From NCBI GenBank assembly GCA_029258795.1, contig JAPDKB010000007.1, forward strand, positions 160,001 to 224,000: a stretch of DNA of 64,000 nt, in the 5' to 3' direction. The stretch's first letter is position 1. Every line of letters starts with the position of its first letter. The translations under genes were made by a program, and so were the position numbers. Below the pieces are notes generated by a model that saw only the letters and a program-made list of their open reading frames with translations, searched no databases and had not been told where the DNA came from. The DNA is from an archaeon (GTDB lineage: Archaea > EX4484-52 > WAPT01). Positions 1 through 64,000 of the stretch are shown here, in pieces.

Positions 1-444
1 GTTACCAACGGCCAGTTTCCGGAACGGCTGGAAGGGCTGGAAGAGAAGCCCACGCAGCTCTACCTCTCGCTCGATGCTCCAAATCCAGAGATTTACAAGA
101 AGGTGGATTGCCCGACCTTTCCGGATTTCTGGGAGCGATTGATGAGAACTGTGGAGTTTCTGTCGGGTTATGAGGGTAGGAAGTGTGTGAGGCTGACCAT
201 GATAAAAGGATACAACACCTCAAACTGGGAGGAGTATGCAAAGCTGATAGAAAAAATAAATCCGCACTTTGTGGAAGTCAAAGCGTACATGTACCTCGGC
301 TTCTCGCGCTACCGGCTGAAGGAGGAGAACATGCCGTACCACCACGATATAATAGAGTACGCGTCAAAGCTCAACGAATACCTGAACTACAGGTGGGCCG
401 GAGAGGATGAGAGGAGCAGGGTTGTGTTGTTGAGCAGGGTGTGA
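1..444 (+). CDS. taw1: 4-demethylwyosine synthase Taw1/TYW1 (radical SAM), 3' part only
   Basis: Frame open from base 1: VTNGQFPE...PTQLYLSLDAP...RLTMIKGYN...FVEVKAYMYLGFSRYRL...NMP...SRVVLL, all typical TYW1 C-terminal motifs. Confidence 0.92.
   Translation, partial: VTNGQFPERLEGLEEKPTQLYLSLDAPNPEIYKKVDCPTFPDFWERLMRTVEFLSGYEGRKCVRLTMIKGYNTSNWEEYAKLIEKINPHFVEVKAYMYLGFSRYRLKEENMPYHHDIIEYASKLNEYLNYRWAGEDERSRVVLLSRV
391..444 (+). repeat. Copy 1 of duplicated taw1 3' end (in the gene)
   Basis: 392-425 matches 2052-2085 at 33/34 nt; encodes [17 protein letters not shown]. Confidence 0.9.
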
Positions 445-462
445 AGTTAGAGTTTAGCTTCA

Positions 463-507
463 ATTTATGTAACAAACATTAGTTTTTTTAAAACTTGTTA
501 CATAAAT
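463..507. promoter_or_regulatory. Perfect 13-bp inverted repeat flanking a TATA-like box; likely AbiEi operator/promoter
   Basis: ATTTATGTAACAA (463-475) / TTGTTACATAAAT (495-507), 19-bp spacer containing TTTTTTTAAAA, 7 nt before the ATG at 515. Confidence 0.7.
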
Positions 508-514
508 AACAAGC

Positions 515-1144
515 ATGAAAAAATTCACGAAATACGTACTCTCCGTATTTGGAGGAAGGGTTGTTACAAGGGAAGAAATGGAAAAGGCATGCAAAAGATT
601 CGGAGAAGATGCACGCAGGGCTATAAACTTCATGATATCCTACGGTTATCTGATAAGAATTCTCCGCGGACTCTACTACGTCAGAACCATTGAGGAATTC
701 AGCACGCGGAAAAGCATCGACACACTGAAACTAATCTCAATGGGAATGAAAAAGCTTGGAGTGAACTGGTACTTCGGATTGAACACGGCCTTGAGGTTGA
801 ACGGAGCCACGCACGAGTTCTTCCCCGTGATCCACGTGCTGAGCGATTCTATCTACAGACCCAAGATCGTGAAGATTAACGGAGAGGATGTTAAGTTCAT
901 AAAGCTGAAGAAAGAGCTCTTCGGTTTCGGGGTTGTTGAGAAGGATGGAGTGAGGTATTCGGATATGGAAAAGACCTTGCTTGATATGGTTTATCTTTCG
1001 AGATACCGATCAGTACCTGAGGAGAGGATAATTGCACTCCTGAAAGAGTACAGAAAAGAAGTGAAAAGGAAAAAGCTCGCGGAGTACCTTCGCCTCTATC
1101 CGAAGAGCGTGAGGAGAGTAGTTGAAAATGCCGGACTTGTCTGA
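515..1144 (+). CDS. AbiEi-type antitoxin / transcriptional regulator (type IV TA)
   Basis: N-terminal wHTH (GYLIRILRGLYY), WYFGLNTAL, YSDMEKTLLD motif; overlaps the downstream nucleotidyltransferase. Confidence 0.8.
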   Translation: MKKFTKYVLSVFGGRVVTREEMEKACKRFGEDARRAINFMISYGYLIRILRGLYYVRTIEEFSTRKSIDTLKLISMGMKKLGVNWYFGLNTALRLNGATHEFFPVIHVLSDSIYRPKIVKINGEDVKFIKLKKELFGFGVVEKDGVRYSDMEKTLLDMVYLSRYRSVPEERIIALLKEYRKEVKRKKLAEYLRLYPKSVRRVVENAGLV

Positions 1145-2039
1145 GTTCGTTGCCTTCGTGGCGGAGAAATCGGGGATTCGAAAACCTTCGCTGATTGAGA
1201 GGGACGTGATTATACACGGAATACTTAAAGAACTCAATTCAGCATTCGGCGATGCGTATCTCTTCAAGGGCGGAAGCTGTCTGGTGAAGTGCTACTTTGG
1301 CTATTACCGCTTCAGCGTTGATCTTGACTTCACGTGGAGGAGACAGGAGACATGGAAGAATCTGGGAAAGAAGGATCTGAGAAGGAAGCTTGTGGAGCAG
1401 GCTGAAAGATTCGGCTCGATTCTTGAAGGAATCGCACATGGCATGGAACTTGACTTCAGATGTGATTTGAAGAACAGAAATTATACGGAGTTCGGGAGCG
1501 GGAGCAGAATGGCTACTTTCAAACTCTGGAGGGGGAGCGAGATGGTCAAGATTCAGGTTAATTTTGTTGAGAAACTTCTCTTCCCTCCCGAGAATGCTGT
1601 TGCGAAAACTCTTCTCACAGGCAGAGAGATCGGCGATGAGGATAAAGCTTACTTCCGTGAATTTCTGGAATTCTACCAGCCTGTGAAAGTTTCTGCTTAC
1701 AGTATTGAGGAGATTCTGTGTGAGAAGATGCGTGCAATTCTAACGAGGCAGGCGATGAAGCTGAGAGATATATATGACGTGTTCATGATCTGGAAAGCCG
1801 GAGTGAGGATTGAGGAGCTGAAGGATGCGATTCTGGAAAAAATAAGGTTCGCGATGAGATTCAAAAAGTACAGGGATGCTCTTAAAGCCAGCATGGAGAC
1901 TCTCAACCTTGAAAGCATTCTCGAAGACCCTGCTGAGATGGAAATGTTTGTGGTGAAACCAACGGAAGAATTCTATTCCTTTGCAGGTGAGCTGGAGAGC
2001 TTCCTGAAAGAGGTTGCGCGTGAAGTTTCAACAAAGTGA
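1128..2039 (+). CDS. AbiEii/AbiGii family nucleotidyltransferase toxin (type IV TA)
   Basis: IERD, FKGGSCL...YYRFSVDLDF, EEILCEKMRAILTR, RDIYD motifs of DUF1814/AbiEii. Confidence 0.88.
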   Translation: MPDLSEFVAFVAEKSGIRKPSLIERDVIIHGILKELNSAFGDAYLFKGGSCLVKCYFGYYRFSVDLDFTWRRQETWKNLGKKDLRRKLVEQAERFGSILEGIAHGMELDFRCDLKNRNYTEFGSGSRMATFKLWRGSEMVKIQVNFVEKLLFPPENAVAKTLLTGREIGDEDKAYFREFLEFYQPVKVSAYSIEEILCEKMRAILTRQAMKLRDIYDVFMIWKAGVRIEELKDAILEKIRFAMRFKKYRDALKASMETLNLESILEDPAEMEMFVVKPTEEFYSFAGELESFLKEVAREVSTK

Positions 2040-2050
2040 AGTGAAAAATC

Positions 2051-2104
2051 CGGTGGGCCGGAGAGGATGGGAGGAGCAGGGTTGTTCTCCTCTCAAGAAT
2101 TTAA
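2051..2104 (+). repeat. Copy 2: displaced taw1 3' end fragment (gene-end duplication / att-like site)
   Basis: Reads [17 protein letters not shown] in frame with no start codon; overlaps the stop of the convergent trm56. Confidence 0.88.
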
Positions 2105-2623
2105 TTTAACAACCTTCTTTCCTTTTTTCTGCGGCACCACTTTGATCTTCGCGCCCTCGAAATCTTCCTTCAGTTTTCTGTCCATGAGCTCATACAGAAA
2201 GATGGCCAGAGCTCCCACTTCGCTGTGTGGCTGGTTGCCGATTGCAAGGTTGTAATCCGCCATTCCATAAATCCCGGCAGGAACTTTCTCGCTTCCTACT
2301 ATAACGCAGATGTCCCTGCTCTTAAACTTTCCCCTTATCTCCTTCATCCTTTCTTGGAACGGCACTCCATACATAGTAAGGTGAACCTTAATCCCATCAA
2401 ACTTCTCAAGCCACTTTTTCCAGTTCCTCTCATAGCTTATGAAGAAGGGCCCGCCCCACCTTTCAACAACATCCTCAACGCTTTTTTCCATCTTCTCGTC
2501 TTTCTCGCCAGAATAAACCACACCACTCGCCCCTAAAGCCCTTGCAACAAGAGCAACATGCGTGCTTATCCTTTTATCCCTCTCCTTTCTATGTCCCAGC
2601 CTTAAAACAAAAACCCGTGCCAT
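2093..2623 (-). CDS. trm56: tRNA (cytidine-56 2'-O)-methyltransferase aTrm56
   Basis: [48 protein letters not shown] (SPOUT). Confidence 0.95.
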
Positions 2624-2629
2624 AATCCA

Positions 2630-3469
2630 TCAGCTTCTTATGACCGTGCCCAGCCCTACCTCTCCAAGCAGCGCGCGCCTCACATACCCTTCCCTGTTGC
2701 CGTTTATTATCTCGGCAACGATCCCTTCCAGCTCCATGAGTTCTTCGATCTTCCTGACCATGCCTCCAGTGACATCAAAATAGGAGGAGCCACCAAGCAC
2801 TTCAAGCACCTGTTTTAGGTTGTCGCGTGTTATCTCCTTTATGAGCTTTGCGTCCTTGCTCTTCTTCGGGTCTTTATCGTAGATACCATCAACATCACTT
2901 ACATGCACCAGCCTGTCTGGCTCGAGATGTTTTGCCAGATGCCTCATTATCTCATCTCCAGATAGTATGCCCCCTCCAAGTTTTTTATCGTAAGCTGGCA
3001 CGCCGTAAAGCACGGGAACAAGCCCCACGTGAAGCATACCCTCTATCGCTTTAACATCCATGTGCACGAGCTTCTCGTTTTCCAGCACGGCTGAAGCAGA
3101 GGCCTGCACGGGCACGGCAGGAACATGATAGTTCTGGAGCTCGGCACACACCTTAGCATTAAGCTCGTTCTGTAAGCGCTGAATCTCTGCAAATCCGAGC
3201 AACCTTCTTTCATACTCGTTCTCCTTCAGGATTTTATAAAGAGTGGCAAGCACATGACCGTAGCTTCCAGCACCATGAATCAGAATGAGTGCAAGGTCCT
3301 TCCTTTCACTCCATGCCTCACCTATCTCCTTGGCAAGTCTTTTCAGATTATCTTTGTTCAGAGTGGGCATCCACCTGTTCTTGTAGGTTATGATCGAGCC
3401 TCCAAGCTTCATGATGATGAACTCGTTAACCTCATGACCGTTAAGCCTGTGAAACCTCATCAGCACCAC
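2630..3469 (-). CDS. ipk: Isopentenyl phosphate kinase
   Basis: KLGGSIITYK, IHGAGSYGH, VPVLYG, SGDEI, DVTGGM; amino-acid-kinase fold in an MVA cluster. Confidence 0.9.
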   Translation of the reverse strand: MVLMRFHRLNGHEVNEFIIMKLGGSIITYKNRWMPTLNKDNLKRLAKEIGEAWSERKDLALILIHGAGSYGHVLATLYKILKENEYERRLLGFAEIQRLQNELNAKVCAELQNYHVPAVPVQASASAVLENEKLVHMDVKAIEGMLHVGLVPVLYGVPAYDKKLGGGILSGDEIMRHLAKHLEPDRLVHVSDVDGIYDKDPKKSKDAKLIKEITRDNLKQVLEVLGGSSYFDVTGGMVRKIEELMELEGIVAEIINGNREGYVRRALLGEVGLGTVIRS

Positions 3470-4038
3470 CTCTCGTATTCATAATCAACTCCAAGCAGAT
3501 CCATCACCTTTCCAACCAAATTTCTGATCATGACCCCAACATCTACCCTCCCATCTCTCTTTCCGTAAAAGCTCATCACCAGCGGCAGGATTATAGCACC
3601 TTCCTCGGCAAGCATGAGCATGTTGCGGAGATGTGCAGCTCTTAGCGGCGTTTCCCTCACGCACAATACCAGCTTCCTTTTTTCCTTCAGCGTGACGCTT
3701 GCTGCCCTTGCAAGCAGGTTAACCTCAAGCCCCGTCGCTATGGATGCAAGCGTCTTCATGCTGCACGGAACAACAACCATCCCGTCATGCTTGAATGTGC
3801 CCGACGCCACTGGGGCTTGCAACTCCTGCTCATCATAAACCCTGCATGCAAGCGATTTCAGCTCTTTGGCAAAGTTTTTTTCATCCATGCCAAGCTCGTG
3901 CTGAGCAACCCGGAAAGCTCCGCCTGTCGGAATGGCATGCACTTCCACACTGCATTTCTTCAGAGCTTTCAGCAGTTCAAGCGCTACGGGCAATCCTGAA
4001 GCACCGCTTATCCCGACAACGATCCTTTTCTCAGTCAT
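3460..4038 (-). CDS. ubiX: Flavin prenyltransferase UbiX
   Basis: VVGISGASG, APVASG, PCSMKTLASIA, RETPL motifs. Confidence 0.93.
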   Translation of the reverse strand: MTEKRIVVGISGASGLPVALELLKALKKCSVEVHAIPTGGAFRVAQHELGMDEKNFAKELKSLACRVYDEQELQAPVASGTFKHDGMVVVPCSMKTLASIATGLEVNLLARAASVTLKEKRKLVLCVRETPLRAAHLRNMLMLAEEGAIILPLVMSFYGKRDGRVDVGVMIRNLVGKVMDLLGVDYEYERWC

Positions 4039-4328
4039 ACTTCAGACCCTTGTGTTGTAAGGTATTTCCTCTCAAATTCTCTGTACATCGCATCTATGCT
4101 ATCTTTCCTCTCTATTCCGAGCATCTCTAGCACATTCACCAAGCTCTCACGAACATCACTAACTCCTGCGTCCAAACCAGCATGCCCGACACCGCTCTTC
4201 CTCCCCTTCACCAATCGATACAACTCCCTAACCTCTTCTACCACATACTTGCTAACCTTAACTCCATTCCATCCGTACTGGTGGTGCACTATGCACATTT
4301 CCCCCACCTCCCGAAACAACATCAGCAT
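4035..4328 (-). CDS. Small MazG-like (all-alpha NTP pyrophosphatase-like) hypothetical protein
   Basis: VVEEVRELY...GVSDVRESL...LGIE resembles the MazG EExxE...ExxD pattern with the second Glu absent; 4-nt overlap with ubiX. Confidence 0.45.
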   Translation of the reverse strand: MLMLFREVGEMCIVHHQYGWNGVKVSKYVVEEVRELYRLVKGRKSGVGHAGLDAGVSDVRESLVNVLEMLGIERKDSIDAMYREFERKYLTTQGSEV

Positions 4329-4337
4329 GCGCTACAA

Positions 4338-4754
4338 CTATTCAATCACTTCCACTATGCCTTTCGTGGCATCAACTCTCACACGCTTAGCATCCTTCAG
4401 CTCCTCAATCTTTATGCCGTCCACACAGGGAATGTCAGCGAGTATGCAACCCGTGGCCACTATTGTTTCAGTTTCCTCGTTTATTATTGCAAGGGGTGCA
4501 ACCCCATTCTTTTTTAGCCCGTAAATGACGTAAGAGCCAACAGTGCTCCCCTTTCCGTGAGGAAAAACCAGTATTTTGTTTGCCATGCTCTTTCCATACA
4601 ACTCATGATCCTTCTCCACCACAGTACCGCTGTTCAAATCCACGCTTCCAAAAAAGCTTATGGGCATGCTTGTGTAAAGAACCTCGCCTTCCGCCTTACC
4701 CTCCATAACGGGATTGCCCTTGAGAACCTTTTTGGCTGTTTTTTCATCAGTCAT
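4338..4754 (-). CDS. Phosphomevalonate dehydratase small subunit (AcnX swivel domain, DUF126)
   Basis: ISFFGSVD, GKGSTVGSY, ETIVATGCILADIP, VRVDATKG. Confidence 0.9.
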   Translation of the reverse strand: MTDEKTAKKVLKGNPVMEGKAEGEVLYTSMPISFFGSVDLNSGTVVEKDHELYGKSMANKILVFPHGKGSTVGSYVIYGLKKNGVAPLAIINEETETIVATGCILADIPCVDGIKIEELKDAKRVRVDATKGIVEVIE

Positions 4755-4763
4755 ATATCCACC

Positions 4764-5963
4764 TCATTCAGCAAACTTATCGATGATTCTGGAAATATCA
4801 TCGAAAAGCACCATCTGTTTGTTCGTGTTTGGCAAATAGAATGCTGCCTTGCCCGAATTAACGGCCACCTTCTTTATACCAAGCACGTCCAGGGGGGCAA
4901 CAACAGGGCATGTATCCTCTATGAGCTTTGCTCCTGCTTTTTCCAGCTCTTCACTAATGCCCGCTCGTTTTGCAATGCTCTTTACGGCCTGGGAAGTGAA
5001 TATCCACATCGGCACTTTCAGCTTCTTTCCTTTGAGAAGCTCACAAATCTCCCTGATCTCGTTGATGGATGCATGAGGACATCCTACGGCTATCAGCTCC
5101 ACATCCTCAAGCTCAGACGACATGGCTTCGTATGCTTCCTTCAACTCTTTTTCACCCACGTCAATCGTCTCCTCCACATTTTCAACATCCACACATCCTT
5201 TTCTCGCTTCAGGCGTTATCCCCTCAACATGAAAGAGCGCAACAGCCCCGTAAGCGGCAAGAGAAGCCCCCAAACTTTTGAGCTCGTCTATGCCTGCATG
5301 CTTTATGCCAGTGAAATATGGTACGCCCTTACCTTTGGCTTTACCCACCACACAGCCCAGCGCCCCATAATCCGAAATGCTTTTCAGTTCAGCATCCACC
5401 CTCACCACGAAATTCGGGTTTCTGTTTTCATCCAGATGGAAGCCATAATAAGGAGTCCTGCCTGTGATGGCTGCTGCAAGGGCTGACGGTCCTCCCTCTC
5501 TGTTGGTTCTCGCCCCAACAACGGAATTGGAAAATGCGACTGCAGAACTCTCGCTCCATGCTATGTGCTCACGAAATCTCGGAAGCATTCCCGCCAGATA
5601 TGGTGTGCAGGTGCTCGCCACAATAACGCCCATCTTCCTGAAAGCTTCAATAACCCTCTTCTGTTTTTCAGCAAAATCGGAAGGTATACCTATCTCTTCC
5701 CATCCTTCCATAGGCATGCCCGCGGGATTCATGAAGGATGTAACTTTAACTTTCGCGCCCTCGTTTGCAAATCCTTCAAGAAACTCAAGGCCGGGATCTC
5801 CTATGTTTTTGTAGGACACGCCTGCTATCTGCACAGATCTTACCTCAACCATCCTCTCTGCTCCGAACTTCTCCCCCAGTTTCACGAGCAGCTTCATGCA
5901 TCTTGCAACCACATTCCCATATTCTCCTTCAAGCATTCTCTCCTCTTCCTTGGTCAGATACAT
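4764..5963 (-). CDS. Phosphomevalonate dehydratase large subunit (aconitase X, DUF521)
   Basis: MYLTKEEERML.GE.G, GVSYKNIG, TCTPYL, AWSESSA, GARTNREG, GCPHAS, DTC, NSGKA. Confidence 0.92.
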   Translation of the reverse strand: MYLTKEEERMLEGEYGNVVARCMKLLVKLGEKFGAERMVEVRSVQIAGVSYKNIGDPGLEFLEGFANEGAKVKVTSFMNPAGMPMEGWEEIGIPSDFAEKQKRVIEAFRKMGVIVASTCTPYLAGMLPRFREHIAWSESSAVAFSNSVVGARTNREGGPSALAAAITGRTPYYGFHLDENRNPNFVVRVDAELKSISDYGALGCVVGKAKGKGVPYFTGIKHAGIDELKSLGASLAAYGAVALFHVEGITPEARKGCVDVENVEETIDVGEKELKEAYEAMSSELEDVELIAVGCPHASINEIREICELLKGKKLKVPMWIFTSQAVKSIAKRAGISEELEKAGAKLIEDTCPVVAPLDVLGIKKVAVNSGKAAFYLPNTNKQMVLFDDISRIIDKFAE

Positions 5964-5979
5964 GACAACCCACCACTCT

Positions 5980-6357
5980 TTATTTGTGCTCTCCCGCTTC
6001 TATCGCTTTAACCGTAGCAAGCAAAAGCTTGTCAGCGTTCTCAACCATGAGTTTGATTTCCTCTTCAGTCGCATCCTCAAGATGGATTCCACCCACACAC
6101 AACACAGGGGTGTTGAAGTGCTTTGCAAGCTCCTCAGCGAACTTTCTCACCACAACGTCATCCTTGTGTCCGGGCATGGTGTAAACGCACGAGGGAGTAG
6201 CTCTTATTTTACCATCGCCCTTATCGTAAGGTACGGCTATGCACACGCTCCCTATGTGCGGCTTATCTCCACCACCCACCAGCAGGATTAGGTCATCACC
6301 TACCGCACATATCTCCGCCCATACCTGATGTCTTCCCTCTCCCACACTTATTCTCAC
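5980..6357 (-). CDS. LpdD-like / PAC-fold small protein (candidate prenylated-FMN chaperone)
   Basis: GDDLILLVGGG.KPHIGSV, PGHKDD, GGIH pattern; lies between ubiD and acnX. Confidence 0.65.
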   Translation of the reverse strand: MRISVGEGRHQVWAEICAVGDDLILLVGGGDKPHIGSVCIAVPYDKGDGKIRATPSCVYTMPGHKDDVVVRKFAEELAKHFNTPVLCVGGIHLEDATEEEIKLMVENADKLLLATVKAIEAGEHK

Positions 6358-6384
6358 TTTGTCTCACCTCTTTCATGATTTTTA

Positions 6385-7671
6385 TCATGCTTTATCCTTG
6401 GATGTGACCTTCCTGAAGTTCTTCTCCTTACCCACGGGCATTGTGGCATCGATTATCCATTTGGTCGTTGTTTTCTTTTCATGGTTCTGGGAAGGGTCTA
6501 GGGAAGAGCCCTTACATTCGGGGATTATCACAACATCTTTATCTGCCTGCACCCTCGTCGCTATCGCCCACTCAACCTCTCGCTCATTCGTTATGTCTAT
6601 GTCGTCATCAACAACCACAACCCTCTTTAGGGATGGGTGTGCTGCCAGCGCTGCAAGCCCGACATTCTTGCCCTCTCCCTCAACCTTCTTTGTTATGGAC
6701 ACAACTGCATGAAGCCAGCAACCACCACCTTCCGTGAGCACCACGTTTTTAACTCGGGGCAGCGTGTTGGACACAATCTTAAATATGCGCGGCTCTTGCG
6801 GAATGCCCATCAGATAGCGGTGCTCCACTCCACCCGGCAGTATCGTGCGGTAGATGAAGTCATTTCTGTAGTACAGCTTCTCTATCTCCACCACCGGCTG
6901 CTTCCTTACTATATCCCAGGTGCCGGTGAGGTCAACAAACGGGCCTTCATCTGCAAGCTCGCTCTTTCGGACCACACCAACCATCACGATCTCTGCATGA
7001 GATGGTACGTGCAGCCCATCGAGATCAACGCAGCTCAACTTTCCATCGAGCAGCGAGTTGGCAAACTCCATCTCGTTGAAGCCGAAGACAAATGATGTAG
7101 CGGCAGCCACCTCAACTGCAGGATGCACTCCCATAAAAATTGCAATTCTGACATCACTCTTTGCTCTTTCAAGGATGGTGGAGAAGTGCCTTCCCGGTAT
7201 AATACGCATAACGAATCTGTTTTTACCAAGGTATTTCATGCGATGAAAGGAGTAGTTGAGCTTTCCAGTTTCCTCATCTCTAGCCACCACAATGCTGGAA
7301 GAGGTGTAGTGGGAGCCATCCCCCTCATAAAACTTGAGCAGAGGGATGTGCTTTATTATGTCTGGATTGTCCATCTCGTTCTCCATGAAGGGTGCTTTTT
7401 CCACCATTTTGTAGGGCTCGGGAGAATCCATACATTGCGTCATCCTTGCAATGATCTCGTTCCTGTTTTTGGCTCCTATGGCTTTGGCTATCACATCTCT
7501 GGAATTGAGGAGAGATGCAAGCACTGTGTTGTTGTAGTTCTTTGGTGAGGTGAAAAGCACCGCTTTTCCCTCTCGCTCCCCTTTCTCAATAAACGGAGTC
7601 ATCTCAAGCTCAGCAGATAAGTTGTCTTTAACCTCAACAATCTCTATTTCTTTCAGAAACTCTCGTAGCAT
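6385..7671 (-). CDS. ubiD: UbiD-family decarboxylase (anhydromevalonate phosphate decarboxylase)
   Basis: SFHRM, EGPFVDLTG, GGGCWLHAVVSI, AHPSLKRVVVVDDDID, VEWAIATR, GSSLDPS, IDAT. Confidence 0.92.
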   Translation of the reverse strand: MLREFLKEIEIVEVKDNLSAELEMTPFIEKGEREGKAVLFTSPKNYNNTVLASLLNSRDVIAKAIGAKNRNEIIARMTQCMDSPEPYKMVEKAPFMENEMDNPDIIKHIPLLKFYEGDGSHYTSSSIVVARDEETGKLNYSFHRMKYLGKNRFVMRIIPGRHFSTILERAKSDVRIAIFMGVHPAVEVAAATSFVFGFNEMEFANSLLDGKLSCVDLDGLHVPSHAEIVMVGVVRKSELADEGPFVDLTGTWDIVRKQPVVEIEKLYYRNDFIYRTILPGGVEHRYLMGIPQEPRIFKIVSNTLPRVKNVVLTEGGGCWLHAVVSITKKVEGEGKNVGLAALAAHPSLKRVVVVDDDIDITNEREVEWAIATRVQADKDVVIIPECKGSSLDPSQNHEKKTTTKWIIDATMPVGKEKNFRKVTSKDKA

Positions 7672-7747
7672 CCTATCACGCTCCTTTTTCGGAAGTTTTT
7701 AATTGAAAGTTTTAAAGTGTATGGTCTTTGCGCATTCCCTCATCGTT

Positions 7748-8818
7748 TTACGTCGAATCGGGAAGGGTGGTGACACCTTCCACACCCATATCAACAACAT
7801 AAACGCGGGCTGCACATTTTAACAGGGTGTCTCTCACCGCTTCAACAGTATAATCGTCTGCAAGCGCAATCATTATGCCTCCTCCTCCCCCGCCGGACGG
7901 CTTTGCACCGAGCGCTCCAGCAGACAGCGCTGCATTCATTAGCAACTTCAGTTTCTCCGTAACAATCGGCACGAAGTTTTCAAACACCCTGTATTTTTTA
8001 TTCAGAGCCATGCTAATTTCATCCAGCTTCTCGAGCAGCTGAGCGTTTCTGTTCATCAGCTCTCCTAAAGCTACAGCGTCCGCGTTTTTCAGGGCTGAAA
8101 CTCCCTCCTTCACCACACTTTCAATCTCATCAAACACCTCCTCGTATGGCTCTTCCTCCATCTCCCTCAGCTTCTTGATCTCTCCAACCGTGGTTGAAGT
8201 TCTTGCCCTTATCCCCGTATCTCCTATCACAAGGTGAAATACCACATCCCCTTCCACACGTTCCATATCTATCGGGAGCTCTCCAGAAGAGGAGTTGGGT
8301 TTTTTCCTCACAATATGTGTCCCGCCAAAGACGCTTGAAGCAAACTCAGCTCCGCTTGCCGCTCCACCATGAATCTTTTCCTGGAACGGGAGCAGTATTT
8401 CGAGATATCTTTCCTTCGAGATACCCCATCCGTACAGTTCGTTGAGCGCATGAAAGAAAGAAGATAGGAAAGCTGTTGAGCTGCTCAGGCCGCCGGTTGT
8501 GTGAGGAATATCGCTTCTCACGTCTATTCGCACACCATCATCCATACCGTAATGCTCATAACACTCCTCAAGCAACTCCTTGGCAGGCTGGAGCTCTTCC
8601 CCACATATGGAAAATTCAAGCCCATAATCAGTGATTCTTCCGGCAAGATTACCATAACCTGCTGATCCCACAACCACGCTGGTGCTCATGCTTTTCTGAG
8701 CGGTGGTGTATGTTCTCATGCTCACAGCGGTTACTATGGCGGGTCTGTGGTAAACCACAGCATGCTCCCCCATGAAAAAAACGTTGCCCGGAGCGGAAGC
8801 AACGACCTTATCAGGCAT
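7748..8818 (-). CDS. mvk: Mevalonate kinase (GHMP kinase), atypical active-site residues
   Basis: SAPG.V...GEHAVVY, GGLSSSTA ATP loop, IHG..SG, GALGAKPSGGGGGG; heads the MVA operon. Confidence 0.8.
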   Translation of the reverse strand: MPDKVVASAPGNVFFMGEHAVVYHRPAIVTAVSMRTYTTAQKSMSTSVVVGSAGYGNLAGRITDYGLEFSICGEELQPAKELLEECYEHYGMDDGVRIDVRSDIPHTTGGLSSSTAFLSSFFHALNELYGWGISKERYLEILLPFQEKIHGGAASGAEFASSVFGGTHIVRKKPNSSSGELPIDMERVEGDVVFHLVIGDTGIRARTSTTVGEIKKLREMEEEPYEEVFDEIESVVKEGVSALKNADAVALGELMNRNAQLLEKLDEISMALNKKYRVFENFVPIVTEKLKLLMNAALSAGALGAKPSGGGGGGIMIALADDYTVEAVRDTLLKCAARVYVVDMGVEGVTTLPDST

Positions 8819-8835
8819 GCAATCAACACCTTTCG

Positions 8836-8938
8836 ATTCGTCATTCGATGAATAAAGTATATTGAGCTTGCAAAAAATTTAAATACTCCTTATTATTAAT
8901 ACTTATTGTCGTAAAAGTAATTCGTCAATTGACTGAAT
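8836..8938. promoter_or_regulatory. Divergent promoter region with two related imperfect palindromes
   Basis: ATTCGTCATTCGATGAAT (8836-8853) and ATTCGTCAATTGACTGAAT (8920-8938), with a TTTAAATA box between them. Confidence 0.4.
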
Positions 8939-8948
8939 AGGTGGTGGG

Positions 8949-9032
8949 ATGAAGGTAAAGATGGCTGAAGTGAACTTTTGGGGCATCAAGATTGTGAGAG
9001 TAAAGCACAGAAAAAATACCAATCATATATGA
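8949..9032 (+). CDS. Possible 27-aa small ORF upstream of hmgA
   Basis: MKVKMAEVNFWGIKIVRVKHRKNTNHI*, preceded by GGTGGTGGG RBS-like tract. Confidence 0.3.
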   Translation: MKVKMAEVNFWGIKIVRVKHRKNTNHI

Positions 9033-9135
9033 ATTTTTAGCTACGTTGCTGAATTTTGGTTTTGTTTTTCGGTGTTGAATTCCGAGGGGTTGGGTTGAAA
9101 TCTATTTAAATGTTTGAGGAGAGCAGGTAAGGAAT

Positions 9136-10467
9136 ATGAGTGAGGGAAGCAATAAAACAGAAGGAGAAGCGAGCAAGAAAAGCTCGAGGGTGAGCGGGTT
9201 CTACAAGCTGAGCGTTGAGGAAAGGAGAAAGTTCGTGAAGGAGTTTGCCGGGCTTACGGATGATGAGGTAAAGCTTCTTGAAGGCAACGCTCTGCCCATT
9301 GAGCTTGCGGACAAGATGGTTGAGAACGTCATAGGTAAGATGGAGGTGCCTCTTGGTGTTGCGGTCAACTTCCTGATAAACGGAAAGGATTATCTTGTGC
9401 CGATGGCCATAGAGGAGCCGAGCGTGATAGCTGCAGCTTCTTACATGGCCAAGATTGCAAGAGAGAACGGCGGGGTTAAAGCTGAAGCCACCGATCCGAT
9501 CATGATAGGGCAAATACATCTTGCCCACGTGCCTGATTTGGAAAAGGCTAGGGAAGCCATCCTTGCCAGAAAGCAGGAGCTTCTGAAGGTGGCGGAAGCG
9601 CAGGACCCCACTCTCGTGAAGTATGGAGGAGGGCCCGTGGATATAGAGGTTAGAGTTACGGAGCATGAAGATGGTGATAAGTTTCTTGTGGTGCACTTGC
9701 TTGTGAATTGTGCCGATGCCATGGGGGCCAATCTCGTGAACACCATGGTGGAAGCCATTGCGCCAGTTCTGGAGGAGATAACCGGAGGAAAGGCTATCCT
9801 GAAGATCATAAGCAATCTTGCAGCTTACAGAATTGCAAGGGCTGAGGTGAAGATAAGGCCGGAGACGATTGGCGGAGAGGAGGTTGTGGAAAGGATAGTG
9901 CTCGCAAGCAAGATGGCTGAGGCAGATGTTTTCAGGGCTGTGACGCACAACAAGGGCATAATGAACGGAATAACGGCCATAGCACTTGCTACAGGTAATG
10001 ACACAAGAGCGATGGAAGCGGGAGCCCATGGCTATGCCGCTAAAGACGGCAGATACAAACCGCTTGCCATCTGGAGGAAGGATGAAGATGGCAATTTAGT
10101 GGGGAGGATAGAGATCCCGATTCAGGCAGGCATAGTGGGTGGTGCAACTCGCGTGCATCCCATGGCCAAGCTCAACCTGAAGATTCTTGGTGTTAAGAGT
10201 GCGAGAGAGCTTGCGGAGGTCATGGCTGCTGTGGGCCTGCTTCAGAATCTCGCTGCCATAAGGGCCATAGCAACTGAAGGCATACAGCGCGGCCACATGG
10301 AGCTGCATGCCAGAAACCTAGCCATAATGGCTGGAGCTGACGCTAGCAAAGCTGATGAGATAGCTGAAAGGGCTGTGGAGGAGGCCAGAAAGGAGGGGAG
10401 GAAGATAACGATGGATTTGGTCAGGGAGGTCATGAAAGAGATGGGGCTGGAGGTTCGGGAGAGTTGA
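9136..10467 (+). CDS. hmgA: HMG-CoA reductase, class II
   Basis: [48 protein letters not shown]. Confidence 0.95.
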
Positions 10468-10495
10468 GATGCTCTGCTCGGGGTGTGGCTGTGCT

Positions 10496-11548
10496 ATGAA
10501 GCTGGACGGTAAGGTCGGCATAGTTGGCTACGGATGTTATGTTCCGATGTACAGAATAAAGGTGGAGGAAATTGCAAGTGTGTGGGGGGAGGATGCTTCA
10601 CGCATAAAGAACGGATTGCTTGTTGAAGAGAAAGCTATAGCAGGAGATGATGAGGATACTGCCACTATAGCTGTGGAAGCCGCAAGGAATGCGATTAAGC
10701 GAGCCAGCATAGCTCCGGAGCAGATAGGGGCCATTTATGTGGGGAGCGAAAGCCACCCGTATGTCGTGAAGCCCACCGCCACGATAGTTGGGGAAGCTCT
10801 CGGCGTTGGTAATGATTACACTGCCGCCGATCTTGAGTTTGCCTGCAAGGCCGGGACGGCAGGCATTCAGATGTGCCTCGGGCTTGTGAAAGCCGGCATG
10901 ATAGATTACGGCTTAGCGATCGGGGCTGACACCGCTCAGGGTGCTCCCGGAGATGCGCTTGAATACACCGCTGCAAGCGGTGGAGCTGCTTTCGTCATAG
11001 GCAGGAAGGATGTGCTTGCAAAGGTTCTTGCAACAGCTTCATTTTCCTCAGACACTCCTGACTTCTGGAGGAGGCCGTTTCAGCACTATCCGAGGCACGC
11101 AGCAAGATTTACCGGAGCGCCCGCTTATTTCAGGCATGTTGGTGGAGCTGTCAACTTTCTGCTCGAGGAAATGGGAATGAAAGCAAACGAGTTCGATCAT
11201 GTTGTGTTCCACATGCCGAACGGCAAGTTCCCGCTTAGAATGGCGAAGATGCTCGGCATAGAAAAGGATAAGCTTGAGAATGGATTCGTGGTGAGCAAGG
11301 TTGGTAACACATACTCGGGAAGCAGCTTGCTTGGATTGTGTGCCACGCTGGACAAGGCAAAGCCGGGAGAGCTGATCCTGCTCGCATCTTTCGGAAGCGG
11401 TGCTGGAAGCGATGCTTTCGCGATAGAAGTGACGGAGCTCATAGAGGAAAAGAGGGAACTGGCACCTACCTTTGAATACTATCTGAACAGGAAGGTTTAC
11501 GTGAGCTATGCGAGATATGCTAAAATGAGGGGCAAGCTGAAGGAATAG
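10496..11548 (+). CDS. hmgB: HMG-CoA synthase (archaeal)
   Basis: [39 protein letters not shown]; start placed at the ATG after the RBS. Confidence 0.95.
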
Positions 11549-11571
11549 AAAGTTAGTGATGGTCGGTTGTT

Positions 11572-12735
11572 ATGGCAAAAAAGGTCTGCGTTGTTGGTGT
11601 TGGCCTGACAAAGTTCGGAGAACACTGGGACAGGGGCTTCAGAGAGCTTGCCATAGAAGCTGGAGTGAAAGCCATAGAGGATGCTGGCATAAGCGGTAAG
11701 GACATAGATGCCATGTACATAGGTAACATGTCCGGCGGCAGGTTCATAGGGCAGGAGCACATAGCTTCACTCATTGCTGGAGAGTTAGGACTTAACATTC
11801 CATCAACAAGGGTGGAGGCAGCATGCGCTTCCGGTGGCCTCGCGGTTAGGCAGGCTTACCTAGCTGTGCTTTCCGGAAAGCATGATATCGTGCTGGTCGG
11901 TGGAGTAGAAAAGATGACCGATCTGAGCACGGCTGATGTCACCACAACTCTTGCCGGAGCAGCCGATCAGGAGTGGGAAGGGTATTATGGAGCAACGTTT
12001 CCCGGTCTTTACGCCCTGATGGCCAGAAGACACATGTACGAATATGGCACCACAAGAGAGCAGCTTGCTCTCGTGGCTGTTAAGAATCATGAGAATGCAA
12101 CGAAGAATCCCATAGCGCAGTATCCGTTCAGGATAACGGTTGAGGATGTGATCAACTCCACTCCGGTTGCTGAGCCGCTCAACCTTCTGGATTGCTCTCC
12201 AATAACTGATGGTGCAGCTGCGGTGATTGTTTGTAGCGAAGAGGTTGCCAAGAAACTTACGGATAAGCTGGTGTATATAGCTGGGAGCGGGCATGCCACC
12301 GATACTCTTGCGCTGCATGACAGGGAAAGCTTGACAGAGATAAAGGCAACGAGGCTTGCTGCAAAGATGGCTTATGAGGAAGCAGGCATAAGGCCAAGAG
12401 ATGTGGATGTTGCCGAGGTGCACGATTGCTTCACCATAGCTGAGATAATGGCCATAGAGGATCTGGGATTTGTGGAGAAGGGAAAGGGCGGGAAGTTCGT
12501 TGAAGATGGTGAAACTAAGCTTGATGGTTCGATTCCGGTTAACACTTCCGGAGGGTTGAAAGCATGCGGGCATCCCGTTGGTGCAACGGGAGTCAAGCAG
12601 ATATCTGAGATCGTGCTGCAGCTGAGGGGTGAAGCCGGGGAGAGGCAGGTGAAGGATGCGAGGATAGGGCTTGCGCACAACGTTGGAGGGAGCGGAGCAA
12701 CTGCTGTGGTGCATATTTTGGAGAGAGGATGGTGA
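11572..12735 (+). CDS. Acetoacetyl-CoA thiolase
   Basis: [44 protein letters not shown]. Confidence 0.95.
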
Positions 12736-12753
12736 AGTTAAGGGTGAGTTGAG

Positions 12754-13155
12754 ATGCCTCACAGATCGAGCGTGCCTCTTGCATGGCGAAGGTTTGAAGC
12801 CAGATACAGACTGGTGGGTAACAGGTGTGCAAACTGCGGGACTGTTTATTTCCCTCCCAAAGCCATATGCCCCAAGTGCAGGAGGAAGGGCAAACTGGAG
12901 AAGTGTCAGCTTAAAGGCGAGGGCAAGGTATATTCCTACACCATAATTCACGCTGCTCCATCTGGCTTTGAAAAACGCGTGCCTTACTGTATAGCCATAA
13001 TCGAGCTGGATGAAGGGCCGCGCGTTATGGGAGAGGTTGTGGGTGATCTTGCTCTGCTTGACATTGGCGCGAGGGTAAGAGCTGTGTTCCGCAAGATTTA
13101 CGAGGATGGAGAAGATGGTATAATCCACTATGGATTGAAGTGGGAGCTTGTTTAG
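12754..13155 (+). CDS. DUF35 Zn-ribbon/OB-fold scaffold of the thiolase-HMGS complex
   Basis: CANCG..YFPP...CPKC, GKVYSYT, GIIHYG.K. Confidence 0.93.
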   Translation: MPHRSSVPLAWRRFEARYRLVGNRCANCGTVYFPPKAICPKCRRKGKLEKCQLKGEGKVYSYTIIHAAPSGFEKRVPYCIAIIELDEGPRVMGEVVGDLALLDIGARVRAVFRKIYEDGEDGIIHYGLKWELV

Positions 13156-13165
13156 GGTTGTTTCA

Positions 13166-13657
13166 ATGAACCTTGAGAATGAATTGAGAGACCTCCTCTG
13201 GAGCCAGCTGGGAGTTGATTCCGTCAATCTGTATTTTATGGTTCTTGCACACAGGGAAAACACAGATATTCTGGAAGTAAGGTTCAGTGTGAACAAAGAG
13301 GAATTCCATTTTCTACAGGAAAAGCTGAGAGAAATGAGTGAGGAATGTCAGCTATCCCTGCTGAAATACGACAGTCTTGGTGTGCTGAATGATGAGGGAA
13401 ACGAGTATCTCTGTGTTGCTGCCTTCGGTTTTCCTCCGGAGAGTGGTTTTTGGCATGAGCTTGTGAAAAAAATAGGGAAAAAATACGAGCTAGAATCATT
13501 CGCTGTCCACCATCCTATGGACTATTCATCGATTAAAAACAAGATTGACGGGGCAGGAACTTTGCTGGAGCATGTGGAAAAGGAGCCAGAAAAGGTTTAC
13601 AGAGCCATGATTAAAGCAGCATTCTACGATTTAAGATCATTTTATGAAGAAGAATAA
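13166..13657 (+). CDS. Hypothetical protein
   Basis: Long ORF co-oriented with and directly after DUF35; no recognised motif. Confidence 0.6.
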   Translation: MNLENELRDLLWSQLGVDSVNLYFMVLAHRENTDILEVRFSVNKEEFHFLQEKLREMSEECQLSLLKYDSLGVLNDEGNEYLCVAAFGFPPESGFWHELVKKIGKKYELESFAVHHPMDYSSIKNKIDGAGTLLEHVEKEPEKVYRAMIKAAFYDLRSFYEEE

Positions 13658-13672
13658 AGAAGTGGGCGGGTA

Positions 13673-14917
13673 TCACCCCTCAAGCGGGCAGTACTCGAAT
13701 CTGCTCGTGAGCTTGTTGAGCTTCTTCTTCAGGCCGTTCCAGATCCTTGAAGCTCCGCTCTTTATGCTGTCCTTGTACTTCACCAGCTTCTCCTCAGCCC
13801 ACAGTCCGGCCATACCGCCAAGTACTGCTCCTGCAGCTGTTGGAGCCGCGTGTGGGTAATAGGTAGCTTTTCCTGTTATCAGATTGTTTATCGCTGTCAT
13901 AAAGGTATCGGGATCTTCAAGAGCCCTCAGGACGGTAGCAGTAATAGCAGCATAAGCAGCAGCCTTAGCAATCTTGTCCTTGTTGTCCTTCACGAAACGA
14001 TATATATCATTGGCAAGATTCTCACTGTACTTCACATGCTTGAAAGCACCATCGTCCATGCCCCAGCTCTCAAGCATTCTCTTTCTCTGCACGCCGAATT
14101 TTTTGAGCTCTTTTCCGTAGTTCTGTTTGAGGTAGTCGTAACCCTTCGCATGGGCAACAACATCGAAGGCTGCTTCGAGCACAAACGGATCTATCTCATC
14201 CGCTCCTGACCTGTACATCTTTATTATTTCCTCCGCTTTCTTGGAATCCCATCTTCCGGCGAGCTTTTTAATGCCCCTGTTCTCGAAGTTGTTCTTGAGC
14301 GCACCCCTGTAAAATGCATAATATTTTGCGCCCTTCACAAGGTCATCTTCATATCTAGGGTCTTTTACATGCTCATCTTCATCTTCGTAACTCCCGTGAA
14401 TTATTTCTCTTGGATGGATTGCTTGGTCATAGTTCCATTCCTTGACCCCTCTGGTTACATAAGGTTCTCCATCATGAGGAACTCCTTCATCTCTTTCATT
14501 TTTTTCTTCACTTACGTCCCCAGCTTCACCAACTGTATCAATGCCGTACTTGCTGAAATCAACAACAATATCATCAACATAATTATCATTATCACGTTCT
14601 ATTGCATCAATCCCTGCTTCACGAAGGCTAAGCTTCGCAATATAATTCCTAATCACGTCTTTCTCATGGAGTTTAACAACGTAATTCAACACCTTCTTTT
14701 TTGCGTCATCGCTTATTCGCATGCTTTTAAGTTCTTTTTCAAGAGCGCCAAGATCTTCATATCCTTTTTCCAGAAAATCCCGAATGTATTTTTCAACTTT
14801 CTTAAATGTCGCGACACCAGCACCCTCTATTCCATTTATTATTCTTTTTTTCACATCACCAATTAGCGCACGATACACCATATCTTTCATATCACCACAC
14901 ATCATAACAGCCATCAC
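13673..14917 (-). CDS. Orphan protein, charged N-terminal region and Ala/Gly-rich hydrophobic C-terminal segments
   Basis: 414-aa ORF with GAGGTGA RBS-like motif at its 5' end; AAAYAAITATVL and AAGAVLGGMAGLW segments. Confidence 0.65.
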   Translation of the reverse strand: MMAVMMCGDMKDMVYRALIGDVKKRIINGIEGAGVATFKKVEKYIRDFLEKGYEDLGALEKELKSMRISDDAKKKVLNYVVKLHEKDVIRNYIAKLSLREAGIDAIERDNDNYVDDIVVDFSKYGIDTVGEAGDVSEEKNERDEGVPHDGEPYVTRGVKEWNYDQAIHPREIIHGSYEDEDEHVKDPRYEDDLVKGAKYYAFYRGALKNNFENRGIKKLAGRWDSKKAEEIIKMYRSGADEIDPFVLEAAFDVVAHAKGYDYLKQNYGKELKKFGVQRKRMLESWGMDDGAFKHVKYSENLANDIYRFVKDNKDKIAKAAAYAAITATVLRALEDPDTFMTAINNLITGKATYYPHAAPTAAGAVLGGMAGLWAEEKLVKYKDSIKSGASRIWNGLKKKLNKLTSRFEYCPLEG

Positions 14918-15112
14918 CTCATTTTCAATTTTTTGTTACTCTTTAGTAATAACTTTTAAAATATTTAAATCTTTCGGTGAGAACTCCGATCGCGTTTTGA
15001 TAATATTGAAGAAAAGGTATTCAGAAGGCCGGAGAGGACGTACCGCTCTTCCGTCCCCGGCTTCCATAGATGTTTTGTTTCCGTGTATTGTTTCTTAACA
15101 CCACTTCACATC

Positions 15113-15940
15113 TCACACAGGCAGACCGAGCCAGGAGAAAACTCCTATCATCTTCAGCCCCATGTAAACCATGACCGCAATGAAAATCCATTTAAGCCCG
15201 TGAGGGTGTATTTTGTGCGCTAAATGCGCTCCAACCTGTGCCATTGGAATGCTCGTGCCTGCCAGCAAAATCCACTGCAAAAGGTTGACATAGCCGATGG
15301 AGTAAGGAGGCAGGCCCTGCATGCCAAGCCCGTAAAGCATGTACGCTATCGCTCCTCCCAAGCTGGTAAAAACCATTACAGCCGTTGAGGTGGCAACAGC
15401 TTCATGCATGTGATAGTTCAGAAATATTACCATCAGGGGAACCATAAGCACGCCGCCGCCTATCCCTATTAGCCCTGTAACAAAACCGAAAATCATGCCG
15501 AGCAAAACATAGGTTAAGGGGTTTGCGTGCGGCTCACCGTGAACTCTTATTGGATGAGCGGTCGCCATTCTGAGAGCGCCCAACAAAATTGCAGAGCCGA
15601 AAATAGTTTTGAGAATGTTTCCCGGCAAGTTGCTCGCAATCCAAGCTCCTGCAAAGGTGAAGGGAATGCTCGTTAAACCGAGAATTACTCCCTGCTTCCA
15701 GAGCACGGCGCTTTTTTTATGATGCCTTAAAGATCCGCTCAGCGCGGTAGGGAACACAACCAGCAGATTTGTTCCGAAGGCAACTCTTATAGCTATGGTC
15801 GGATCTATTCCCATAGCTGTAAGAATCCAGTACTGCACGGGAATCATTATGAAGCAGCCGCCAACCCCAAGCATTCCCGACACCAGGCCGACGAGAGCTC
15901 CTGTCAGCAGTAAAGCCAAGACGTACGTTAATGCTATCAT
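15113..15940 (-). CDS. TauE/SafE family sulfite exporter-like membrane protein
   Basis: Duplicated GxxSGxxGxGGG motifs (GLVSGMLGVGG, GFVTGLIGIGGG), about 8 TM helices. Confidence 0.9.
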   Translation of the reverse strand: MIALTYVLALLLTGALVGLVSGMLGVGGCFIMIPVQYWILTAMGIDPTIAIRVAFGTNLLVVFPTALSGSLRHHKKSAVLWKQGVILGLTSIPFTFAGAWIASNLPGNILKTIFGSAILLGALRMATAHPIRVHGEPHANPLTYVLLGMIFGFVTGLIGIGGGVLMVPLMVIFLNYHMHEAVATSTAVMVFTSLGGAIAYMLYGLGMQGLPPYSIGYVNLLQWILLAGTSIPMAQVGAHLAHKIHPHGLKWIFIAVMVYMGLKMIGVFSWLGLPV

Positions 15941-16515
15941 CTTTCATCACCTCCTTCCATCGAAAGCATAACATTTTCTCTTGCTTTTGCTACAATACCG
16001 TATTTTTTCAGGAGCGATTGAACGAATTCTCTCCTGTTTTTCTGCGGGAACGAGATTGCCTCTGCAGGACAGTAAACTCCGCAGTTATCACAGCCCACCA
16101 TGCAGTTGTAGGGATTTCTGACCTCCGATTTGTTCTTCCGGGCGTCGAATTCGAAAACACCTCTTCCACATATTGCAACGCACATACCGCAACCGGTGCA
16201 CTTCTCTTCATCGATTATCGGATACCATTCCATCTCTTTCCTGTCGATTCCCCACCACTTCGAAAAATCGGCCTTTGACAAAATTTTCCTAACTTTAGGA
16301 TCCGCGAGCCTGTAATAAACACTCCGCCCCTCTCTTCTTGATTTAACAATTCCCAGATTCTCGAGCTTTGCAAGCTGGATCGAAACGGTCGGCTGGCTCC
16401 TCTTCGTAAGCGGAACAATCTCGCACACGCACTTTTCTCCGTCGAGAAGAGATTCAACAATCTTTAATCTGGTTTCATCGCTCAACGCTTTGAAGATTCT
16501 CAGCATTTCTTTCAT
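15937..16515 (-). CDS. ArsR-family regulator fused to a 2x[4Fe-4S] ferredoxin domain
   Basis: FKALSDETRLKI...EKCVCEI...SQPTVSIQL..L...GIV..RREG..VYY, then CTGCGMC..IC and CMVGCDNC..YCP; start placed at MKEML below a TATA-like box. Confidence 0.85.
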   Translation of the reverse strand: MKEMLRIFKALSDETRLKIVESLLDGEKCVCEIVPLTKRSQPTVSIQLAKLENLGIVKSRREGRSVYYRLADPKVRKILSKADFSKWWGIDRKEMEWYPIIDEEKCTGCGMCVAICGRGVFEFDARKNKSEVRNPYNCMVGCDNCGVYCPAEAISFPQKNRREFVQSLLKKYGIVAKARENVMLSMEGGDER

Positions 16516-16709
16516 GTTGGACGTATTGATGAACATAAATATATAAAGTTTATGGCCCCGTGGAAACCCCGGAACTACCAGACAGAGAACATCTTGGAGT
16601 TCAAATTTTAGCAAAAACAGTTATGGAAGCACCTCGAAAATATGCGAAGCCCTGAGCACGGTGAACCGCGTATCCGCTGTTATGTGACATGACTTTCAAC
16701 TTCTCGCTT

Positions 16710-18161
16710 CTAAATTCGTTGTTTTTTAACAAGAATACATCCGGGATCGGAAGCAAGGATATCTCCGGTGTAAGCATAAGCCCTTGCCCTGCAGCCACCG
16801 CAAACATATTTATACCGACATTCTCCGCAGCCGTTTTTGAGAAGTTCCCTGTTTCTCATCTTTTCCATAATTTCCGAATTTTTCCACACGTTCTCAAATC
16901 CGTCCTCCAGCACGTTCCCGAGTTTGATGGGCATGAACACGCATGGCTGGATATCACCGTTATACTCGATGGAACAGTAATTTCTTCCAGCCCCACATCC
17001 TCCGATAAAATCAGCGAGTGCCATGGCTCTTCCCTTCAGCTCCACGGCTGCAAAATGTGTTGGAGCTATGCTTCCATCTTCACCCTCACTCACTCTTTCC
17101 AAGCTTATTCTTGCATAAGCGGGGCATGTGGAAAATACTTCCAGACCATTATCCTCCAGCAGTTTATCGTACAGGAAATTGAGAAGCTCCTCCCTCTGCT
17201 CTGGGGTTATATCCGTCTCTGCTATATCCCTGCCTCTTCTTGTCGGAACAAAATTAAACGCGATGAATCTGTGCACCCTCAGTTTTTGTGCCAGCTTGAT
17301 CATTTCGGGTATGTTGTCGTAATTGTATTTTGTAACCGTGGTGGCGATGCCGGTGGTTATGCCCGCTTCCACACAGTGCCTGATACCCTCAACCGTTCTC
17401 TTCCATGCACCTTTAACGCCCCTGAACTCGTCATGAATCTCCGGGTTGGTGTGATCCAAACTTATCTCGATGTAACCGACTCCTGCATCCTTCATCTTCT
17501 TCGCAAACTCCTTTGTTATCAGGGTTCCGTTTGATGCGACGCTCACATACATGCCCTTCCTGTGAATATACCTTGCGATTTCGAGAAAATCCTCCCTCAC
17601 AGTAGGCTCTCCTCCGGAAAGGGCCACAGCGAGAACACCCGCCTCATCCAGCTGGTCCACCACTTCCTTTGCCTGCTCCGTGGTGAGCTCATCAGGAGCT
17701 GCCTTACCTGCATTGGCATAGCAGTGCTTGCATTTGAGGTTGCATCTGGTCGTGAAGTCCCAGACAACAAGAAATGGTGCCACCAGTTTTTGCGGTTTTG
17801 TTACGCCGTATTCCGCTATGCTCTTTAGAACAAGGCTCAGCCCTCTCCTCGGAACAGGGTCTTTGAAATAATTCACAAAATCTTCTTTTCTGCCGCCGAA
17901 AACCCCGGCACCTTTGTCGATCGCTTTGCCGACCACGAAGGCGTTTATTCTTTCTCCGATCCCTCTCGGACTTCTTATGCCGCAGTAGATCTCCAGAGCG
18001 CTGTCAAGCCGGCCTTTGCTTGTGAAATGTCTGAGCAAACACCGAGAGACGGGATTTTCAAATATTCTTTTCAGCGAGATGATCGCATCCGAAGTCCTGT
18101 TTTTCTCCTTTTCTTTTTTCATTGACCCTTCGCCCGAGATTTTTGTGAATCGATACATCAA
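16710..18161 (-). CDS. Radical SAM / SPASM enzyme with long N-terminal extension (possible GMGT synthase-like family)
   Basis: CNLKCKHC, SGGEP, CGAGRNY, PCVFMP, CGECRYKYVCGGCRARA; the subfamily call is from recollection of the family pattern. Confidence 0.85.
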   Translation of the reverse strand: MMYRFTKISGEGSMKKEKEKNRTSDAIISLKRIFENPVSRCLLRHFTSKGRLDSALEIYCGIRSPRGIGERINAFVVGKAIDKGAGVFGGRKEDFVNYFKDPVPRRGLSLVLKSIAEYGVTKPQKLVAPFLVVWDFTTRCNLKCKHCYANAGKAAPDELTTEQAKEVVDQLDEAGVLAVALSGGEPTVREDFLEIARYIHRKGMYVSVASNGTLITKEFAKKMKDAGVGYIEISLDHTNPEIHDEFRGVKGAWKRTVEGIRHCVEAGITTGIATTVTKYNYDNIPEMIKLAQKLRVHRFIAFNFVPTRRGRDIAETDITPEQREELLNFLYDKLLEDNGLEVFSTCPAYARISLERVSEGEDGSIAPTHFAAVELKGRAMALADFIGGCGAGRNYCSIEYNGDIQPCVFMPIKLGNVLEDGFENVWKNSEIMEKMRNRELLKNGCGECRYKYVCGGCRARAYAYTGDILASDPGCILVKKQRI

Positions 18162-18400
18162 TCTGCTATTTATTTATACCCATCAATAAAATTTTAAAAA
18201 TCTTTTAGACCGTGACGCGAAATGACAAATAACTTTCTGTGTTCTAAACTCACAACAATTAATAGGGAGAATCGATAAAAAACGCGCCATAACCCTTAAT
18301 CCCTGATGTTTGTGTGGTGCAAGCCCTTAATGCTCACCATCCAGCGGATTCAACGGCGAGTCAAACCTTTTTAAACCTTCCAAACCAAATCCATTTTTAG

Positions 18401-18464
18401 GCCAAGGGATGATTTCATCAGCCTTGGCTGAAGGATGATGCATGATGGGCGGAATGACCTTGGC
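18401..18464 (+). ncRNA. Box C/D 2'-O-methylation guide sRNA (predicted 16S rRNA G902 and C1402, E. coli numbering)
   Basis: Terminal stem GCCAAGG/CCTTGGC; C ATGATTT 18409, 12-nt guide, D' CTGA 18428, C' ATGATGC 18435, 12-nt guide, D ATGA 18454; guides complementary to conserved 16S CAAGGCUGA and CCGCCCGUCA; upstream TTTTTAAA box, downstream T-tract. Confidence 0.75.
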
Positions 18465-18506
18465 TTTTCAATCTTAATCGCATCTTGTTCTGATGGGGTG
18501 AATGGA

Positions 18507-19049
18507 TTGAGCAGGAGAAGACCGAGAAAAAAGCGCGGGAGATTAAACAGCGTTATTGAAAGTTTTGCTTTGCTTGTGTTGCTCGTTGCTGCCATGGCCT
18601 ATCTGGAGGAAGTGGTGCTCATCACAACTCTCATTTTTCTGGCGGCAATCTCGCGAGCATATCTGCGATTCCTGCCATTGCCCGTGGGCTTTGATCTCGT
18701 GCTTCTTGCAGCTTATGTTACCTATCTCAAATTTGGCGCGCTTGCAGGAATGGTGCTTGGGTGTGTGGCTCTGGGGCTAAGCATAGTGGTGGCTGGCGAG
18801 CAAATGGAGCGCAGAATTCCGAGCTTCATTGCGCTCATTCTTGCACTGGCGGTGCTACACGCGATGCACTACGAGAGCACGACAGGGATAGCGGGAGCGT
18901 TCTTTGCCTTCATTTTCAACTGCTTTGCCATGCCCACCTATCTTTTCCTTGGCGCGAGAAAGGAGAATGTGCTGGTCTTTGCAGTCACCCACATCCTGCT
19001 GAACTACTTCATCTTTTCAGCTTTTCTCCCCTTCTTTCTCAAATTCTAA
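18507..19049 (+). CDS. Multi-pass membrane protein
   Basis: About 5-6 hydrophobic helices; start moved to the TTG after a GGTGA RBS because the track's N-terminus overlaps the sRNA. Confidence 0.65.
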   Translation: MSRRRPRKKRGRLNSVIESFALLVLLVAAMAYLEEVVLITTLIFLAAISRAYLRFLPLPVGFDLVLLAAYVTYLKFGALAGMVLGCVALGLSIVVAGEQMERRIPSFIALILALAVLHAMHYESTTGIAGAFFAFIFNCFAMPTYLFLGARKENVLVFAVTHILLNYFIFSAFLPFFLKF

Positions 19050-19673
19050 CCAGATGTTGTCGTTGCTCTCCCAGACTCTGAAGTTTGTGATGCCTGCCTT
19101 TTCTGCAAGCTGCTCAAGCTCTTGCCTGTCGAAGATGTGGTAGTAGAGATCGCGCTTCTTCCCCCATGTAATGACAGCATCCTTAACCTCAGCAGGTAAT
19201 TTCGCAAGCTTTCTCGCGCTCCTGCTCCAGACGGAAAGCAGGGCTTTGCCTCCCTGCTTCAGCACTCTCATGAGCTCGAGAAGCAGCTTGACTCTGCTCT
19301 CTTCATCCGGAATGTGGTGAAGCACAGCAATACATATCGCAACATCGAACGTGTGGCTTCTGAATGGCATCATGCGTGCGTCAGCAATCAGAAAATTGCA
19401 GGCACGCAAAGGTTCTTTAGTTTTTGCAAGTTTTATCAGATTTCTTGCAATATCAAAGCCGATACAGCACGATCCAAGCTCTGCCGCTATTTTCATGTGC
19501 CTGCCATTCCCGCAGCCCGCATCCAGAAATTTTGTGCCACTTCTGACGTTCTTCCTTATGAAATCCTCCACCTCCTGCCAGCACTTCTGCCTTGTTCTGT
19601 CGAAATCAGAAGCTATGGTGTCGTAAGCTTCCCTTACGTGAATTCTGAAGATTCTTTCCGCGCTTTTCTGCAT
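19017..19673 (-). CDS. Class I SAM methyltransferase, Trm9/ALKBH8-like
   Basis: HVREAYDTIASDFDRTR..W..V..F, LDAGCGNGRH, FDVAICIAVLHHI, LLSVW, YYHIF. Confidence 0.75.
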   Translation of the reverse strand: MQKSAERIFRIHVREAYDTIASDFDRTRQKCWQEVEDFIRKNVRSGTKFLDAGCGNGRHMKIAAELGSCCIGFDIARNLIKLAKTKEPLRACNFLIADARMMPFRSHTFDVAICIAVLHHIPDEESRVKLLLELMRVLKQGGKALLSVWSRSARKLAKLPAEVKDAVITWGKKRDLYYHIFDRQELEQLAEKAGITNFRVWESNDNIWLEFEKEGEKS

Positions 19674-19727
19674 GCATTTAAATTTTTGCTCTTCAAATTA
19701 AAAGCTTAGCATGTGCAGGGTGAGCTC

Positions 19728-20198
19728 ATGGAAGAGGGGGAATGCGAGCTTTGCGGGAGATTTGGCAAGCTTGTTGAGATTGAGATCGAGGGAAGCACGC
19801 TTCTTGTTTGCGAGAGATGCGCTGCTTTTGGTGAAAAACCGAAGCAAACTGGTTTGAAGTCAGCTCAAAAACCTGCTGTTTCTGAGCGGGAGATTGTGGA
19901 GGAAGTTGTTGAGAACTATGGCGAAAGGATCAGAAAGGCGAGAGAAGCAAAGGGTATGACTCAGGAAGAGCTGGCTGCAAAATTACAGATAAGGGCCAGC
20001 TTGCTTGCGAAGATAGAAAGGGAGGAGATGATGCCGGAGATCCCGCTGGCAAGAAAGCTTGAAAGAGCGCTGGGAATCAAACTGGTGGAACGTGTTGGTG
20101 AAGGTGGTGTGGAAGGTGAAGCTGAAAGTAAGGACAAAAACAGCTACTCCATGACACTCGGAGATCTCATAAAACTCAAGAAAATGGACAGGGAATGA
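19728..20198 (+). CDS. Multiprotein bridging factor aMBF1
   Basis: CELCG...VCERC Zn ribbon plus HTH (IRKAREAKGMTQEELA), TLGD. Confidence 0.92.
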   Translation: MEEGECELCGRFGKLVEIEIEGSTLLVCERCAAFGEKPKQTGLKSAQKPAVSEREIVEEVVENYGERIRKAREAKGMTQEELAAKLQIRASLLAKIEREEMMPEIPLARKLERALGIKLVERVGEGGVEGEAESKDKNSYSMTLGDLIKLKKMDRE

Positions 20199-20210
20199 AA
20201 AATTACATGG

Positions 20211-20504
20211 TCACTCCAGCTCAATTCTTATGCCTCTGTACTTTCTGGCCACGAAGTTGTAGATGAGAGCAACGATGTAAGCAACAACAAACCCTATGGA
20301 GAAGTAAAGCAGAGGTAAAGTAATCACAACCATGCTTCTTCCGAAAAGCTGGGCGGTCTTGCTGACATAAGGCACAATATAAAGTATTCCTTCAATTCCG
20401 GCGAGGAGCATGAGCGATGCAAGGAATGCCAGAATTCCGAGCACTATTCCTGTCACAATTGCAAGGCTGAAAGCATCTACCTTCTTTATTTCCTTGTACC
20501 GCAT
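20211..20504 (-). CDS. Small two-TM membrane protein (DUF3566-like)
   Basis: EIKKVD..S, two TM helices, ALIYN...GI.IELE. Confidence 0.6.
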   Translation of the reverse strand: MRYKEIKKVDAFSLAIVTGIVLGILAFLASLMLLAGIEGILYIVPYVSKTAQLFGRSMVVITLPLLYFSIGFVVAYIVALIYNFVARKYRGIRIELE

Positions 20505-20586
20505 CGATTTTAAGTTGTGTGGGAAAGAATAAATATCTTTGTTTTTGGATTAAACTCCGTGAAAGGTACAAAACGGTGAAAACTCG

Positions 20587-21060
20587 ATGACCTCCATAAA
20601 ATTCGGCGTCAAAGGTGTGGTTTTCGATGTGGTGGATGGTAAGGTAGTTTATCTTCTCCTTCATCGCATCCTCAACTGGGAGGGGTGGGAGTTTCCGAAA
20701 GGCGGGATGGAAGAAGGAGAGGATGTTTTACAAGCTTTAGTGCGGGAGATTGAGGAGGAGACGGGTCTGGAGGACGTGAAAGTTATCACAGAGCTCCATC
20801 CGGTTGAGTGGAAGACCGAGGATGGTAGGATTTACCGTTACAGACAGTTTCTTGTCAGAGCCGACTCTAGCCAGAGAATCAAACTGCAGGAAGAGCCCGT
20901 CAGAGAGCACGATGATTACAGGTGGACAAGTTATGAAAATGCTCAGAAACTGCTCACATGGGAGAACGACAGAGAAACTTTAAAGGTTGCACACCAACTT
21001 ATCATGGAAATGCTTAAGAAGGGTGAGCTTGAAAATGAGCAGAAGAAAGGAGGAAAGTGA
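20587..21060 (+). CDS. NUDIX hydrolase (Ap4A hydrolase-like)
   Basis: WEFPKGGMEEGE...REIEEETGL Nudix box, EHDDYRW. Confidence 0.9.
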   Translation: MTSIKFGVKGVVFDVVDGKVVYLLLHRILNWEGWEFPKGGMEEGEDVLQALVREIEEETGLEDVKVITELHPVEWKTEDGRIYRYRQFLVRADSSQRIKLQEEPVREHDDYRWTSYENAQKLLTWENDRETLKVAHQLIMEMLKKGELENEQKKGGK

Positions 21061-22675
21061 AGCTCTTTTCTGGGCTGACGCGATAGCGAGAGAGATAGTT
21101 ACGAGAAAAAAGTACAGGTATGTGGATAAGGAGATAGAATTACCCAAAAAGCTGGTGGTGAAGACATCAGCATCCATTTCGGGAGTGCTGCACATAGGCA
21201 GGCTCAGCGATACCGTGAGGGGAGAGGCGGTTGTCCGCGCTTTAAGGGATGCTGGCTACGATGCTGAATTGATATGGGTCGCCGAAGACATGGATCCGCT
21301 GCGCAAGATTCCGGAAGGTGTGCCGAAAGAGTATGAGGAGTATATAGGCATGCCGGTAAGTGATATTCCTGATCCTTGGGGGTGTCATGATAGCTACGCG
21401 GAGCACCACAAGCTCAACTATTTTGAAACGCTGGACGAGTTTGTTGGGGTGGAGATGCCGAAATATTCCATGAGGGAGGAGTACAGAAAGGGTAACTTCA
21501 ATCCCTTCATAAAGATGCTGATGGAGAAAGTGGAGCTTGTCAAAGAAATTCAAAACAAGTACCGCACCAATCCTTTGCCTGCTGGCTGGAGTCCTTGGGT
21601 ACCCATCTGTGAGAACTGCGGCAAGATAATAACTCCTCGCGTTATAGGAATTGAGGATGGTAAGGTGCATTACATTTGTCAGGACTACAGCTTTGAGAAG
21701 TACACTGCCAAAGGGTGTGGGTATGAAGGCTATGCTGATCCCATGAGCGGGAACGGAAAGCTGATGTGGAAGAGCGAGTGGGCAGCTCAGTGGGCAAGAT
21801 GGAAGGTTGTTGCAGAGGGAGCCGGTAAGGAATATCAGGTGCCATCCAGCGCTTTCTGGGTGAATGCTGAGATAGTGGAGAGAGTGCTTGACTTTCCCTC
21901 TCCTGTGCCCATATTCTACGAGCACATCATGATAGATGGACAGAAGATGTCCGCCTCTCTCGGCAACGTTATCTATCCGCGGGACTGGCTGGAGGTTGCG
22001 AGGCCTGAAGTGTTGCGATACTTCTACTGCAAGAAGCTTATGAAGACCAGAAGCTTCTCGTGGCGTTTGCTCCCTAACCTGTATGATGAGTTCGACTGGG
22101 TTGCGAGAATCTATCACAACATGGAGAAGGTGGATAATGAAAGGGAGGAAAAACACTTGAAAAGGCTTTACGAGATGTCGATGGTAAGAGATGTTCTCCC
22201 TGTTGTGCCATTATCTTACAGTCACGCAGCTATGATAGCTCAGCTATTCAGAAACGAGAATGATGTTATCAGAGCATTGCAGAGAACAGGACATTATGAT
22301 GAAAGCATGAAAGATCTCATTCTAGAAAGGGTAAAGCACGCAGGAAGGTGGGTGAGGAAGTACGCCCCTCCCGAATACAGGTTTGAGGTGCAGGAGAGGG
22401 TTAAGGATGAAATCAAAGCCATGCTTGAAGGGAAGGAAAGGGATGCGATGGTTGAGCTTGCCGAGCTTCTGAAGAGCGGAAAAAGCTGGAACGAAGAGGA
22501 GCTCAAAAACACGTTTGCCGAGATCATGGAGAAGCACGGGCTTGATGCGAAGAGATTCTTCAGAGCGTTTTATCTATGCGTGCTCGGAAAGGAAAGAGGG
22601 CCGAGGGCCACGACTTTGATCATGAGCTTAACGCCCAAAAAAGTCGCTTCCATTCTTTCGAGCTTGAAGGAATAA
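21035..22675 (+). CDS. lysS: Lysyl-tRNA synthetase, class I
   Basis: FWAD, SGVLHIG, DMDPLRKIP, CENCGK, KMSASLGN, GKERGPR. Confidence 0.95.
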   Translation: MSRRKEESEALFWADAIAREIVTRKKYRYVDKEIELPKKLVVKTSASISGVLHIGRLSDTVRGEAVVRALRDAGYDAELIWVAEDMDPLRKIPEGVPKEYEEYIGMPVSDIPDPWGCHDSYAEHHKLNYFETLDEFVGVEMPKYSMREEYRKGNFNPFIKMLMEKVELVKEIQNKYRTNPLPAGWSPWVPICENCGKIITPRVIGIEDGKVHYICQDYSFEKYTAKGCGYEGYADPMSGNGKLMWKSEWAAQWARWKVVAEGAGKEYQVPSSAFWVNAEIVERVLDFPSPVPIFYEHIMIDGQKMSASLGNVIYPRDWLEVARPEVLRYFYCKKLMKTRSFSWRLLPNLYDEFDWVARIYHNMEKVDNEREEKHLKRLYEMSMVRDVLPVVPLSYSHAAMIAQLFRNENDVIRALQRTGHYDESMKDLILERVKHAGRWVRKYAPPEYRFEVQERVKDEIKAMLEGKERDAMVELAELLKSGKSWNEEELKNTFAEIMEKHGLDAKRFFRAFYLCVLGKERGPRATTLIMSLTPKKVASILSSLKE

Positions 22676-22710
22676 AACATAGTTGTTAAAAATGGGAGAT
22701 ATAGAGTCAA

Positions 22711-23535
22711 TCACTTTTCTTCTTTCTTTGCTTCTTCCTTCTTCCGCTTTTCAACCCTCTTCTTTCCAACCTGTTTTATGACGCGCACCATTTTGATTAG
22801 CTCTTCCTCTGGTTCTTTCGACTTCTCGACCAGCGTACCCGTAACTATTATGTCTGCTCCTGCCTTCACGAGTTTTGTCGCCTCCTTGGGCTTCTTAACT
22901 CCTCCACCCACAATGATGGGCACGGACACAACTTTTCTGACCCTTTCAACCATCTTCGGCTCAACTGGCTCCTCAGCTCCAGAGCCAGCTTCAAGATAAA
23001 CGAACCTCATACCCAGATACTGGCCTGCGAGAGCATAAGCCGCGGCTATATCCGGCTTTTTGCGCGGGATGGGTTTTGCATCCCCGATGAAGGACACAGT
23101 TCCACCGGGCTCTATAATTATGTATGCCATCGGGATGGGCTCAATACCAAGCTTCTTGACTATGGGCGCACCTAAAGCTTGAGCTCCGCTGATCCAGTAA
23201 GTGTTTCTGGAGTTGAGCAAGCTCATGAAGAATATGGCGTCTGCATACCTTGTAACATTATCCACGTTGCCGGGGAAAATTATGAGCGGCTTGGTCGTTG
23301 TTTCTTTGATTGTCTTCACAACACGCTCCGCAGACATCGTTCCAACTCCGAGGGATCCGCCCACCAGAAAAGCGTCACTCCCTGCATTATCCGCTGCTTC
23401 AACGATCTTACGCACGAGGTAAGGGTCGTCGTACTCGGGATCGAGGAGGGTGAAGTGCAGTGCGCCTTCCTTCTCAAGCTTATCCATCAGGTACTTCTCA
23501 ACCCTCCCAATCGAAATGCTCTGCATGAAAATCAC
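22711..23535 (-). CDS. Geranylgeranylglyceryl phosphate synthase
   Basis: HFTLLDP, VGGS, FPG, FMSLLNS, YLEAGSGA, VGGG, VTGT (PcrB/GGGPS). Confidence 0.93.
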   Translation of the reverse strand: MIFMQSISIGRVEKYLMDKLEKEGALHFTLLDPEYDDPYLVRKIVEAADNAGSDAFLVGGSLGVGTMSAERVVKTIKETTTKPLIIFPGNVDNVTRYADAIFFMSLLNSRNTYWISGAQALGAPIVKKLGIEPIPMAYIIIEPGGTVSFIGDAKPIPRKKPDIAAAYALAGQYLGMRFVYLEAGSGAEEPVEPKMVERVRKVVSVPIIVGGGVKKPKEATKLVKAGADIIVTGTLVEKSKEPEEELIKMVRVIKQVGKKRVEKRKKEEAKKEEK

Positions 23536-23656
23536 ATGCGGGCCATTGTGGTATTTCGGGCTTATATAATCGAGCAGTTAAATTTTAAAAATTATTCCTT
23601 CCAAAAGTTAAGAGTCAAAAGCGCTTTTACCGTATCACATTTTTTGGGTGGTGTTG

Positions 23657-24217
23657 ATGGGATTGAGACCTGCAAGGTGTTACAGGGCATGGGAGAGACC
23701 TTACACAAGAGTGGCGATAAGAGTTCCGAAAAAAGCTTACATAAAGGGTGTGCCCGGCATAAAATTAAGAATATTTGAGATGGGAACCAAACATAATGAA
23801 TACACGAAAGCTGTGCACCTTGTTACTGAAGACAGGGTGCAGGTAAGGCACAACGCGCTTGAATCAGCGAGAGTTGCGGCAAACAGCTACATGAGGAAGA
23901 GAGTTGGAGATAAGAACTATTTCATGAAGATCAGGATTTACCCGCATCATGTGCTCAGAGAGCATGCTCAGGCGGCTGTTGCTCAGGCAGACAGATATTA
24001 TCAGGGTATGCGCAGACCCTTTGGTAAGCCGACGGGAAGGGCTGCACAGGTGGATAAAAATCAGAAGATAATGACGATATGGACCACAGACGAATTTGTG
24101 AATCAGGCTAAAATAGCAATGAAGAGGGCCGGTTACAAGATTCCCGGCTCAACAAAGGTTGTGGTGGAAGAGTGGAGCGGGCCTATAGACAAGCCCCTCG
24201 CCGGCTCTACCAATTAA
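23657..24217 (+). CDS. rpl10e: 50S ribosomal protein L10e (uL16)
   Basis: RPARCYR, RHNALESARV, YPHHVLRE, ADR..QGMR.PFGKP.G. Confidence 0.96.
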   Translation: MGLRPARCYRAWERPYTRVAIRVPKKAYIKGVPGIKLRIFEMGTKHNEYTKAVHLVTEDRVQVRHNALESARVAANSYMRKRVGDKNYFMKIRIYPHHVLREHAQAAVAQADRYYQGMRRPFGKPTGRAAQVDKNQKIMTIWTTDEFVNQAKIAMKRAGYKIPGSTKVVVEEWSGPIDKPLAGSTN

Positions 24218-24232
24218 AGGGCTTGTTCTGGG

Positions 24233-25024
24233 GTGAAGAACATCAGGAGATACGAGGAGTGGCCGGAGAAAGGAGAACTTGTAATGGTTAAGATAGTGGA
24301 AGTCAGGCCAAACAGCGCGATTGTGGAGCTTGAGGAGTATCCGGGAAAGAAAGGTATGATACACATCTCCGAGATTTCTTCCAGATGGATAAAGAACATA
24401 AGGGATTTCGTTAGAGAGGGTCAGAAATGGGTCGCGAAGGTGCTTGAAGTTGATAAGGACAGGAAGCACATCACACTATCCATTAAGAGAGTAAGCCCCT
24501 CCGCCAGAAGAGAGAAGCAAAAGGAGTACAATAACGAAATAAAAGCTGAAAAATGGCTGAAGATGATCGCAAAACAGCTCGGTAAGGATGAAAACAGGAT
24601 TTATGAAGAGATCGGATTCCTGCTCCAGAAAAAGTTTGATCTCATGTATGCTGCATTTGAAATAGCCAAAGAAGAAGGTAAGGAAGCTCTCATCAAGGAA
24701 GGTGTGCCTACAGACTGGGCTGAAAAGATGGAGGAATTCGCCAAGGAATACATAAAGGAGAAGGAGGTTGTGATCAGGAGGGAGCTTGAAATAATGAGCA
24801 AGGACGGAAGAGGAATAAAATGGGTTAGGGAGGCTCTGCTCAAGCACGGAAAGGGTGAACGGCTTGAGTTAAAATACATATCATCTCCTGTTTATTACAT
24901 AAGGATAAAGGGCAGGGACTACAAAGAATGTGAAAAGTTACTGAAAGATTTTGTTGGGAAAGTGGACGAAGATCTGCGGAAGCATGCAGGACACTGTAAA
25001 CTGGTGGGAGAAATAGAAGAATGA
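24233..25024 (+). CDS. eif2a: Translation initiation factor aIF-2 alpha subunit
   Basis: S1 domain LEEY..K.GMIHISEISSRWIKNIRD, LSIKRV, YISSPVY. Confidence 0.93.
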   Translation: MKNIRRYEEWPEKGELVMVKIVEVRPNSAIVELEEYPGKKGMIHISEISSRWIKNIRDFVREGQKWVAKVLEVDKDRKHITLSIKRVSPSARREKQKEYNNEIKAEKWLKMIAKQLGKDENRIYEEIGFLLQKKFDLMYAAFEIAKEEGKEALIKEGVPTDWAEKMEEFAKEYIKEKEVVIRRELEIMSKDGRGIKWVREALLKHGKGERLELKYISSPVYYIRIKGRDYKECEKLLKDFVGKVDEDLRKHAGHCKLVGEIEE

Positions 25025-25042
25025 GCACAAATGTGAAGCGAG

Positions 25043-25204
25043 ATGCCGCACATTTATAAATGTTTGAACTGTAATGAATACACACTGAAGGAAAAGTGTC
25101 CGAGATGCGGTGCCCAAACCGCTAAAGCTCAACCGCCCCGCTTTTCGCCAGAAGACAAATACGGCAAGTGGAGGCGGATGGCAAAACAAGACCATGGTGG
25201 TTGA
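25043..25204 (+). CDS. nop10: RNP protein Nop10 (missed by ORF track)
   Basis: MPHIYKCLNCNEYTLKEKCPRCG...PPRFSPEDKYGKWRR; canonical position after aIF2-alpha. Confidence 0.93.
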   Translation: MPHIYKCLNCNEYTLKEKCPRCGAQTAKAQPPRFSPEDKYGKWRRMAKQDHGG

Positions 25205-26050
25205 ATGGCGGAAAAAATAAAGGATGTGTACGATGGTACTTTTAGGGAACACGGCACATTTATCAGGTGGTTGAAGAAGCCCAAACTCAAGGACCCTGTG
25301 TTCATTCAGGGTCTTCCCGGCATAGGTTATGTTGGAAGGAACGCTGCCGGCTATCTAGTTGATGAGCTGGGGGCAGAAAAGTTTGCCGAACTTTATTCTT
25401 ATCATTTTCCTCATGTCGTTCTCGTTGACCCTGAAAGGAAAGGGGTGATAAGAGAGATAAAGAATGAGTTCTTTTACTGGAAAGCCAGGAAAAAGGGACA
25501 GCGCGACCTCATAATCCTTATCGGGGATGCGCAGAGCATGGATCCTAAAGGTCATTACCTCATAGCGGAGAAGATAGTGGATGTTGTGGAATCCCTCGGC
25601 GTGAAGGAAGTGATAACGCTTGGCGGCTTTGGAACGGGTGAGCTGATTGAGGGAGAACCCAAGGTTTATGGAGCTGCAATAAGCGAGGGAGATATGAAGC
25701 CGTTTGAGAAGCTGGGTGTGCAGTTCAAGGATACTGCCATAGGCCAGATAATCGGCGGAGCAGGCCTTGTTCTTGCTGTTGCGAAGCACCGTGGGATGAA
25801 GGGTGTGTGTTTGATGGGAGAGACATCCGGCATGCTTGTCTCAGATCCCAAGGCAACGGAAGCCGTGCTTAAAGTGCTCGATAAGCTCTATAATCTTGGA
25901 CTTGACTTCTCCAAGATAGAAGAACGTGTGAAGGAACTCGATAAAATCATAAAGAAGATGGAGACGCTGCAGGAACAGCTGCTGGCTTCACTCCTGCAAC
26001 CCAAGAAAGAAAAGAAAGAAGAGGAGAAGGACTTGCAATACATAGGGTGA
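25205..26050 (+). CDS. PAC2-family (proteasome assembly chaperone-like) protein
   Basis: GLPGIGYVG, GDAQS, ITLGG, CLMGET, DPKA. Confidence 0.9.
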   Translation: MAEKIKDVYDGTFREHGTFIRWLKKPKLKDPVFIQGLPGIGYVGRNAAGYLVDELGAEKFAELYSYHFPHVVLVDPERKGVIREIKNEFFYWKARKKGQRDLIILIGDAQSMDPKGHYLIAEKIVDVVESLGVKEVITLGGFGTGELIEGEPKVYGAAISEGDMKPFEKLGVQFKDTAIGQIIGGAGLVLAVAKHRGMKGVCLMGETSGMLVSDPKATEAVLKVLDKLYNLGLDFSKIEERVKELDKIIKKMETLQEQLLASLLQPKKEKKEEEKDLQYIG

Positions 26051-26124
26051 ACTGAGTGGCTGTGGAATCTAAAAAAGGTCATGCTTATACGTGCGTGTCC
26101 AGAAGTGGTGAGTGGTGGTGTGAA

Positions 26125-26322
26125 ATGGAGGAATACAACAGATATGAGAGAGCGAGAATAATTGCCGCAAGGGCACTTCAGCTATCCATGGGTGCACTGC
26201 CTTTGATAAAAACAAAAGAAATCGACCCCATAAAGATCGCAAGAATGGAGTTTGAGAAGGGCGTGCTACCAATAACCATCATAAACAAGAGCGAGCGCAA
26301 GACGCTCGGGTGGTTCTTCTAG
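26125..26322 (+). CDS. rpo6: RNA polymerase subunit Rpo6 (K)
   Basis: [30 protein letters not shown]. Confidence 0.93.
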
Positions 26323-26390
26323 TTCCAAAAACTTTAAAAAAGTGTGCATTCATTTTAACGATGTTCAAGTAACAAGCGGGTGAGATATGG

Positions 26391-27065
26391 ATGGCTGAGA
26401 AAGGTAAGGAAGTGCAGCAAGTACAACAGCAGGGAAATAGTGGTGATACTCAACAGGACATGCTTGTACCTCTCAACACGTATCTGGCTGCGGGAATCCA
26501 TATTGGTATGAGGTTCCGCGTCAAATACATGAAAAAGTTCATTTATAAGGTAAGGCCCAACAGAATATGCGTTTTCGATGTTCAGAAGATAGATGAGAGG
26601 TTGAGGATTGCCGCAAAATTCCTTGCAAAATACAAGCCGGAAGATATTCTGGTTGTGGGAAGGAAGCCAAATTCCCACAAGCCCGTGGTCAAGTTCGCTG
26701 AGGCAACTGGGGCAAAAGCGGTCTACGGCAGATTCATGCCGGGAGCCCTCACCAACCCCTATCAGGAAGTTTATCTTGAGCCAAAGATAGTTGTGATCAC
26801 GGACCCCATAGCTGACAGGCAGGCGCTGGAAGAAGCGGTCAAGAGCAACATACCGGTGATAGCGTTGTGCGATAGTTTCAACCACCCATCCAACGTTGAT
26901 CTGGTTATTCCGTGCAACAACAAAGGAAGGAAATCTCTGGCTCTGATTTACTGGATTCTTGCGAGGGAGTATCTCAAGGAAAGAGGTACGATTAAAGGAG
27001 ATGCGGAGTTCAAGTACAGCCTGGATGACTTCATAATGCCCGTAGAACAGCATCAGAATGAATAA
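26391..27065 (+). CDS. rps2: 30S ribosomal protein S2 (uS2)
   Basis: YLAAGIHIG, GRFMPGALTNP, DP..D.QA, IPCNNKGRKSL. Confidence 0.96.
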   Translation: MAEKGKEVQQVQQQGNSGDTQQDMLVPLNTYLAAGIHIGMRFRVKYMKKFIYKVRPNRICVFDVQKIDERLRIAAKFLAKYKPEDILVVGRKPNSHKPVVKFAEATGAKAVYGRFMPGALTNPYQEVYLEPKIVVITDPIADRQALEEAVKSNIPVIALCDSFNHPSNVDLVIPCNNKGRKSLALIYWILAREYLKERGTIKGDAEFKYSLDDFIMPVEQHQNE

Positions 27066-27091
27066 AAAGCTTCGAATTCTCATCTCAGTGA

Positions 27092-27556
27092 ATGATAGAA
27101 TACATTTTCAGCTCACCAACAGTGAGGGTTGCGGTTCTTGCTTCTCTTCCTTTTAGCGAGAATAGGGGTGCTATTATCTATGGCGTGGCTTCAGGCATGA
27201 ACCCTTTGTTAACTTACGTTGTCTCATGCACTTTCAACATCCTTGCTGTCATTCTTGTCTACTGGATCGTCACCAATTCCTTTGTGGGAAAGCTTCTCCA
27301 TAAGATTTTTCAAAAGCACATAGAGAAGAAAATAGCAGGTAATAAAGAAAAACTGGAAAAGTATGAGGAGCTTGCTCTTCTCATTTTCGTTGCTGTGCCG
27401 TTTGTAGGTACTGGCGGCTATACAGGACTTTTAATTGCTTCATTTCTCGGTCTGGATTTCAAAAAGAGTTCTGTGGTAATTTCAGCGGGGATATTGATCG
27501 CTGGACTGATAACTTTACTGGCCTCACTCGGATTCAGATTCGTTACAGTAGGGTGA
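27092..27556 (+). CDS. Small multidrug export-like membrane protein (COG2426)
   Basis: LPFSENRGAI, FVAVP..GTGGYTG. Confidence 0.8.
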   Translation: MIEYIFSSPTVRVAVLASLPFSENRGAIIYGVASGMNPLLTYVVSCTFNILAVILVYWIVTNSFVGKLLHKIFQKHIEKKIAGNKEKLEKYEELALLIFVAVPFVGTGGYTGLLIASFLGLDFKKSSVVISAGILIAGLITLLASLGFRFVTVG

Positions 27557-27578
27557 AGTGGAAGAAAGAAAATCCACT

Positions 27579-28118
27579 TCACTCGAATATCTCGAATTCA
27601 CATCTGTCATGGCCTGCAGCCATACACTTGACCTCTCTGACGTCAAGCTGCTTTTTGAACAGCTCTGAAAGGAACCCTGCAAAAAGTCCTGAAAGGTAAT
27701 AACATGTTTTTGTTTTCTCTCCTATGTTCTTGCTCCACATGTCTGCTGTTGGTGATGAAGGCACGATGATTTTCTCACCATCAAATGTTATCTTGGAATA
27801 ACCGGAATACATCAGGAACCCGAAAAACTTTCCTATGGTGTCTTCCACACTTTCGCCCTCCACATGATGTGCCTTGAAATATTCCTTTCCAGCTTCCACT
27901 CCTATGTTGTACAGTATTCCCCCTCCTGTAGGGCCAACATACTCCTTCAGTATTTTGAGCACCTCTGCCATGAAGTAGTCGGCACCCATCAGCACCAATC
28001 TCTTACCATTCACTATAAAGTTACCGTTGGTATCGCCATGCGCCTTCAGGCCCACAAGCCTCTTGAACTCACCATCCCTTATCTTTTCTATTTTTTTGGT
28101 GTCGAACTCCATAACCAT
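27579..28118 (-). CDS. Stand-alone V4R (4-vinyl reductase) domain protein
   Basis: GKRLVL, ILYNIG..AGK, TCYYLSGLFAG, EVKCMAAGHDRCEF. Confidence 0.85.
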   Translation of the reverse strand: MVMEFDTKKIEKIRDGEFKRLVGLKAHGDTNGNFIVNGKRLVLMGADYFMAEVLKILKEYVGPTGGGILYNIGVEAGKEYFKAHHVEGESVEDTIGKFFGFLMYSGYSKITFDGEKIIVPSSPTADMWSKNIGEKTKTCYYLSGLFAGFLSELFKKQLDVREVKCMAAGHDRCEFEIFE

Positions 28119-28136
28119 TTACCTCACCTCCATTCA

Positions 28137-28805
28137 TTAACTCTTTGCTTTTTCACCAACAAATTCGCAGTAATCATCACCCATTGCCTCGCATTTGGTT
28201 TCCCTCACCACTATTTCCTCCCCTACAAGCTCGGACACCACACCTCCCACAACTCCAGCTATGAAATGACATACTGGCTCTTTTGCTTTTATACCGTTGT
28301 TGCGGTAATATGCCGCTACGAACGTGTTCCTTATTCTAGCTATGTAGTGGTGGTTATCGGTATCGAAACAGACAATGTCTGTGTTGCCCAAGAAGCCCGA
28401 GTGCTTCCCGTATCCAACAATTTTTGCACACATCTCGAATGGTGTATCTCCCTTTATTTTCTCCAAGGTTTTCAGGTCGAAACCGCTCTTGAGGAGAGCG
28501 AGTGCAGCCCCGCCCATACTCTTTGATGAACGCTTGAACATGACCGCTATATTTTTTCCGGCGTTGTAACCAAAGTCATACGTCATTCTTTTCGTCATGG
28601 CCTCTCCAACGAACTGTTCCAGAGCCTTGACCACATCGTGAAAAATTACATAATTAATAAGAACGAATCTTCTTCCATGATATTCTATAACTCCATTCTT
28701 ATCGGGCTCGATTGGGGTTAATTTGGGGGCAAGAGCGTAAAATGCTTCTCTAATCTCCGCAAATCTTTTCATCTCCTCTTCAGGAAGCTGTTTATACTCT
28801 GGCAT
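28137..28805 (-). CDS. Stand-alone V4R domain protein
   Basis: GRRFVL, YDFGYNAGK, PVCHFIAGVVGG, ETKCEAMGDDYCEF. Confidence 0.85.
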   Translation of the reverse strand: MPEYKQLPEEEMKRFAEIREAFYALAPKLTPIEPDKNGVIEYHGRRFVLINYVIFHDVVKALEQFVGEAMTKRMTYDFGYNAGKNIAVMFKRSSKSMGGAALALLKSGFDLKTLEKIKGDTPFEMCAKIVGYGKHSGFLGNTDIVCFDTDNHHYIARIRNTFVAAYYRNNGIKAKEPVCHFIAGVVGGVVSELVGEEIVVRETKCEAMGDDYCEFVGEKAKS

Positions 28806-29204
28806 GCGACCACCCTGCTCTTCGAAAACCTGTTATATCCATATTTTCTCGAAAGTCGTATATATAGATTGCAGTTCGATGATTGCTGAACAAAAATCAC
28901 ATTTTTCACCCGTAAACTGAGGTCAAAATCCATAGCAGAAGTTCAGCACCACCCACCATTGCAATAAAAACAGGCACCTGTTGGAAGTAATGCTTATTTT
29001 GTCTTTTCTGTTTATCCGTAGTCCGATTAGGAAGGTGACGCAGAATGCGACCAAAAAAAGAAAATAGAGACAAAGTGTACTGCTGTGATGAAGTATCATG
29101 AGAATTTTTTGTGTGATTGCAGGTTATGAAAATTTTTAGAAAAATCAAAACAAGATAGATTGATAAAAATTTCCGGCTGAAATCATGTGGTACAATTGTA
29201 GAAG

Positions 29205-29786
29205 GTGAAGGGTGTGGACATCGAAGGCATTATATCAAGACTTCTCGCGCTCGGAGCTGATCTGAGCACGAGAGGGGCTGTTAAAAAAGCTCTGAAAGGA
29301 ATTGTGGAGGATGATGAAGCACTCGACCAAATTTATGTGGCCATAAAGAATCGAGCTTATCGAGAGGCATTTTCCAGAGTGCCGGTAAATAAGAGAGCTG
29401 TGTTCCTTCCGGCATGCCTGAGAAACTCGCAGAAGTGCAAAGCTGAAATGACACCTGAAGCGGGTTATGTTTGCAAGAGATGTGGAGCATGCGTGATAAA
29501 AGATCTGGTTGAGTTTGCTGAAAAGCTGGGATACAAGCACATTTATGTTGTGCCGGGAGGAAGTCTGGTAATGAAAATAATCAAGAGAGGTCTGAAAAAT
29601 CGAGAGATACTTGCGGCTTTGGGTGTTGCATGCACAGCAGAACTTGTTGAAGCATCGGAGAAGCTGTCCATTTTAGGGTTGCCGCAACAAGGAGTCCCTC
29701 TGCTGAAAACAGGTTGTGTGGATACTCTGGTTGATAAAGAAGAGGTTATGCGCGTTCTTGAACTCGGGGTTGATGAGAAAAAATGA
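29205..29786 (+). CDS. DUF116 family protein
   Basis: FLPACLR...C.A......C..CG.C, VPGGS, GVAC..EL, GCVDT. Confidence 0.85.
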   Translation: MKGVDIEGIISRLLALGADLSTRGAVKKALKGIVEDDEALDQIYVAIKNRAYREAFSRVPVNKRAVFLPACLRNSQKCKAEMTPEAGYVCKRCGACVIKDLVEFAEKLGYKHIYVVPGGSLVMKIIKRGLKNREILAALGVACTAELVEASEKLSILGLPQQGVPLLKTGCVDTLVDKEEVMRVLELGVDEKK

Positions 29787-29793
29787 AATGAAA

Positions 29794-31002
29794 TCAGCTT
29801 AACTTTTTGCCACTCCAAACCCTCAGCTTTCTCAGGAAGAGCAGATATCCTGCCAAAAACCCTGCAAGTGTGCACAGCGCATATATGAAAATCACTTCCT
29901 TCGGAGCCAGATATCTGAGCATCACACCTGTTATGAATGCTGCCCCCGCTCCGGTCAAAGTATCGTAGGCCTGAAAATATCCCAGATATTCTCCTCTCAG
30001 CTTGCTGGGTATGTGGAGCGTTTCTATTCTTGCTATTGAAGGACCATTAAATGTTTTGCCAAGGGAAAGGAGTAATGCTCCTGTCACAAAAACCAGTATA
30101 TTTGGAGCAAGAGCCATGATGAGAAAGGACAGGCAGTACAGCGTGAACGCTATCTTTAATCCTGTCACTGCTGAATGCTTGTCCACAAATCTTCCTGAAA
30201 GTGGGAGAGCGAACATGGCTATCACACCCATAAGCGAGAACACCAGTCCTGTGTAAAAATCGGAATGAGTCATGGCGTAGATTGCAAAAGGGAACACTAT
30301 CGGCTCCATCGCCCAGTGGGATTGAGTTATACCCTCCGTGAAAAACCGGAAGAAAAGGAAGGGATTGGAGGTTATATCTCCTAGAGATTTCCGCATGGTT
30401 TGATTGTGAGGTGGTGTTTGTGCACCATCCTCCTCCCTGTACTCGCGGAAGACCCGTATTACAAGAAGTGCGATCAAAAGATAAACAGCCGGAAGCATAA
30501 AGTAAGGAGCCCTCAACCCGTAAACATCAGCAACGTATCCTGAAAAGAGCGCACCACAGCTTCCCGCTATGGATTGAGCTGAGAATCTGTAGCCGGAAAG
30601 CTCCGCAATGTTCTTCCTCTTTTTTACCATATCCTGAAAAATGGCGTTTATCATTAGTCCCATGGTGGCTGATGAAAACGCCCAGACAGCCCTGCCAGCC
30701 GCGTACTGAAACGCGTTGTGGGAAGTAGCATAGATGATGGGAAAGATGAGGCCAGCAATGACTCCCACCATGGTGGTGCGTTTCTTTCCCCATTCAACGC
30801 TCTTCCGCCCTACATAAATTGAAAAGAAGAAGGACAGCAAAGTTCCAAGAGAGAATATTGCACCAACAACTCTTGTATCATTGCAGATCGAGTTTATGAA
30901 CCTCGATTCTATAGGGGCAAGCAAGGATCCTGCGAAGACAGAAAGTGATGAAATGAGGATCAAGATAATTACGGGTGTGGCTTCTGAGTTCTTACTTTCC
31001 AT
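29794..31002 (-). CDS. MFS transporter
   Basis: About 12 TM helices, motif-A-like GRFVDK, LRGEYLG. Confidence 0.85.
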   Translation of the reverse strand: MESKNSEATPVIILILISSLSVFAGSLLAPIESRFINSICNDTRVVGAIFSLGTLLSFFFSIYVGRKSVEWGKKRTTMVGVIAGLIFPIIYATSHNAFQYAAGRAVWAFSSATMGLMINAIFQDMVKKRKNIAELSGYRFSAQSIAGSCGALFSGYVADVYGLRAPYFMLPAVYLLIALLVIRVFREYREEDGAQTPPHNQTMRKSLGDITSNPFLFFRFFTEGITQSHWAMEPIVFPFAIYAMTHSDFYTGLVFSLMGVIAMFALPLSGRFVDKHSAVTGLKIAFTLYCLSFLIMALAPNILVFVTGALLLSLGKTFNGPSIARIETLHIPSKLRGEYLGYFQAYDTLTGAGAAFITGVMLRYLAPKEVIFIYALCTLAGFLAGYLLFLRKLRVWSGKKLS

Positions 31003-31053
31003 GTTGTGAAAATGTCACAAACATTTATATATACCTTACTTAAAATTTAGTGT

Positions 31054-31896
31054 ATGCGTTATCCCGTGGCACAGGGTTTCTATCCGTGGAGAAAGAACGA
31101 GCTTCTAAAAATGCTTGAAGCTCTTTTCGAGAAAGCGGAGAAGAAGGACGTGGGCAACATAATTGGGGGTGTTGTGCCCCACGCGGGCTATGTTTACTCC
31201 GGACTCACGGCAGCGCACTTCTACAAAAACATCAGGGATAGTTATGATGTTGTTATCATTCTCGGCACAAATCATACCGGACTTGGAGAAAAAGCAGCCA
31301 TCTCCCGAGAGCCATGGGAAACTCCGCTTGGTACGGTGGAGGTCGATCTCGAGCTTGCTGATGCCTTAATGGACGCATGTCACCACATAAAAGCTGATGA
31401 GCTAGCTCATCTCTATGAGCACAGCATTGAGGTGCAGCTTCCGTTTCTTCAGTACAAGCTGAAGGATTTCAGGTTCGTGCCAATCACGATCATGAGCAAC
31501 GGTAACCCTGCTTTCTACATGGAAATTGGAAAAGCGATTCACTCTTGCTTAAAAGGGGTGGATGCTCTGGTTATAGCAAGTTCAGATTTCACGCATTTTG
31601 GAGAAGGGTATGGGTTTGTGCCCACAACATCTGACCCCCTTCAATGGGTTAAGAAAACGGATTTGAAGGCGGTGGATGCCATAATTGAGCTTGATGACAT
31701 GGAGTTCCTCTCCATAGCAAAATCCACCACGATATGCGGGGCTGGAGCAATAGCAACCCTCATAAATGTTATGAAAGAGGAGAAGGCAAAGGGCACACTC
31801 CTCCATTACTCCACATCTTACGATGTTTCTCGGAAGAAGGACATCATAGTGGGTTATGCTTCTGTGGGTTTCGTGAAGGAAAGAAAAAAGAAATAA
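31054..31896 (+). CDS. MEMO1 / AmmeMemoRadiSam protein B
   Basis: PHAGYVYSG, GTNHTG, EHSIEVQLPFLQ, ASSDFTH, TICG, VGYAS. Confidence 0.92.
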   Translation: MRYPVAQGFYPWRKNELLKMLEALFEKAEKKDVGNIIGGVVPHAGYVYSGLTAAHFYKNIRDSYDVVIILGTNHTGLGEKAAISREPWETPLGTVEVDLELADALMDACHHIKADELAHLYEHSIEVQLPFLQYKLKDFRFVPITIMSNGNPAFYMEIGKAIHSCLKGVDALVIASSDFTHFGEGYGFVPTTSDPLQWVKKTDLKAVDAIIELDDMEFLSIAKSTTICGAGAIATLINVMKEEKAKGTLLHYSTSYDVSRKKDIIVGYASVGFVKERKKK

Positions 31897-31930
31897 GCCG
31901 ATTTAATGCTGAGAAAGGAGGTGTAACGTT

Positions 31931-33247
31931 ATGAAGGTGTATGCTATTGGCGGATATAACGAAGTGGGCAAAAACATGACTGCTGTTGAGGTTGATGGAG
32001 AGGTTGTGATATTCGATATGGGTTATTCAATGGAGAAGATAGTTGCGATGGAGGATGAGGAGAGGGAAGCTTCAACTTCTACCATGATAGAGATGGGCGC
32101 CATACCCGATGACTCGGTGCTGAAGGGCAAGAAAGTTGTGGGTATCGTTGTTAACCACGGCCATCTTGACCACTGTGGAGCCATTCCTAAACTTGCGGAA
32201 AAATACGGATGCAAAATTTACGCAACTCCGTACACCCACGAGGTGATTAAGAAACTGCTGGATGATGAAGGTAAGGGATACATGAGGAGCTTGCTTTACC
32301 CGATGGAAGCCGGTGAGACCGTTGAGCTCAGCCAGAACATCCAGCTGGAGTTCGTGCACATAACCCACAGCATCCCGCAAACGGTGCTTTCCGTACTCCA
32401 CACAAAGGAAGGAGCGGTGGTTTACGCGAACGATTACAAGCTGGATGATGAGCCCACGCTTGAGAAGAAGCCGGACTACAGAAGGATAAAAGCCCTAGGC
32501 AAAGAGGGTGTAAAGCTCCTGATTTCGGAATGTGTGCGCGTCACCGAGCCATCCATAACTCCTCCGGAGAGAGTGGCTAAAAATCTCGTGAGATATGCGC
32601 TCAACAAAGCTTATGATTATGAAAAGTCTGCCGTGATAATCACAACGTTCGCATCCCACATCGCGAGGTTGAGAAGCATAATAGAGGAGAACAAGGGAAG
32701 AAGAAAGATTGTAATGGTTGGTAGATCCCTCGATAACTACGTGGTGCCGGCAGCACAGCTCGGTTTGATTGATGCAAGCGGGATAAGGATTTTTGGGAGG
32801 AAGAGAGGAATCAAGAAAACCATGAAAAAAGTTGCCGAAAATCCGGAAGAGTATCTTGTGATATGCACAGGCAATCAGGGTGAGGAGAACTCCGTGCTGT
32901 GGAGGATGGCAAGGAAGCAGTACGAGTTCCGCATAAGGAAGGATGATGTCGTCATTTTTGCCTCGGAAACCATACCCCATCCGATAAACAGGGCAAGCAA
33001 GTACATGGTGGTTGAACTTCTCAAGGAGCAGGGTGCAAAGATAATAGATGGGGTTCATGTTTCAGGACATGCGAGAAGAGAAGACCATCGCGAGCTCCTC
33101 AAAATGCTCAGTCCTGAGTACGTCATACCGAGCCACGGAGAAACGGAAAGACTTGCAAGCTATGCTGCCATGGCGCTGGAAGAGGGATACAAAATAGGGG
33201 ATACTGTCAGGATTCTGTATAATGGGGCAATTACCGAAATAAAATAA
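31931..33247 (+). CDS. rnj: Ribonuclease J (beta-CASP)
   Basis: GGYNEVGKNM, HGHLDHCG, HSIP, TTFASHIAR, TGNQGE, HVSGHA, PSHG. Confidence 0.93.
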   Translation: MKVYAIGGYNEVGKNMTAVEVDGEVVIFDMGYSMEKIVAMEDEEREASTSTMIEMGAIPDDSVLKGKKVVGIVVNHGHLDHCGAIPKLAEKYGCKIYATPYTHEVIKKLLDDEGKGYMRSLLYPMEAGETVELSQNIQLEFVHITHSIPQTVLSVLHTKEGAVVYANDYKLDDEPTLEKKPDYRRIKALGKEGVKLLISECVRVTEPSITPPERVAKNLVRYALNKAYDYEKSAVIITTFASHIARLRSIIEENKGRRKIVMVGRSLDNYVVPAAQLGLIDASGIRIFGRKRGIKKTMKKVAENPEEYLVICTGNQGEENSVLWRMARKQYEFRIRKDDVVIFASETIPHPINRASKYMVVELLKEQGAKIIDGVHVSGHARREDHRELLKMLSPEYVIPSHGETERLASYAAMALEEGYKIGDTVRILYNGAITEIK

Positions 33248-33276
33248 TGTAAAGAACGAAGGAAAAGGTCTCTGGA

Positions 33277-33498
33277 TTACCACTCTTCATCCTCTTCATC
33301 GAAGAAGTCCTCGTCCTCCTCTCCAAAGCCGAGTTCGTCTTCATCCAGCTCTTCATCCCATTCCTCGCTTGTCTCGAAGATGCAGTCCTCACAGAGCTCC
33401 TGCTCAAAGTCCCCGCAATCCTGGCAGAAGAGCACACCGCACATCTTGCACTCCTTAACCTCGCTTACTTCTTCCCCACAAATTTCACAAACAGGCAT
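33277..33498 (-). CDS. Small 8-Cys zinc-finger protein with highly acidic tail
   Basis: Four CxxC pairs, then EEWDEELDEDEL...DEEDEEW; GGTGAGG RBS. Confidence 0.7.
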   Translation of the reverse strand: MPVCEICGEEVSEVKECKMCGVLFCQDCGDFEQELCEDCIFETSEEWDEELDEDELGFGEEDEDFFDEEDEEW

Positions 33499-33667
33499 GT
33501 AACCTCACCCGCGCACCTGCGTGGTTGATATAAAGCATGAGCAAACATTTTTAAAGGTTTCTTTATGTGTGAAGATGGGCTTCGGCAATGAATGAACTTT
33601 CCATATATTTTTAACGGCATGCTGGTGACATTTAAATTTAAAAGTTAACCAACAACACCTCATTTAT

Positions 33668-34429
33668 ATGGCAAGTGAGATCAACTTCCGCTTCTTGAGG
33701 GAGCTTCAAAGAAAGGAGAGGGAGAACGCTGAGCTTCAGAAGCTTCCTGATGATTTTCTTGATCAGCTCAGAACTTACATAAAGAGGAAGGTTGATCTCC
33801 TTTCCAAACCCGAAATGCTAACCTTCACTGAAAAGAAGGAGATAGAGAATTTGAAGCCGGTCATAAAGTACATCTTTGACAAAAGAGAACAGAAGATTGT
33901 GATTTCTGCACTGCGTGCCGCGAGGACGGGAATAAAGCCGAAGAACATGCTGCCACATGAGGAAGCTCTGTTCAACGCGCTTAAGACGGAGATAGTCAAA
34001 AACCGTCTTCTGCTGGATGATCTTCTGATGTTAATAGATCCCGCACACCGGAGTGTGGTCCATATCGAAATAACGGAGGAAAAAAGGGTGGAGGAGGAAA
34101 TTGAGAAGAGTGAGGAGGAAAAAGGTGAGAGTGTTGCAAAAGAGGTTGAAATGGAGAAGAAAGTAAGCGAGGTGGAGAAGGAGAAAAAGGAAGCGTATGA
34201 AGTAAAAGAAGAAAAAAAGGAAAGCGAGGTAGAGGAGAAAGAGCAGAAGGGAGAAATTGCTGTTGGAGATGTTGTGGTGAGGGTTGAGATAATCAAGGAT
34301 GTTCCTGCATTCATTGGAATAGACCTCAACAAGTATGGCCCATGGAAAAAGGGGCAGGTGGTTGCGCTTCCTGAAAAAATAGCAAAAGCGCTAATAAAAA
34401 CGGGTAGAGCCAAGGAGCCGGAAGGTTGA
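33668..34429 (+). CDS. DNA replication complex GINS protein (Gins51-type)
   Basis: LRELQRKERE..ELQKLP.DF, REQKI, C-terminal B domain DVPAFIGID...YGP.KKG..V.LP...A..LI..G.A. Confidence 0.85.
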   Translation: MASEINFRFLRELQRKERENAELQKLPDDFLDQLRTYIKRKVDLLSKPEMLTFTEKKEIENLKPVIKYIFDKREQKIVISALRAARTGIKPKNMLPHEEALFNALKTEIVKNRLLLDDLLMLIDPAHRSVVHIEITEEKRVEEEIEKSEEEKGESVAKEVEMEKKVSEVEKEKKEAYEVKEEKKESEVEEKEQKGEIAVGDVVVRVEIIKDVPAFIGIDLNKYGPWKKGQVVALPEKIAKALIKTGRAKEPEG

Positions 34430-34518
34430 GCTGTTGGTAGGGTGTAACACTTTTTGAGTGGGCCCTCCAAAAAACTTATAAAATTTAGCAATTAGGATTA
34501 GGTTATTGTTGTTCTGGG

Positions 34519-34836
34519 GTGGTTAAAATTAAGATGCCTAAGGAAATTAAGAGGCACTGCCCGTACTGTAAGAAGCACACAGTCCACAAAGTGGAGGTTG
34601 TGAAAACCGCTGGTAGAAGGAAGACATCCTCGCTGAAAGCAGGTACAAGATATAGAAAGAAGAAGCTGGAGAAGGGTTATGGTAGCTCTCCTTATCCCGT
34701 CATAGAACACGGAAGAAAACACGGCTCCAAAACAACAAGGAAGGTGTGTCTCAAGTTCAAATGCTCTGAATGTGGAAAAGCCCACATGATAAAGAATGCA
34801 CAGCGCTTCAAGAAGTTTGAGGTAGCTACCCAATAA
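34519..34836 (+). CDS. rpl44e: 50S ribosomal protein L44e (eL42)
   Basis: MPK....CPYC.KHT.H.V, K.T.K..L...C.ECGK.H. Confidence 0.95.
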   Translation: MVKIKMPKEIKRHCPYCKKHTVHKVEVVKTAGRRKTSSLKAGTRYRKKKLEKGYGSSPYPVIEHGRKHGSKTTRKVCLKFKCSECGKAHMIKNAQRFKKFEVATQ

Positions 34837-34850
34837 ATTGGTGATGCCGG

Positions 34851-35036
34851 ATGGTCGGCAGGTTTTTGAGGGTGAAATGCTACAAGTGCAATAACGAGCA
34901 GAACATATTTAGCAAGCCAGCAATGGAGGTGAGATGCCTTGTGTGCAATGCAGTGATAATGCAAAACACAGGAGGCAAGGGTAAGCTTCAGAACGCCAGG
35001 GTGCTTGAAGTGCTGGACAAGGATGTGCTGGGGTGA
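34851..35036 (+). CDS. rps27e: 30S ribosomal protein S27e
   Basis: FLRVKC..C.NEQ.IF......V.C..C......TGGK. Confidence 0.95.
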
Positions 35037-35074
35037 TGTGAGCTCCTTCTCTTAAACCAATCTTATGGTGGAAC

Positions 35075-35605
35075 ATGCCTGTCTATGAGCCACGTGAGGA
35101 CTCTTTTTTCATGGCAGAGTTTCTGAAAAAGAACGGAAAGCTTGGCACAATATGTGTGGATGTTGGAACCGGGAGCGGGATTCTTACGGAAACTCTGGCT
35201 GAGAAATGCGATGTTGTGGTGGCAAGCGATATCAGTAGGGAAGCGTTGAGTTATGCAAAAGCGCGGATGAGGAAAAATAACGTTTTCTTTGTGCTCGGAA
35301 ATCTGATGGATTTTGTGAAGCGCTGCGATGCGGTGGTTTTCAATGCTCCGTATCTTAGCAGAGAGGAAGGGGAGGGATACGATATTGCTACCCACCACCA
35401 GATGCCTGATGGGAGAGATGTGCTTGAGGAATTCATAAAATCGCTCTCCTGCACAGATTTTAAGCGAGCATATCTCCTCACATCCACCCAGACGGATAGA
35501 ACACGCATGGAGAATGCAATTCATGCTCACAAGATGAAGGCAAAGGTGGTTGCGAGGAAGCGCATCTTTTTTGAGGAGTTGGTGATTGAGGAGATAACAA
35601 AATAA
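35075..35605 (+). CDS. HemK2/Mtq2-like methyltransferase
   Basis: VYEPREDSF, DVGTGSG, FNAPYL (NPPY variant), FFEEL. Confidence 0.85.
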   Translation: MPVYEPREDSFFMAEFLKKNGKLGTICVDVGTGSGILTETLAEKCDVVVASDISREALSYAKARMRKNNVFFVLGNLMDFVKRCDAVVFNAPYLSREEGEGYDIATHHQMPDGRDVLEEFIKSLSCTDFKRAYLLTSTQTDRTRMENAIHAHKMKAKVVARKRIFFEELVIEEITK

Positions 35606-35664
35606 ATAAATTGACCATTTTAAATTCACCTGAACACAGCACTGTTCTAACTGCTTGCTGCGTG

Positions 35665-36795
35665 ATGCTCATGAGCTCGCTTGAGGAAAGGATAAAACAG
35701 GTGGAGGAGGAAATAAAGAAAACTCCTGTGAACAAAGCTACTGAAGCGCATCTTGCAAAGCTGAAGGCAAAGCTTGCAAGATTGAGGGAGGAGCTGGAGC
35801 TCAATAAAGCAAAGAAAAAGGCGTCGAGAGCCAGAGAGGGTGTGAAGAAAACCGGGGATGCCACTGTCGTTCTTGTGGGTCCTCCCTCAGTCGGAAAGAG
35901 CAGTTTGCTCAACAAGCTTACGGATGCGGAGTCAAAAACAGGAGATTACGCTTTCACAACCACAACCATCATTCCCGGTATGATGGAGTATAAGGGTGCC
36001 AAAATCCAGTTTCTGGATATACCCGGACTTATAAGCAATGCTGCCAGCGGAGTGGGTGGTGGTAAAGAAATCCTCTCCTATGTCAGGATGGGAGACATAC
36101 TTCTGATCATGGTGGACGTCTACACCTACACCATGATCAACGAGATCATGAAGGAGTTGTACGCTGCGGGCATCAGAATAAACGAATCACCGCCGAAGGT
36201 CAAGGTTGTCAAAAAGGATGGGGGGTCCATTCAGATTTATTCCCGGGTTAATTTAACAAACATCAGCGAGGAAATGATAAAATCCGTGCTCCATGAGTTC
36301 AAGATACACAATGCTGAGGTGGTGGTGGAGGAAGACATAACTGTTGAGAGGTTTATAGATGCTCTTGCAAGAAACAGAGCTTATCTCAAGGGGCTTGTGG
36401 TGGTGAATAAAATAGATATGGTTGGAAGAGAAGAAAGGGCTGAGATTGAGGAATGGCTGAAAAAGAAGTTTGATGGTGGGATGGATTACATCCTTGTTTC
36501 TGTGGAGACGGGCGAAGGGCTTGAGAAACTCAAGGAAATGGTATACAAGCTATGCGACTTCATAAGGATATATACCAAAAAGCCGGGTGAAGCACCAAAC
36601 CTGAAGGAAGCAATGATAATGAAGCGTGGCTCCACAGTTAGAGATGTGTGCGAGAAGATAAGGAGCGATTATGTTGAAAGGTTTAAATTTGCGCGGGTTT
36701 TCGGTAGCTCTGTTAAGTTTGATGGGCAGCGCGTGGGGCTTGACCACGTGCTGGAAGATGGAGACATAGTTGAGTTAAACGTCAGCCGTGTATGA
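35665..36795 (+). CDS. DRG-family GTPase with TGS domain
   Basis: NKATE.H...LKAKLA, GPPSVGKS, YAFTT, DIPG, NKID, QRVGLDH.L.DGD. Confidence 0.93.
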   Translation: MLMSSLEERIKQVEEEIKKTPVNKATEAHLAKLKAKLARLREELELNKAKKKASRAREGVKKTGDATVVLVGPPSVGKSSLLNKLTDAESKTGDYAFTTTTIIPGMMEYKGAKIQFLDIPGLISNAASGVGGGKEILSYVRMGDILLIMVDVYTYTMINEIMKELYAAGIRINESPPKVKVVKKDGGSIQIYSRVNLTNISEEMIKSVLHEFKIHNAEVVVEEDITVERFIDALARNRAYLKGLVVVNKIDMVGREERAEIEEWLKKKFDGGMDYILVSVETGEGLEKLKEMVYKLCDFIRIYTKKPGEAPNLKEAMIMKRGSTVRDVCEKIRSDYVERFKFARVFGSSVKFDGQRVGLDHVLEDGDIVELNVSRV

Positions 36796-36798
36796 TCG

Positions 36799-37221
36799 CT
36801 AATCCTCTTCACTGTCCTTGCTTTTTTTCTTTTTCTCTTTTTTGTAGTTCTTATCGCGCTTCTCCCCACCCCCCTTGATTAATCTGCTCGCTGATTTGAT
36901 AACTGAAGCGATAATCCTGAAGGGCAACAACACCAGCTTTAGCGTGAGAGCTCCAGCTTTGATGACAGTAACCGTGGTTTTGAAAAGGAGGTAAATGAGG
37001 TATAAGCTTCCAGCAAGAATTGCATAGTACAGTATTGTCTGAATGCTTATAACGACATTCATGTGCATCACATATTTGAGGAAGAATGGGAACATGGCTC
37101 CAAGGAACATGAATATGATTGCTCTGGATACCACTTTGAAGATAACATACGCTGCTATCAGAAACAGGAGGAAAAACAGTAAAAGAGCTGGTTCTATCGA
37201 ATTGAAAATCTCCGGAATCAT
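36799..37221 (-). CDS. Membrane protein with basic C-terminal tail
   Basis: Three hydrophobic segments; GGTGA RBS. Confidence 0.65.
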   Translation of the reverse strand: MIPEIFNSIEPALLLFFLLFLIAAYVIFKVVSRAIIFMFLGAMFPFFLKYVMHMNVVISIQTILYYAILAGSLYLIYLLFKTTVTVIKAGALTLKLVLLPFRIIASVIKSASRLIKGGGEKRDKNYKKEKKKKSKDSEED

Positions 37222-37245
37222 GGCGCCTGTACCTCTAATTCACCT

Positions 37246-37992
37246 TTACCCTCCTATGTTCGGCATTATAAGCAAGTTGGGTCTGTAGGTGGCCTTGCCC
37301 TCCAGAATTATGCGCGTGCCATTTATGATCATATCGCCCTCAAATCTGTCAAGAGTGATTTTTCTCGGGCCCTCTATTCTGTGCGTGATGGATTCCTTCT
37401 CCCATGAAAGAACCACAGTTCCCTCAACATTCTGGAGATTCAGGTTGGTGATGGTGACGTTTTTCATCTGGATGTAAAGGAATGGTAAGGAATAAGCTTC
37501 AAGCCGGATCGGGTTTTTCTTTGATTTGAAAGATATTGTTGTTGAGCTTATCTCTTCCGCTGTGCCGTCCAACTCCACACCATCACTAATCATCAGGTTT
37601 CCTGTATAGCTTTTCAATTCAACCTGACTGAACGGGTGGAGTTCCAGCTGGAACGGATTTCCGATGAGCTGGCTCACCTCCATACTTCCCTGCTCTCCGC
37701 CAATAAGGATTGTGATGGCAGTGGAAGACGCGATTTGAAGCTCCTGCACACTGCTCATCCTTGTTGTTAGATTGGTCTGAATGTAAGATTTGGACGGGTT
37801 TGATAAGTAATGGGTGAACAACCCGGTAAACTTTCCGAACAGTCCGGAGACTGAGCCAGAGGGGAGAGAAGGTAAGCTGAATGATGGAGCATGCTGAAGA
37901 ACGACATTAAACACACCTGCAAGCATGAATATTAATCCAAGGAAAAGAAATGCAATGGATTTTGAATTCATGACATCACGCCCCTTAGCCAC
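37246..37992 (-). CDS. Membrane-anchored hypothetical protein (beta-rich extracellular part)
   Basis: N-terminal TM/signal segment, Ser/Pro linker, NxT sequons. Confidence 0.6.
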   Translation of the reverse strand: MAKGRDVMNSKSIAFLFLGLIFMLAGVFNVVLQHAPSFSLPSLPSGSVSGLFGKFTGLFTHYLSNPSKSYIQTNLTTRMSSVQELQIASSTAITILIGGEQGSMEVSQLIGNPFQLELHPFSQVELKSYTGNLMISDGVELDGTAEEISSTTISFKSKKNPIRLEAYSLPFLYIQMKNVTITNLNLQNVEGTVVLSWEKESITHRIEGPRKITLDRFEGDMIINGTRIILEGKATYRPNLLIMPNIGG

Positions 37993-38158
37993 TTTATCTT
38001 TCTCTTCTCCTTTTTATTTGAGGTTTAAATGCTTAAATAAATTTTATCACGCATTCGAAACAACGCTTTGAATGTATCAGAAGTTTTTGCTCTGGCTAAT
38101 TCTTAAAAAGTTATCTGCATCCTATAAGTGTAGTTAAGTAACTGGAGTGTGATGTGAA

Positions 38159-39367
38159 ATGTTTGAAAAGGTTTCCTTCCTTTTCGGGAACAATGATTTA
38201 CTTTCCTTCTTGCTACTCATACTGTTTTTTTATTTCTACCCGCGTATCTACATCTGGCAGATGGTAAGCAAGCTGGAGACGGAGCTGGTCAAACTGGAGG
38301 AATACTCGAAAGAAGTGCAGAACGAGGTAACGAAAAAAATAAAGAGCACTCACAAGAGAAAGAAAGTGAACATCAGAATGTTAAAGAAAAGGGTTGGTGA
38401 ATTCATGGATTTTTTTGTTGTTTCTCCCGTGGATACTGATCCTTACGGGATACTGAAAAAGATTGAGCACATAACCAAGATTTCTGAAAGCAGGATAGAA
38501 AGGTTCCTGGACAGGATCGGAGGAACAGCAAACAGGGATGAGAAAAAGAACATAAAGTACGGGCTGGTAGGCGCGATGGGTGTGACCATGATCTACAAAA
38601 TCATGAGGCACTACATAGAGTTAATAAAGAAAACGAACAATCTCCAGCTCGCTATGGTACTGCAGATGATGCTTCCAGACATATTGAAAACAGCAAAAGC
38701 CAACGTCAAGGCCACAAAGGCATTTCTGGACGGTATACCGATAGGGGATGGTGTGGGACCGCTTGTGGCTGCCAAGCTCAAGAGTAAGGTGGGTGATGAG
38801 ATAGAGCGGGATGTTGTGGTTAGTGCTGAAAAGTTGGGGAAAAAGAAGGTTTTTGTGATGAAAGCAAAGGGAAAAGGAGCTGAAATCTCACAAGCCAAGA
38901 TGTGGCATGCTATAGAGAAGCTTGTGAAAAAGGAGAAAATAAAGCACATAATTTCCATAGATGCTAGTGTTAAACTTGAGGGTGAAAAAACGGGCAGTGT
39001 GGCTGAGGGTGTTGGTTTTGTCATGTCTCCTCACGGTGTGGACCGACCATTTGTGGAAGAGCTGGCAACGAAGCATGGTATAGAGCTGGATGGTGTGATA
39101 ATCAAAATGTCCGATTATGAGGCATCAATACCCATGAAGAAGGAAATATATGATGCAGTACCTGCCGCAATTGAGAAGGTGAGGGAGCTTGTGGAGCTGA
39201 GCCCTCACAATAGAATATTGGTTGTTGGTGTGGGCAATACATGCGGAATAGGTAATTCGGCAAAAGAGGTTGAAAATCTGGAAAAGGTGCTTAGACCCGT
39301 ATGGAGGAAGCTGAAGAAGGAAGAGGAGGAAGAAAAGAAGAGAAAGTGGTCTCTGCTTCCTGCATGA
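38159..39367 (+). CDS. DUF1512 family protein
   Basis: PVDTDPYGI, GIPIGDGVGPLVA, IDAS.KLEGEKTGSVAEG.G, GVGNT.GIG. Confidence 0.85.
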   Translation: MFEKVSFLFGNNDLLSFLLLILFFYFYPRIYIWQMVSKLETELVKLEEYSKEVQNEVTKKIKSTHKRKKVNIRMLKKRVGEFMDFFVVSPVDTDPYGILKKIEHITKISESRIERFLDRIGGTANRDEKKNIKYGLVGAMGVTMIYKIMRHYIELIKKTNNLQLAMVLQMMLPDILKTAKANVKATKAFLDGIPIGDGVGPLVAAKLKSKVGDEIERDVVVSAEKLGKKKVFVMKAKGKGAEISQAKMWHAIEKLVKKEKIKHIISIDASVKLEGEKTGSVAEGVGFVMSPHGVDRPFVEELATKHGIELDGVIIKMSDYEASIPMKKEIYDAVPAAIEKVRELVELSPHNRILVVGVGNTCGIGNSAKEVENLEKVLRPVWRKLKKEEEEEKKRKWSLLPA

Positions 39368-39405
39368 TGATAATCTGGAATAATTATGCTCTGGGTTGAG
39401 GAGTC

Positions 39406-39915
39406 ATGAGTGAGGACAAAAAAAGTGAGAATATGGCTCAAGAAGAGGGCTTTCGGAAGAAGAGGATCAGCTTGGATGAATACTTTGCAAAGATGACCTG
39501 GGTTGTTGCTGAAAGGTCAACCTGCATAATCCCCGGAAGACAGTACGGAGCCATTGTTGTGAAAAACAAGCAGGTGTTATCCACCGGCTACAACGGCGCG
39601 CCGAGAGGCATGACCGACTGCCTTGAACTGGGTTACTGTCCAAAAAGAGCAAAGGGCGGAACAAGCGGAACGATGCATGAGGAATGTATAGCAGTGCATG
39701 CCGAGATGAACGCCCTGATTCAAGCCGGCAGGAATGCAGAGGGTGCAACTCTTTACGTTAATGGATTTCCGTGCAAGCTCTGCGCGAGGTTGATAGTTAA
39801 CGCTGGCATAAAACGGGTTGTAGTTTGCGGGGAGTACAGCGATAGAGAGGGGTTGAAGATTCTGGAGGATGCAGGAATTCAGGTAGATTACATCGATGTA
39901 TCTCACCTGCTCTGA
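39406..39915 (+). CDS. dCMP deaminase (ComEB-like)
   Basis: RSTC, STGYNGAP.G, HAEMNA, PCKLC. Confidence 0.9.
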   Translation: MSEDKKSENMAQEEGFRKKRISLDEYFAKMTWVVAERSTCIIPGRQYGAIVVKNKQVLSTGYNGAPRGMTDCLELGYCPKRAKGGTSGTMHEECIAVHAEMNALIQAGRNAEGATLYVNGFPCKLCARLIVNAGIKRVVVCGEYSDREGLKILEDAGIQVDYIDVSHLL

Positions 39916-39951
39916 ACACATCTCTCCTTGCTTACGGAGGAGGAGTATATC

Positions 39952-40560
39952 ATGAAAAAATGGCCGGTGTTCGTTGGAGACTTCAAGGTTGGAAACTTTG
40001 AGGGCTGGATTGCCATAGCCACGTTAAACACACCGTGGGAAGATATGCAGGAACTTCTCGGAATCGAGGGTGTGGCGATAATCGGAAGCGTGAAGACGGA
40101 AAATCTCGGTGTGGAGAAGATAGTTGCAAACGTGATAAGCAATCCAAATATAAGGGTCCTTGTTCTTTGTGGAAGAGAGTCGAAAGGTCATTATCCCGGA
40201 GATGCGCTTATATGCCTTCTCAAGAATGGTGTTGATGAAGAGGGGAGGATAATTGATGCGAGGGGTGCAATTCCCTATCTGGAGAATTTGAGCAGGACGC
40301 ATGTGGAACATTTCAGGAAGCAGATAGTTGAAATTATGGATTTGCGTGAGATTGAGGATGTGGAAATAATAAAGAAGGAGCTGGAGAAATTGAAGGAAAA
40401 AGAGGTTCGACCTTATGAAGGTGGGGCGGTTTATGTTGAGATTGAGGAAAAGAAGGGTGGCGGGCTGCAACATTTTGAAGGAGATGTTGTTTTCATTAAT
40501 GAGGCGGCGCAGATCGACACCTCAACATTTAAAGTTGAGCTGGTAAATCAGCAGGGGTGA
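39952..40560 (+). CDS. mtrA: MtrA-like corrinoid protein (soluble, no C-terminal TM helix)
   Basis: WP...GD, G..KTENLGVEK.VANVISNPNIR....CG.E..GH..G, RII.A.GAIPY.EN, F..Q; His ligand retained. Confidence 0.88.
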   Translation: MKKWPVFVGDFKVGNFEGWIAIATLNTPWEDMQELLGIEGVAIIGSVKTENLGVEKIVANVISNPNIRVLVLCGRESKGHYPGDALICLLKNGVDEEGRIIDARGAIPYLENLSRTHVEHFRKQIVEIMDLREIEDVEIIKKELEKLKEKEVRPYEGGAVYVEIEEKKGGGLQHFEGDVVFINEAAQIDTSTFKVELVNQQG

Positions 40561-40564
40561 TTTT

Positions 40565-41452
40565 GTGTTCATCTTTCCGGAGCAGAAGAAGATAAAGATA
40601 GGGACTGTGGAGCTGGGCGGACAGCCGGGAGAGTTGCCTGCGGTGATGGTCAGCACGATGTTTTATGAGGGGCATAAAATTGTGAAAAGTGATGGTGGTT
40701 TTGACAGGGAGAAAGCTGAAGAACTCCTGAACCTCCAGCAGGAGAAGAGCGATGAAACAAAACTGCCATACATAACCAACGTTTATGGGAATGATGCTTC
40801 CTCCCTCATCAAGAGGGTGGAATTCGTGGCTGAAAATGACGAAAATCCCATCATGATTGATTCTCCCAGCTATTCTGCCAGAGTTGAAGCCATGAAATAT
40901 GCTAAGGATTGTGGACTGATTGACAGATGCGTGTACAACTCTCTCAACATCACACTGAATAAAGATGAGAAGGATAAACTTGCTGAGCTCAGCGCGAGGA
41001 ACGTGCTTGTGCTTGCTCATGCTATCAATGAGCAGAGTGTTGAGGATAAGATATCGTGCCTTGAAAAGGATGGTGCGATGGGGAAGGGCTTGCTTGATCA
41101 CGCTAAGGAGATAGGAGCAAGTAACGTGCTGATAGATACTGCGACAACACCCCTGCAGCAAGGAGCATCTCTATCCTTAACTTCTCTGGTCACCTTGAAA
41201 GCCAAATATGGCCTGCCTGTTGGATGTGGAATACACAATGCTGTGAGTTCGTGGGAATGGATAAAGAAAAGAGAAAGCTATAAAGTTGTGGATGCTGCCT
41301 CCGCACTACTGCCTGTGATCCTTGGAGCGGACTTCGTGCTCTACGGACCCATAGAGAATGCAAGATACGTTTTTGATGTTGCTGCGTTTGCTGAAATTCT
41401 GGTAGAGGAAAACGTTTCTCGTTTCACTTCCACATTCGGACTGAGCCTGTGA
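40565..41452 (+). CDS. mtrH: MtrH-like methyl-tetrahydropterin:corrinoid methyltransferase
   Basis: GGQPGELP.V...FY.GH.IV....FDRE.AE.L, IDS, YNS, G.GIHN....W.W, GADF.LYGPIENA. Confidence 0.9.
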   Translation: MFIFPEQKKIKIGTVELGGQPGELPAVMVSTMFYEGHKIVKSDGGFDREKAEELLNLQQEKSDETKLPYITNVYGNDASSLIKRVEFVAENDENPIMIDSPSYSARVEAMKYAKDCGLIDRCVYNSLNITLNKDEKDKLAELSARNVLVLAHAINEQSVEDKISCLEKDGAMGKGLLDHAKEIGASNVLIDTATTPLQQGASLSLTSLVTLKAKYGLPVGCGIHNAVSSWEWIKKRESYKVVDAASALLPVILGADFVLYGPIENARYVFDVAAFAEILVEENVSRFTSTFGLSL

Positions 41453-41465
41453 GGGCATGCACTTT

Positions 41466-44400
41466 TCAGTCACACCTCAAGCATCTCCCGTTAACGAGCC
41501 TCATGCCACATGATGGGCATCTTTCCTTGCTTTCTATGGCCTTCTTGAGATATGTGAGGTACTCATCTCTCGCTACGGGCTCAGTGAAATAGACCAAATC
41601 GGGTCTTCCTGCTGGCTCTGGTTGTTGCGTGGTTCTGGCCACTGTTACCGGCACATTCCCTGCCATAAGTGGAGGAGTTGCGGGGAGTGTTGGCGATTTA
41701 TACGTGGTGACACCTTTCGATTTTTCTGCATGAGTTCTTGCACGTGCGAAGGGGAGCAAGGAAGGTATGCTGAGCTTGCGCTTTCCGTAGGAGTAGGTGG
41801 TGGAAGAGCTCATCCTCGTGTAGTACATCAGTCCAAACAATCCGAGCAGTCCTAAGCTCACGATAACGATCAGCATCGTTTTCCATGGTTTGGCGGGCTT
41901 TTCTTTTGATTCAATAAGATAGCTCTCCATCTGGTTGAGGTAATTTGATGCTCTCGCTATTTTTTGCTGTGCCGCTTCATAATTTCCGCTCATGACGTCA
42001 TCTCTCGCTGATGCCAAAAGGGAGGAAGCTTCATCGTACAGCTGCTGGAGTTCCTGTGGAAGCGACTCTCGATTTATGGCTGTGAGCCTTCCAGCCATGT
42101 TGTCGATGGTGTTCATGAGTGTTTCATATACATCTTCTTGTGTTTCTTCTGATGCCTCTTCACTCACGATGTTTATTTGTGCTGTTGCTGTGGTGCTTAT
42201 CTGGTCAGATGTTATGAGTACGTAGATATCGCTAGAGTAGGAGTAGAGGCACAGGCTATACTCCAGCTCTACACTTTCATTGGGAAGCAGTGTGATCGGA
42301 CTGGATTCAAATGTTATGGAATGTGTGCTTGAAGTAACATCTTTCACCCGTAGATTTGTGATTATTTTCTTGCCCTTATTAGTAACACGAATCGTTCCGA
42401 TTGTGCATCCACCTACCGACACGGACACAGGCGTGGCATAAACGCTCAACTTATACTCATCTTCCTTTTCTGTTGGCTGAGTAACTACTGATGACGTTCC
42501 AGCAATGGAGGTTGTTGGCTCGTAACTCTTGCCATGCGAAGGCGTCGGACAGTAGAAGGACACATATATATCCTTCACTTCCTGATCCGTGAGGTTGAAA
42601 GCTTCCGTCTTAAAGTCGTTACATCTGGGCTTTGTTGCTTTTATCATTACATTTGTGGCTTGTGTTGTTGAGTTCAAAAGGACAAAATTCTCAGCTCCTT
42701 CTTCAGTAATATTTATGGTTTTCACCAGCGTTCCATTGGAATATACGTAAACCATGGTTCCTGCCTGCTGTGAGCTGCTCACAAGGATGTGTAAAATAGC
42801 ATAACCACTTGTCGAGTTTAGCACCAGCGTTAGATTATTACCTGCCTTTTCATTTCCGCCAGCTTTAACCTCAATCCATCTTGGCTCAGCGGGGAAATAT
42901 CCAGCTTTGTAAGCTGATAGCGCATTCATCTCAAGCGTATAGTTGCCGGGAGTCATTTCTCTGAAGAAAACCAGCCCGCTTCCATTTGTTTCTGCACAAG
43001 TCGTCGTGTTGAGGCAGAGCTGAATGTTGCTCAACGGTGTGCCAGTCGTATTAATAACATGGATTGAGTAGCGAGTTTCATTGAAGATTGCAGTTATATT
43101 TGCTATCTTGCCATGTTCATCGAGCTCCACGGCAGTTGGAGCTGAAACCGGGATATACGCATCACTCACAACGTAAGTGATGGTGTAATTACCAAGCGGA
43201 AGCCGTAAGAACTGAACTTTACCGTCTTGAGTCGCGTTTTCAAGCTCAAGTCCAAGCTCCGCATTCCTTATCTTCACCTTTCCATCAAAGCTCTCGTTGA
43301 GATCGTTACTCAAATTAATTATGATAGATGTTGGTTGAAGTTCAATCGTTATTTCCTCAACCTTCCCGCTCTCCATAAAATGATGGACATGGGCTGTGCC
43401 GTAGTTTTCCTCAGTTCCATCAAACACGAAGGTGTAGTTACCCTGACCTAGAAACACAACAGCTTCGCCGTCCTCATTGCTCACCACATGACACAAGTCT
43501 GGCTGTGAGGTTCCAACAAGATAACAAGATATAGAAACGTTTGGGATTGGCATTCGTGTTATGGAATCCACTACTTTTATCCTCATCTCTGACTCGCCGG
43601 CAGTGTAAAGATAAACGCTCTGATTTATGATCTCGTACGTTGTTGACGGAATCTTTATTGGCTGAGGAGCGTTGTATCCTGCAGTCATCACTTCCAAATA
43701 AGACACACCATAATATGGATTAAATCTACCTTCAAGGAGGTTACCTTCCTTCCAGTAAGCTGTGTAAAGAGGAGATCCTACTTCATCAGTTAGCGTGAAG
43801 TTCGCAATTCTGATCTCAACATTTATCGGATCGCCTGTTTTTGCATCGTAAAGATAGATGTAAGATTTTCCAATCGGGACCATTGGAATTATGAAGTTCT
43901 TACTCTCGCCATCTGAAAAGGTTATGAGGTGTGTTTCAGCACTTTCATTATAGTAAGTGTAAGTTTCATAACCCTCCTTGACCACAACGAGCTTGTAGTG
44001 CTGCAGCTCAGCATTTCCCTCCACAGGTGAGCCGAGGGTGTAGGGTGATACTCTTGCATAAAAGTTTCCTGCCGTGTCAGTATGCAATACATATCTTGCC
44101 TGCTGGTCTAATGTTGGGGAAGCATCATAAAGGTAGATGGTGGCGTTGTATATGTTCTTTCTCGAATCAAGGGGATTTATAAAGTAAAGGTCATATACGT
44201 GCCCGCTTATCTCCGCAGTACCGTTCAGATATATTCGGAATGCTGGCTTTATGCCGTAACCGTCCACAACATCATCCAGATAGCTACCTGAAAACCTGAT
44301 TCCCAAATCCTTGGAATTGTAGCTCTCGTAACCTCTAGCGCGTATCAGAACATAATACCGTTTCTGCCCGTCGATACTCAATTTCAAGTGACCGCTTGAA

Positions 44401-47400
44401 GTTGTATTTCCTGCATTCATCTTGAGCCATCCAACCATGAACGCATTTTCTATTATCAACACACCGTAACCCATGGATGTGCCATTAATCACAACATCAA
44501 ACGCATCGGAGGTAACATTGAACGTTGCTTTTCCGCTTGAGTTGGTGTAATTAACATATTCATTTCCTGTAAGGTGAGATATTAGCTTTACAGTGACGTT
44601 TTCAAAAACATTATTTCCTTCTTCATCAACCACAGTTATGGTAATTATAAATCTGTCGTCACTTATGTTCATCGGTTCGAAGGGTGATGATCCCTCCACA
44701 ACATCTGGATCTAGAGCCACAATTTTATGCTCTCCGGTATCGATGTCAATTAGGGTCCAATTTATGGTTCCGCTCTTGTTTACAGTTAAATTACAGTTAT
44801 TGCAGGGGAGCAACCTTCTGAAAATCACCCTACCATTGCTGTCAGTTGTACCATTTACATAGTTGCCGAGAGCGTCTTTTGCAACTCTCCACTCCCCACT
44901 AACATTTTCAAACAGAGTGACCAATGCCCCACTTACGGGATCTCCTTCTGGAGTGTGTACAGTAACGTTCAGCGTCGTGATATTCAGTTTAACATTTAGC
45001 ACGCCTCCCCAGACAACGTTGTAATCATCAAAATTGGCATTCCCGTATCCTTTGTCTTCTCCGATGACTGTTATATCGTATTTTGTATTGTTTTTGAGGT
45101 CCGTGAATCTCGCAATACCGGTAGTGGTGTTTTTCTCTGTCTGATAGTCCGTGCCAGTTACTATAACTGTGATGTTATCGAGAGGATTACCATTCTCGTC
45201 AGTGACATTAACTGTAAAGGTGCTGTCCACTATAGTGAAGGTGTAATTAACCTCCGTGGTGCAGTTTTTGTTTAGATCGCATATGGTTATGTTCCATCTC
45301 CAATTACCGCAACTGAATAGCATAGATGCGGTGTGATTTGTAGAAAATACATTAGAGGTCCATTTGTATGAATTGCTGCCGTTGTAGAACACTACAGAGA
45401 TATTGGTAGATTCGCTTGTAGAGATATTTATTTTGAGACTTATCGGTCCCCTTGAACATGGAGCGCCCAGTACTGTATTGTTCTCCGGCTCAACGGATGT
45501 AACGGACGGAAGCCTGTAATCAACTTTGATGTAATTGTTTCCCGAAAACACGAGAACAGTATTATTGACATCAGGATATCCCAATTTGGTTATAGTGAGT
45601 GTATAGAGTGTTGGTATGACGCCTGAGAATTCCACCTTACCTTCGGTGTCAGTGAGATCCGTTAGCGGTGCACCCGTTTGGTTAAAAGCAATACCGCTTT
45701 CATTCCAGAAAGTAACATTTGCATTGCTTATCTTAGTTGTGCCGTTCACAACTTCAACCAGTACATCTGTAGTGCTATTTGCAAGGATAAAGAAGACCAC
45801 ACTGTTGTTACAGTTGTTGGATTCATCGCACACTTTTATTTTCCATTTCCATGTACCGCAGATAAGTGCTATTTTACGTGTGTGGTTGGTGCGGAGTTCC
45901 GTATCATTGAAGTAATTTAACGGTGTGCTCTCCTGATCCTTGTAGAATTCTGAATAGAGAGTCGTGTTCTCATTTGTTGCGACCCAGTAGGTCATTTTCT
46001 CTGGAGAGTCTTGATTACAGTCAATGATTACGAAGGAATTGTTTTTGGGGTTGGTGCCCACTATCAATGGAGGGTATATATCTAAAGTCACGTTATTCTC
46101 GCCTTCACGAACGGTAATAGATTTTTCGTAGTGATGCTGTGTGGGGGAATAAACATCAACAGTGAGCTTGTAAGTGTATGGTTGAAGCATATCGAAAAGC
46201 ACGCTTCCGTCTGATGATGTAAGTGATGTTAGTGGAGTCCCAGCAGTGTTCCTTGCTATAGATGAGCCGTTCCAGAGTGTGACATTTGCGTTTGCTATGG
46301 GTTTGACACCATTCGTGATTACGACTTTCAGATAGGTTCGAACGAAGTTAATCGTGTAGTTGTTCTTCTTACCCGCCATATCGGTAGTGAGCGTGTAGGT
46401 ATCATATTTTATTCCACATCCCTGCGATACAGCGTCCACTTTTATTCTGTATGCGCCGACTGGTACGAACTTGAACATGACTGATCCATTATCATTTGTT
46501 GTTGCTGTGAATCTGCACAGATTTCTTGTTGCTTGTGCTGGGGTGCATCCGTCTGTCTTGTTCATCTCCACCAAAATTCCGCTGTGAGAACACCCGGTGG
46601 TGTTAATAGTTAGATTCAGTGTTGTTATGTTGAGGCCCTGAGTTTCGTATTCTCCCTTTTCATCAGTTCTGAAGAACAAAATTACTTCAGCGTTTGGAAT
46701 AGGTTTGTTGTTATAATAATCGTAAACGAACGTCTCAAAGTAAGCTTTCAATTTTATTGAATTTTCTCCTGTAAAATTGTAGTTGGGTGGGTAAACCTTA
46801 CTATAACCGTCCCATGCAAGGTATCCGTGTTGATAAGCTCTGATCTTGTACTGTGTGGTGTTGTCAACGTGAATGGTGAAGCTTCCGTCGATGTTCTTTT
46901 TCTGATATATGAGTTCACCGGTATCCGGCAGATAGAGCTCAACCGTGGCGTTGTGCAGCGGCTCTCCTGAGTATGCATCCACCAAGCTACCTTTTATGGT
47001 GCCTGCACCTCTCAGCTTATGAACTGTCCACATGTTTATGAATGCTGTACCGGTCTCGTTTTTCGTTAGATAACCTTCTTTACTGAAATTGATGATATAA
47101 TTCGAGGTAACACCCAGATAGGCATCGAAATAACCATCTCCATCCGTCATAAAGACATAGCGCAATATCGTGGTGTTACTGGAGTTTTCCTTTATTTCAA
47201 TTCTAACGTTGGAGAGGGGCCGATCATTTTCTTCATCTATTACATATCCGTGAAAATGAGTGTATCCTCTCAAAACAAAGTTCTTAGTTACGGTATCTCT
47301 ATCGATTATTAAATCGTAATAGGGACTGCTATTGTAACCGAGTCGAGAAGCTTGAATACGAATCATTTTATCCTTAGGCACCCTTATGGAATATGCTCCG

Positions 47401-50400
47401 TTTTTATCTCCCACCACTACAGGATAAATTTCTTTACCGTTTATATTGAATTCAACTTTAATTTTCGGATTTGGTATATTACAGGGATTAACATAAAGTA
47501 TTCTGGAATCGCTACAAGCTTCGTCCCTAACAACTCCTTTAATAACTGATCTTCCCTCCAGAACAAGATCCACACTCAAGAAATCGGTTCCCCTACCATC
47601 CACAGAAATGGTGGTGTGGTTGTAACCTTCCTCGGTTCCATTAGCTGTTATCTTGTATATCTCGTTGCCTTTAACATAAAGCGAGAAATTACCTCCGTAA
47701 CTTGAGGTTACATCATAGCAGTATGCTAATCCTGAGGATGGGCAAAGTTTAATCGGTATCAATGGGAGAGTTATTGTGGCATTGTTTTCATCTCTATTAA
47801 CGTCCAGCACTCTACCGGATATGTAGAGTGTGCCCTCTAGGTAGTATGTGCCATTGATATCCCCAACTGCATACAGTTGTAACGGTTTGTAACCACTGTC
47901 CGAACCCCCTACTATTAGTGTATAATAGTTGTTTTCACGGATGTAAGCATCCACAAAACCTTCCGAATCAGTATAGAAATTGTATGTTGCGTATTGAGGA
48001 TAATTGAATCCGAAATTATCCAGTTCCTCGATTTTAACATTAATTCCTGGAACTGGTTTATTGCTGTAAAAATCCAACAATTTAATTTTAACATGAATGG
48101 CACCTCTCATGAAAAATGGTGGTAAATATCTCGTGCCGTTTTCCGATATCGTGTAACCAGAACCTTCATTCGTAAAGTTCGCTGCAAAATAACCATCTCT
48201 CTGCGCTTCAATTACGAATCCGTGTTCATCAAGCATGTACGGAGGAACATATATTTCCCAGTCGCCGCTATCGTTTGAAATGGTGGAGTAATTGTACCCA
48301 TATTCTTCTCCCACAAAACCTCCTATGCCGTTAGGAGTCCACTTTCTGAGCGTAACATGTGCTCCGCTAACTCCTAAATCTGTATTAAACTCATCAACAA
48401 GCCGACCCCTCATGAGATAATTTCCTTTCAAGGTTATACTACCCAAATCCTTCTCTTCGCCTTCCATAACACAGTAACTTGTAAATGTTTCATTCCTTGT
48501 TCTGTAACCGTATCTCTCAACAACCAATCTGTAGCAGTATGGAAATCCTTCATCCACATACCCGCCTCTAACAAAAATCCAGGCAAAGCCGCTACTGTTC
48601 GTTACTGTAGTGAAGTTCGTGCTTTCAGACAGTACAAAAGTGACCGTGGCATTGTCCAGAGGCATTCCATTCTGGTAATCCACAACTCTCATTTTGAAAC
48701 TTGCGAGTCCGCGTTTGTAAACATAAAAGGTGTAATTGTTCAGTTCTGTGGAGGCGGTGAAATTCCATCTTCTCATGATGAAGTTCGTTCCCGCGTCCAC
48801 CTCAAGGGTGTAATCGAACGTGCCCCTTATGCGCAAGGAGAAATATCCTTCATCATCCGTCTGAAGAACGTACTCCACCATGCCTGTCTGGTTGTTTATT
48901 ATTCTGACTGTGGCGTTGGAGATTGTCAAAAATCCGTACTCGCTAATACCTATAACTTTCCCGTTGATTGTTGTGTTTCCAAAAATCGGCACTGTGAGAT
49001 TATTCGTTGTGGAAAGATTGATATTCGTCAAAACGGTCGTTATATACCCTTCCTTATCTGCGTATATGTTGTAGAGGAGAGTTTTGTCTACAAAAACGGT
49101 GGTTTTTCCGTCCGCATTGGTGGGTTGGGTTATTGATAATCCAAATGGGTATCCTGTGACAGTCACACTCACCCCACTTACAGGTTGGAGGTTCTCGCCA
49201 TCAATAACAGTGATGTTTAACGGTGTTGTTGACACATCAAAGACGAGGAAACTCGAGTTGGTCCAGCCAGCTGAATCAACAGCATAGACTGTTATGTTGT
49301 GGATACCGTCATTAAAAGTTAGAGTAGTTGTTCCTCCAAAACAATTTGTGCAAAGGGTGAAGACGGTGCCATTGCTGTCTATTTCGTAAGTTATGTTGGC
49401 CGGAGTTGTGTCTGAAATTGAGATGTTTAAGTCGAGGACATTTGTGGTGTATATAGTGGTGTTTTGTGGTGAGAGGATATCAATAACGGGGGGTGTTGTG
49501 TCAACAGTTACTGTTATGGTGCTTGAGTTCACCCATCCTGCTGAATCTGTGGCATAAACCGTTATGGTGTGAGTACCATCTTGCAATGTCAAGGTTGTTG
49601 CTGCATTAGAACAGTCATTACAAAGGGTGAAAATTGTACCGTTGTTATCGATTTCGTAGGTTATGTTAGTGGATGTCAGGTCTGAGACCGAAACATTGAG
49701 CATAATGTTACTGGTGTTCACAACAGAATTATTTTGAGGAGAATTAATGTGGATTACGGGCGGGGTAGTATCAACCGTCACCACCATAGTTCCTGTTGTG
49801 TTAAGGGTGGTGGAATTGTCCTCCACCCATATAGCAAATGTGTGAGTTCCATCACTCAGGTTGAAAGGAATAATAAGATACTCCCATCGAGTTGTGTTTA
49901 ATTTTGCAAGATAGCTTAAGGAAAATATCTTTATTATTTCATCCTCACTCAAAGTTCGATTATATATACGGAGTTCATCCACAATACCGTTAGCAGCATC
50001 CGTGCCTGCAAGCCGTCTGCCTATCCTTAAAGGATCGTTTGAAACGTCCATAAGCCCTCTGTTAGGCGCTGTAATTACAAAGAGTTGCGGAGCATCTTCC
50101 TCCAGAATAATCAATTTGGTTGTTGTTGAGTTTCGCGAAATTGCTACGAAATACGCGTCATGAAAGAGATTTAATGGGTACTGTATCTCCTTATCAAACT
50201 CCCCACTTACATATGTGTAGAATGTCAGATAGCCGTTCGAATCTACAAAGAGGTAATATGACCCATTTTTTTCAACGATAGTATGGTTTAAACCCGTTTC
50301 ACCAACGGAAATCCATGCCATAATGGTAAGCTCATCAGTAATATGTAAACTTGGCGAATCATCAATCTCTATATAATCATCTACTCCATCAAACTCAACT

Positions 50401-50801
50401 CCTCTGAGTACTACATCAACATAGTTCGGACATGTTCCCGCCGTTGCATTACACGTACCGTTGTTTCCATAAAGAGAAATGTCTACAAACTTACTATTAT
50501 TCTCACCTATGGCGGAGATGTTGTTGAAGCCCAGATAGAGCACAAGGGAAGCATCATAGATGGAGTAATTCGCGCCATCCAGCGTGAGATTCAGCTGCGT
50601 CATGTTCACTGCCTCAACACTTGAGTTGACCTCGAACCACGAGTGGTTCAGTATCGAGTTGTTGGAAGGAGTTGGTGGGACGAAAGTTGCAACCGGCAGC
50701 GCTAATGCTGCTTCTGCAGAGATCAACAGGAGTAATAGCAGTATCGCCGCGCCTCCTGCTCGCTTTCTACTCATGAACTCTCTACTCTTCTTCCTCCTCA
50801 T
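41466..50801 (-). CDS. Giant (3111 aa) membrane-anchored surface glycoprotein/adhesin: LamG-like, Ig-like repeats, carboxypeptidase-regulatory-like repeats, TM helix, C-terminal Zn ribbon
   Basis: Signal peptide ILLLLLLISAEAALA; FDGVDDYI...TIMAWI...GIVDELRIYNRTLS (LamG); VDTTPPVI repeats; many T(D/N)xxG.F and G.V.D repeats; abundant NxT/S; TM LIVIVSLGLLGLFGLMYY; CPSCG...CLRC. Confidence 0.88.
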   Translation of the reverse strand: MRRKKSREFMSRKRAGGAAILLLLLLISAEAALALPVATFVPPTPSNNSILNHSWFEVNSSVEAVNMTQLNLTLDGANYSIYDASLVLYLGFNNISAIGENNSKFVDISLYGNNGTCNATAGTCPNYVDVVLRGVEFDGVDDYIEIDDSPSLHITDELTIMAWISVGETGLNHTIVEKNGSYYLFVDSNGYLTFYTYVSGEFDKEIQYPLNLFHDAYFVAISRNSTTTKLIILEEDAPQLFVITAPNRGLMDVSNDPLRIGRRLAGTDAANGIVDELRIYNRTLSEDEIIKIFSLSYLAKLNTTRWEYLIIPFNLSDGTHTFAIWVEDNSTTLNTTGTMVVTVDTTPPVIHINSPQNNSVVNTSNIMLNVSVSDLTSTNITYEIDNNGTIFTLCNDCSNAATTLTLQDGTHTITVYATDSAGWVNSSTITVTVDTTPPVIDILSPQNTTIYTTNVLDLNISISDTTPANITYEIDSNGTVFTLCTNCFGGTTTLTFNDGIHNITVYAVDSAGWTNSSFLVFDVSTTPLNITVIDGENLQPVSGVSVTVTGYPFGLSITQPTNADGKTTVFVDKTLLYNIYADKEGYITTVLTNINLSTTNNLTVPIFGNTTINGKVIGISEYGFLTISNATVRIINNQTGMVEYVLQTDDEGYFSLRIRGTFDYTLEVDAGTNFIMRRWNFTASTELNNYTFYVYKRGLASFKMRVVDYQNGMPLDNATVTFVLSESTNFTTVTNSSGFAWIFVRGGYVDEGFPYCYRLVVERYGYRTRNETFTSYCVMEGEEKDLGSITLKGNYLMRGRLVDEFNTDLGVSGAHVTLRKWTPNGIGGFVGEEYGYNYSTISNDSGDWEIYVPPYMLDEHGFVIEAQRDGYFAANFTNEGSGYTISENGTRYLPPFFMRGAIHVKIKLLDFYSNKPVPGINVKIEELDNFGFNYPQYATYNFYTDSEGFVDAYIRENNYYTLIVGGSDSGYKPLQLYAVGDINGTYYLEGTLYISGRVLDVNRDENNATITLPLIPIKLCPSSGLAYCYDVTSSYGGNFSLYVKGNEIYKITANGTEEGYNHTTISVDGRGTDFLSVDLVLEGRSVIKGVVRDEACSDSRILYVNPCNIPNPKIKVEFNINGKEIYPVVVGDKNGAYSIRVPKDKMIRIQASRLGYNSSPYYDLIIDRDTVTKNFVLRGYTHFHGYVIDEENDRPLSNVRIEIKENSSNTTILRYVFMTDGDGYFDAYLGVTSNYIINFSKEGYLTKNETGTAFINMWTVHKLRGAGTIKGSLVDAYSGEPLHNATVELYLPDTGELIYQKKNIDGSFTIHVDNTTQYKIRAYQHGYLAWDGYSKVYPPNYNFTGENSIKLKAYFETFVYDYYNNKPIPNAEVILFFRTDEKGEYETQGLNITTLNLTINTTGCSHSGILVEMNKTDGCTPAQATRNLCRFTATTNDNGSVMFKFVPVGAYRIKVDAVSQGCGIKYDTYTLTTDMAGKKNNYTINFVRTYLKVVITNGVKPIANANVTLWNGSSIARNTAGTPLTSLTSSDGSVLFDMLQPYTYKLTVDVYSPTQHHYEKSITVREGENNVTLDIYPPLIVGTNPKNNSFVIIDCNQDSPEKMTYWVATNENTTLYSEFYKDQESTPLNYFNDTELRTNHTRKIALICGTWKWKIKVCDESNNCNNSVVFFILANSTTDVLVEVVNGTTKISNANVTFWNESGIAFNQTGAPLTDLTDTEGKVEFSGVIPTLYTLTITKLGYPDVNNTVLVFSGNNYIKVDYRLPSVTSVEPENNTVLGAPCSRGPISLKINISTSESTNISVVFYNGSNSYKWTSNVFSTNHTASMLFSCGNWRWNITICDLNKNCTTEVNYTFTIVDSTFTVNVTDENGNPLDNITVIVTGTDYQTEKNTTTGIARFTDLKNNTKYDITVIGEDKGYGNANFDDYNVVWGGVLNVKLNITTLNVTVHTPEGDPVSGALVTLFENVSGEWRVAKDALGNYVNGTTDSNGRVIFRRLLPCNNCNLTVNKSGTINWTLIDIDTGEHKIVALDPDVVEGSSPFEPMNISDDRFIITITVVDEEGNNVFENVTVKLISHLTGNEYVNYTNSSGKATFNVTSDAFDVVINGTSMGYGVLIIENAFMVGWLKMNAGNTTSSGHLKLSIDGQKRYYVLIRARGYESYNSKDLGIRFSGSYLDDVVDGYGIKPAFRIYLNGTAEISGHVYDLYFINPLDSRKNIYNATIYLYDASPTLDQQARYVLHTDTAGNFYARVSPYTLGSPVEGNAELQHYKLVVVKEGYETYTYYNESAETHLITFSDGESKNFIIPMVPIGKSYIYLYDAKTGDPINVEIRIANFTLTDEVGSPLYTAYWKEGNLLEGRFNPYYGVSYLEVMTAGYNAPQPIKIPSTTYEIINQSVYLYTAGESEMRIKVVDSITRMPIPNVSISCYLVGTSQPDLCHVVSNEDGEAVVFLGQGNYTFVFDGTEENYGTAHVHHFMESGKVEEITIELQPTSIIINLSNDLNESFDGKVKIRNAELGLELENATQDGKVQFLRLPLGNYTITYVVSDAYIPVSAPTAVELDEHGKIANITAIFNETRYSIHVINTTGTPLSNIQLCLNTTTCAETNGSGLVFFREMTPGNYTLEMNALSAYKAGYFPAEPRWIEVKAGGNEKAGNNLTLVLNSTSGYAILHILVSSSQQAGTMVYVYSNGTLVKTINITEEGAENFVLLNSTTQATNVMIKATKPRCNDFKTEAFNLTDQEVKDIYVSFYCPTPSHGKSYEPTTSIAGTSSVVTQPTEKEDEYKLSVYATPVSVSVGGCTIGTIRVTNKGKKIITNLRVKDVTSSTHSITFESSPITLLPNESVELEYSLCLYSYSSDIYVLITSDQISTTATAQINIVSEEASEETQEDVYETLMNTIDNMAGRLTAINRESLPQELQQLYDEASSLLASARDDVMSGNYEAAQQKIARASNYLNQMESYLIESKEKPAKPWKTMLIVIVSLGLLGLFGLMYYTRMSSSTTYSYGKRKLSIPSLLPFARARTHAEKSKGVTTYKSPTLPATPPLMAGNVPVTVARTTQQPEPAGRPDLVYFTEPVARDEYLTYLKKAIESKERCPSCGMRLVNGRCLRCD
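49236..49775 (-). repeat. Two tandem 270-bp (90-aa) Ig-like repeats inside the giant gene
   Basis: VDTTPPVI.I.SPQN...NITYEID.NGT.FTLC..C....TTLT..DG.H.ITVYA.DSAGW.NSS repeated with a 270-nt period. Confidence 0.85.
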
Positions 50802-51006
50802 TCACCACACCAACACCACTCACAACATGTTTCGGCAAGTAAACATGCGCTCTGCCAACCACCACCCTCTCAAGCAGTCCCTGCTGCCTCATTGCTTCCA
50901 GATACCCCGTCAAGAATTCTCTTCTAAGCTTGAGACGTTTGGCTAGTTCAGAAACAGACATGGGCTTCCTTGAGAGCTCTTCCATTATCCTCTCATGAAT
51001 CTCCAT
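50782..51006 (-). CDS. Small winged-helix DNA-binding protein
   Basis: PMSVSELAKRL...GYLEAM..QGLL....VGRA.VY; abuts the start of the giant gene. Confidence 0.8.
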   Translation of the reverse strand: MEIHERIMEELSRKPMSVSELAKRLKLRREFLTGYLEAMRQQGLLERVVVGRAHVYLPKHVVSGVGVVNEEEEE

Positions 51007-51179
51007 CCAACATCACAAAACCGCACTTGTTCTCTTTATCTCTATACCTCAAGCACTCGAGTTAATGAGTTAAAGGACAAAAAGCCCTATATAAAGATTT
51101 CCATATTGCCGTCAATATGATGTGCAAGCTTTGCGACAAATTCGCTTATAATAAAAATTTTACCCACGAAGGTCTTATC

Positions 51180-51872
51180 ATGCTAATAATAGGCACGAAC
51201 ACGGAAGACGCTTGGAGAAAGGCCGTTAAAGCTGTGATGGAACACGGCAGAACCATAGTTAGTGAAGATGGTGATGAAACTAAGGAGATAATAGGGCTTG
51301 CGGTGAGGATACTCAAACCCACCATAAGCATAGATAAAGCTCCACCCGAATACCCATTCCATGGAAAAGCTCTGCAGGATTATGTTGATCAGCTCATGAC
51401 ACCTGAAAACAGATGGGGCTTTGAGTACACTTATGGTGAGCGTATATGGAACTGGAACAATCAGGTCAATCAGGTTGAAGCGATAATTGAGCGGCTTGCT
51501 AAGAGTCCTTTCAGCAGGCGTGCGGTCATTGACCTCACCATTCCCACCATGGACCACTTTCCCGAAAAGATAAGAGATCCTCCCTGCCTCAGAGTTATCT
51601 GCTTTAACATAAGGGAGGAGAAGGAAGCGCCAATGCTGCCTGCGGTAAAGAAACTTCACACGGACGTGCTCTTCAGAAGCCACGATATATTTGGAGCAAG
51701 CTATGCGAACTGGGTGGCGCTCGCTCACCTTCAAAAACATGTTGCTGATGAAGTTGGAAGACGGAGAGGAGAGCGGATATTCATGGGAGAGCTGCACAGC
51801 TATTCCGTCTCAGCCCATATTTATGGCAGGGATTTTGAGATGGCCGATAGGGTTGCAAGGTCAACTAATTGA
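51180..51872 (+). CDS. thyA: Archaeal-type thymidylate synthase
   Basis: GFEYTYGER, QV..II..L.....RRA, DPPCL (catalytic Cys), FRSHD, AN, SAHIY. Confidence 0.88.
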   Translation: MLIIGTNTEDAWRKAVKAVMEHGRTIVSEDGDETKEIIGLAVRILKPTISIDKAPPEYPFHGKALQDYVDQLMTPENRWGFEYTYGERIWNWNNQVNQVEAIIERLAKSPFSRRAVIDLTIPTMDHFPEKIRDPPCLRVICFNIREEKEAPMLPAVKKLHTDVLFRSHDIFGASYANWVALAHLQKHVADEVGRRRGERIFMGELHSYSVSAHIYGRDFEMADRVARSTN

Positions 51873-51907
51873 ATTCTTTAGCTCAAACTGGATTAACTTA
51901 AGGTGAA

Positions 51908-52463
51908 ATGATGGCTGGTCATACTGTGGAAGTGCTGGCAAAAAAATGGAGAGATATCGAGAAGATACTTTACAGAAGTTATATATGGAGTTACGTGTGC
52001 TGAAGTCGTGAAAGCAATCTATTTTCAGCAATTGGAAGAAGCAAAAAAGTTCAAGTACCCGGCCATCCATACATCGGAAACTCTGGGAAAACTGGTGAGG
52101 TCCATCAGAAAGGTCGACGCGAAAGAGGACGAGAGACATGACGTAAAACTCGGGAAAAGGGTGCTGAAGTGTTTGAGAAATATCGAGTATCTGTGCAATT
52201 CAGGAAAACCCGTTCTCTCTGATTACGACATAACACTTGAAATAAACACCTACAGGATGCACGATCTGCTGATGGATGTTTGTGAAGATTGTGAATTTAT
52301 GATAAATCCAAGAACCTGTTACAGGGAAGGTTTCTGTGGTGCTGAAAAAATCCAAGAGAGGATTCTCGAAGTTGTTCGAAAGAATTATGGAAAGAAGGGT
52401 GTCAAACCTCAAATACACGAAATAAGCGTGAGCGCAGAGTTCTATAGTCTCCTCCGAAAGTAA
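51908..52463 (+). CDS. Orphan Cys-motif protein, paralogue 1 (probably frameshifted at A7 51940-51946; intact downstream frame 52008-52463)
   Basis: AGGTGA RBS then ATGATG at 51908; removing one A joins MMAGHTVEVLA to KNGEISRRY...; motif CEDC-x8-CYREGFC. Confidence 0.55.
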
Positions 52464-52550
52464 TGCTGATTCAGTTTAAACTAAATAGAGATATGTTTAA
52501 ATTTCATCGAATAAAAATTTAAAAATATTTGTTATGATTATTACTTATTA

Positions 52551-53018
52551 GTGGTTACCATGATCGAAGATGCGCGCAGGCTGGAAAAAAGAAAGGAAAA
52601 GGTGTTGAGAAACAAACCCGGTGGTGTAAAAGTAGAGGAGTTCTTAAAAAGACTTTCCGAAATGCAGAAAGGGTATGAGCCTCTGTACACACGGGAAGAC
52701 ATCCATAAAATCATGAAAAGTTTCAATCCGGAGGTTCCTCCTCACTCAGTTAATTGTATGCTTGAATATATTAAAGAGCTCTCCAGATTAAATGGACACG
52801 GCAATGGAATAAAGGTGGAAATAGAAACAAATTATCTATGGAATGTTATAGAGAGGTACTGCCGCAGATGTCCGGGCGAACAAAGACTCTCGTGCTACAG
52901 AAAGGGTGAGTGCACACTCAATATATTACCAAAGAGTGTAGTGGAGCTATACAAGGAAAAGATGCCCTGTGCAGAAGGAAGAAAGACTCGAGTTTATAAT
53001 ATTAGGGTCACGATGTGA
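52551..53018 (+). CDS. Orphan Cys-motif protein, paralogue 2
   Basis: CRRC-x7-CYRKGEC; aligns by eye with the upstream ORF. Confidence 0.65.
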   Translation: MVTMIEDARRLEKRKEKVLRNKPGGVKVEEFLKRLSEMQKGYEPLYTREDIHKIMKSFNPEVPPHSVNCMLEYIKELSRLNGHGNGIKVEIETNYLWNVIERYCRRCPGEQRLSCYRKGECTLNILPKSVVELYKEKMPCAEGRKTRVYNIRVTM

Positions 53019-53056
53019 AGATTCATATAAAAATTCTGGTGCTGTATGAATAAACT

Positions 53057-53545
53057 ATGCGCATCTCCCAGCAAATATGGCCGAGAAGCGTTGTGCTCGT
53101 GTGCAGCGTGGATGAAGATGGTAAAGCAAATGTTATGACCGCGAGCTTTGTCATGCCTGTAAGCTTTAACCCAAAATACATAGCTGTTTCCATCTCTCCC
53201 AAACGTCACACCTTCTCCAACCTTCAGAAAGTTAGAGAGATGACCATCAACGTTTGCGATGTGAACATGAAGAAAGCTGCTGATATCTGCGGTACTTACT
53301 CGGGCAAGAATGTGGATAAGTTCGAGCTAGCAAACCTCACTGAGGAGAAATCAAGAAAGATCAGGGTACCGTGTATAAAGGAAGCACCAATCAGTTTTGA
53401 ATGTGTGGTTGAAGGTATGCATGAATACGGAGACCATTTTATCGTTGTGGGGAGGGTTGTGGAGGAGCACGTGAGGAAAGCTGAGTTCGAGCCGCTGCTT
53501 CATGGAAGTGGGGATGATTACTTCACCGCAAGAAAGATCGACTGA
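53057..53545 (+). CDS. Flavin reductase family protein (flavoredoxin-like)
   Basis: P.SVVLV...G.ANVM, PVSFNP, RHT, CG..SG..VDKF, P.I.EA....EC, GDH. Confidence 0.88.
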   Translation: MRISQQIWPRSVVLVCSVDEDGKANVMTASFVMPVSFNPKYIAVSISPKRHTFSNLQKVREMTINVCDVNMKKAADICGTYSGKNVDKFELANLTEEKSRKIRVPCIKEAPISFECVVEGMHEYGDHFIVVGRVVEEHVRKAEFEPLLHGSGDDYFTARKID

Positions 53546-54557
53546 GGATTTCATCCAGCAGCTCATATTTATTGAAGCACATGAGGTGTACACCCCTGAA
53601 GTCAAGTTCTCTGCTCAATTTGATCATTTCCCTCGTTCTTTCAATTCCGGCAGCTTCGCCTTCTTTTTTTACCGCTTTGATGAGCTCTTCATCTATTCTC
53701 ATACCCGGCACTCTTTTCAGCTCTTCAACCATTTCAGCCGAGATCAAGGGTAACACGCCCACGATCACCTTTCTTCTGAACTCTTCATCCAGTTTCCTGG
53801 CCAGCTCTTCGAGAACTGTAAAGCTGAACACTGCCTGTGTCTGGGCAAAATCAGCGTACCTCATCTTCTTTCTGAACTTGAGCAACTCATTCTCAAGCGG
53901 GACTGCGTTTGGGTTAAGAGCGACACCCACGCTTAGCGTGCGGAACCTCTCATTCTCGTCCTTCTTGAGCTTCCATGCAAGATAGGTTGAATCCACAAAG
54001 AAGTGTGCTTTCCTCCCTTTAGAGTAATCTCCAGTCAGCAGGAGCACGTGGTTTATGCCAGCAATTCTTGCAGCGAGCAGCTTTGAAGTTATCACTTCCA
54101 TACTCTTGTTCCTGCAGACCACCTGCAGAATCGGGATGATATGTTTTTCCATGAGCCAGCATGCAACCATAAGATTGTCAGCATGTTCTTTTCCCATCGG
54201 GTTGTCCGTCACATTTACTGCATCGATAAGGTGAGATCTTTTTTGTAACTTTTCCATCAGTTCAGCTATTTTTTCCTTTTCACCGAACGGAGCAAGCTCG
54301 GTTGTGACTACAAAATCCTTGGAAAAAAATGATGGCTCAACTCTCGGTGGCGTGAAATCCTCAAGCTTCTGCCCTTCATGAAAAATGGAAATGATTTCGT
54401 TTTCCATGCCCGCGTTTCTCAGCTCGTTCATGATTTCAGCCCATGCACACCTGCCGCCAAGCTCACAAATCCCATCATGGCTTCCGCCACATGGCCCATT
54501 CCACATTTGTTTCGGGCAGCGATCGTGTGCTTCTACAACCAGTTTGAAAATATTCAT
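53523..54557 (-). CDS. metF: Methylenetetrahydrofolate reductase MetF with fused N-terminal MetV-like Cys domain
   Basis: CPKQMWNGPCGG..GICE....CAW, then VTTELAP, NVTDNP, CRN, LTGD, QTQ.VF, GVHLM; start placed at MNIFK after GAAGGTGG. Confidence 0.82.
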   Translation of the reverse strand: MNIFKLVVEAHDRCPKQMWNGPCGGSHDGICELGGRCAWAEIMNELRNAGMENEIISIFHEGQKLEDFTPPRVEPSFFSKDFVVTTELAPFGEKEKIAELMEKLQKRSHLIDAVNVTDNPMGKEHADNLMVACWLMEKHIIPILQVVCRNKSMEVITSKLLAARIAGINHVLLLTGDYSKGRKAHFFVDSTYLAWKLKKDENERFRTLSVGVALNPNAVPLENELLKFRKKMRYADFAQTQAVFSFTVLEELARKLDEEFRRKVIVGVLPLISAEMVEELKRVPGMRIDEELIKAVKKEGEAAGIERTREMIKLSRELDFRGVHLMCFNKYELLDEILSRSFLR

Positions 54558-54682
54558 TAAAGCCACCTTCAATCCCGTTTTTCTTACCACTTTCAAGCAC
54601 TTCAAGATAGATATGGATGTTAGATGTTAAAATTGTTGTGTTGTTTCGCTCTCTCAAAAAATGCCACTTCCTGTTCATCATT

Positions 54683-54856
54683 TCATCCTGACACAAACTT
54701 TTCCATATCTTTCAGGTCGAAGCACCATACTTTCCTGCTCTCAAACTCATCAATTCTTTTGCTGAAGCTCTTGGCAAAAATGGCAAAGCTTTCCTTTCTC
54801 TCATCGCTGTGCCAGTCAACGTGCTTTGATTTTTCGGCAAGTTCTTTAACAATCTT
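54683..54856 (-). pseudogene. Remnant C-terminus of an archaeal ATPase/DUF234-type protein
   Basis: Startless frame KIVKELAEKSKHVDWHSDERKESFAIFAKSFSKRIDEFESRKVWCFDLKDMEKFVSG*, preceded by an in-frame stop. Confidence 0.5.
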
Positions 54857-54959
54857 TCAGCAAATTCAATCATTTCAAGATTCTGTGGCTCATGCGTGAC
54901 TGCTCACCCAGCTGCATCAGAGCAACACATTTTAATTAATTACCGTCCAACACCATTCT

Positions 54960-56210
54960 GTGATGAGGATGAACCCTGATGAAATTATTGGAGAGGTTGT
55001 ACATCTTACCAGGCTCCACGATCTCTGGCGCAAATACGAGTGCATAAATTTGATAGCTTCTGAAAACATTATGTCCCCGAAAGCAGAAGAGCTTTATATC
55101 AACGACATGATGCACCGCTATGCTGAAGGACTGCCGTTCAAGCGGTACTATCAGGGTCACAAGTATCTCGATGAAGTGGAGGTAAAAGCGCAGCAGCTCA
55201 TGGCCGGGCTTTTCAATGCCGCACATGTTGATTTGCGCCCCTTAAGCGGCACGATAGCTAACCTTGCTGTCTTTGTCGCGTTTCTGGAAAACGGGAATAA
55301 GGTTGCTGCGCTTGACGTCCCTCACGGCGCTCACGTCTCTCACACGATTCATGGCGCGTTGGGATTGAGGGATGTGGAGGTGCTGCAGCTGCCGTTTGAT
55401 AAGGAAAGAATGAACATAGATGTTGATAAGGCGGTAAAGCTTGTGGAGCAGGAAAAGCCAGATATGATTATTCTGGGGGCGTCGCTATTCCTTTTCCCGC
55501 ATCCAGTAAAAGAGATAAGCGATGCCGCCAAGAGTTATGGAGGGCTTGTTGTGTATGATGCCGCCCATGTACTCGGATTGATAGCGGGTAAGCAGTTCCA
55601 GCAGCCATTTGAGGAGGGAGCAGATGTGGTCACGAGCTCAACCCACAAAACCTTCCCCGGCCCGCAGGGCGGCGTGATAATGGCTGCTGAGCATGTTGAT
55701 TTCGAGAGGGTGCAGAAGGCGATATTTCCAAAACTTGTGTGCAATCACCACATCCACCGGCTCCCTGCTTTGGCTCAGACCGCCTGGGAGATGTGGAGGT
55801 ATGGTGAAGCTTACGCCAGACAAACAATAAAGAACGCCAAAGCGTTGGCTGAGAAGCTGTCTGAGCTGGGCTTTAAAGTGCTGGCTGAAGAGCATGGATT
55901 TACCGAAAGCCATCAGGTTGTGATAGATGTGAGGGAGTACGGTGGCGGAAAGGTTAACGCTGAGAAGCTGGAAGCAAACAACATCATAGCCAATAAAAAC
56001 ATGATTCCGGGAGATGAGGCAAGCAGCGAGACCATGAAGAATCCTTCCGGCATAAGGATCGGCACGCAGGAGATGACGAGATGGGGCTGCAAGGAGAAGG
56101 ACATGGAGGCAATAGCGGAGTTCATACATCGTGTTGTGGTCAAGGAAGAGAATGTGAAGGATGATGTAATGGAGTTCAGAAAGAGTTTTAGGGAGGTGCG
56201 CTACTGCTGA
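54960..56210 (+). CDS. glyA: Serine hydroxymethyltransferase (archaeal type)
   Basis: INLIASEN, HRYAEG.P..RYYQG, YDAAHVLGLIAG, SSTHKTFPGPQGG, SGIRIGT. Confidence 0.95.
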   Translation: MMRMNPDEIIGEVVHLTRLHDLWRKYECINLIASENIMSPKAEELYINDMMHRYAEGLPFKRYYQGHKYLDEVEVKAQQLMAGLFNAAHVDLRPLSGTIANLAVFVAFLENGNKVAALDVPHGAHVSHTIHGALGLRDVEVLQLPFDKERMNIDVDKAVKLVEQEKPDMIILGASLFLFPHPVKEISDAAKSYGGLVVYDAAHVLGLIAGKQFQQPFEEGADVVTSSTHKTFPGPQGGVIMAAEHVDFERVQKAIFPKLVCNHHIHRLPALAQTAWEMWRYGEAYARQTIKNAKALAEKLSELGFKVLAEEHGFTESHQVVIDVREYGGGKVNAEKLEANNIIANKNMIPGDEASSETMKNPSGIRIGTQEMTRWGCKEKDMEAIAEFIHRVVVKEENVKDDVMEFRKSFREVRYC

Positions 56211-56542
56211 TGCTTCCCCACAAGATATTTGAGATAAAAGCTGAGAAGCACAGCGAGGCAGAAATAAAGCTGGACAAGCATTTCTTCGTTATAAACGTTG
56301 ATCATGAATCAAAGGAAATCGTGGTTGAAGCTTATGAATATCTGGGCACGGAAACAAGACCGGGGAGTGGAAAGCTGAAGTTCATCTTCAGGGGGAAGAA
56401 TGGTATAGATCTTTTTCGCACAATACTTAAGTATGACCTCGTGAGCATGCTGGATCATGCTGCATATCTGGGCTATGAGCTTGCCAGAGCCGAGGAATGC
56501 CTGAAATCCGGCAAAAAGTACGTGCAGGACGAGAACGGATAA
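56210..56542 (+). CDS. DUF4346 domain protein
   Basis: LD..F.I..D, G.....L...I....LVS.LDHAAYLG.EL.RAE..L..G..YVQD; 1-nt overlap with glyA. Confidence 0.85.
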   Translation: MLPHKIFEIKAEKHSEAEIKLDKHFFVINVDHESKEIVVEAYEYLGTETRPGSGKLKFIFRGKNGIDLFRTILKYDLVSMLDHAAYLGYELARAEECLKSGKKYVQDENG

Positions 56543-56575
56543 TGCTAAACATTTCTCTTCAGCAATTTTGCTCGA

Positions 56576-56935
56576 TCACTGCTTCACTCTAAAAACATGG
56601 GCGGTTCCATTCTCCTTGTATATGAGTTCCTTGAATCTCGCTCCTGACGGCACGAGATAGATGCGAAGGAAGTAGTCCTTCACCCTGTCAAACTCAACCT
56701 CCCTGCCGTTTGAAAGCGCGCTTTCTATCACGGGCCATAAAGTTTCTTTGTCGTAGAGAGAAAGCCATTGAGCCAAGGTGCCCCGCACTACCTTTCCATT
56801 CTTTTGGGCTTCATATTTCAGCTCAAGATATATCTCTCCCGCCAAGACGCCCACTTCCATTTTGGATGAACCACAATATATAATTTTCCTTTCAGAAAGC
56901 AAGTCTGCTGTGCATTCGTCGAATTGAAAAATCAA
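56576..56935 (-). CDS. Hypothetical protein (true start probably near 56860)
   Basis: Open frame with a plausible composition; no recognised motif. Confidence 0.45.
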   Translation of the reverse strand: MIFQFDECTADLLSERKIIYCGSSKMEVGVLAGEIYLELKYEAQKNGKVVRGTLAQWLSLYDKETLWPVIESALSNGREVEFDRVKDYFLRIYLVPSGARFKELIYKENGTAHVFRVKQ

Positions 56936-57010
56936 GGGAAAGAAGAATACACGCCAGAATACAAATTTTTATATATGGCGGAGTAAGCACTTTTTAGTGA
57001 GGTGTTGCTT

Positions 57011-57109
57011 ATGATAAGGAAGGTGAAGCCGGAGGAGGAGGAGTTCATAAAGGAATGTATCTGGAACTGGGATAAGGCGAGCGAGCTTATGGAAAAATTG
57101 AAGGAGTGA
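57011..57109 (+). CDS. 32-aa small protein (missed by ORF track)
   Basis: MIRKVKPEEEEFIKECIWNWDKASELMEKLKE*; GAGGTG RBS and TTTATATA box upstream. Confidence 0.55.
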   Translation: MIRKVKPEEEEFIKECIWNWDKASELMEKLKE

Positions 57110-57152
57110 TCCCTCCTATCGCCTACCCGTTCCATTATTTTAGGTGTTGGTC

Positions 57153-57278
57153 ATGTCGCGTGTTGAGGAAGTGGGGCAGAAGTTCAGATGCAATATATGC
57201 GGGAATGTGGTGGAAGTTGTTGAGGTAGGCGGCGGCACGCTTGTCTGCTGTGATGAAGAAATGGAGCTTGTGGACTAG
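57153..57278 (+). CDS. Stand-alone desulforedoxin (desulfoferrodoxin FeS4 domain) (missed by ORF track)
   Basis: [41 protein letters not shown]: CxxCG...GGG.L.CC..M signature; AGGTG RBS. Confidence 0.88.
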
Positions 57279-57457
57279 TTTTTAATTTTCCTGTGATTAA
57301 ACACAGATTTCTCCGAAAAGGTTAGAGAAAATTTTATATAAATTAACTCACTATAAATTACACCTGTTGGAAAATATTATTTTTCAGTGTTGGTAAAAAA
57401 ACTCAGAAATTTTTTGTGTTTTTCCTCAAAATTACACAAAAGGGGTGAGATTTATGG

Positions 57458-57898
57458 GTGATAGCGATGACGAAGGGCATGCACGTAATCATGGAGCTTT
57501 ACGGATGCCCTTCAGAGGCAATAGCTACGGTTTCTTCTGTAAAAGAGTTAGTGGATACTATAATTAAAGAGTCGGGAGTTAACAGGATAAGCGAGTTCTA
57601 CCATCAGTTTAGGCCCCATGGTGTTACTGGCATAGTTCTGCTTGCTGAATCGCACATATCCGTACATACATGGCCAGAGAAGGGTTATGTTGCTCTGGAT
57701 ATTTATACATGTGGAAGTGCAACCAAAGCCCTCAAAGCTGCCGAGGTAGCCGTGGAGGTTTTCAGACCGAAAAAGGTTGTGAGAAAGGACATGATGCGCG
57801 GCTTGGAGCATGAGACAGAGGTGGGAAAAGCGGTGGAAGTGCAGAAGCCCGTGCTAATAAGCTCTGTTGATGGTGCGAGAATGGAGGAAGGAATTTAA
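57458..57898 (+). CDS. speD: S-adenosylmethionine decarboxylase proenzyme (SpeD/SpeH)
   Basis: HQF.P.GVTG..LLAESHIS.HTWPE.GY..LD.YTCG with pyruvoyl E-S cleavage site. Confidence 0.92.
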   Translation: MIAMTKGMHVIMELYGCPSEAIATVSSVKELVDTIIKESGVNRISEFYHQFRPHGVTGIVLLAESHISVHTWPEKGYVALDIYTCGSATKALKAAEVAVEVFRPKKVVRKDMMRGLEHETEVGKAVEVQKPVLISSVDGARMEEGI

Positions 57899-57904
57899 AT
57901 TAAG

Positions 57905-58603
57905 ATGTTGAATTTTCTTGATATGATGGTCGACATCACGCTGACGCCCGAGAGCATATACAGCTCTGTTCTTTCCGAACTTAGGAAAGAGAAAAAGGAA
58001 GTTAGCGATGTGGTGGAAAATGTTTATCTCGATTATCTTTTGCCTGATGTTGCTCCCTCCGTTATAGGTTACGTTCCCGACATTGGAATCAGAGGTAACA
58101 TTGACAGGTGGTGCAGGTATTTTTATTCAGGTTATGAAAAACCTGCGTCACCACCCATGTTCTTGAATCCCGTTGCTCCCTATATGCTTGATGTCTATGA
58201 CCTTAAAGCAGCGGTGTATCACGAAGCGGTGCATCAAAAACAAATGCTTGCGGAACTAACCATGGATAGAAATCCGCTGGAGGAAGTGATAGAGAGGTAT
58301 GTGGAGTTTGAAAATGAAAAGGAGAAGGAGATGTTCTACAGGGTGAGAGATGCGCTTTGCAGAACTCCCGAGCTGAGGCATGTGATTCTGGAGGGGGAAG
58401 CGCAGTATTTGATGAGTAGGGCATTTCCGTATGCAAGCAAGTCCATCAAGCCGTATTGGAAAGAAGAGGTTATTTACCGCTCGATGCTGGAGATGGTCAG
58501 GGGTGCTGTCAGAAAGGGTGGGAGCCCGAAAGATGTGAAGAAATACGTTGCCTTCCTCACCTATTTGTTTAAGCCAAGAACTCTTTACAGGCATGCTTCC
58601 TGA
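57905..58603 (+). CDS. Putative zinc metallopeptidase (gluzincin-like)
   Basis: VYHEAVHQKQ (HExxH) and downstream LEGEAQY third-ligand motif. Confidence 0.6.
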   Translation: MLNFLDMMVDITLTPESIYSSVLSELRKEKKEVSDVVENVYLDYLLPDVAPSVIGYVPDIGIRGNIDRWCRYFYSGYEKPASPPMFLNPVAPYMLDVYDLKAAVYHEAVHQKQMLAELTMDRNPLEEVIERYVEFENEKEKEMFYRVRDALCRTPELRHVILEGEAQYLMSRAFPYASKSIKPYWKEEVIYRSMLEMVRGAVRKGGSPKDVKKYVAFLTYLFKPRTLYRHAS

Positions 58604-58697
58604 CAAATTTTTCTCTAACCCGGATTTTCTTCACCACGTGTTGATGAAAAACCGATAACCCTTAGCTTTATATAGATTGATTGCGATGATTGTATTC

Positions 58698-61154
58698 ATG
58701 CCGGTGCTGAAAAAAATGAGGAAGAAGGACAAAAGCAAGGCATTCATTCTGTGGTTCGACGAGATAAATCACAAGGATGTGCCTCTTGTTGGCGGAAAAA
58801 ACGCGTCTCTTGGAGAGATGTATAGTGAGCTCTCCAAACAGGGTGTGAACGTACCCTACGGATTTGCGATAACTGCTTATGCTTACGACTTCTTTGTGGA
58901 GAGAACAGGAATAAAGGACAAAATCTACGAGCTTCTGGACGGGCTTGACACGAGAAATGTGGAGGATCTCGCAAGAAGGGGTAAGGCCATAAGGGAGCTT
59001 TTCCTTCATGCAGAATTTCCGGAAGAGCTCAAAAAGGAGGTGGTGGATGCTTATCTCAAGCTCAGCCAAAGGTATGGCACGGATGCTGTCGATGTTGCCG
59101 TGAGGAGCTCGGCAACAGCGGAAGATTTGCCGGATGCAAGCTTTGCAGGGCAGCAGGAAACCTATCTAAATGTGGTTGGGGTGGATGCGCTGCTTGACGC
59201 ATGCAAGAAGTGTTTTGCCTCGCTCTTCACCGATAGGGCCATCTCCTACAGGGTGGATAAGGGGTTCGATCACTTCAAGGTTAAGCTTTCCATAGGCGTG
59301 CAGAAGATGGTCAGGAGCGATCTCGGTGCAAGCGGAGTGATGTTCACGCTTGATACGGAAACAGGCTTCAGGAATGTGGTGCTGATAAACGGAAGCTATG
59401 GCTTGGGGGAGTATGTGGTGCAGGGCAAGGTTACGCCGGATCAATTCTACGTTTTCAAGCCCACGGTGGAGAAGGGTTACAGGCCAATTATTTCCAAAAA
59501 GCTCGGCGACAAGCGGGTTAAGCTGGTTTATGCTGAAGGTGGCGGAACAAGAGAGGAAGAGGTTAGCGAGGAGGAAAGAAAGCGATTCTGTCTGAGTGAT
59601 GATGAGATCCTGCAGCTTGCGAGATGGGGTGTGATAATCGAAAAGCATTATTCTAAAAAGCTCGGCAGGGCGCAGCCGATGGACATAGAGTGGGCCAAAG
59701 ATGGCATTACAGGAGAATTATTTATAGTGCAGGCAAGGCCGGAGACCGTGCACTCGCAGAAGGACGTGAACGTGATAGAATATTATCATCTTGATGAAAG
59801 CGGGAAAGTGCTTGTTGAGGGTCTTGCCGTAGGATCGAAGATAGCCACAGGAAGAGTTCGTGTGATTGAGGATGTAAGCAGGATGCATGAGTTTCAGGAA
59901 GGAGAAATACTTGTGACAGACATAACTGATCCTGACTGGGAGCCGATAATGAAGATCGCCTCAGCCATAGTGACCAACAGAGGTGGAAGAACCAGCCATG
60001 CGGCCATAGTGGCTAGAGAGCTTGGCATTCCGGCCGTGGTTGGTACGGGAATAGCCACGCAGGTGCTCAAGACCGGGCAGGAAGTGACGGTGAGCTGTGC
60101 AGAGGGAGAGAAAGGAAAGGTGTATGAGGGCAAGCTGAAATATGAAGTTAGGCGCATCCATGTGGATAAGATCCCGAACACCCGCACGATGATAACTCTG
60201 AACGTCGGCGAGCCGGAGAAAGCTTTTGCGTATTCCTTTTTGCCGAATGATGGGGTGGGGCTTGCAAGAGAGGAGTTCATAATAAACGACTGGATCAAGA
60301 TTCATCCGAACGCATTGCTGGAATTTGACAGGCTGAGAGAGCTGGGAGCTGATGAGGAAACGATAAGAAAGATTGAAGAGCTGACCGCTGGCTATGAGGA
60401 TAAGAAACAGTACTTTGTGGACAAGCTTGCTGAAGGCATAGGCATGATCGCTGCAGCATTTTATCCGAAAGAGGTCATCGTGCGCTTCTCCGACTTCAAG
60501 AGTAATGAGTATGCAAGGCTTATTGGCGGGCATCTCTTCGAGCCGAAGGAAGAGAACCCCATGCTGGGGTGGAGGGGGGCATCGCGCTACTACTCCGAAA
60601 AGTTCAGATTTGCTTTTGCTCTTGAGTGTAAAGCTATAAAGAAGGTGCGCGACGAATTCGGCCTAAAGAATGTGAGCGTTATGATACCCTTCTGCCGCAC
60701 GGTGTATGAAGCTGAACGTGTAATTCAGGAGCTCAAGCTGAACGGGTTGAAGCGCGGAGAAAATGGCCTGAAAGTTTACGTGATGTGTGAGATTCCATCC
60801 AACGTTGTTCTGGCTGAGAAGTTCTTGGAATACTTTGACGGCTTTTCAATAGGCACGAACGATCTAACACAGCTCACGCTCGGTCTTGACAGGGATTCGG
60901 AGCTCGTCTCCTATCTCTACGATGAGAGGAATGAAGCGGTTAAAAAGCTGGTGGAGATTGCGATAAAGAAAGCTCACAAGATGGGCAAGAAGATCGGGAT
61001 ATGCGGAGATGCTCCATCCACCCATCCCGATTTTGCGAGATTTCTGGTGGACTGCGGCATAGATTACATTTCCGTTAGCCCTGACGTCGTGCTGAAGACG
61101 AGGATGATAGTGGCTAAGGAGGAGAAAACGCTGGGGAAACGGGTTAAGCGTTGA
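58698..61154 (+). CDS. ppsA: Phosphoenolpyruvate synthase
   Basis: VGGKNASLGEM, AVRSSATAED...SFAGQQ, DIEW, GGRTSHAAI, EENPM.G.RG, SIGTNDLTQ, GICG. Confidence 0.96.
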   Translation: MPVLKKMRKKDKSKAFILWFDEINHKDVPLVGGKNASLGEMYSELSKQGVNVPYGFAITAYAYDFFVERTGIKDKIYELLDGLDTRNVEDLARRGKAIRELFLHAEFPEELKKEVVDAYLKLSQRYGTDAVDVAVRSSATAEDLPDASFAGQQETYLNVVGVDALLDACKKCFASLFTDRAISYRVDKGFDHFKVKLSIGVQKMVRSDLGASGVMFTLDTETGFRNVVLINGSYGLGEYVVQGKVTPDQFYVFKPTVEKGYRPIISKKLGDKRVKLVYAEGGGTREEEVSEEERKRFCLSDDEILQLARWGVIIEKHYSKKLGRAQPMDIEWAKDGITGELFIVQARPETVHSQKDVNVIEYYHLDESGKVLVEGLAVGSKIATGRVRVIEDVSRMHEFQEGEILVTDITDPDWEPIMKIASAIVTNRGGRTSHAAIVARELGIPAVVGTGIATQVLKTGQEVTVSCAEGEKGKVYEGKLKYEVRRIHVDKIPNTRTMITLNVGEPEKAFAYSFLPNDGVGLAREEFIINDWIKIHPNALLEFDRLRELGADEETIRKIEELTAGYEDKKQYFVDKLAEGIGMIAAAFYPKEVIVRFSDFKSNEYARLIGGHLFEPKEENPMLGWRGASRYYSEKFRFAFALECKAIKKVRDEFGLKNVSVMIPFCRTVYEAERVIQELKLNGLKRGENGLKVYVMCEIPSNVVLAEKFLEYFDGFSIGTNDLTQLTLGLDRDSELVSYLYDERNEAVKKLVEIAIKKAHKMGKKIGICGDAPSTHPDFARFLVDCGIDYISVSPDVVLKTRMIVAKEEKTLGKRVKR

Positions 61155-61160
61155 GATCTA

Positions 61161-61497
61161 TCACGCCACCACAAAATGATCCTCCTCGCTCCACGGAGGT
61201 ATGCTTATCACGTAAAGTTTGAGTGGTGTGCCGTCCTTGATTTTGTGCTTTATTCCGGGCTTGATGTGTGCCACCATGCCCCCCCTTCAGCTTGAATTCC
61301 CTATCATCGAGAATGAGTGTGCCCTCACCACCAACCACCAGGTAAATTTCCTGTGTGCTGTTGTGGTAATGAAGCTTCGATTCCTTAACTTCCGCATAAG
61401 CAAGCCCAAAACTCCTGAAATCTCCGAGCTCCCAGATTTTCTCGCTGCCGAGATCCACAAAATTCCCATCTTTGTTGTGATACACGCAATCTTTCAT
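61161..61497 (-). pseudogene. Cupin domain protein, frameshifted at a G7 tract (61279-61285)
   Basis: Motif 1 LHYHNSTQEIYLVVGGEG in frame; motif 2 GGMVAHIKPGIKHKI...ISIPPWSEEDHFVVA* appears only after removing one G. Confidence 0.8.
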
Positions 61498-61591
61498 GAG
61501 AATTAGGAAGATGTTAAAAATTTAATCATTTTTTATTCACACGAGCTAAAAATCGAGTTCAGATCTAACCTGTGGTGCAAGCTGTGAGCGA

Positions 61592-62167
61592 TTACTGTTG
61601 TTTTCTATATTTTAGTTGTTCCATGGTTTCTTTAGCATCTTTAACAACATTCAGACCTTCTTTTATGATAGGTTGGTGTTCTCTGTGAATTTCTTGCCTA
61701 TAAAACAAATCCAACGATCTGTACTGCAATTTCAACCGACCCACGTAACTTTTTAGATCTCTCATCTGAGCATCGCTCAGTTTCTTCCCCCTATTTTCTT
61801 TGATGTATTCCATAACCTTAGATACATTCCGTTTCAAATCTTCATAAGTACGCTGGATATTTTCTGCGTTTTCACCCTTTGGATTGTTCAATTTGCTATG
61901 GACGTATTTAGCCAGCGGTCGTGTTCTTTCTTGTGCTTCTTGAGGCGATAAGGTACCTTCTCCAGCCAGCTTATCGAGTATGCCGTATGCCATCGTTAAA
62001 GTGCCGGAAATTTCATTTAGAGAATACTTCTCCCCCGCACCATACTGCTCACTCGCTCTTTTTTCCTTAGAACTATCTCTATAACTCATAACACCCACGG
62101 CCAGAATCGCTCCGCAAAATGCCAAGCAGTAACTCATGACCATGAGAAGAATATTTATGCCGATCAT
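61592..62167 (-). CDS. Orphan protein with N-terminal membrane anchor and helical body
   Basis: INILLMVMSYCLAFCGAILAVGVM TM segment followed by a charged helical region. Confidence 0.6.
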   Translation of the reverse strand: MIGINILLMVMSYCLAFCGAILAVGVMSYRDSSKEKRASEQYGAGEKYSLNEISGTLTMAYGILDKLAGEGTLSPQEAQERTRPLAKYVHSKLNNPKGENAENIQRTYEDLKRNVSKVMEYIKENRGKKLSDAQMRDLKSYVGRLKLQYRSLDLFYRQEIHREHQPIIKEGLNVVKDAKETMEQLKYRKQQ

Positions 62168-62296
62168 ATGCTCGATGCTTAGAACGGGATTGTTTTTATG
62201 AATTTGTTTACTGTAAAATCTACATTTTAACACACAAATTTCTTGGAAAAGGAAGGATTACGCTGAAAAATACTAAAAAGGGAAACAAGAAAAAGT

Positions 62297-62491
62297 TCAG
62301 CTCTCCATCTCTGCTTCCATTTCCTTCTTGCTGGGCTTGTAGCCGTACATCATCAGTATCTTGTTTATCCTCTCAACCTCTTTCCAGTTACCCCTGGCGA
62401 AAGCATCAGCTTTATTCCTGAGCCACTGCTGAATAAGTCTTTTCCTTTCCTCCTCACTAATCTTGACCGGAATAACCTTTTTTCTACCCAT
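62297..62491 (-). CDS. Small basic hypothetical protein (64 aa)
   Basis: GAGGTGA RBS before MGRKKVIPVKISEEERKRLIQQW... Confidence 0.6.
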   Translation of the reverse strand: MGRKKVIPVKISEEERKRLIQQWLRNKADAFARGNWKEVERINKILMMYGYKPSKKEMEAEMES

Positions 62492-62537
62492 AACCATCAC
62501 CTCATAAACACTAACTTTTAAAAATTTTACGGAAATT

Positions 62538-62708
62538 TCACTCCATTTCCTTTTGGTATGCTCTAGCCATCTCGATGATGGCCTCGCTTGTTGTGACACG
62601 TTTTCCTCCATTTTTGATCTGCAAATGGGAAATCACGCGGAGGAGCTGAGCATAAGCTTCACACGTTATCTTGAGGGTCTTGTAGTTGTTGTTGGCGTCC
62701 TGACTCAT
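62538..62708 (-). CDS. Ribbon-helix-helix-like small DNA-binding protein (missed by ORF track)
   Basis: MSQDANNNYKTLKITCEAYAQLLRV...KRVTTSEAIIEMARAYQKEME*; alternating YKTLKI strand plus two helices; GGTGGTG RBS. Confidence 0.6.
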   Translation of the reverse strand: MSQDANNNYKTLKITCEAYAQLLRVISHLQIKNGGKRVTTSEAIIEMARAYQKEME

Positions 62709-62721
62709 CACACCACCGGAT

Positions 62722-62760
62722 GAAATTTAGTAAATTTCTTCCCGTTAGTAATTTTAGTAA
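62722..62760. promoter_or_regulatory. Palindrome and TTAGTAA repeats upstream of the RHH gene (candidate operator)
   Basis: GAAATTTA-G-TAAATTTC (62722-62738); TTAGTAA at 62727, 62745 and 62754; TATTTAAA just upstream. Confidence 0.45.
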
Positions 62761-62801
62761 GCAAAGTATTTAAATGTTTCAGCAGTTGCTGAACATCAAT
62801 G

Positions 62802-63038
62802 TTAAGGAATGTAACGATAAGCACTCACTTCTCCTTTTTCACTCTGAACCGGCTCGAATTTTCCCGTGTCTTCGAGCTTGCTCACAACGATTGCGTAGAG
62901 CTCTTTGGGACTCACTCCATGACAAACCTCATTGACATAGTTCTGGATGGTTCTTGCTGGAATCATGCCCTCTTCTTCTCCAAGTGCCAGCAACCTCTCA
63001 ACTATGTAGTTCGCAAGCTCCTCCACATACTCGTCCAT
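62802..63038 (-). CDS. Small hypothetical protein, possible winged helix
   Basis: 78-aa helical ORF ending in beta-hairpin-like GKFEPV...AYRY. Confidence 0.5.
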   Translation of the reverse strand: MDEYVEELANYIVERLLALGEEEGMIPARTIQNYVNEVCHGVSPKELYAIVVSKLEDTGKFEPVQSEKGEVSAYRYIP

Positions 63039-63150
63039 ATTTTACTACTTAATAGTAACATATTTAAATTGTTGTTCTCCCTACCCTCTTTAATTCGACT
63101 ATCAACGAACTTACAACCAAATTTAAAGCTTCTGAGCGATGTTTTTCATC

Positions 63151-63732
63151 ATGCAGGTAAAGCGTGAGATACGGGTCGTAGGGATTGATGATGCTCCGTT
63201 CAGCTTCAAGAAGGACAAGGAGTGTTTGGTTGTTGGGGTGGTTGTGCGCGGGAAGGAATATCTGGATGGTGTGCTCTCCTGCAGAATAAAAGTTGATGGG
63301 ATGGACGCAACAGAGAAATTTGCGGACATGATCAACTACTCCCATTTCAAGGACCAGCTACGTGCCATCTTTCTGGATGGAATTTCCTATGCTGGATTCA
63401 ACATGGTGAACATAAAGGAGCTCTATGAGATGACAGGCATTCCTGTGATAGTGATAATAAGGAAGATGCCAAACAAGCATGAGTTCATTGAAGCGATGAA
63501 GCGGCTGGATGACTGGGAGGAAAGGGTTAAAGCGGTGGAGGTTGCCGGGGAGATTAAAAAGATGGTCAACAAGAAAGGTACGATCTACTTTCAGCACCAC
63601 GGCTGTGATGAGAAGAAGGCGAGAGAGTTGATAAAGAAGAGCATAAAAAGGGCAGCAATACCGGAATGCTTGAGAATGGCTCATCTTATAGCGAGAGGAA
63701 TCGTGGAAGGGGAGAGCGGGAGAGGAAGGTGA
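63151..63732 (+). CDS. DUF99 / endonuclease dU-like (EndoV superfamily) protein
   Basis: RVVGIDDAPF, VDGMDAT, LDGISYAGFN, IPVI, IPE.LR.AHLIA. Confidence 0.88.
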   Translation: MQVKREIRVVGIDDAPFSFKKDKECLVVGVVVRGKEYLDGVLSCRIKVDGMDATEKFADMINYSHFKDQLRAIFLDGISYAGFNMVNIKELYEMTGIPVIVIIRKMPNKHEFIEAMKRLDDWEERVKAVEVAGEIKKMVNKKGTIYFQHHGCDEKKARELIKKSIKRAAIPECLRMAHLIARGIVEGESGRGR

Positions 63733-63741
63733 AGGTCTGAG

Positions 63742-63999
63742 TTATTCCTCATTCTTGAAGTAATTCTCCACGATTTTCCTTATTTTGCAGAATTCGAATC
63801 TATTTTTGTATCCAGCTAAGCCCTCTCTGCCATCTATCATACATTCTCCATAGCTGATGCAATTGAGGGGATCGCCACTCACCACAAAATTTTTCGATTC
63901 GGGAGTTTTCTTCACGAAGATTGTACAGGTGTACCTCTTTCTTCTTGTCTTCTGTATTGGATCAACATCAAGATTAACATCTGCTATAGCTTCTGCAGC
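63742..63999 (-). CDS. Hypothetical protein, 3' part only
   Basis: Open frame from the window end: AAEAIADVNL...FCKIRKIVENYFKNEE*. Confidence 0.5.
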   Translation of the reverse strand, partial: AAEAIADVNLDVDPIQKTRRKRYTCTIFVKKTPESKNFVVSGDPLNCISYGECMIDGREGLAGYKNRFEFCKIRKIVENYFKNEE

Positions 64000-64000
64000 G

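What the first reader, a model, noticed from the sequence alone, without database searches (positions are those of the whole stretch)
39406..56542. Candidate corrinoid-linked one-carbon/thymidylate module: dCMP deaminase-MtrA-MtrH ... ThyA ... flavin reductase, MetV-F, SHMT-DUF4346
Seen: dCMP deaminase, a soluble MtrA (His ligand kept) and MtrH form a tight operon. After one giant gene and a small wHTH gene come archaeal ThyA, a flavin reductase, a MetV-MetF fusion and glyA overlapping a stand-alone DUF4346. No mtrB-G, methionine synthase, DHFR/Dmr or methanogenesis gene is in the window. Established: dCMP deaminase makes dUMP for ThyA; SHMT makes methylene-pterin; MetF reduces it to methyl-pterin; MtrH moves that methyl onto the MtrA cobamide. 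Inference: MtrA/MtrH here do not pump Na+ but belong to a dTMP-supply module, either a methyl-cobamide route feeding thymidylate synthesis or a route that recycles or feeds the pterin pool in place of DHFR. I know of no described pathway that joins these parts.
Basis: partly seen in the sequence, partly recalled or inferred. Interest (0 to 1): 0.85.

Follow-up and report, generated by a model that had tools for sequence, protein, structure and literature searches.

The report
Corrinoid methyltransferase parts tied to thymidylate synthase
A small-genome archaeon keeps a vitamin-B12-binding protein (MtrA), its methyl-loading partner (MtrH) and a small unknown domain (DUF4346) for use with its DNA-thymine enzyme ThyA; relatives fuse these parts into one protein, which hints at an undescribed way of making thymidylate without dihydrofolate reductase.

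Summary
All named genes are present at the stated coordinates.

The proposed link between MtrA, MtrH, DUF4346 and ThyA is strongly supported. The evidence is fusions, adjacency and co-loss:
- The phylum holds 42 genomes. Its families carry MtrA~ThyA fusions, an MtrA~MtrH fusion followed by ThyA, MtrH-ThyA gene pairs, and MtrA next to either of two unrelated dUMP-making enzymes.
- One genus that has ThyX lacks MtrA, MtrH, DUF4346 and MetF, with only a ThyA fragment in one of four genomes.
- Worldwide, an MtrA-like~ThyA~DUF4346 protein is common in DPANN archaea and CPR bacteria.
- The own genome has no DHFR, ThyX, methionine synthase, MtrE or acetyl-CoA synthase.

The chemistry is not shown. 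My best reading (about 0.35-0.4) is a MetH-like relay: methyl-pterin to MtrH, to cobamide on MtrA, to dUMP on ThyA.

Against this reading:
- Fusion lineages lack MtrH.
- Most fused domains lack the cobalt-binding histidine.
- MetF is missing from sister species.
- MtrH sits beside ThyA only in this phylum.

I found no paper describing the link.

The parts
39406..39915 (+). dCMP deaminase (makes dUMP), first gene of the tight operon
   Evidence: PF00383 E 1.1e-20. It is kept upstream of MtrA-MtrH in both sister genomes at 80-81% identity. A dCMP deaminase lies within 8 kb of the fused MtrA-like~ThyA gene in 20 of 80 DPANN/CPR loci.
39928..40560 (+). Soluble MtrA, a canonical corrinoid-binding protein
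   Evidence: PF04208 E 1.2e-52. NF002126 scores 166.5 bits against a cut-off of 161. It aligns to the solved structures 5LAA, 5L8X and 8Q3V at E 3e-40 to 1e-37. It carries KTENLG (Lys52-Asn55), GH (His84) and GAIPYLEN, the motifs named in PMC4915002.
40565..41452 (+). MtrH, the methyl-pterin:corrinoid methyltransferase subunit
   Evidence: PF02007 E 8.2e-81. TIGR01114 scores 270.8 bits against a cut-off of 271.4. It is the only copy in the genome. In family f6 the orthologue lies directly before ThyA.
51117..51872 (+). Archaeal (methanogen-type) thymidylate synthase ThyA; the true start is probably 51180
   Evidence: TIGR03283 E 5.8e-51 and PF00303 E 5.9e-13. The catalytic PC, SRR, RSxD, Asn and SAHxY residues are invariant in alignment A6. 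Relatives begin at the MLII position.
53057..53545 (+). Flavin reductase-like protein; possible corrinoid or pterin reductase (inferred)
   Evidence: PF01613 E 7.1e-37. It lies directly after ThyA in sister genome G001 (L042 6576-7061 and 7077-7886). It was not found near ThyA in family f6 loci.
53523..54605 (-). MetV-like~MetF fusion (methylene-pterin reductase); a variable member
   Evidence: PF12225 E 7.1e-11 and PF02219 E 2.8e-23. MetF is present in 11 of the 15 MtrH genomes. It is absent from G001, G002, G027 and G011.
54960..56210 (+). Serine hydroxymethyltransferase
   Evidence: PF00464 E 2.3e-69 and NF000586 E 6.2e-136. The SHMT-DUF4346 pair is kept in G001 and in three f6 genomes, G007, G041 and G025.
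56210..56542 (+). Stand-alone DUF4346 (PF14251)
   Evidence: PF14251 E 1.1e-20. Stand-alone copies occur in 14 of the 15 MtrH genomes of the phylum and in 0 of the other 27. Elsewhere it is fused to the C-terminus of ThyA, of MtrA or of DHPS-like proteins.
38159..39367 (+). DUF1512 protein; possible associate, membership uncertain
   Evidence: PF07431 and PF23542. It is kept directly upstream of the deaminase-MtrA-MtrH operon in G001 and G002. A homologue lies 1.1 kb from MetVF in G018 (L215).

Best explanation
The window holds the split form of a composite thymidylate-synthase system. Archaeal-type ThyA works together with the corrinoid protein MtrA, the methyl-pterin:corrinoid methyltransferase MtrH and the small DUF4346 protein. 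dCMP deaminase supplies dUMP. SHMT, and in this species MetV~MetF, supply the one-carbon unit. I put the odds that these proteins serve dTMP synthesis at about 0.8.

Most likely mechanism (inferred, about 0.35-0.4) is a relay built like cobalamin-dependent methionine synthase:
1. SHMT makes methylene-pterin.
2. MetF reduces it to methyl-pterin.
3. MtrH moves the methyl onto cob(I)amide held by MtrA.
4. The C5 carbanion of ThyA-bound dUMP (Cys added at C6) takes the methyl from methyl-cob(III)amide.
5. This gives dTMP and cob(I)amide.

No dihydropterin is formed, so no DHFR is needed. The flavin reductase beside ThyA would re-reduce oxidised cob(II)amide.

Shown: gene identities, fusions, adjacency, co-occurrence, and the absence of other acceptors.
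Inferred: cobamide binding, the direction of methyl flow, ThyA as the acceptor, and the roles of DUF4346 and the flavin reductase.
For: 1) Fusions in the same phylum.
- MtrA~ThyA proteins of 474-508 aa occur in family f3: PF04208 E 3e-41 plus PF00303 E 8e-15.
- In G011 an MtrA~MtrH fusion of 544 aa is followed 8 nt later by a ThyA-like gene.
- Family f2 has a diverged MtrA-like~ThyA~DUF4346 protein.
- Family f8 has MtrA joined to a divergent ThyA, 33 bits to my ThyA profile.

2) Gene pairs.
- Of the 7 g6 genomes holding both genes, MtrH and ThyA are directly adjacent in 4. They are within about 0.7 kb in 1, 5 kb apart in 1, and on separate contigs in 1 (coordinates).
- dCTP deaminase (PF22769 E 1.6e-47) lies directly before MtrA in 3 of 4 g6 loci examined.
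- The unrelated dCMP deaminase lies before MtrA in 3 of 3 f1 genomes.

3) Phyletic pattern over 42 genomes.
- MtrA and ThyA both present in 23, ThyA only in 5, MtrA only in 4 (2 of these are the f8 fusions), neither in 10.
- All 15 MtrH genomes have ThyA, and 14 of them have a stand-alone DUF4346.
- Inside family f6, genera g6 and g11 have ThyA 11/12, MtrH 11/12, MtrA 10/12, DUF4346 10/12, MetF 10/12 and ThyX 0/12.
- Genus g13 has ThyX 4/4, one ThyA fragment in 4, and MtrA, MtrH, DUF4346 and MetF each 0/4.

4) No other user of a methyl-corrinoid or of methyl-pterin.
- MtrE 0/5 and CdhC 0/5.
- S-methyl_trans 0/42.
- URO-D gave 2 weak hits in 42.
- Meth_synt_2 and B12-binding are absent from G000.

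5) No DHFR_1 in any genome with the archaeal-type ThyA. The one real FolA sits next to a different ThyA in family f7.

6) The window's MtrA keeps the residues that hold cobalamin in 5LAA: Lys52-Asn55, Gly57, Asn64, His84 and the GAIPYxEN meander.

7) MtrA-like~ThyA~DUF4346 is a large natural family.
- 180 representatives score E <= 1e-30.
- Of 100 scanned, 100 carry ThyA, 88 DUF4346 and 81 MtrA.
- At least 595 genome loci encode it.
- The AF2 model has pLDDT 87.7 and pTM 0.80.
Against: - MtrH is absent from the very lineages that carry the fusions: f3 genus g3 0/8 and f2 0/5. It is also absent from all 80 DPANN/CPR loci within 8 kb. A methyl loader is therefore missing there.
- Of 136 long representatives, only 6 keep the His ligand in the MtrA-like domain. 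The consensus has also lost Thr53, Glu54 and Asn55. The f3 fusions keep His but have Ala for Glu54.
- MetF is missing from G001, G002, G027 and G011, which do have MtrH. G001 and G002 instead carry a tandem Thy1 (ThyX-like) gene at that spot.
- Among 80 metagenome relatives of MtrH, only 1 has ThyA beside it, the closest one at 50% identity. 15 have MtrA and 3 have MetVF. MtrAH in general is therefore not a dTMP system.
- ThyA keeps the Asp of RSxD. In classical enzymes this Asp binds the pterin ring (recalled), which fits ordinary methylene-pterin chemistry.
- No CobS and no Pterin_bind were found in 5 of 5 genomes. Both cobamide and pterin would have to be imported.
- The co-loss in g13 is a single evolutionary event. 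MetF also occurs in 2 of 4 f5 genomes that have no MtrH.
- The quick tree does not join the split MtrAs with the fused domains.
Confidence: 0.38

Rival explanations
1. ThyA uses classical chemistry: it takes methylene-pterin and releases dihydropterin. MtrA(-like), DUF4346 and, in this phylum, MtrH handle the pterin. They either reduce dihydropterin in place of the missing DHFR, perhaps with the flavin reductase, or hold and channel a scarce imported pterin between SHMT and ThyA.
For: - DHFR_1 is absent from all genomes with this ThyA type, and 4 of 5 CPR/DPANN genomes also lack it.
- An accessory domain fused N-terminally to ThyA recalls DHFR-TS.
- All DUF4346 partners use pterins: ThyA, SHMT, DHPS-like proteins, and MtrA through MtrH.
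- Most fused MtrA-like domains lack the cobalt ligands, so a non-corrinoid role fits them.
- The Asp of RSxD is invariant.
- No Pterin_bind was found in 5 of 5 genomes, so pterin is imported and worth hoarding.
- The flavin reductase lies next to ThyA in f1.
Against: - The window's MtrA and MtrH are canonical in every motif. The only known job of this pair is methyl transfer through cobalt.
- Nothing in the MtrA fold is known to bind NAD(P)H or flavin.
- Foldseek matched the tri-domain model to DHFR-TS entries through the TS part only: rmsd about 21 A over about 500 columns.
- The co-loss of MetF with the set in g13 is not explained.
Confidence: 0.27
2. The MtrA(-like) and DUF4346 parts are structural or regulatory additions to ThyA, for example oligomerisation or sensing of cobamide or pterin supply. 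They take no part in catalysis. These organisms simply import reduced folate from a host and discard dihydrofolate.
For: - The genomes are small (0.5-1.6 Mb) and lack Pterin_bind and CobS.
- The fused family is typical of host-dependent DPANN and CPR.
- Loss of the cofactor ligands in most fused domains is what a relic or a regulatory domain would show.
- A paper reads thyA without folA as auxotrophy (PMC11974145, passages).
Against: - The domain architecture is kept across hundreds of divergent clusters, with conserved motifs of its own.
- DUF4346 has invariant His, Gly, Glu, Ala, Glu and Gln, which looks like a working site.
- MtrH, an enzyme, travels with the set in this phylum.
Confidence: 0.15
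3. MtrA/MtrH here do what is usually assumed for non-methanogens. They move methyl groups between an unknown methylated substrate and the pterin pool for general one-carbon metabolism. Their nearness to nucleotide genes is gene-order chance within one phylum.
For: - Adam et al. 2022 state that the role of MtrAH outside methanogens is unclear and hypothesised to feed the Wood-Ljungdahl pathway (PMC9635834, passages).
- 15 of 80 metagenome MtrH loci pair with MtrA and only 1 with ThyA.
- In the window itself MtrH and ThyA are 9.7 kb apart.
Against: - There is no acetyl-CoA synthase (CdhC 0/5).
- No substrate-specific methyltransferase or acceptor family was found.
- Chance does not give four independent kinds of fusion or adjacency in four families.
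- Chance also does not place two unrelated dUMP-making enzymes before MtrA.
Confidence: 0.08

Closest known systems
Cobalamin-dependent methionine synthase MetH (modular methyl relay)
   Same: It works alike in outline. A pterin-binding TIM-barrel module loads methyl from methyl-pterin onto cob(I)alamin held by a Rossmann-type module. A third module presents the nucleophile, and a reductive repair function is needed. Here MtrH, MtrA, ThyA and the flavin reductase would fill these roles. As in MetH, the modules are fused in some lineages.
   Different: There is no homology to MetH modules: PF02310 and PF02574 are absent. The acceptor would be a carbon of dUMP rather than a thiolate. The chemistry is untested.
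Na+-pumping Mtr complex MtrA-H of methanogens
   Same: MtrA and MtrH are true family members. They match Pfam and NCBIfam models and the solved structures 5LAA, 5L8X and 8Q3V, and they keep the His84, Glu54 and GAIPYxEN motifs.
   Different: MtrE was not found (0/5). MtrA is 210 aa, the length class that Wagner et al. call cytoplasmic. No coenzyme-M-side methyl acceptor family (MtrE, URO-D/MtaA-like) was found. The partners are dUMP-making enzymes and ThyA.
Bifunctional DHFR-TS of protozoa and plants
   Same: An accessory domain is fused N-terminally to thymidylate synthase. Both arrangements deal with the dihydrofolate problem of ThyA.
   Different: The N-domain here is MtrA-like, not DHFR. 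There is no DHFR_1 match. The Foldseek overlap with DHFR-TS entries runs only through the TS part. A third, C-terminal DUF4346 domain is present.
Flavin-dependent thymidylate synthase ThyX
   Same: The net result proposed is the same: dTMP without dihydrofolate, and life without FolA. In this phylum ThyX and the ThyA-MtrA-MtrH-DUF4346 set replace one another between genera.
   Different: The fold and the cofactor are unrelated. G001 and G002 carry both a tandem Thy1 gene and the ThyA set.
Database entries for the fused family (NCBIfam NF002128, 'MtrA' of 390 aa; ESM Atlas clusters named 'MtrA/Thymidylate synthase')
   Same: The domain architectures MtrA+DUF4346 and MtrA+ThyA+DUF4346 are already recorded by automatic annotation.
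   Different: They are named only as thymidylate synthase or MtrA. I found no functional statement or paper about them.

Membership tests
MtrA (PF04208), corrinoid-binding subunit | Profile match over the family cut-off | tested here: met
   PF04208 scores 178.4 bits (cut-off 25). NF002126 scores 166.5 bits (cut-off 161). The equivalog TIGR01111 scores 168 bits, below its cut-off of 249.
MtrA (PF04208), corrinoid-binding subunit | His84 lower cobalt ligand, Glu54 hydrogen-bond partner, and the GAIP[FY]xEN meander (PMC4915002) | tested here: met
   KTENLG, GH and GAIPYLEN are present and align to 5LAA.
MtrA (PF04208), corrinoid-binding subunit | Binds a cobamide | not testable with these tools
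   This needs the purified protein and spectroscopy.
MtrH (PF02007) | Profile match | tested here: met
   PF02007 scores 271.8 bits (cut-off 22.8). The equivalog TIGR01114 scores 270.8 bits against 271.4, just under.
Membrane Mtr complex (Na+ pump) | Membrane subunits, with MtrE as the marker | tested here: not met
   PF04206 gave 0 of 5 genomes including G000. MtrB-D, F and G were not searched.
Thymidylate synthase ThyA, methanogen type (TIGR03283 / PF00303) | Profile match, catalytic Cys, and dUMP-binding residues (SRR, RSxD, Asn, His, Tyr) | tested here: met
   TIGR03283 scores 172.9 bits against a cut-off of 174.55. PF00303 scores 49 bits (cut-off 24.3). P-C, R-S-x-D, N, H and Y are invariant in A6. 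The Cys aligns with the catalytic Cys region of T4 dCMP hydroxymethylase.
Thymidylate synthase ThyA, methanogen type | Uses methylene-pterin and releases dihydropterin | not testable with these tools
   The cofactor use of archaeal ThyA is called poorly known in PMC9012536 and PMC9931769.
DHFR-TS bifunctional enzymes | DHFR domain joined to TS | tested here: not met
   There is no DHFR_1 in G000. The N-domains of the fused relatives match MtrA, not DHFR.
PterinBD-DUF4346 (PF14251) | Profile match | tested here: met
   74.6 bits against a cut-off of 29.6. The conserved DHAAYLGxELxRAE motif is present.
MetV-MetF type methylene-pterin reductase | MTHFR domain plus the MTHFR C-terminal (MetV-like) Cys motif | tested here: met
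   PF02219 scores 83.1 bits and PF12225 scores 42.1 bits. The CPKQMWNGPCGG motif is seen in the translation. That this piece equals MetV is recalled.

The most novel reading that the evidence does not exclude
A third kind of thymidylate synthesis exists beside ThyA/DHFR and ThyX. In it, archaeal-type ThyA takes a ready-made methyl group from methyl-cobamide on MtrA, which MtrH loads from methyl-pterin. No dihydrofolate is produced. This would also give soluble MtrAH its first defined job outside methanogenesis. The widespread MtrA-like~ThyA~DUF4346 enzymes of DPANN and CPR would be its fused, possibly cofactor-altered, descendants or relatives.
Probability: 0.3. Interest if true: 0.95.

Novelty: new variant of a known kind. 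Interest (0 to 1): 0.85.

Why it matters
Three open points become directly testable with a handful of small soluble proteins.

1. What do MtrA and MtrH do in the many non-methanogens that carry them? The question is called 'currently unclear' in PMC9635834.
2. How do organisms with ThyA live without FolA? ThyA and FolA are described as a functionally coupled unit (PMC9931769; PMC11974145).
3. Which cofactor does archaeal ThyA use? It is called poorly studied in PMC9012536.

If the methyl-cobamide route is real, it is a new reaction class for an enzyme family studied for decades. It would also be a new vitamin-B12 dependency of DNA synthesis.

Even if it is not, a three-domain thymidylate synthase common in DPANN archaea and CPR bacteria has gone undiscussed. 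Its two extra domains need a function.

Tried and rejected
- A genome-contig scan with the single MtrA protein found no relative.
- The class-level and phylum-level searches returned the same 42 genomes as the order, so they added nothing.
- I could not name the organism. 
- Complex prediction on ThyA x2 + DUF4346 + MtrA gave 'no answer' with score 0.00. This is no evidence either way.
- Foldseek of the DUF4346 model (pLDDT 76, three strands and two helices) against the PDB gave nothing at E <= 0.001. The wider VIA library was not available.
- Foldseek of the tri-domain model found only the TS fold.
- The MtrA domain tree (quick IQ-TREE, 67 rows; the careful search did not finish) left the relations between split, fused and Mtr-complex MtrAs unresolved. 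I dropped 2 rows, both pieces from L147.
- I considered that MtrAH serves ThyA in general and rejected it. Only 1 of 80 metagenome MtrH loci has ThyA beside it.
- I considered that MetF is an obligate member and rejected it.
- I considered the giant gene as part of the module and rejected it. It is a surface protein with CarboxypepD_reg, Ig-like and Laminin_G_3 domains.
- I considered that the invariant His of DUF4346 replaces the lost His84. DUF4346 is present with 103 of 111 His-less MtrA-like~ThyA proteins but with only 1 of 6 His-keeping ones. This is a lead only, because the window's phylum has both together.
- Literature searches that found nothing on the link:
  - MtrA + thymidylate synthase + archaea: 1 irrelevant paper.
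  - DUF4346: 0 papers.
  - MJ0757: 0 papers.
  - thymidylate synthase + corrinoid protein: nothing relevant in the 12 listed of 362.
  - thymidylate synthase + Patescibacteria + DHFR: 2 papers.
MtrA/MtrH trees in the supplements of PMC9635834 may show these lineages.
- Older biochemistry on methanogen ThyA (Krone et al. 1994; Nyce and White 1996; Xu et al. 1999), CobR as a flavin-reductase-type corrin reductase, and TsrM as a methyl-cobalamin C-methylase are recalled. I did not see them in any call.

Full report
OBSERVATION.
Pfam and NCBIfam identify them.
- 39406-39915: dCMP deaminase.
- 39928-40560: MtrA of 210 aa, PF04208 E 1.2e-52.
- 40565-41452: MtrH, PF02007 E 8.2e-81.
- 41466-50801, minus strand: a 3111-aa ORF.
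- 50782-51006, minus strand: a small HTH gene.
- 51117-51872: methanogen-type ThyA, TIGR03283 E 5.8e-51.
- 53057-53545: Flavin_Reduct.
- 53523-54605, minus strand: a MetV-like~MTHFR fusion.
- 54960-56210: SHMT.
- 56210-56542: a stand-alone DUF4346 that overlaps SHMT by one base.

The first three genes are separated by 12 and 4 nt. The giant ORF is a surface protein with CarboxypepD_reg, Ig-like and Laminin_G_3 domains, and it is not part of the module. Two ORFs between ThyA and the flavin reductase (52008-52463 and 52551-53018) match no family.

THE GENOME.
The window lies in a 1.17 Mb, 23-contig, 96% complete genome. It has one MtrA, one MtrH and one DUF4346. I found none of the following:
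- DHFR_1;
- Thy1/ThyX;
- Meth_synt_2;
- B12-binding PF02310;
- Pterin_bind;
- CobS;
- MtrE;
- CdhC;
- URO-D;
- S-methyl_trans.

So ThyA is the only thymidylate synthase found, and it has no FolA. MtrA/MtrH have none of the usual methyl acceptors: the Mtr membrane part, MtaA-like enzymes, the homocysteine module or acetyl-CoA synthase. MetF has no known consumer for methyl-pterin other than MtrH. The organism appears to import both its pterin and its cobamide.

RELATIVES IN THE SAME PHYLUM.
Order, class and phylum all hold the same 42 genomes in 8 families. Their arrangements are the main result.
- Family f1 (own genus, 3 of 3) keeps DUF1512, dCMP deaminase, MtrA and MtrH in order. ThyA lies about 9.5 kb away across the giant gene.
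- Family f3, genus g3, has single proteins of 474-508 aa that join a full MtrA domain (E 3e-41) to a ThyA domain (E 8e-15).
- G011 (f3, genus g10) has a 544-aa MtrA~MtrH fusion, followed 8 nt later by a ThyA-like gene.
- Family f2 has 481-487-aa proteins with a diverged MtrA-like domain, ThyA and a C-terminal DUF4346.
- Family f8 has 594-aa proteins with MtrA and a very divergent ThyA, 33 bits to my profile of alignment A6.
- Family f6, genus g6: of the 7 genomes holding both MtrH and ThyA, 4 have them directly adjacent, 1 within about 0.7 kb, 1 with a 5 kb gap, and 1 on separate contigs.
- Also in g6, a dCTP deaminase (PF22769 E 1.6e-47) lies directly before MtrA in 3 of 4 loci examined and 2.7 kb away in the fourth.

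Two unrelated dUMP-making enzymes therefore sit before MtrA in two families. The SHMT-DUF4346 pair is kept in G001 and in 3 of 3 g6 loci fetched, but not in G011 or G022.

PHYLETIC PATTERN (42 genomes).
- ThyA in 28.
- MtrA in 27.
- MtrH in 15.
- DUF4346 in 15, of which 14 are stand-alone.
- MetF in 13.
- Thy1 in 12.
- DHFR_1: one real match.

MtrA and ThyA occur together in 23 genomes. ThyA is alone in 5. MtrA is alone in 4: two are the f8 fusions, one sits at a contig end, and one is in a 68%-complete genome. All 15 MtrH genomes have ThyA, and 14 of them have a stand-alone DUF4346. None of the other 27 genomes has a stand-alone DUF4346.

Within family f6, genera g6 and g11 carry the full set and no ThyX. 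Sister genus g13 has ThyX in 4 of 4 and none of MtrA, MtrH, DUF4346 or MetF, with only one ThyA fragment. This is what one expects if all of them serve ThyA. It is, however, a single evolutionary event, and kin are not independent.

The only FolA of the phylum (G008, family f7) sits directly after a different ThyA-like gene. That gene matches TIGR03283 only weakly (E 3e-13), and G008 has no MtrA, MtrH or DUF4346.

OUTSIDE THE PHYLUM.
A profile of 8 fusions, searched against 1.84 billion representatives, gave 10871 hits at E <= 0.001 and 180 at E <= 1e-30. Most of the best 150 are 450-530 aa and cover the whole profile.
- Of 100 scanned, Thymidylat_synt is in 100, DUF4346 in 88 and MtrA in 81.
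- With my own profiles on the 136 rows of at least 380 aa, 103 are His-less MtrA-like + ThyA + DUF4346, and 15 are ThyA + DUF4346.
- A further 8 are His-less MtrA-like + ThyA, 5 are His-keeping MtrA + ThyA, 1 has all three domains with His, and 4 are other combinations.
- A genome scan found at least 595 loci. The best 80 are from Woese-, Aenigm-, Nano-, Pace- and Micrarchaeota and from CPR bacteria such as Kerfeld-, Nealson- and Wolfebacteria and Saccharibacteria.
- In those 80 loci the window's own proteins hit ThyA in 80, MtrA in 60, DUF4346 in 39, dCMP deaminase in 20 and SHMT in 3. They never hit MtrH, MetVF or the flavin reductase.
- DUF4346 is also fused to MtrA alone (5 of 16 long relatives) and to DHPS-like proteins (2 of 16). 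NCBIfam NF002128 models a 390-aa MtrA+DUF4346 protein.
- ESM Atlas clusters are automatically named 'MtrA/Thymidylate synthase'.
- The AF2 model of a tri-domain protein is confident and compact: pLDDT 87.7 and pTM 0.80. Foldseek recognises only its TS fold.

THE PARTS.
MtrA. The structural paper defines His84 as the cobalt ligand, with Glu54 and the GAIPF-Y/F-xEN meander. The tail contacts are Asp17, Tyr18, Lys52, Thr53, Asn55, Gly57, Val61 and Asn64 (PMC4915002, abstract, passages and section 6). The window's MtrA has almost all of them, with Phe for Tyr18 and Ile for Val61. The f3 fusions keep His, Thr53, Asn55, Gly57 and Asn64 but have Ala for Glu54. The common tri-domain form keeps only Gly57 and Asn64.

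ThyA. It keeps the catalytic Cys and the dUMP-site residues, including the Asp of RSxD. No structure of this ThyA type is solved; the best PDB sequence match is E 0.0018.

DUF4346. It has invariant His, Gly, Glu, Ala, Glu and Gln in a DHAAYLGxELxRAE helix. I found no similar solved fold.

MECHANISM.
The association itself is solid (about 0.8). For the window's lineage, the parts list reads like methionine synthase taken apart:
- a pterin-binding methyl loader (MtrH);
- a corrinoid carrier (MtrA);
- a nucleophile-presenting module (ThyA, which makes a C5 carbanion of dUMP);
- a possible repair reductase (Flavin_Reduct);
- SHMT and MetF making the methyl-pterin.

This relay explains several findings at once: the missing DHFR, the orphan MetF, the missing methyl acceptor, the fusions, and the replacement of the whole set by ThyX. 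I hold it at about 0.35-0.4.

AGAINST IT.
- The fusion lineages f3 g3 and f2, and the DPANN/CPR loci, lack MtrH.
- Most fused domains lack the cobalt ligands.
- MetF is missing in G001, G002, G027 and G011. G001 and G002 have a tandem Thy1 gene where G000 has MetVF.
- MtrH relatives in metagenomes are beside ThyA in only 1 of 80 loci.
- The conserved Asp fits ordinary pterin binding (the role of this Asp is recalled).

The main rival is classical ThyA chemistry, with the extra parts reducing or channelling the pterin. It fits the widespread His-less enzymes better, and I hold it at about 0.27. The two readings need not exclude each other across lineages.

LITERATURE.
- Adam et al. 2022 state that the role of MtrAH outside methanogens is unclear. 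The word thymidylate does not occur in the text (PMC9635834, passages).
- A 2026 reconstruction infers MtrA and MtrH in the archaeal ancestor and reads them as Mtr subunits (PMC13473441, passages).
- Chadwick et al. 2022 and Filee et al. 2023 say archaeal ThyA biochemistry is little known. Filee et al. never use the words fusion, MtrA or DPANN.
- My searches found no paper on an MtrA-ThyA link or on DUF4346.
- The library lacks most subscription journals, and supplements were closed.

LIMITS.
- Genomes other than G000 are 57-95% complete.
- Absences rest on Pfam profiles in six-frame searches.
- No experiment or ligand modelling was possible.

Noticed in passing
window 41466-50801 (-) and 50782-51006 (-): A 3111-aa surface protein carries four CarboxypepD_reg repeats plus Ig-like, Laminin_G_3 and MG4 domains. 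A small ArsR/MarR-type HTH gene precedes it and overlaps its start by 20 nt. The same giant-gene gap separates MtrH and ThyA in both sister genomes.
   Followed up: partly
window 52008-52463 (+) and 52551-53018 (+): Two small Cys-rich ORFs of 151 and 155 aa lie between ThyA and the flavin reductase and match no Pfam or NCBIfam family. They are absent from G001, where the flavin reductase follows ThyA directly. Other Cys-rich ORFs without a family lie beside ThyA in G007 and G018, but they show no sequence similarity to these two.
   Followed up: partly
L042 2066-3361 (G001) and G002:C25:4679-5779: A 431-aa protein with two Thy1 (ThyX-like) halves sits between SHMT-DUF4346 and the flavin reductase-ThyA pair in the two sister species. 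This is exactly where G000 has MetV~MetF. It looks like a swap of MetF for a tandem ThyX-like gene within one genus.
   Followed up: partly
window 38159-39367 (+); L215 8237-9343: DUF1512 (402 aa, with a hydrophobic N-terminus) is kept directly upstream of the deaminase-MtrA-MtrH operon in the genus. A 52%-identical homologue lies 1.1 kb from MetVF in G018. It may be a further associate of the module.
   Followed up: no
L031 7585-9334 (G004): Two RimK-like ATP-grasp genes lie directly upstream of, and divergent from, the MtrA~ThyA fusion gene. Such ligases add glutamates to pterin cofactors in other archaea (recalled).
   Followed up: no
L046 (G008:C19) 6288-7642: The only FolA of the phylum (E 4.3e-56) lies directly after a ThyA-like gene that matches the methanogen-type model only weakly (E 3e-13). 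This is a classical ThyA-FolA pair in a genome without MtrA, MtrH or DUF4346.
   Followed up: partly
ESM Atlas rows: One cluster of 262-aa MtrA-domain proteins is labelled 50% Viruses (Uroviricota), and one 800-aa cluster carries MtrA and DUF4346 in CPR (Minisyncoccota). The scores are 0.80-0.84, so these are leads only.
   Followed up: no
window 57458-57898 (+), 58677-61154 (+): S-adenosylmethionine decarboxylase (PF02675) and phosphoenolpyruvate synthase (PPDK_N, PEP-utilizers) follow the module. They are ordinary genes.
   Followed up: no
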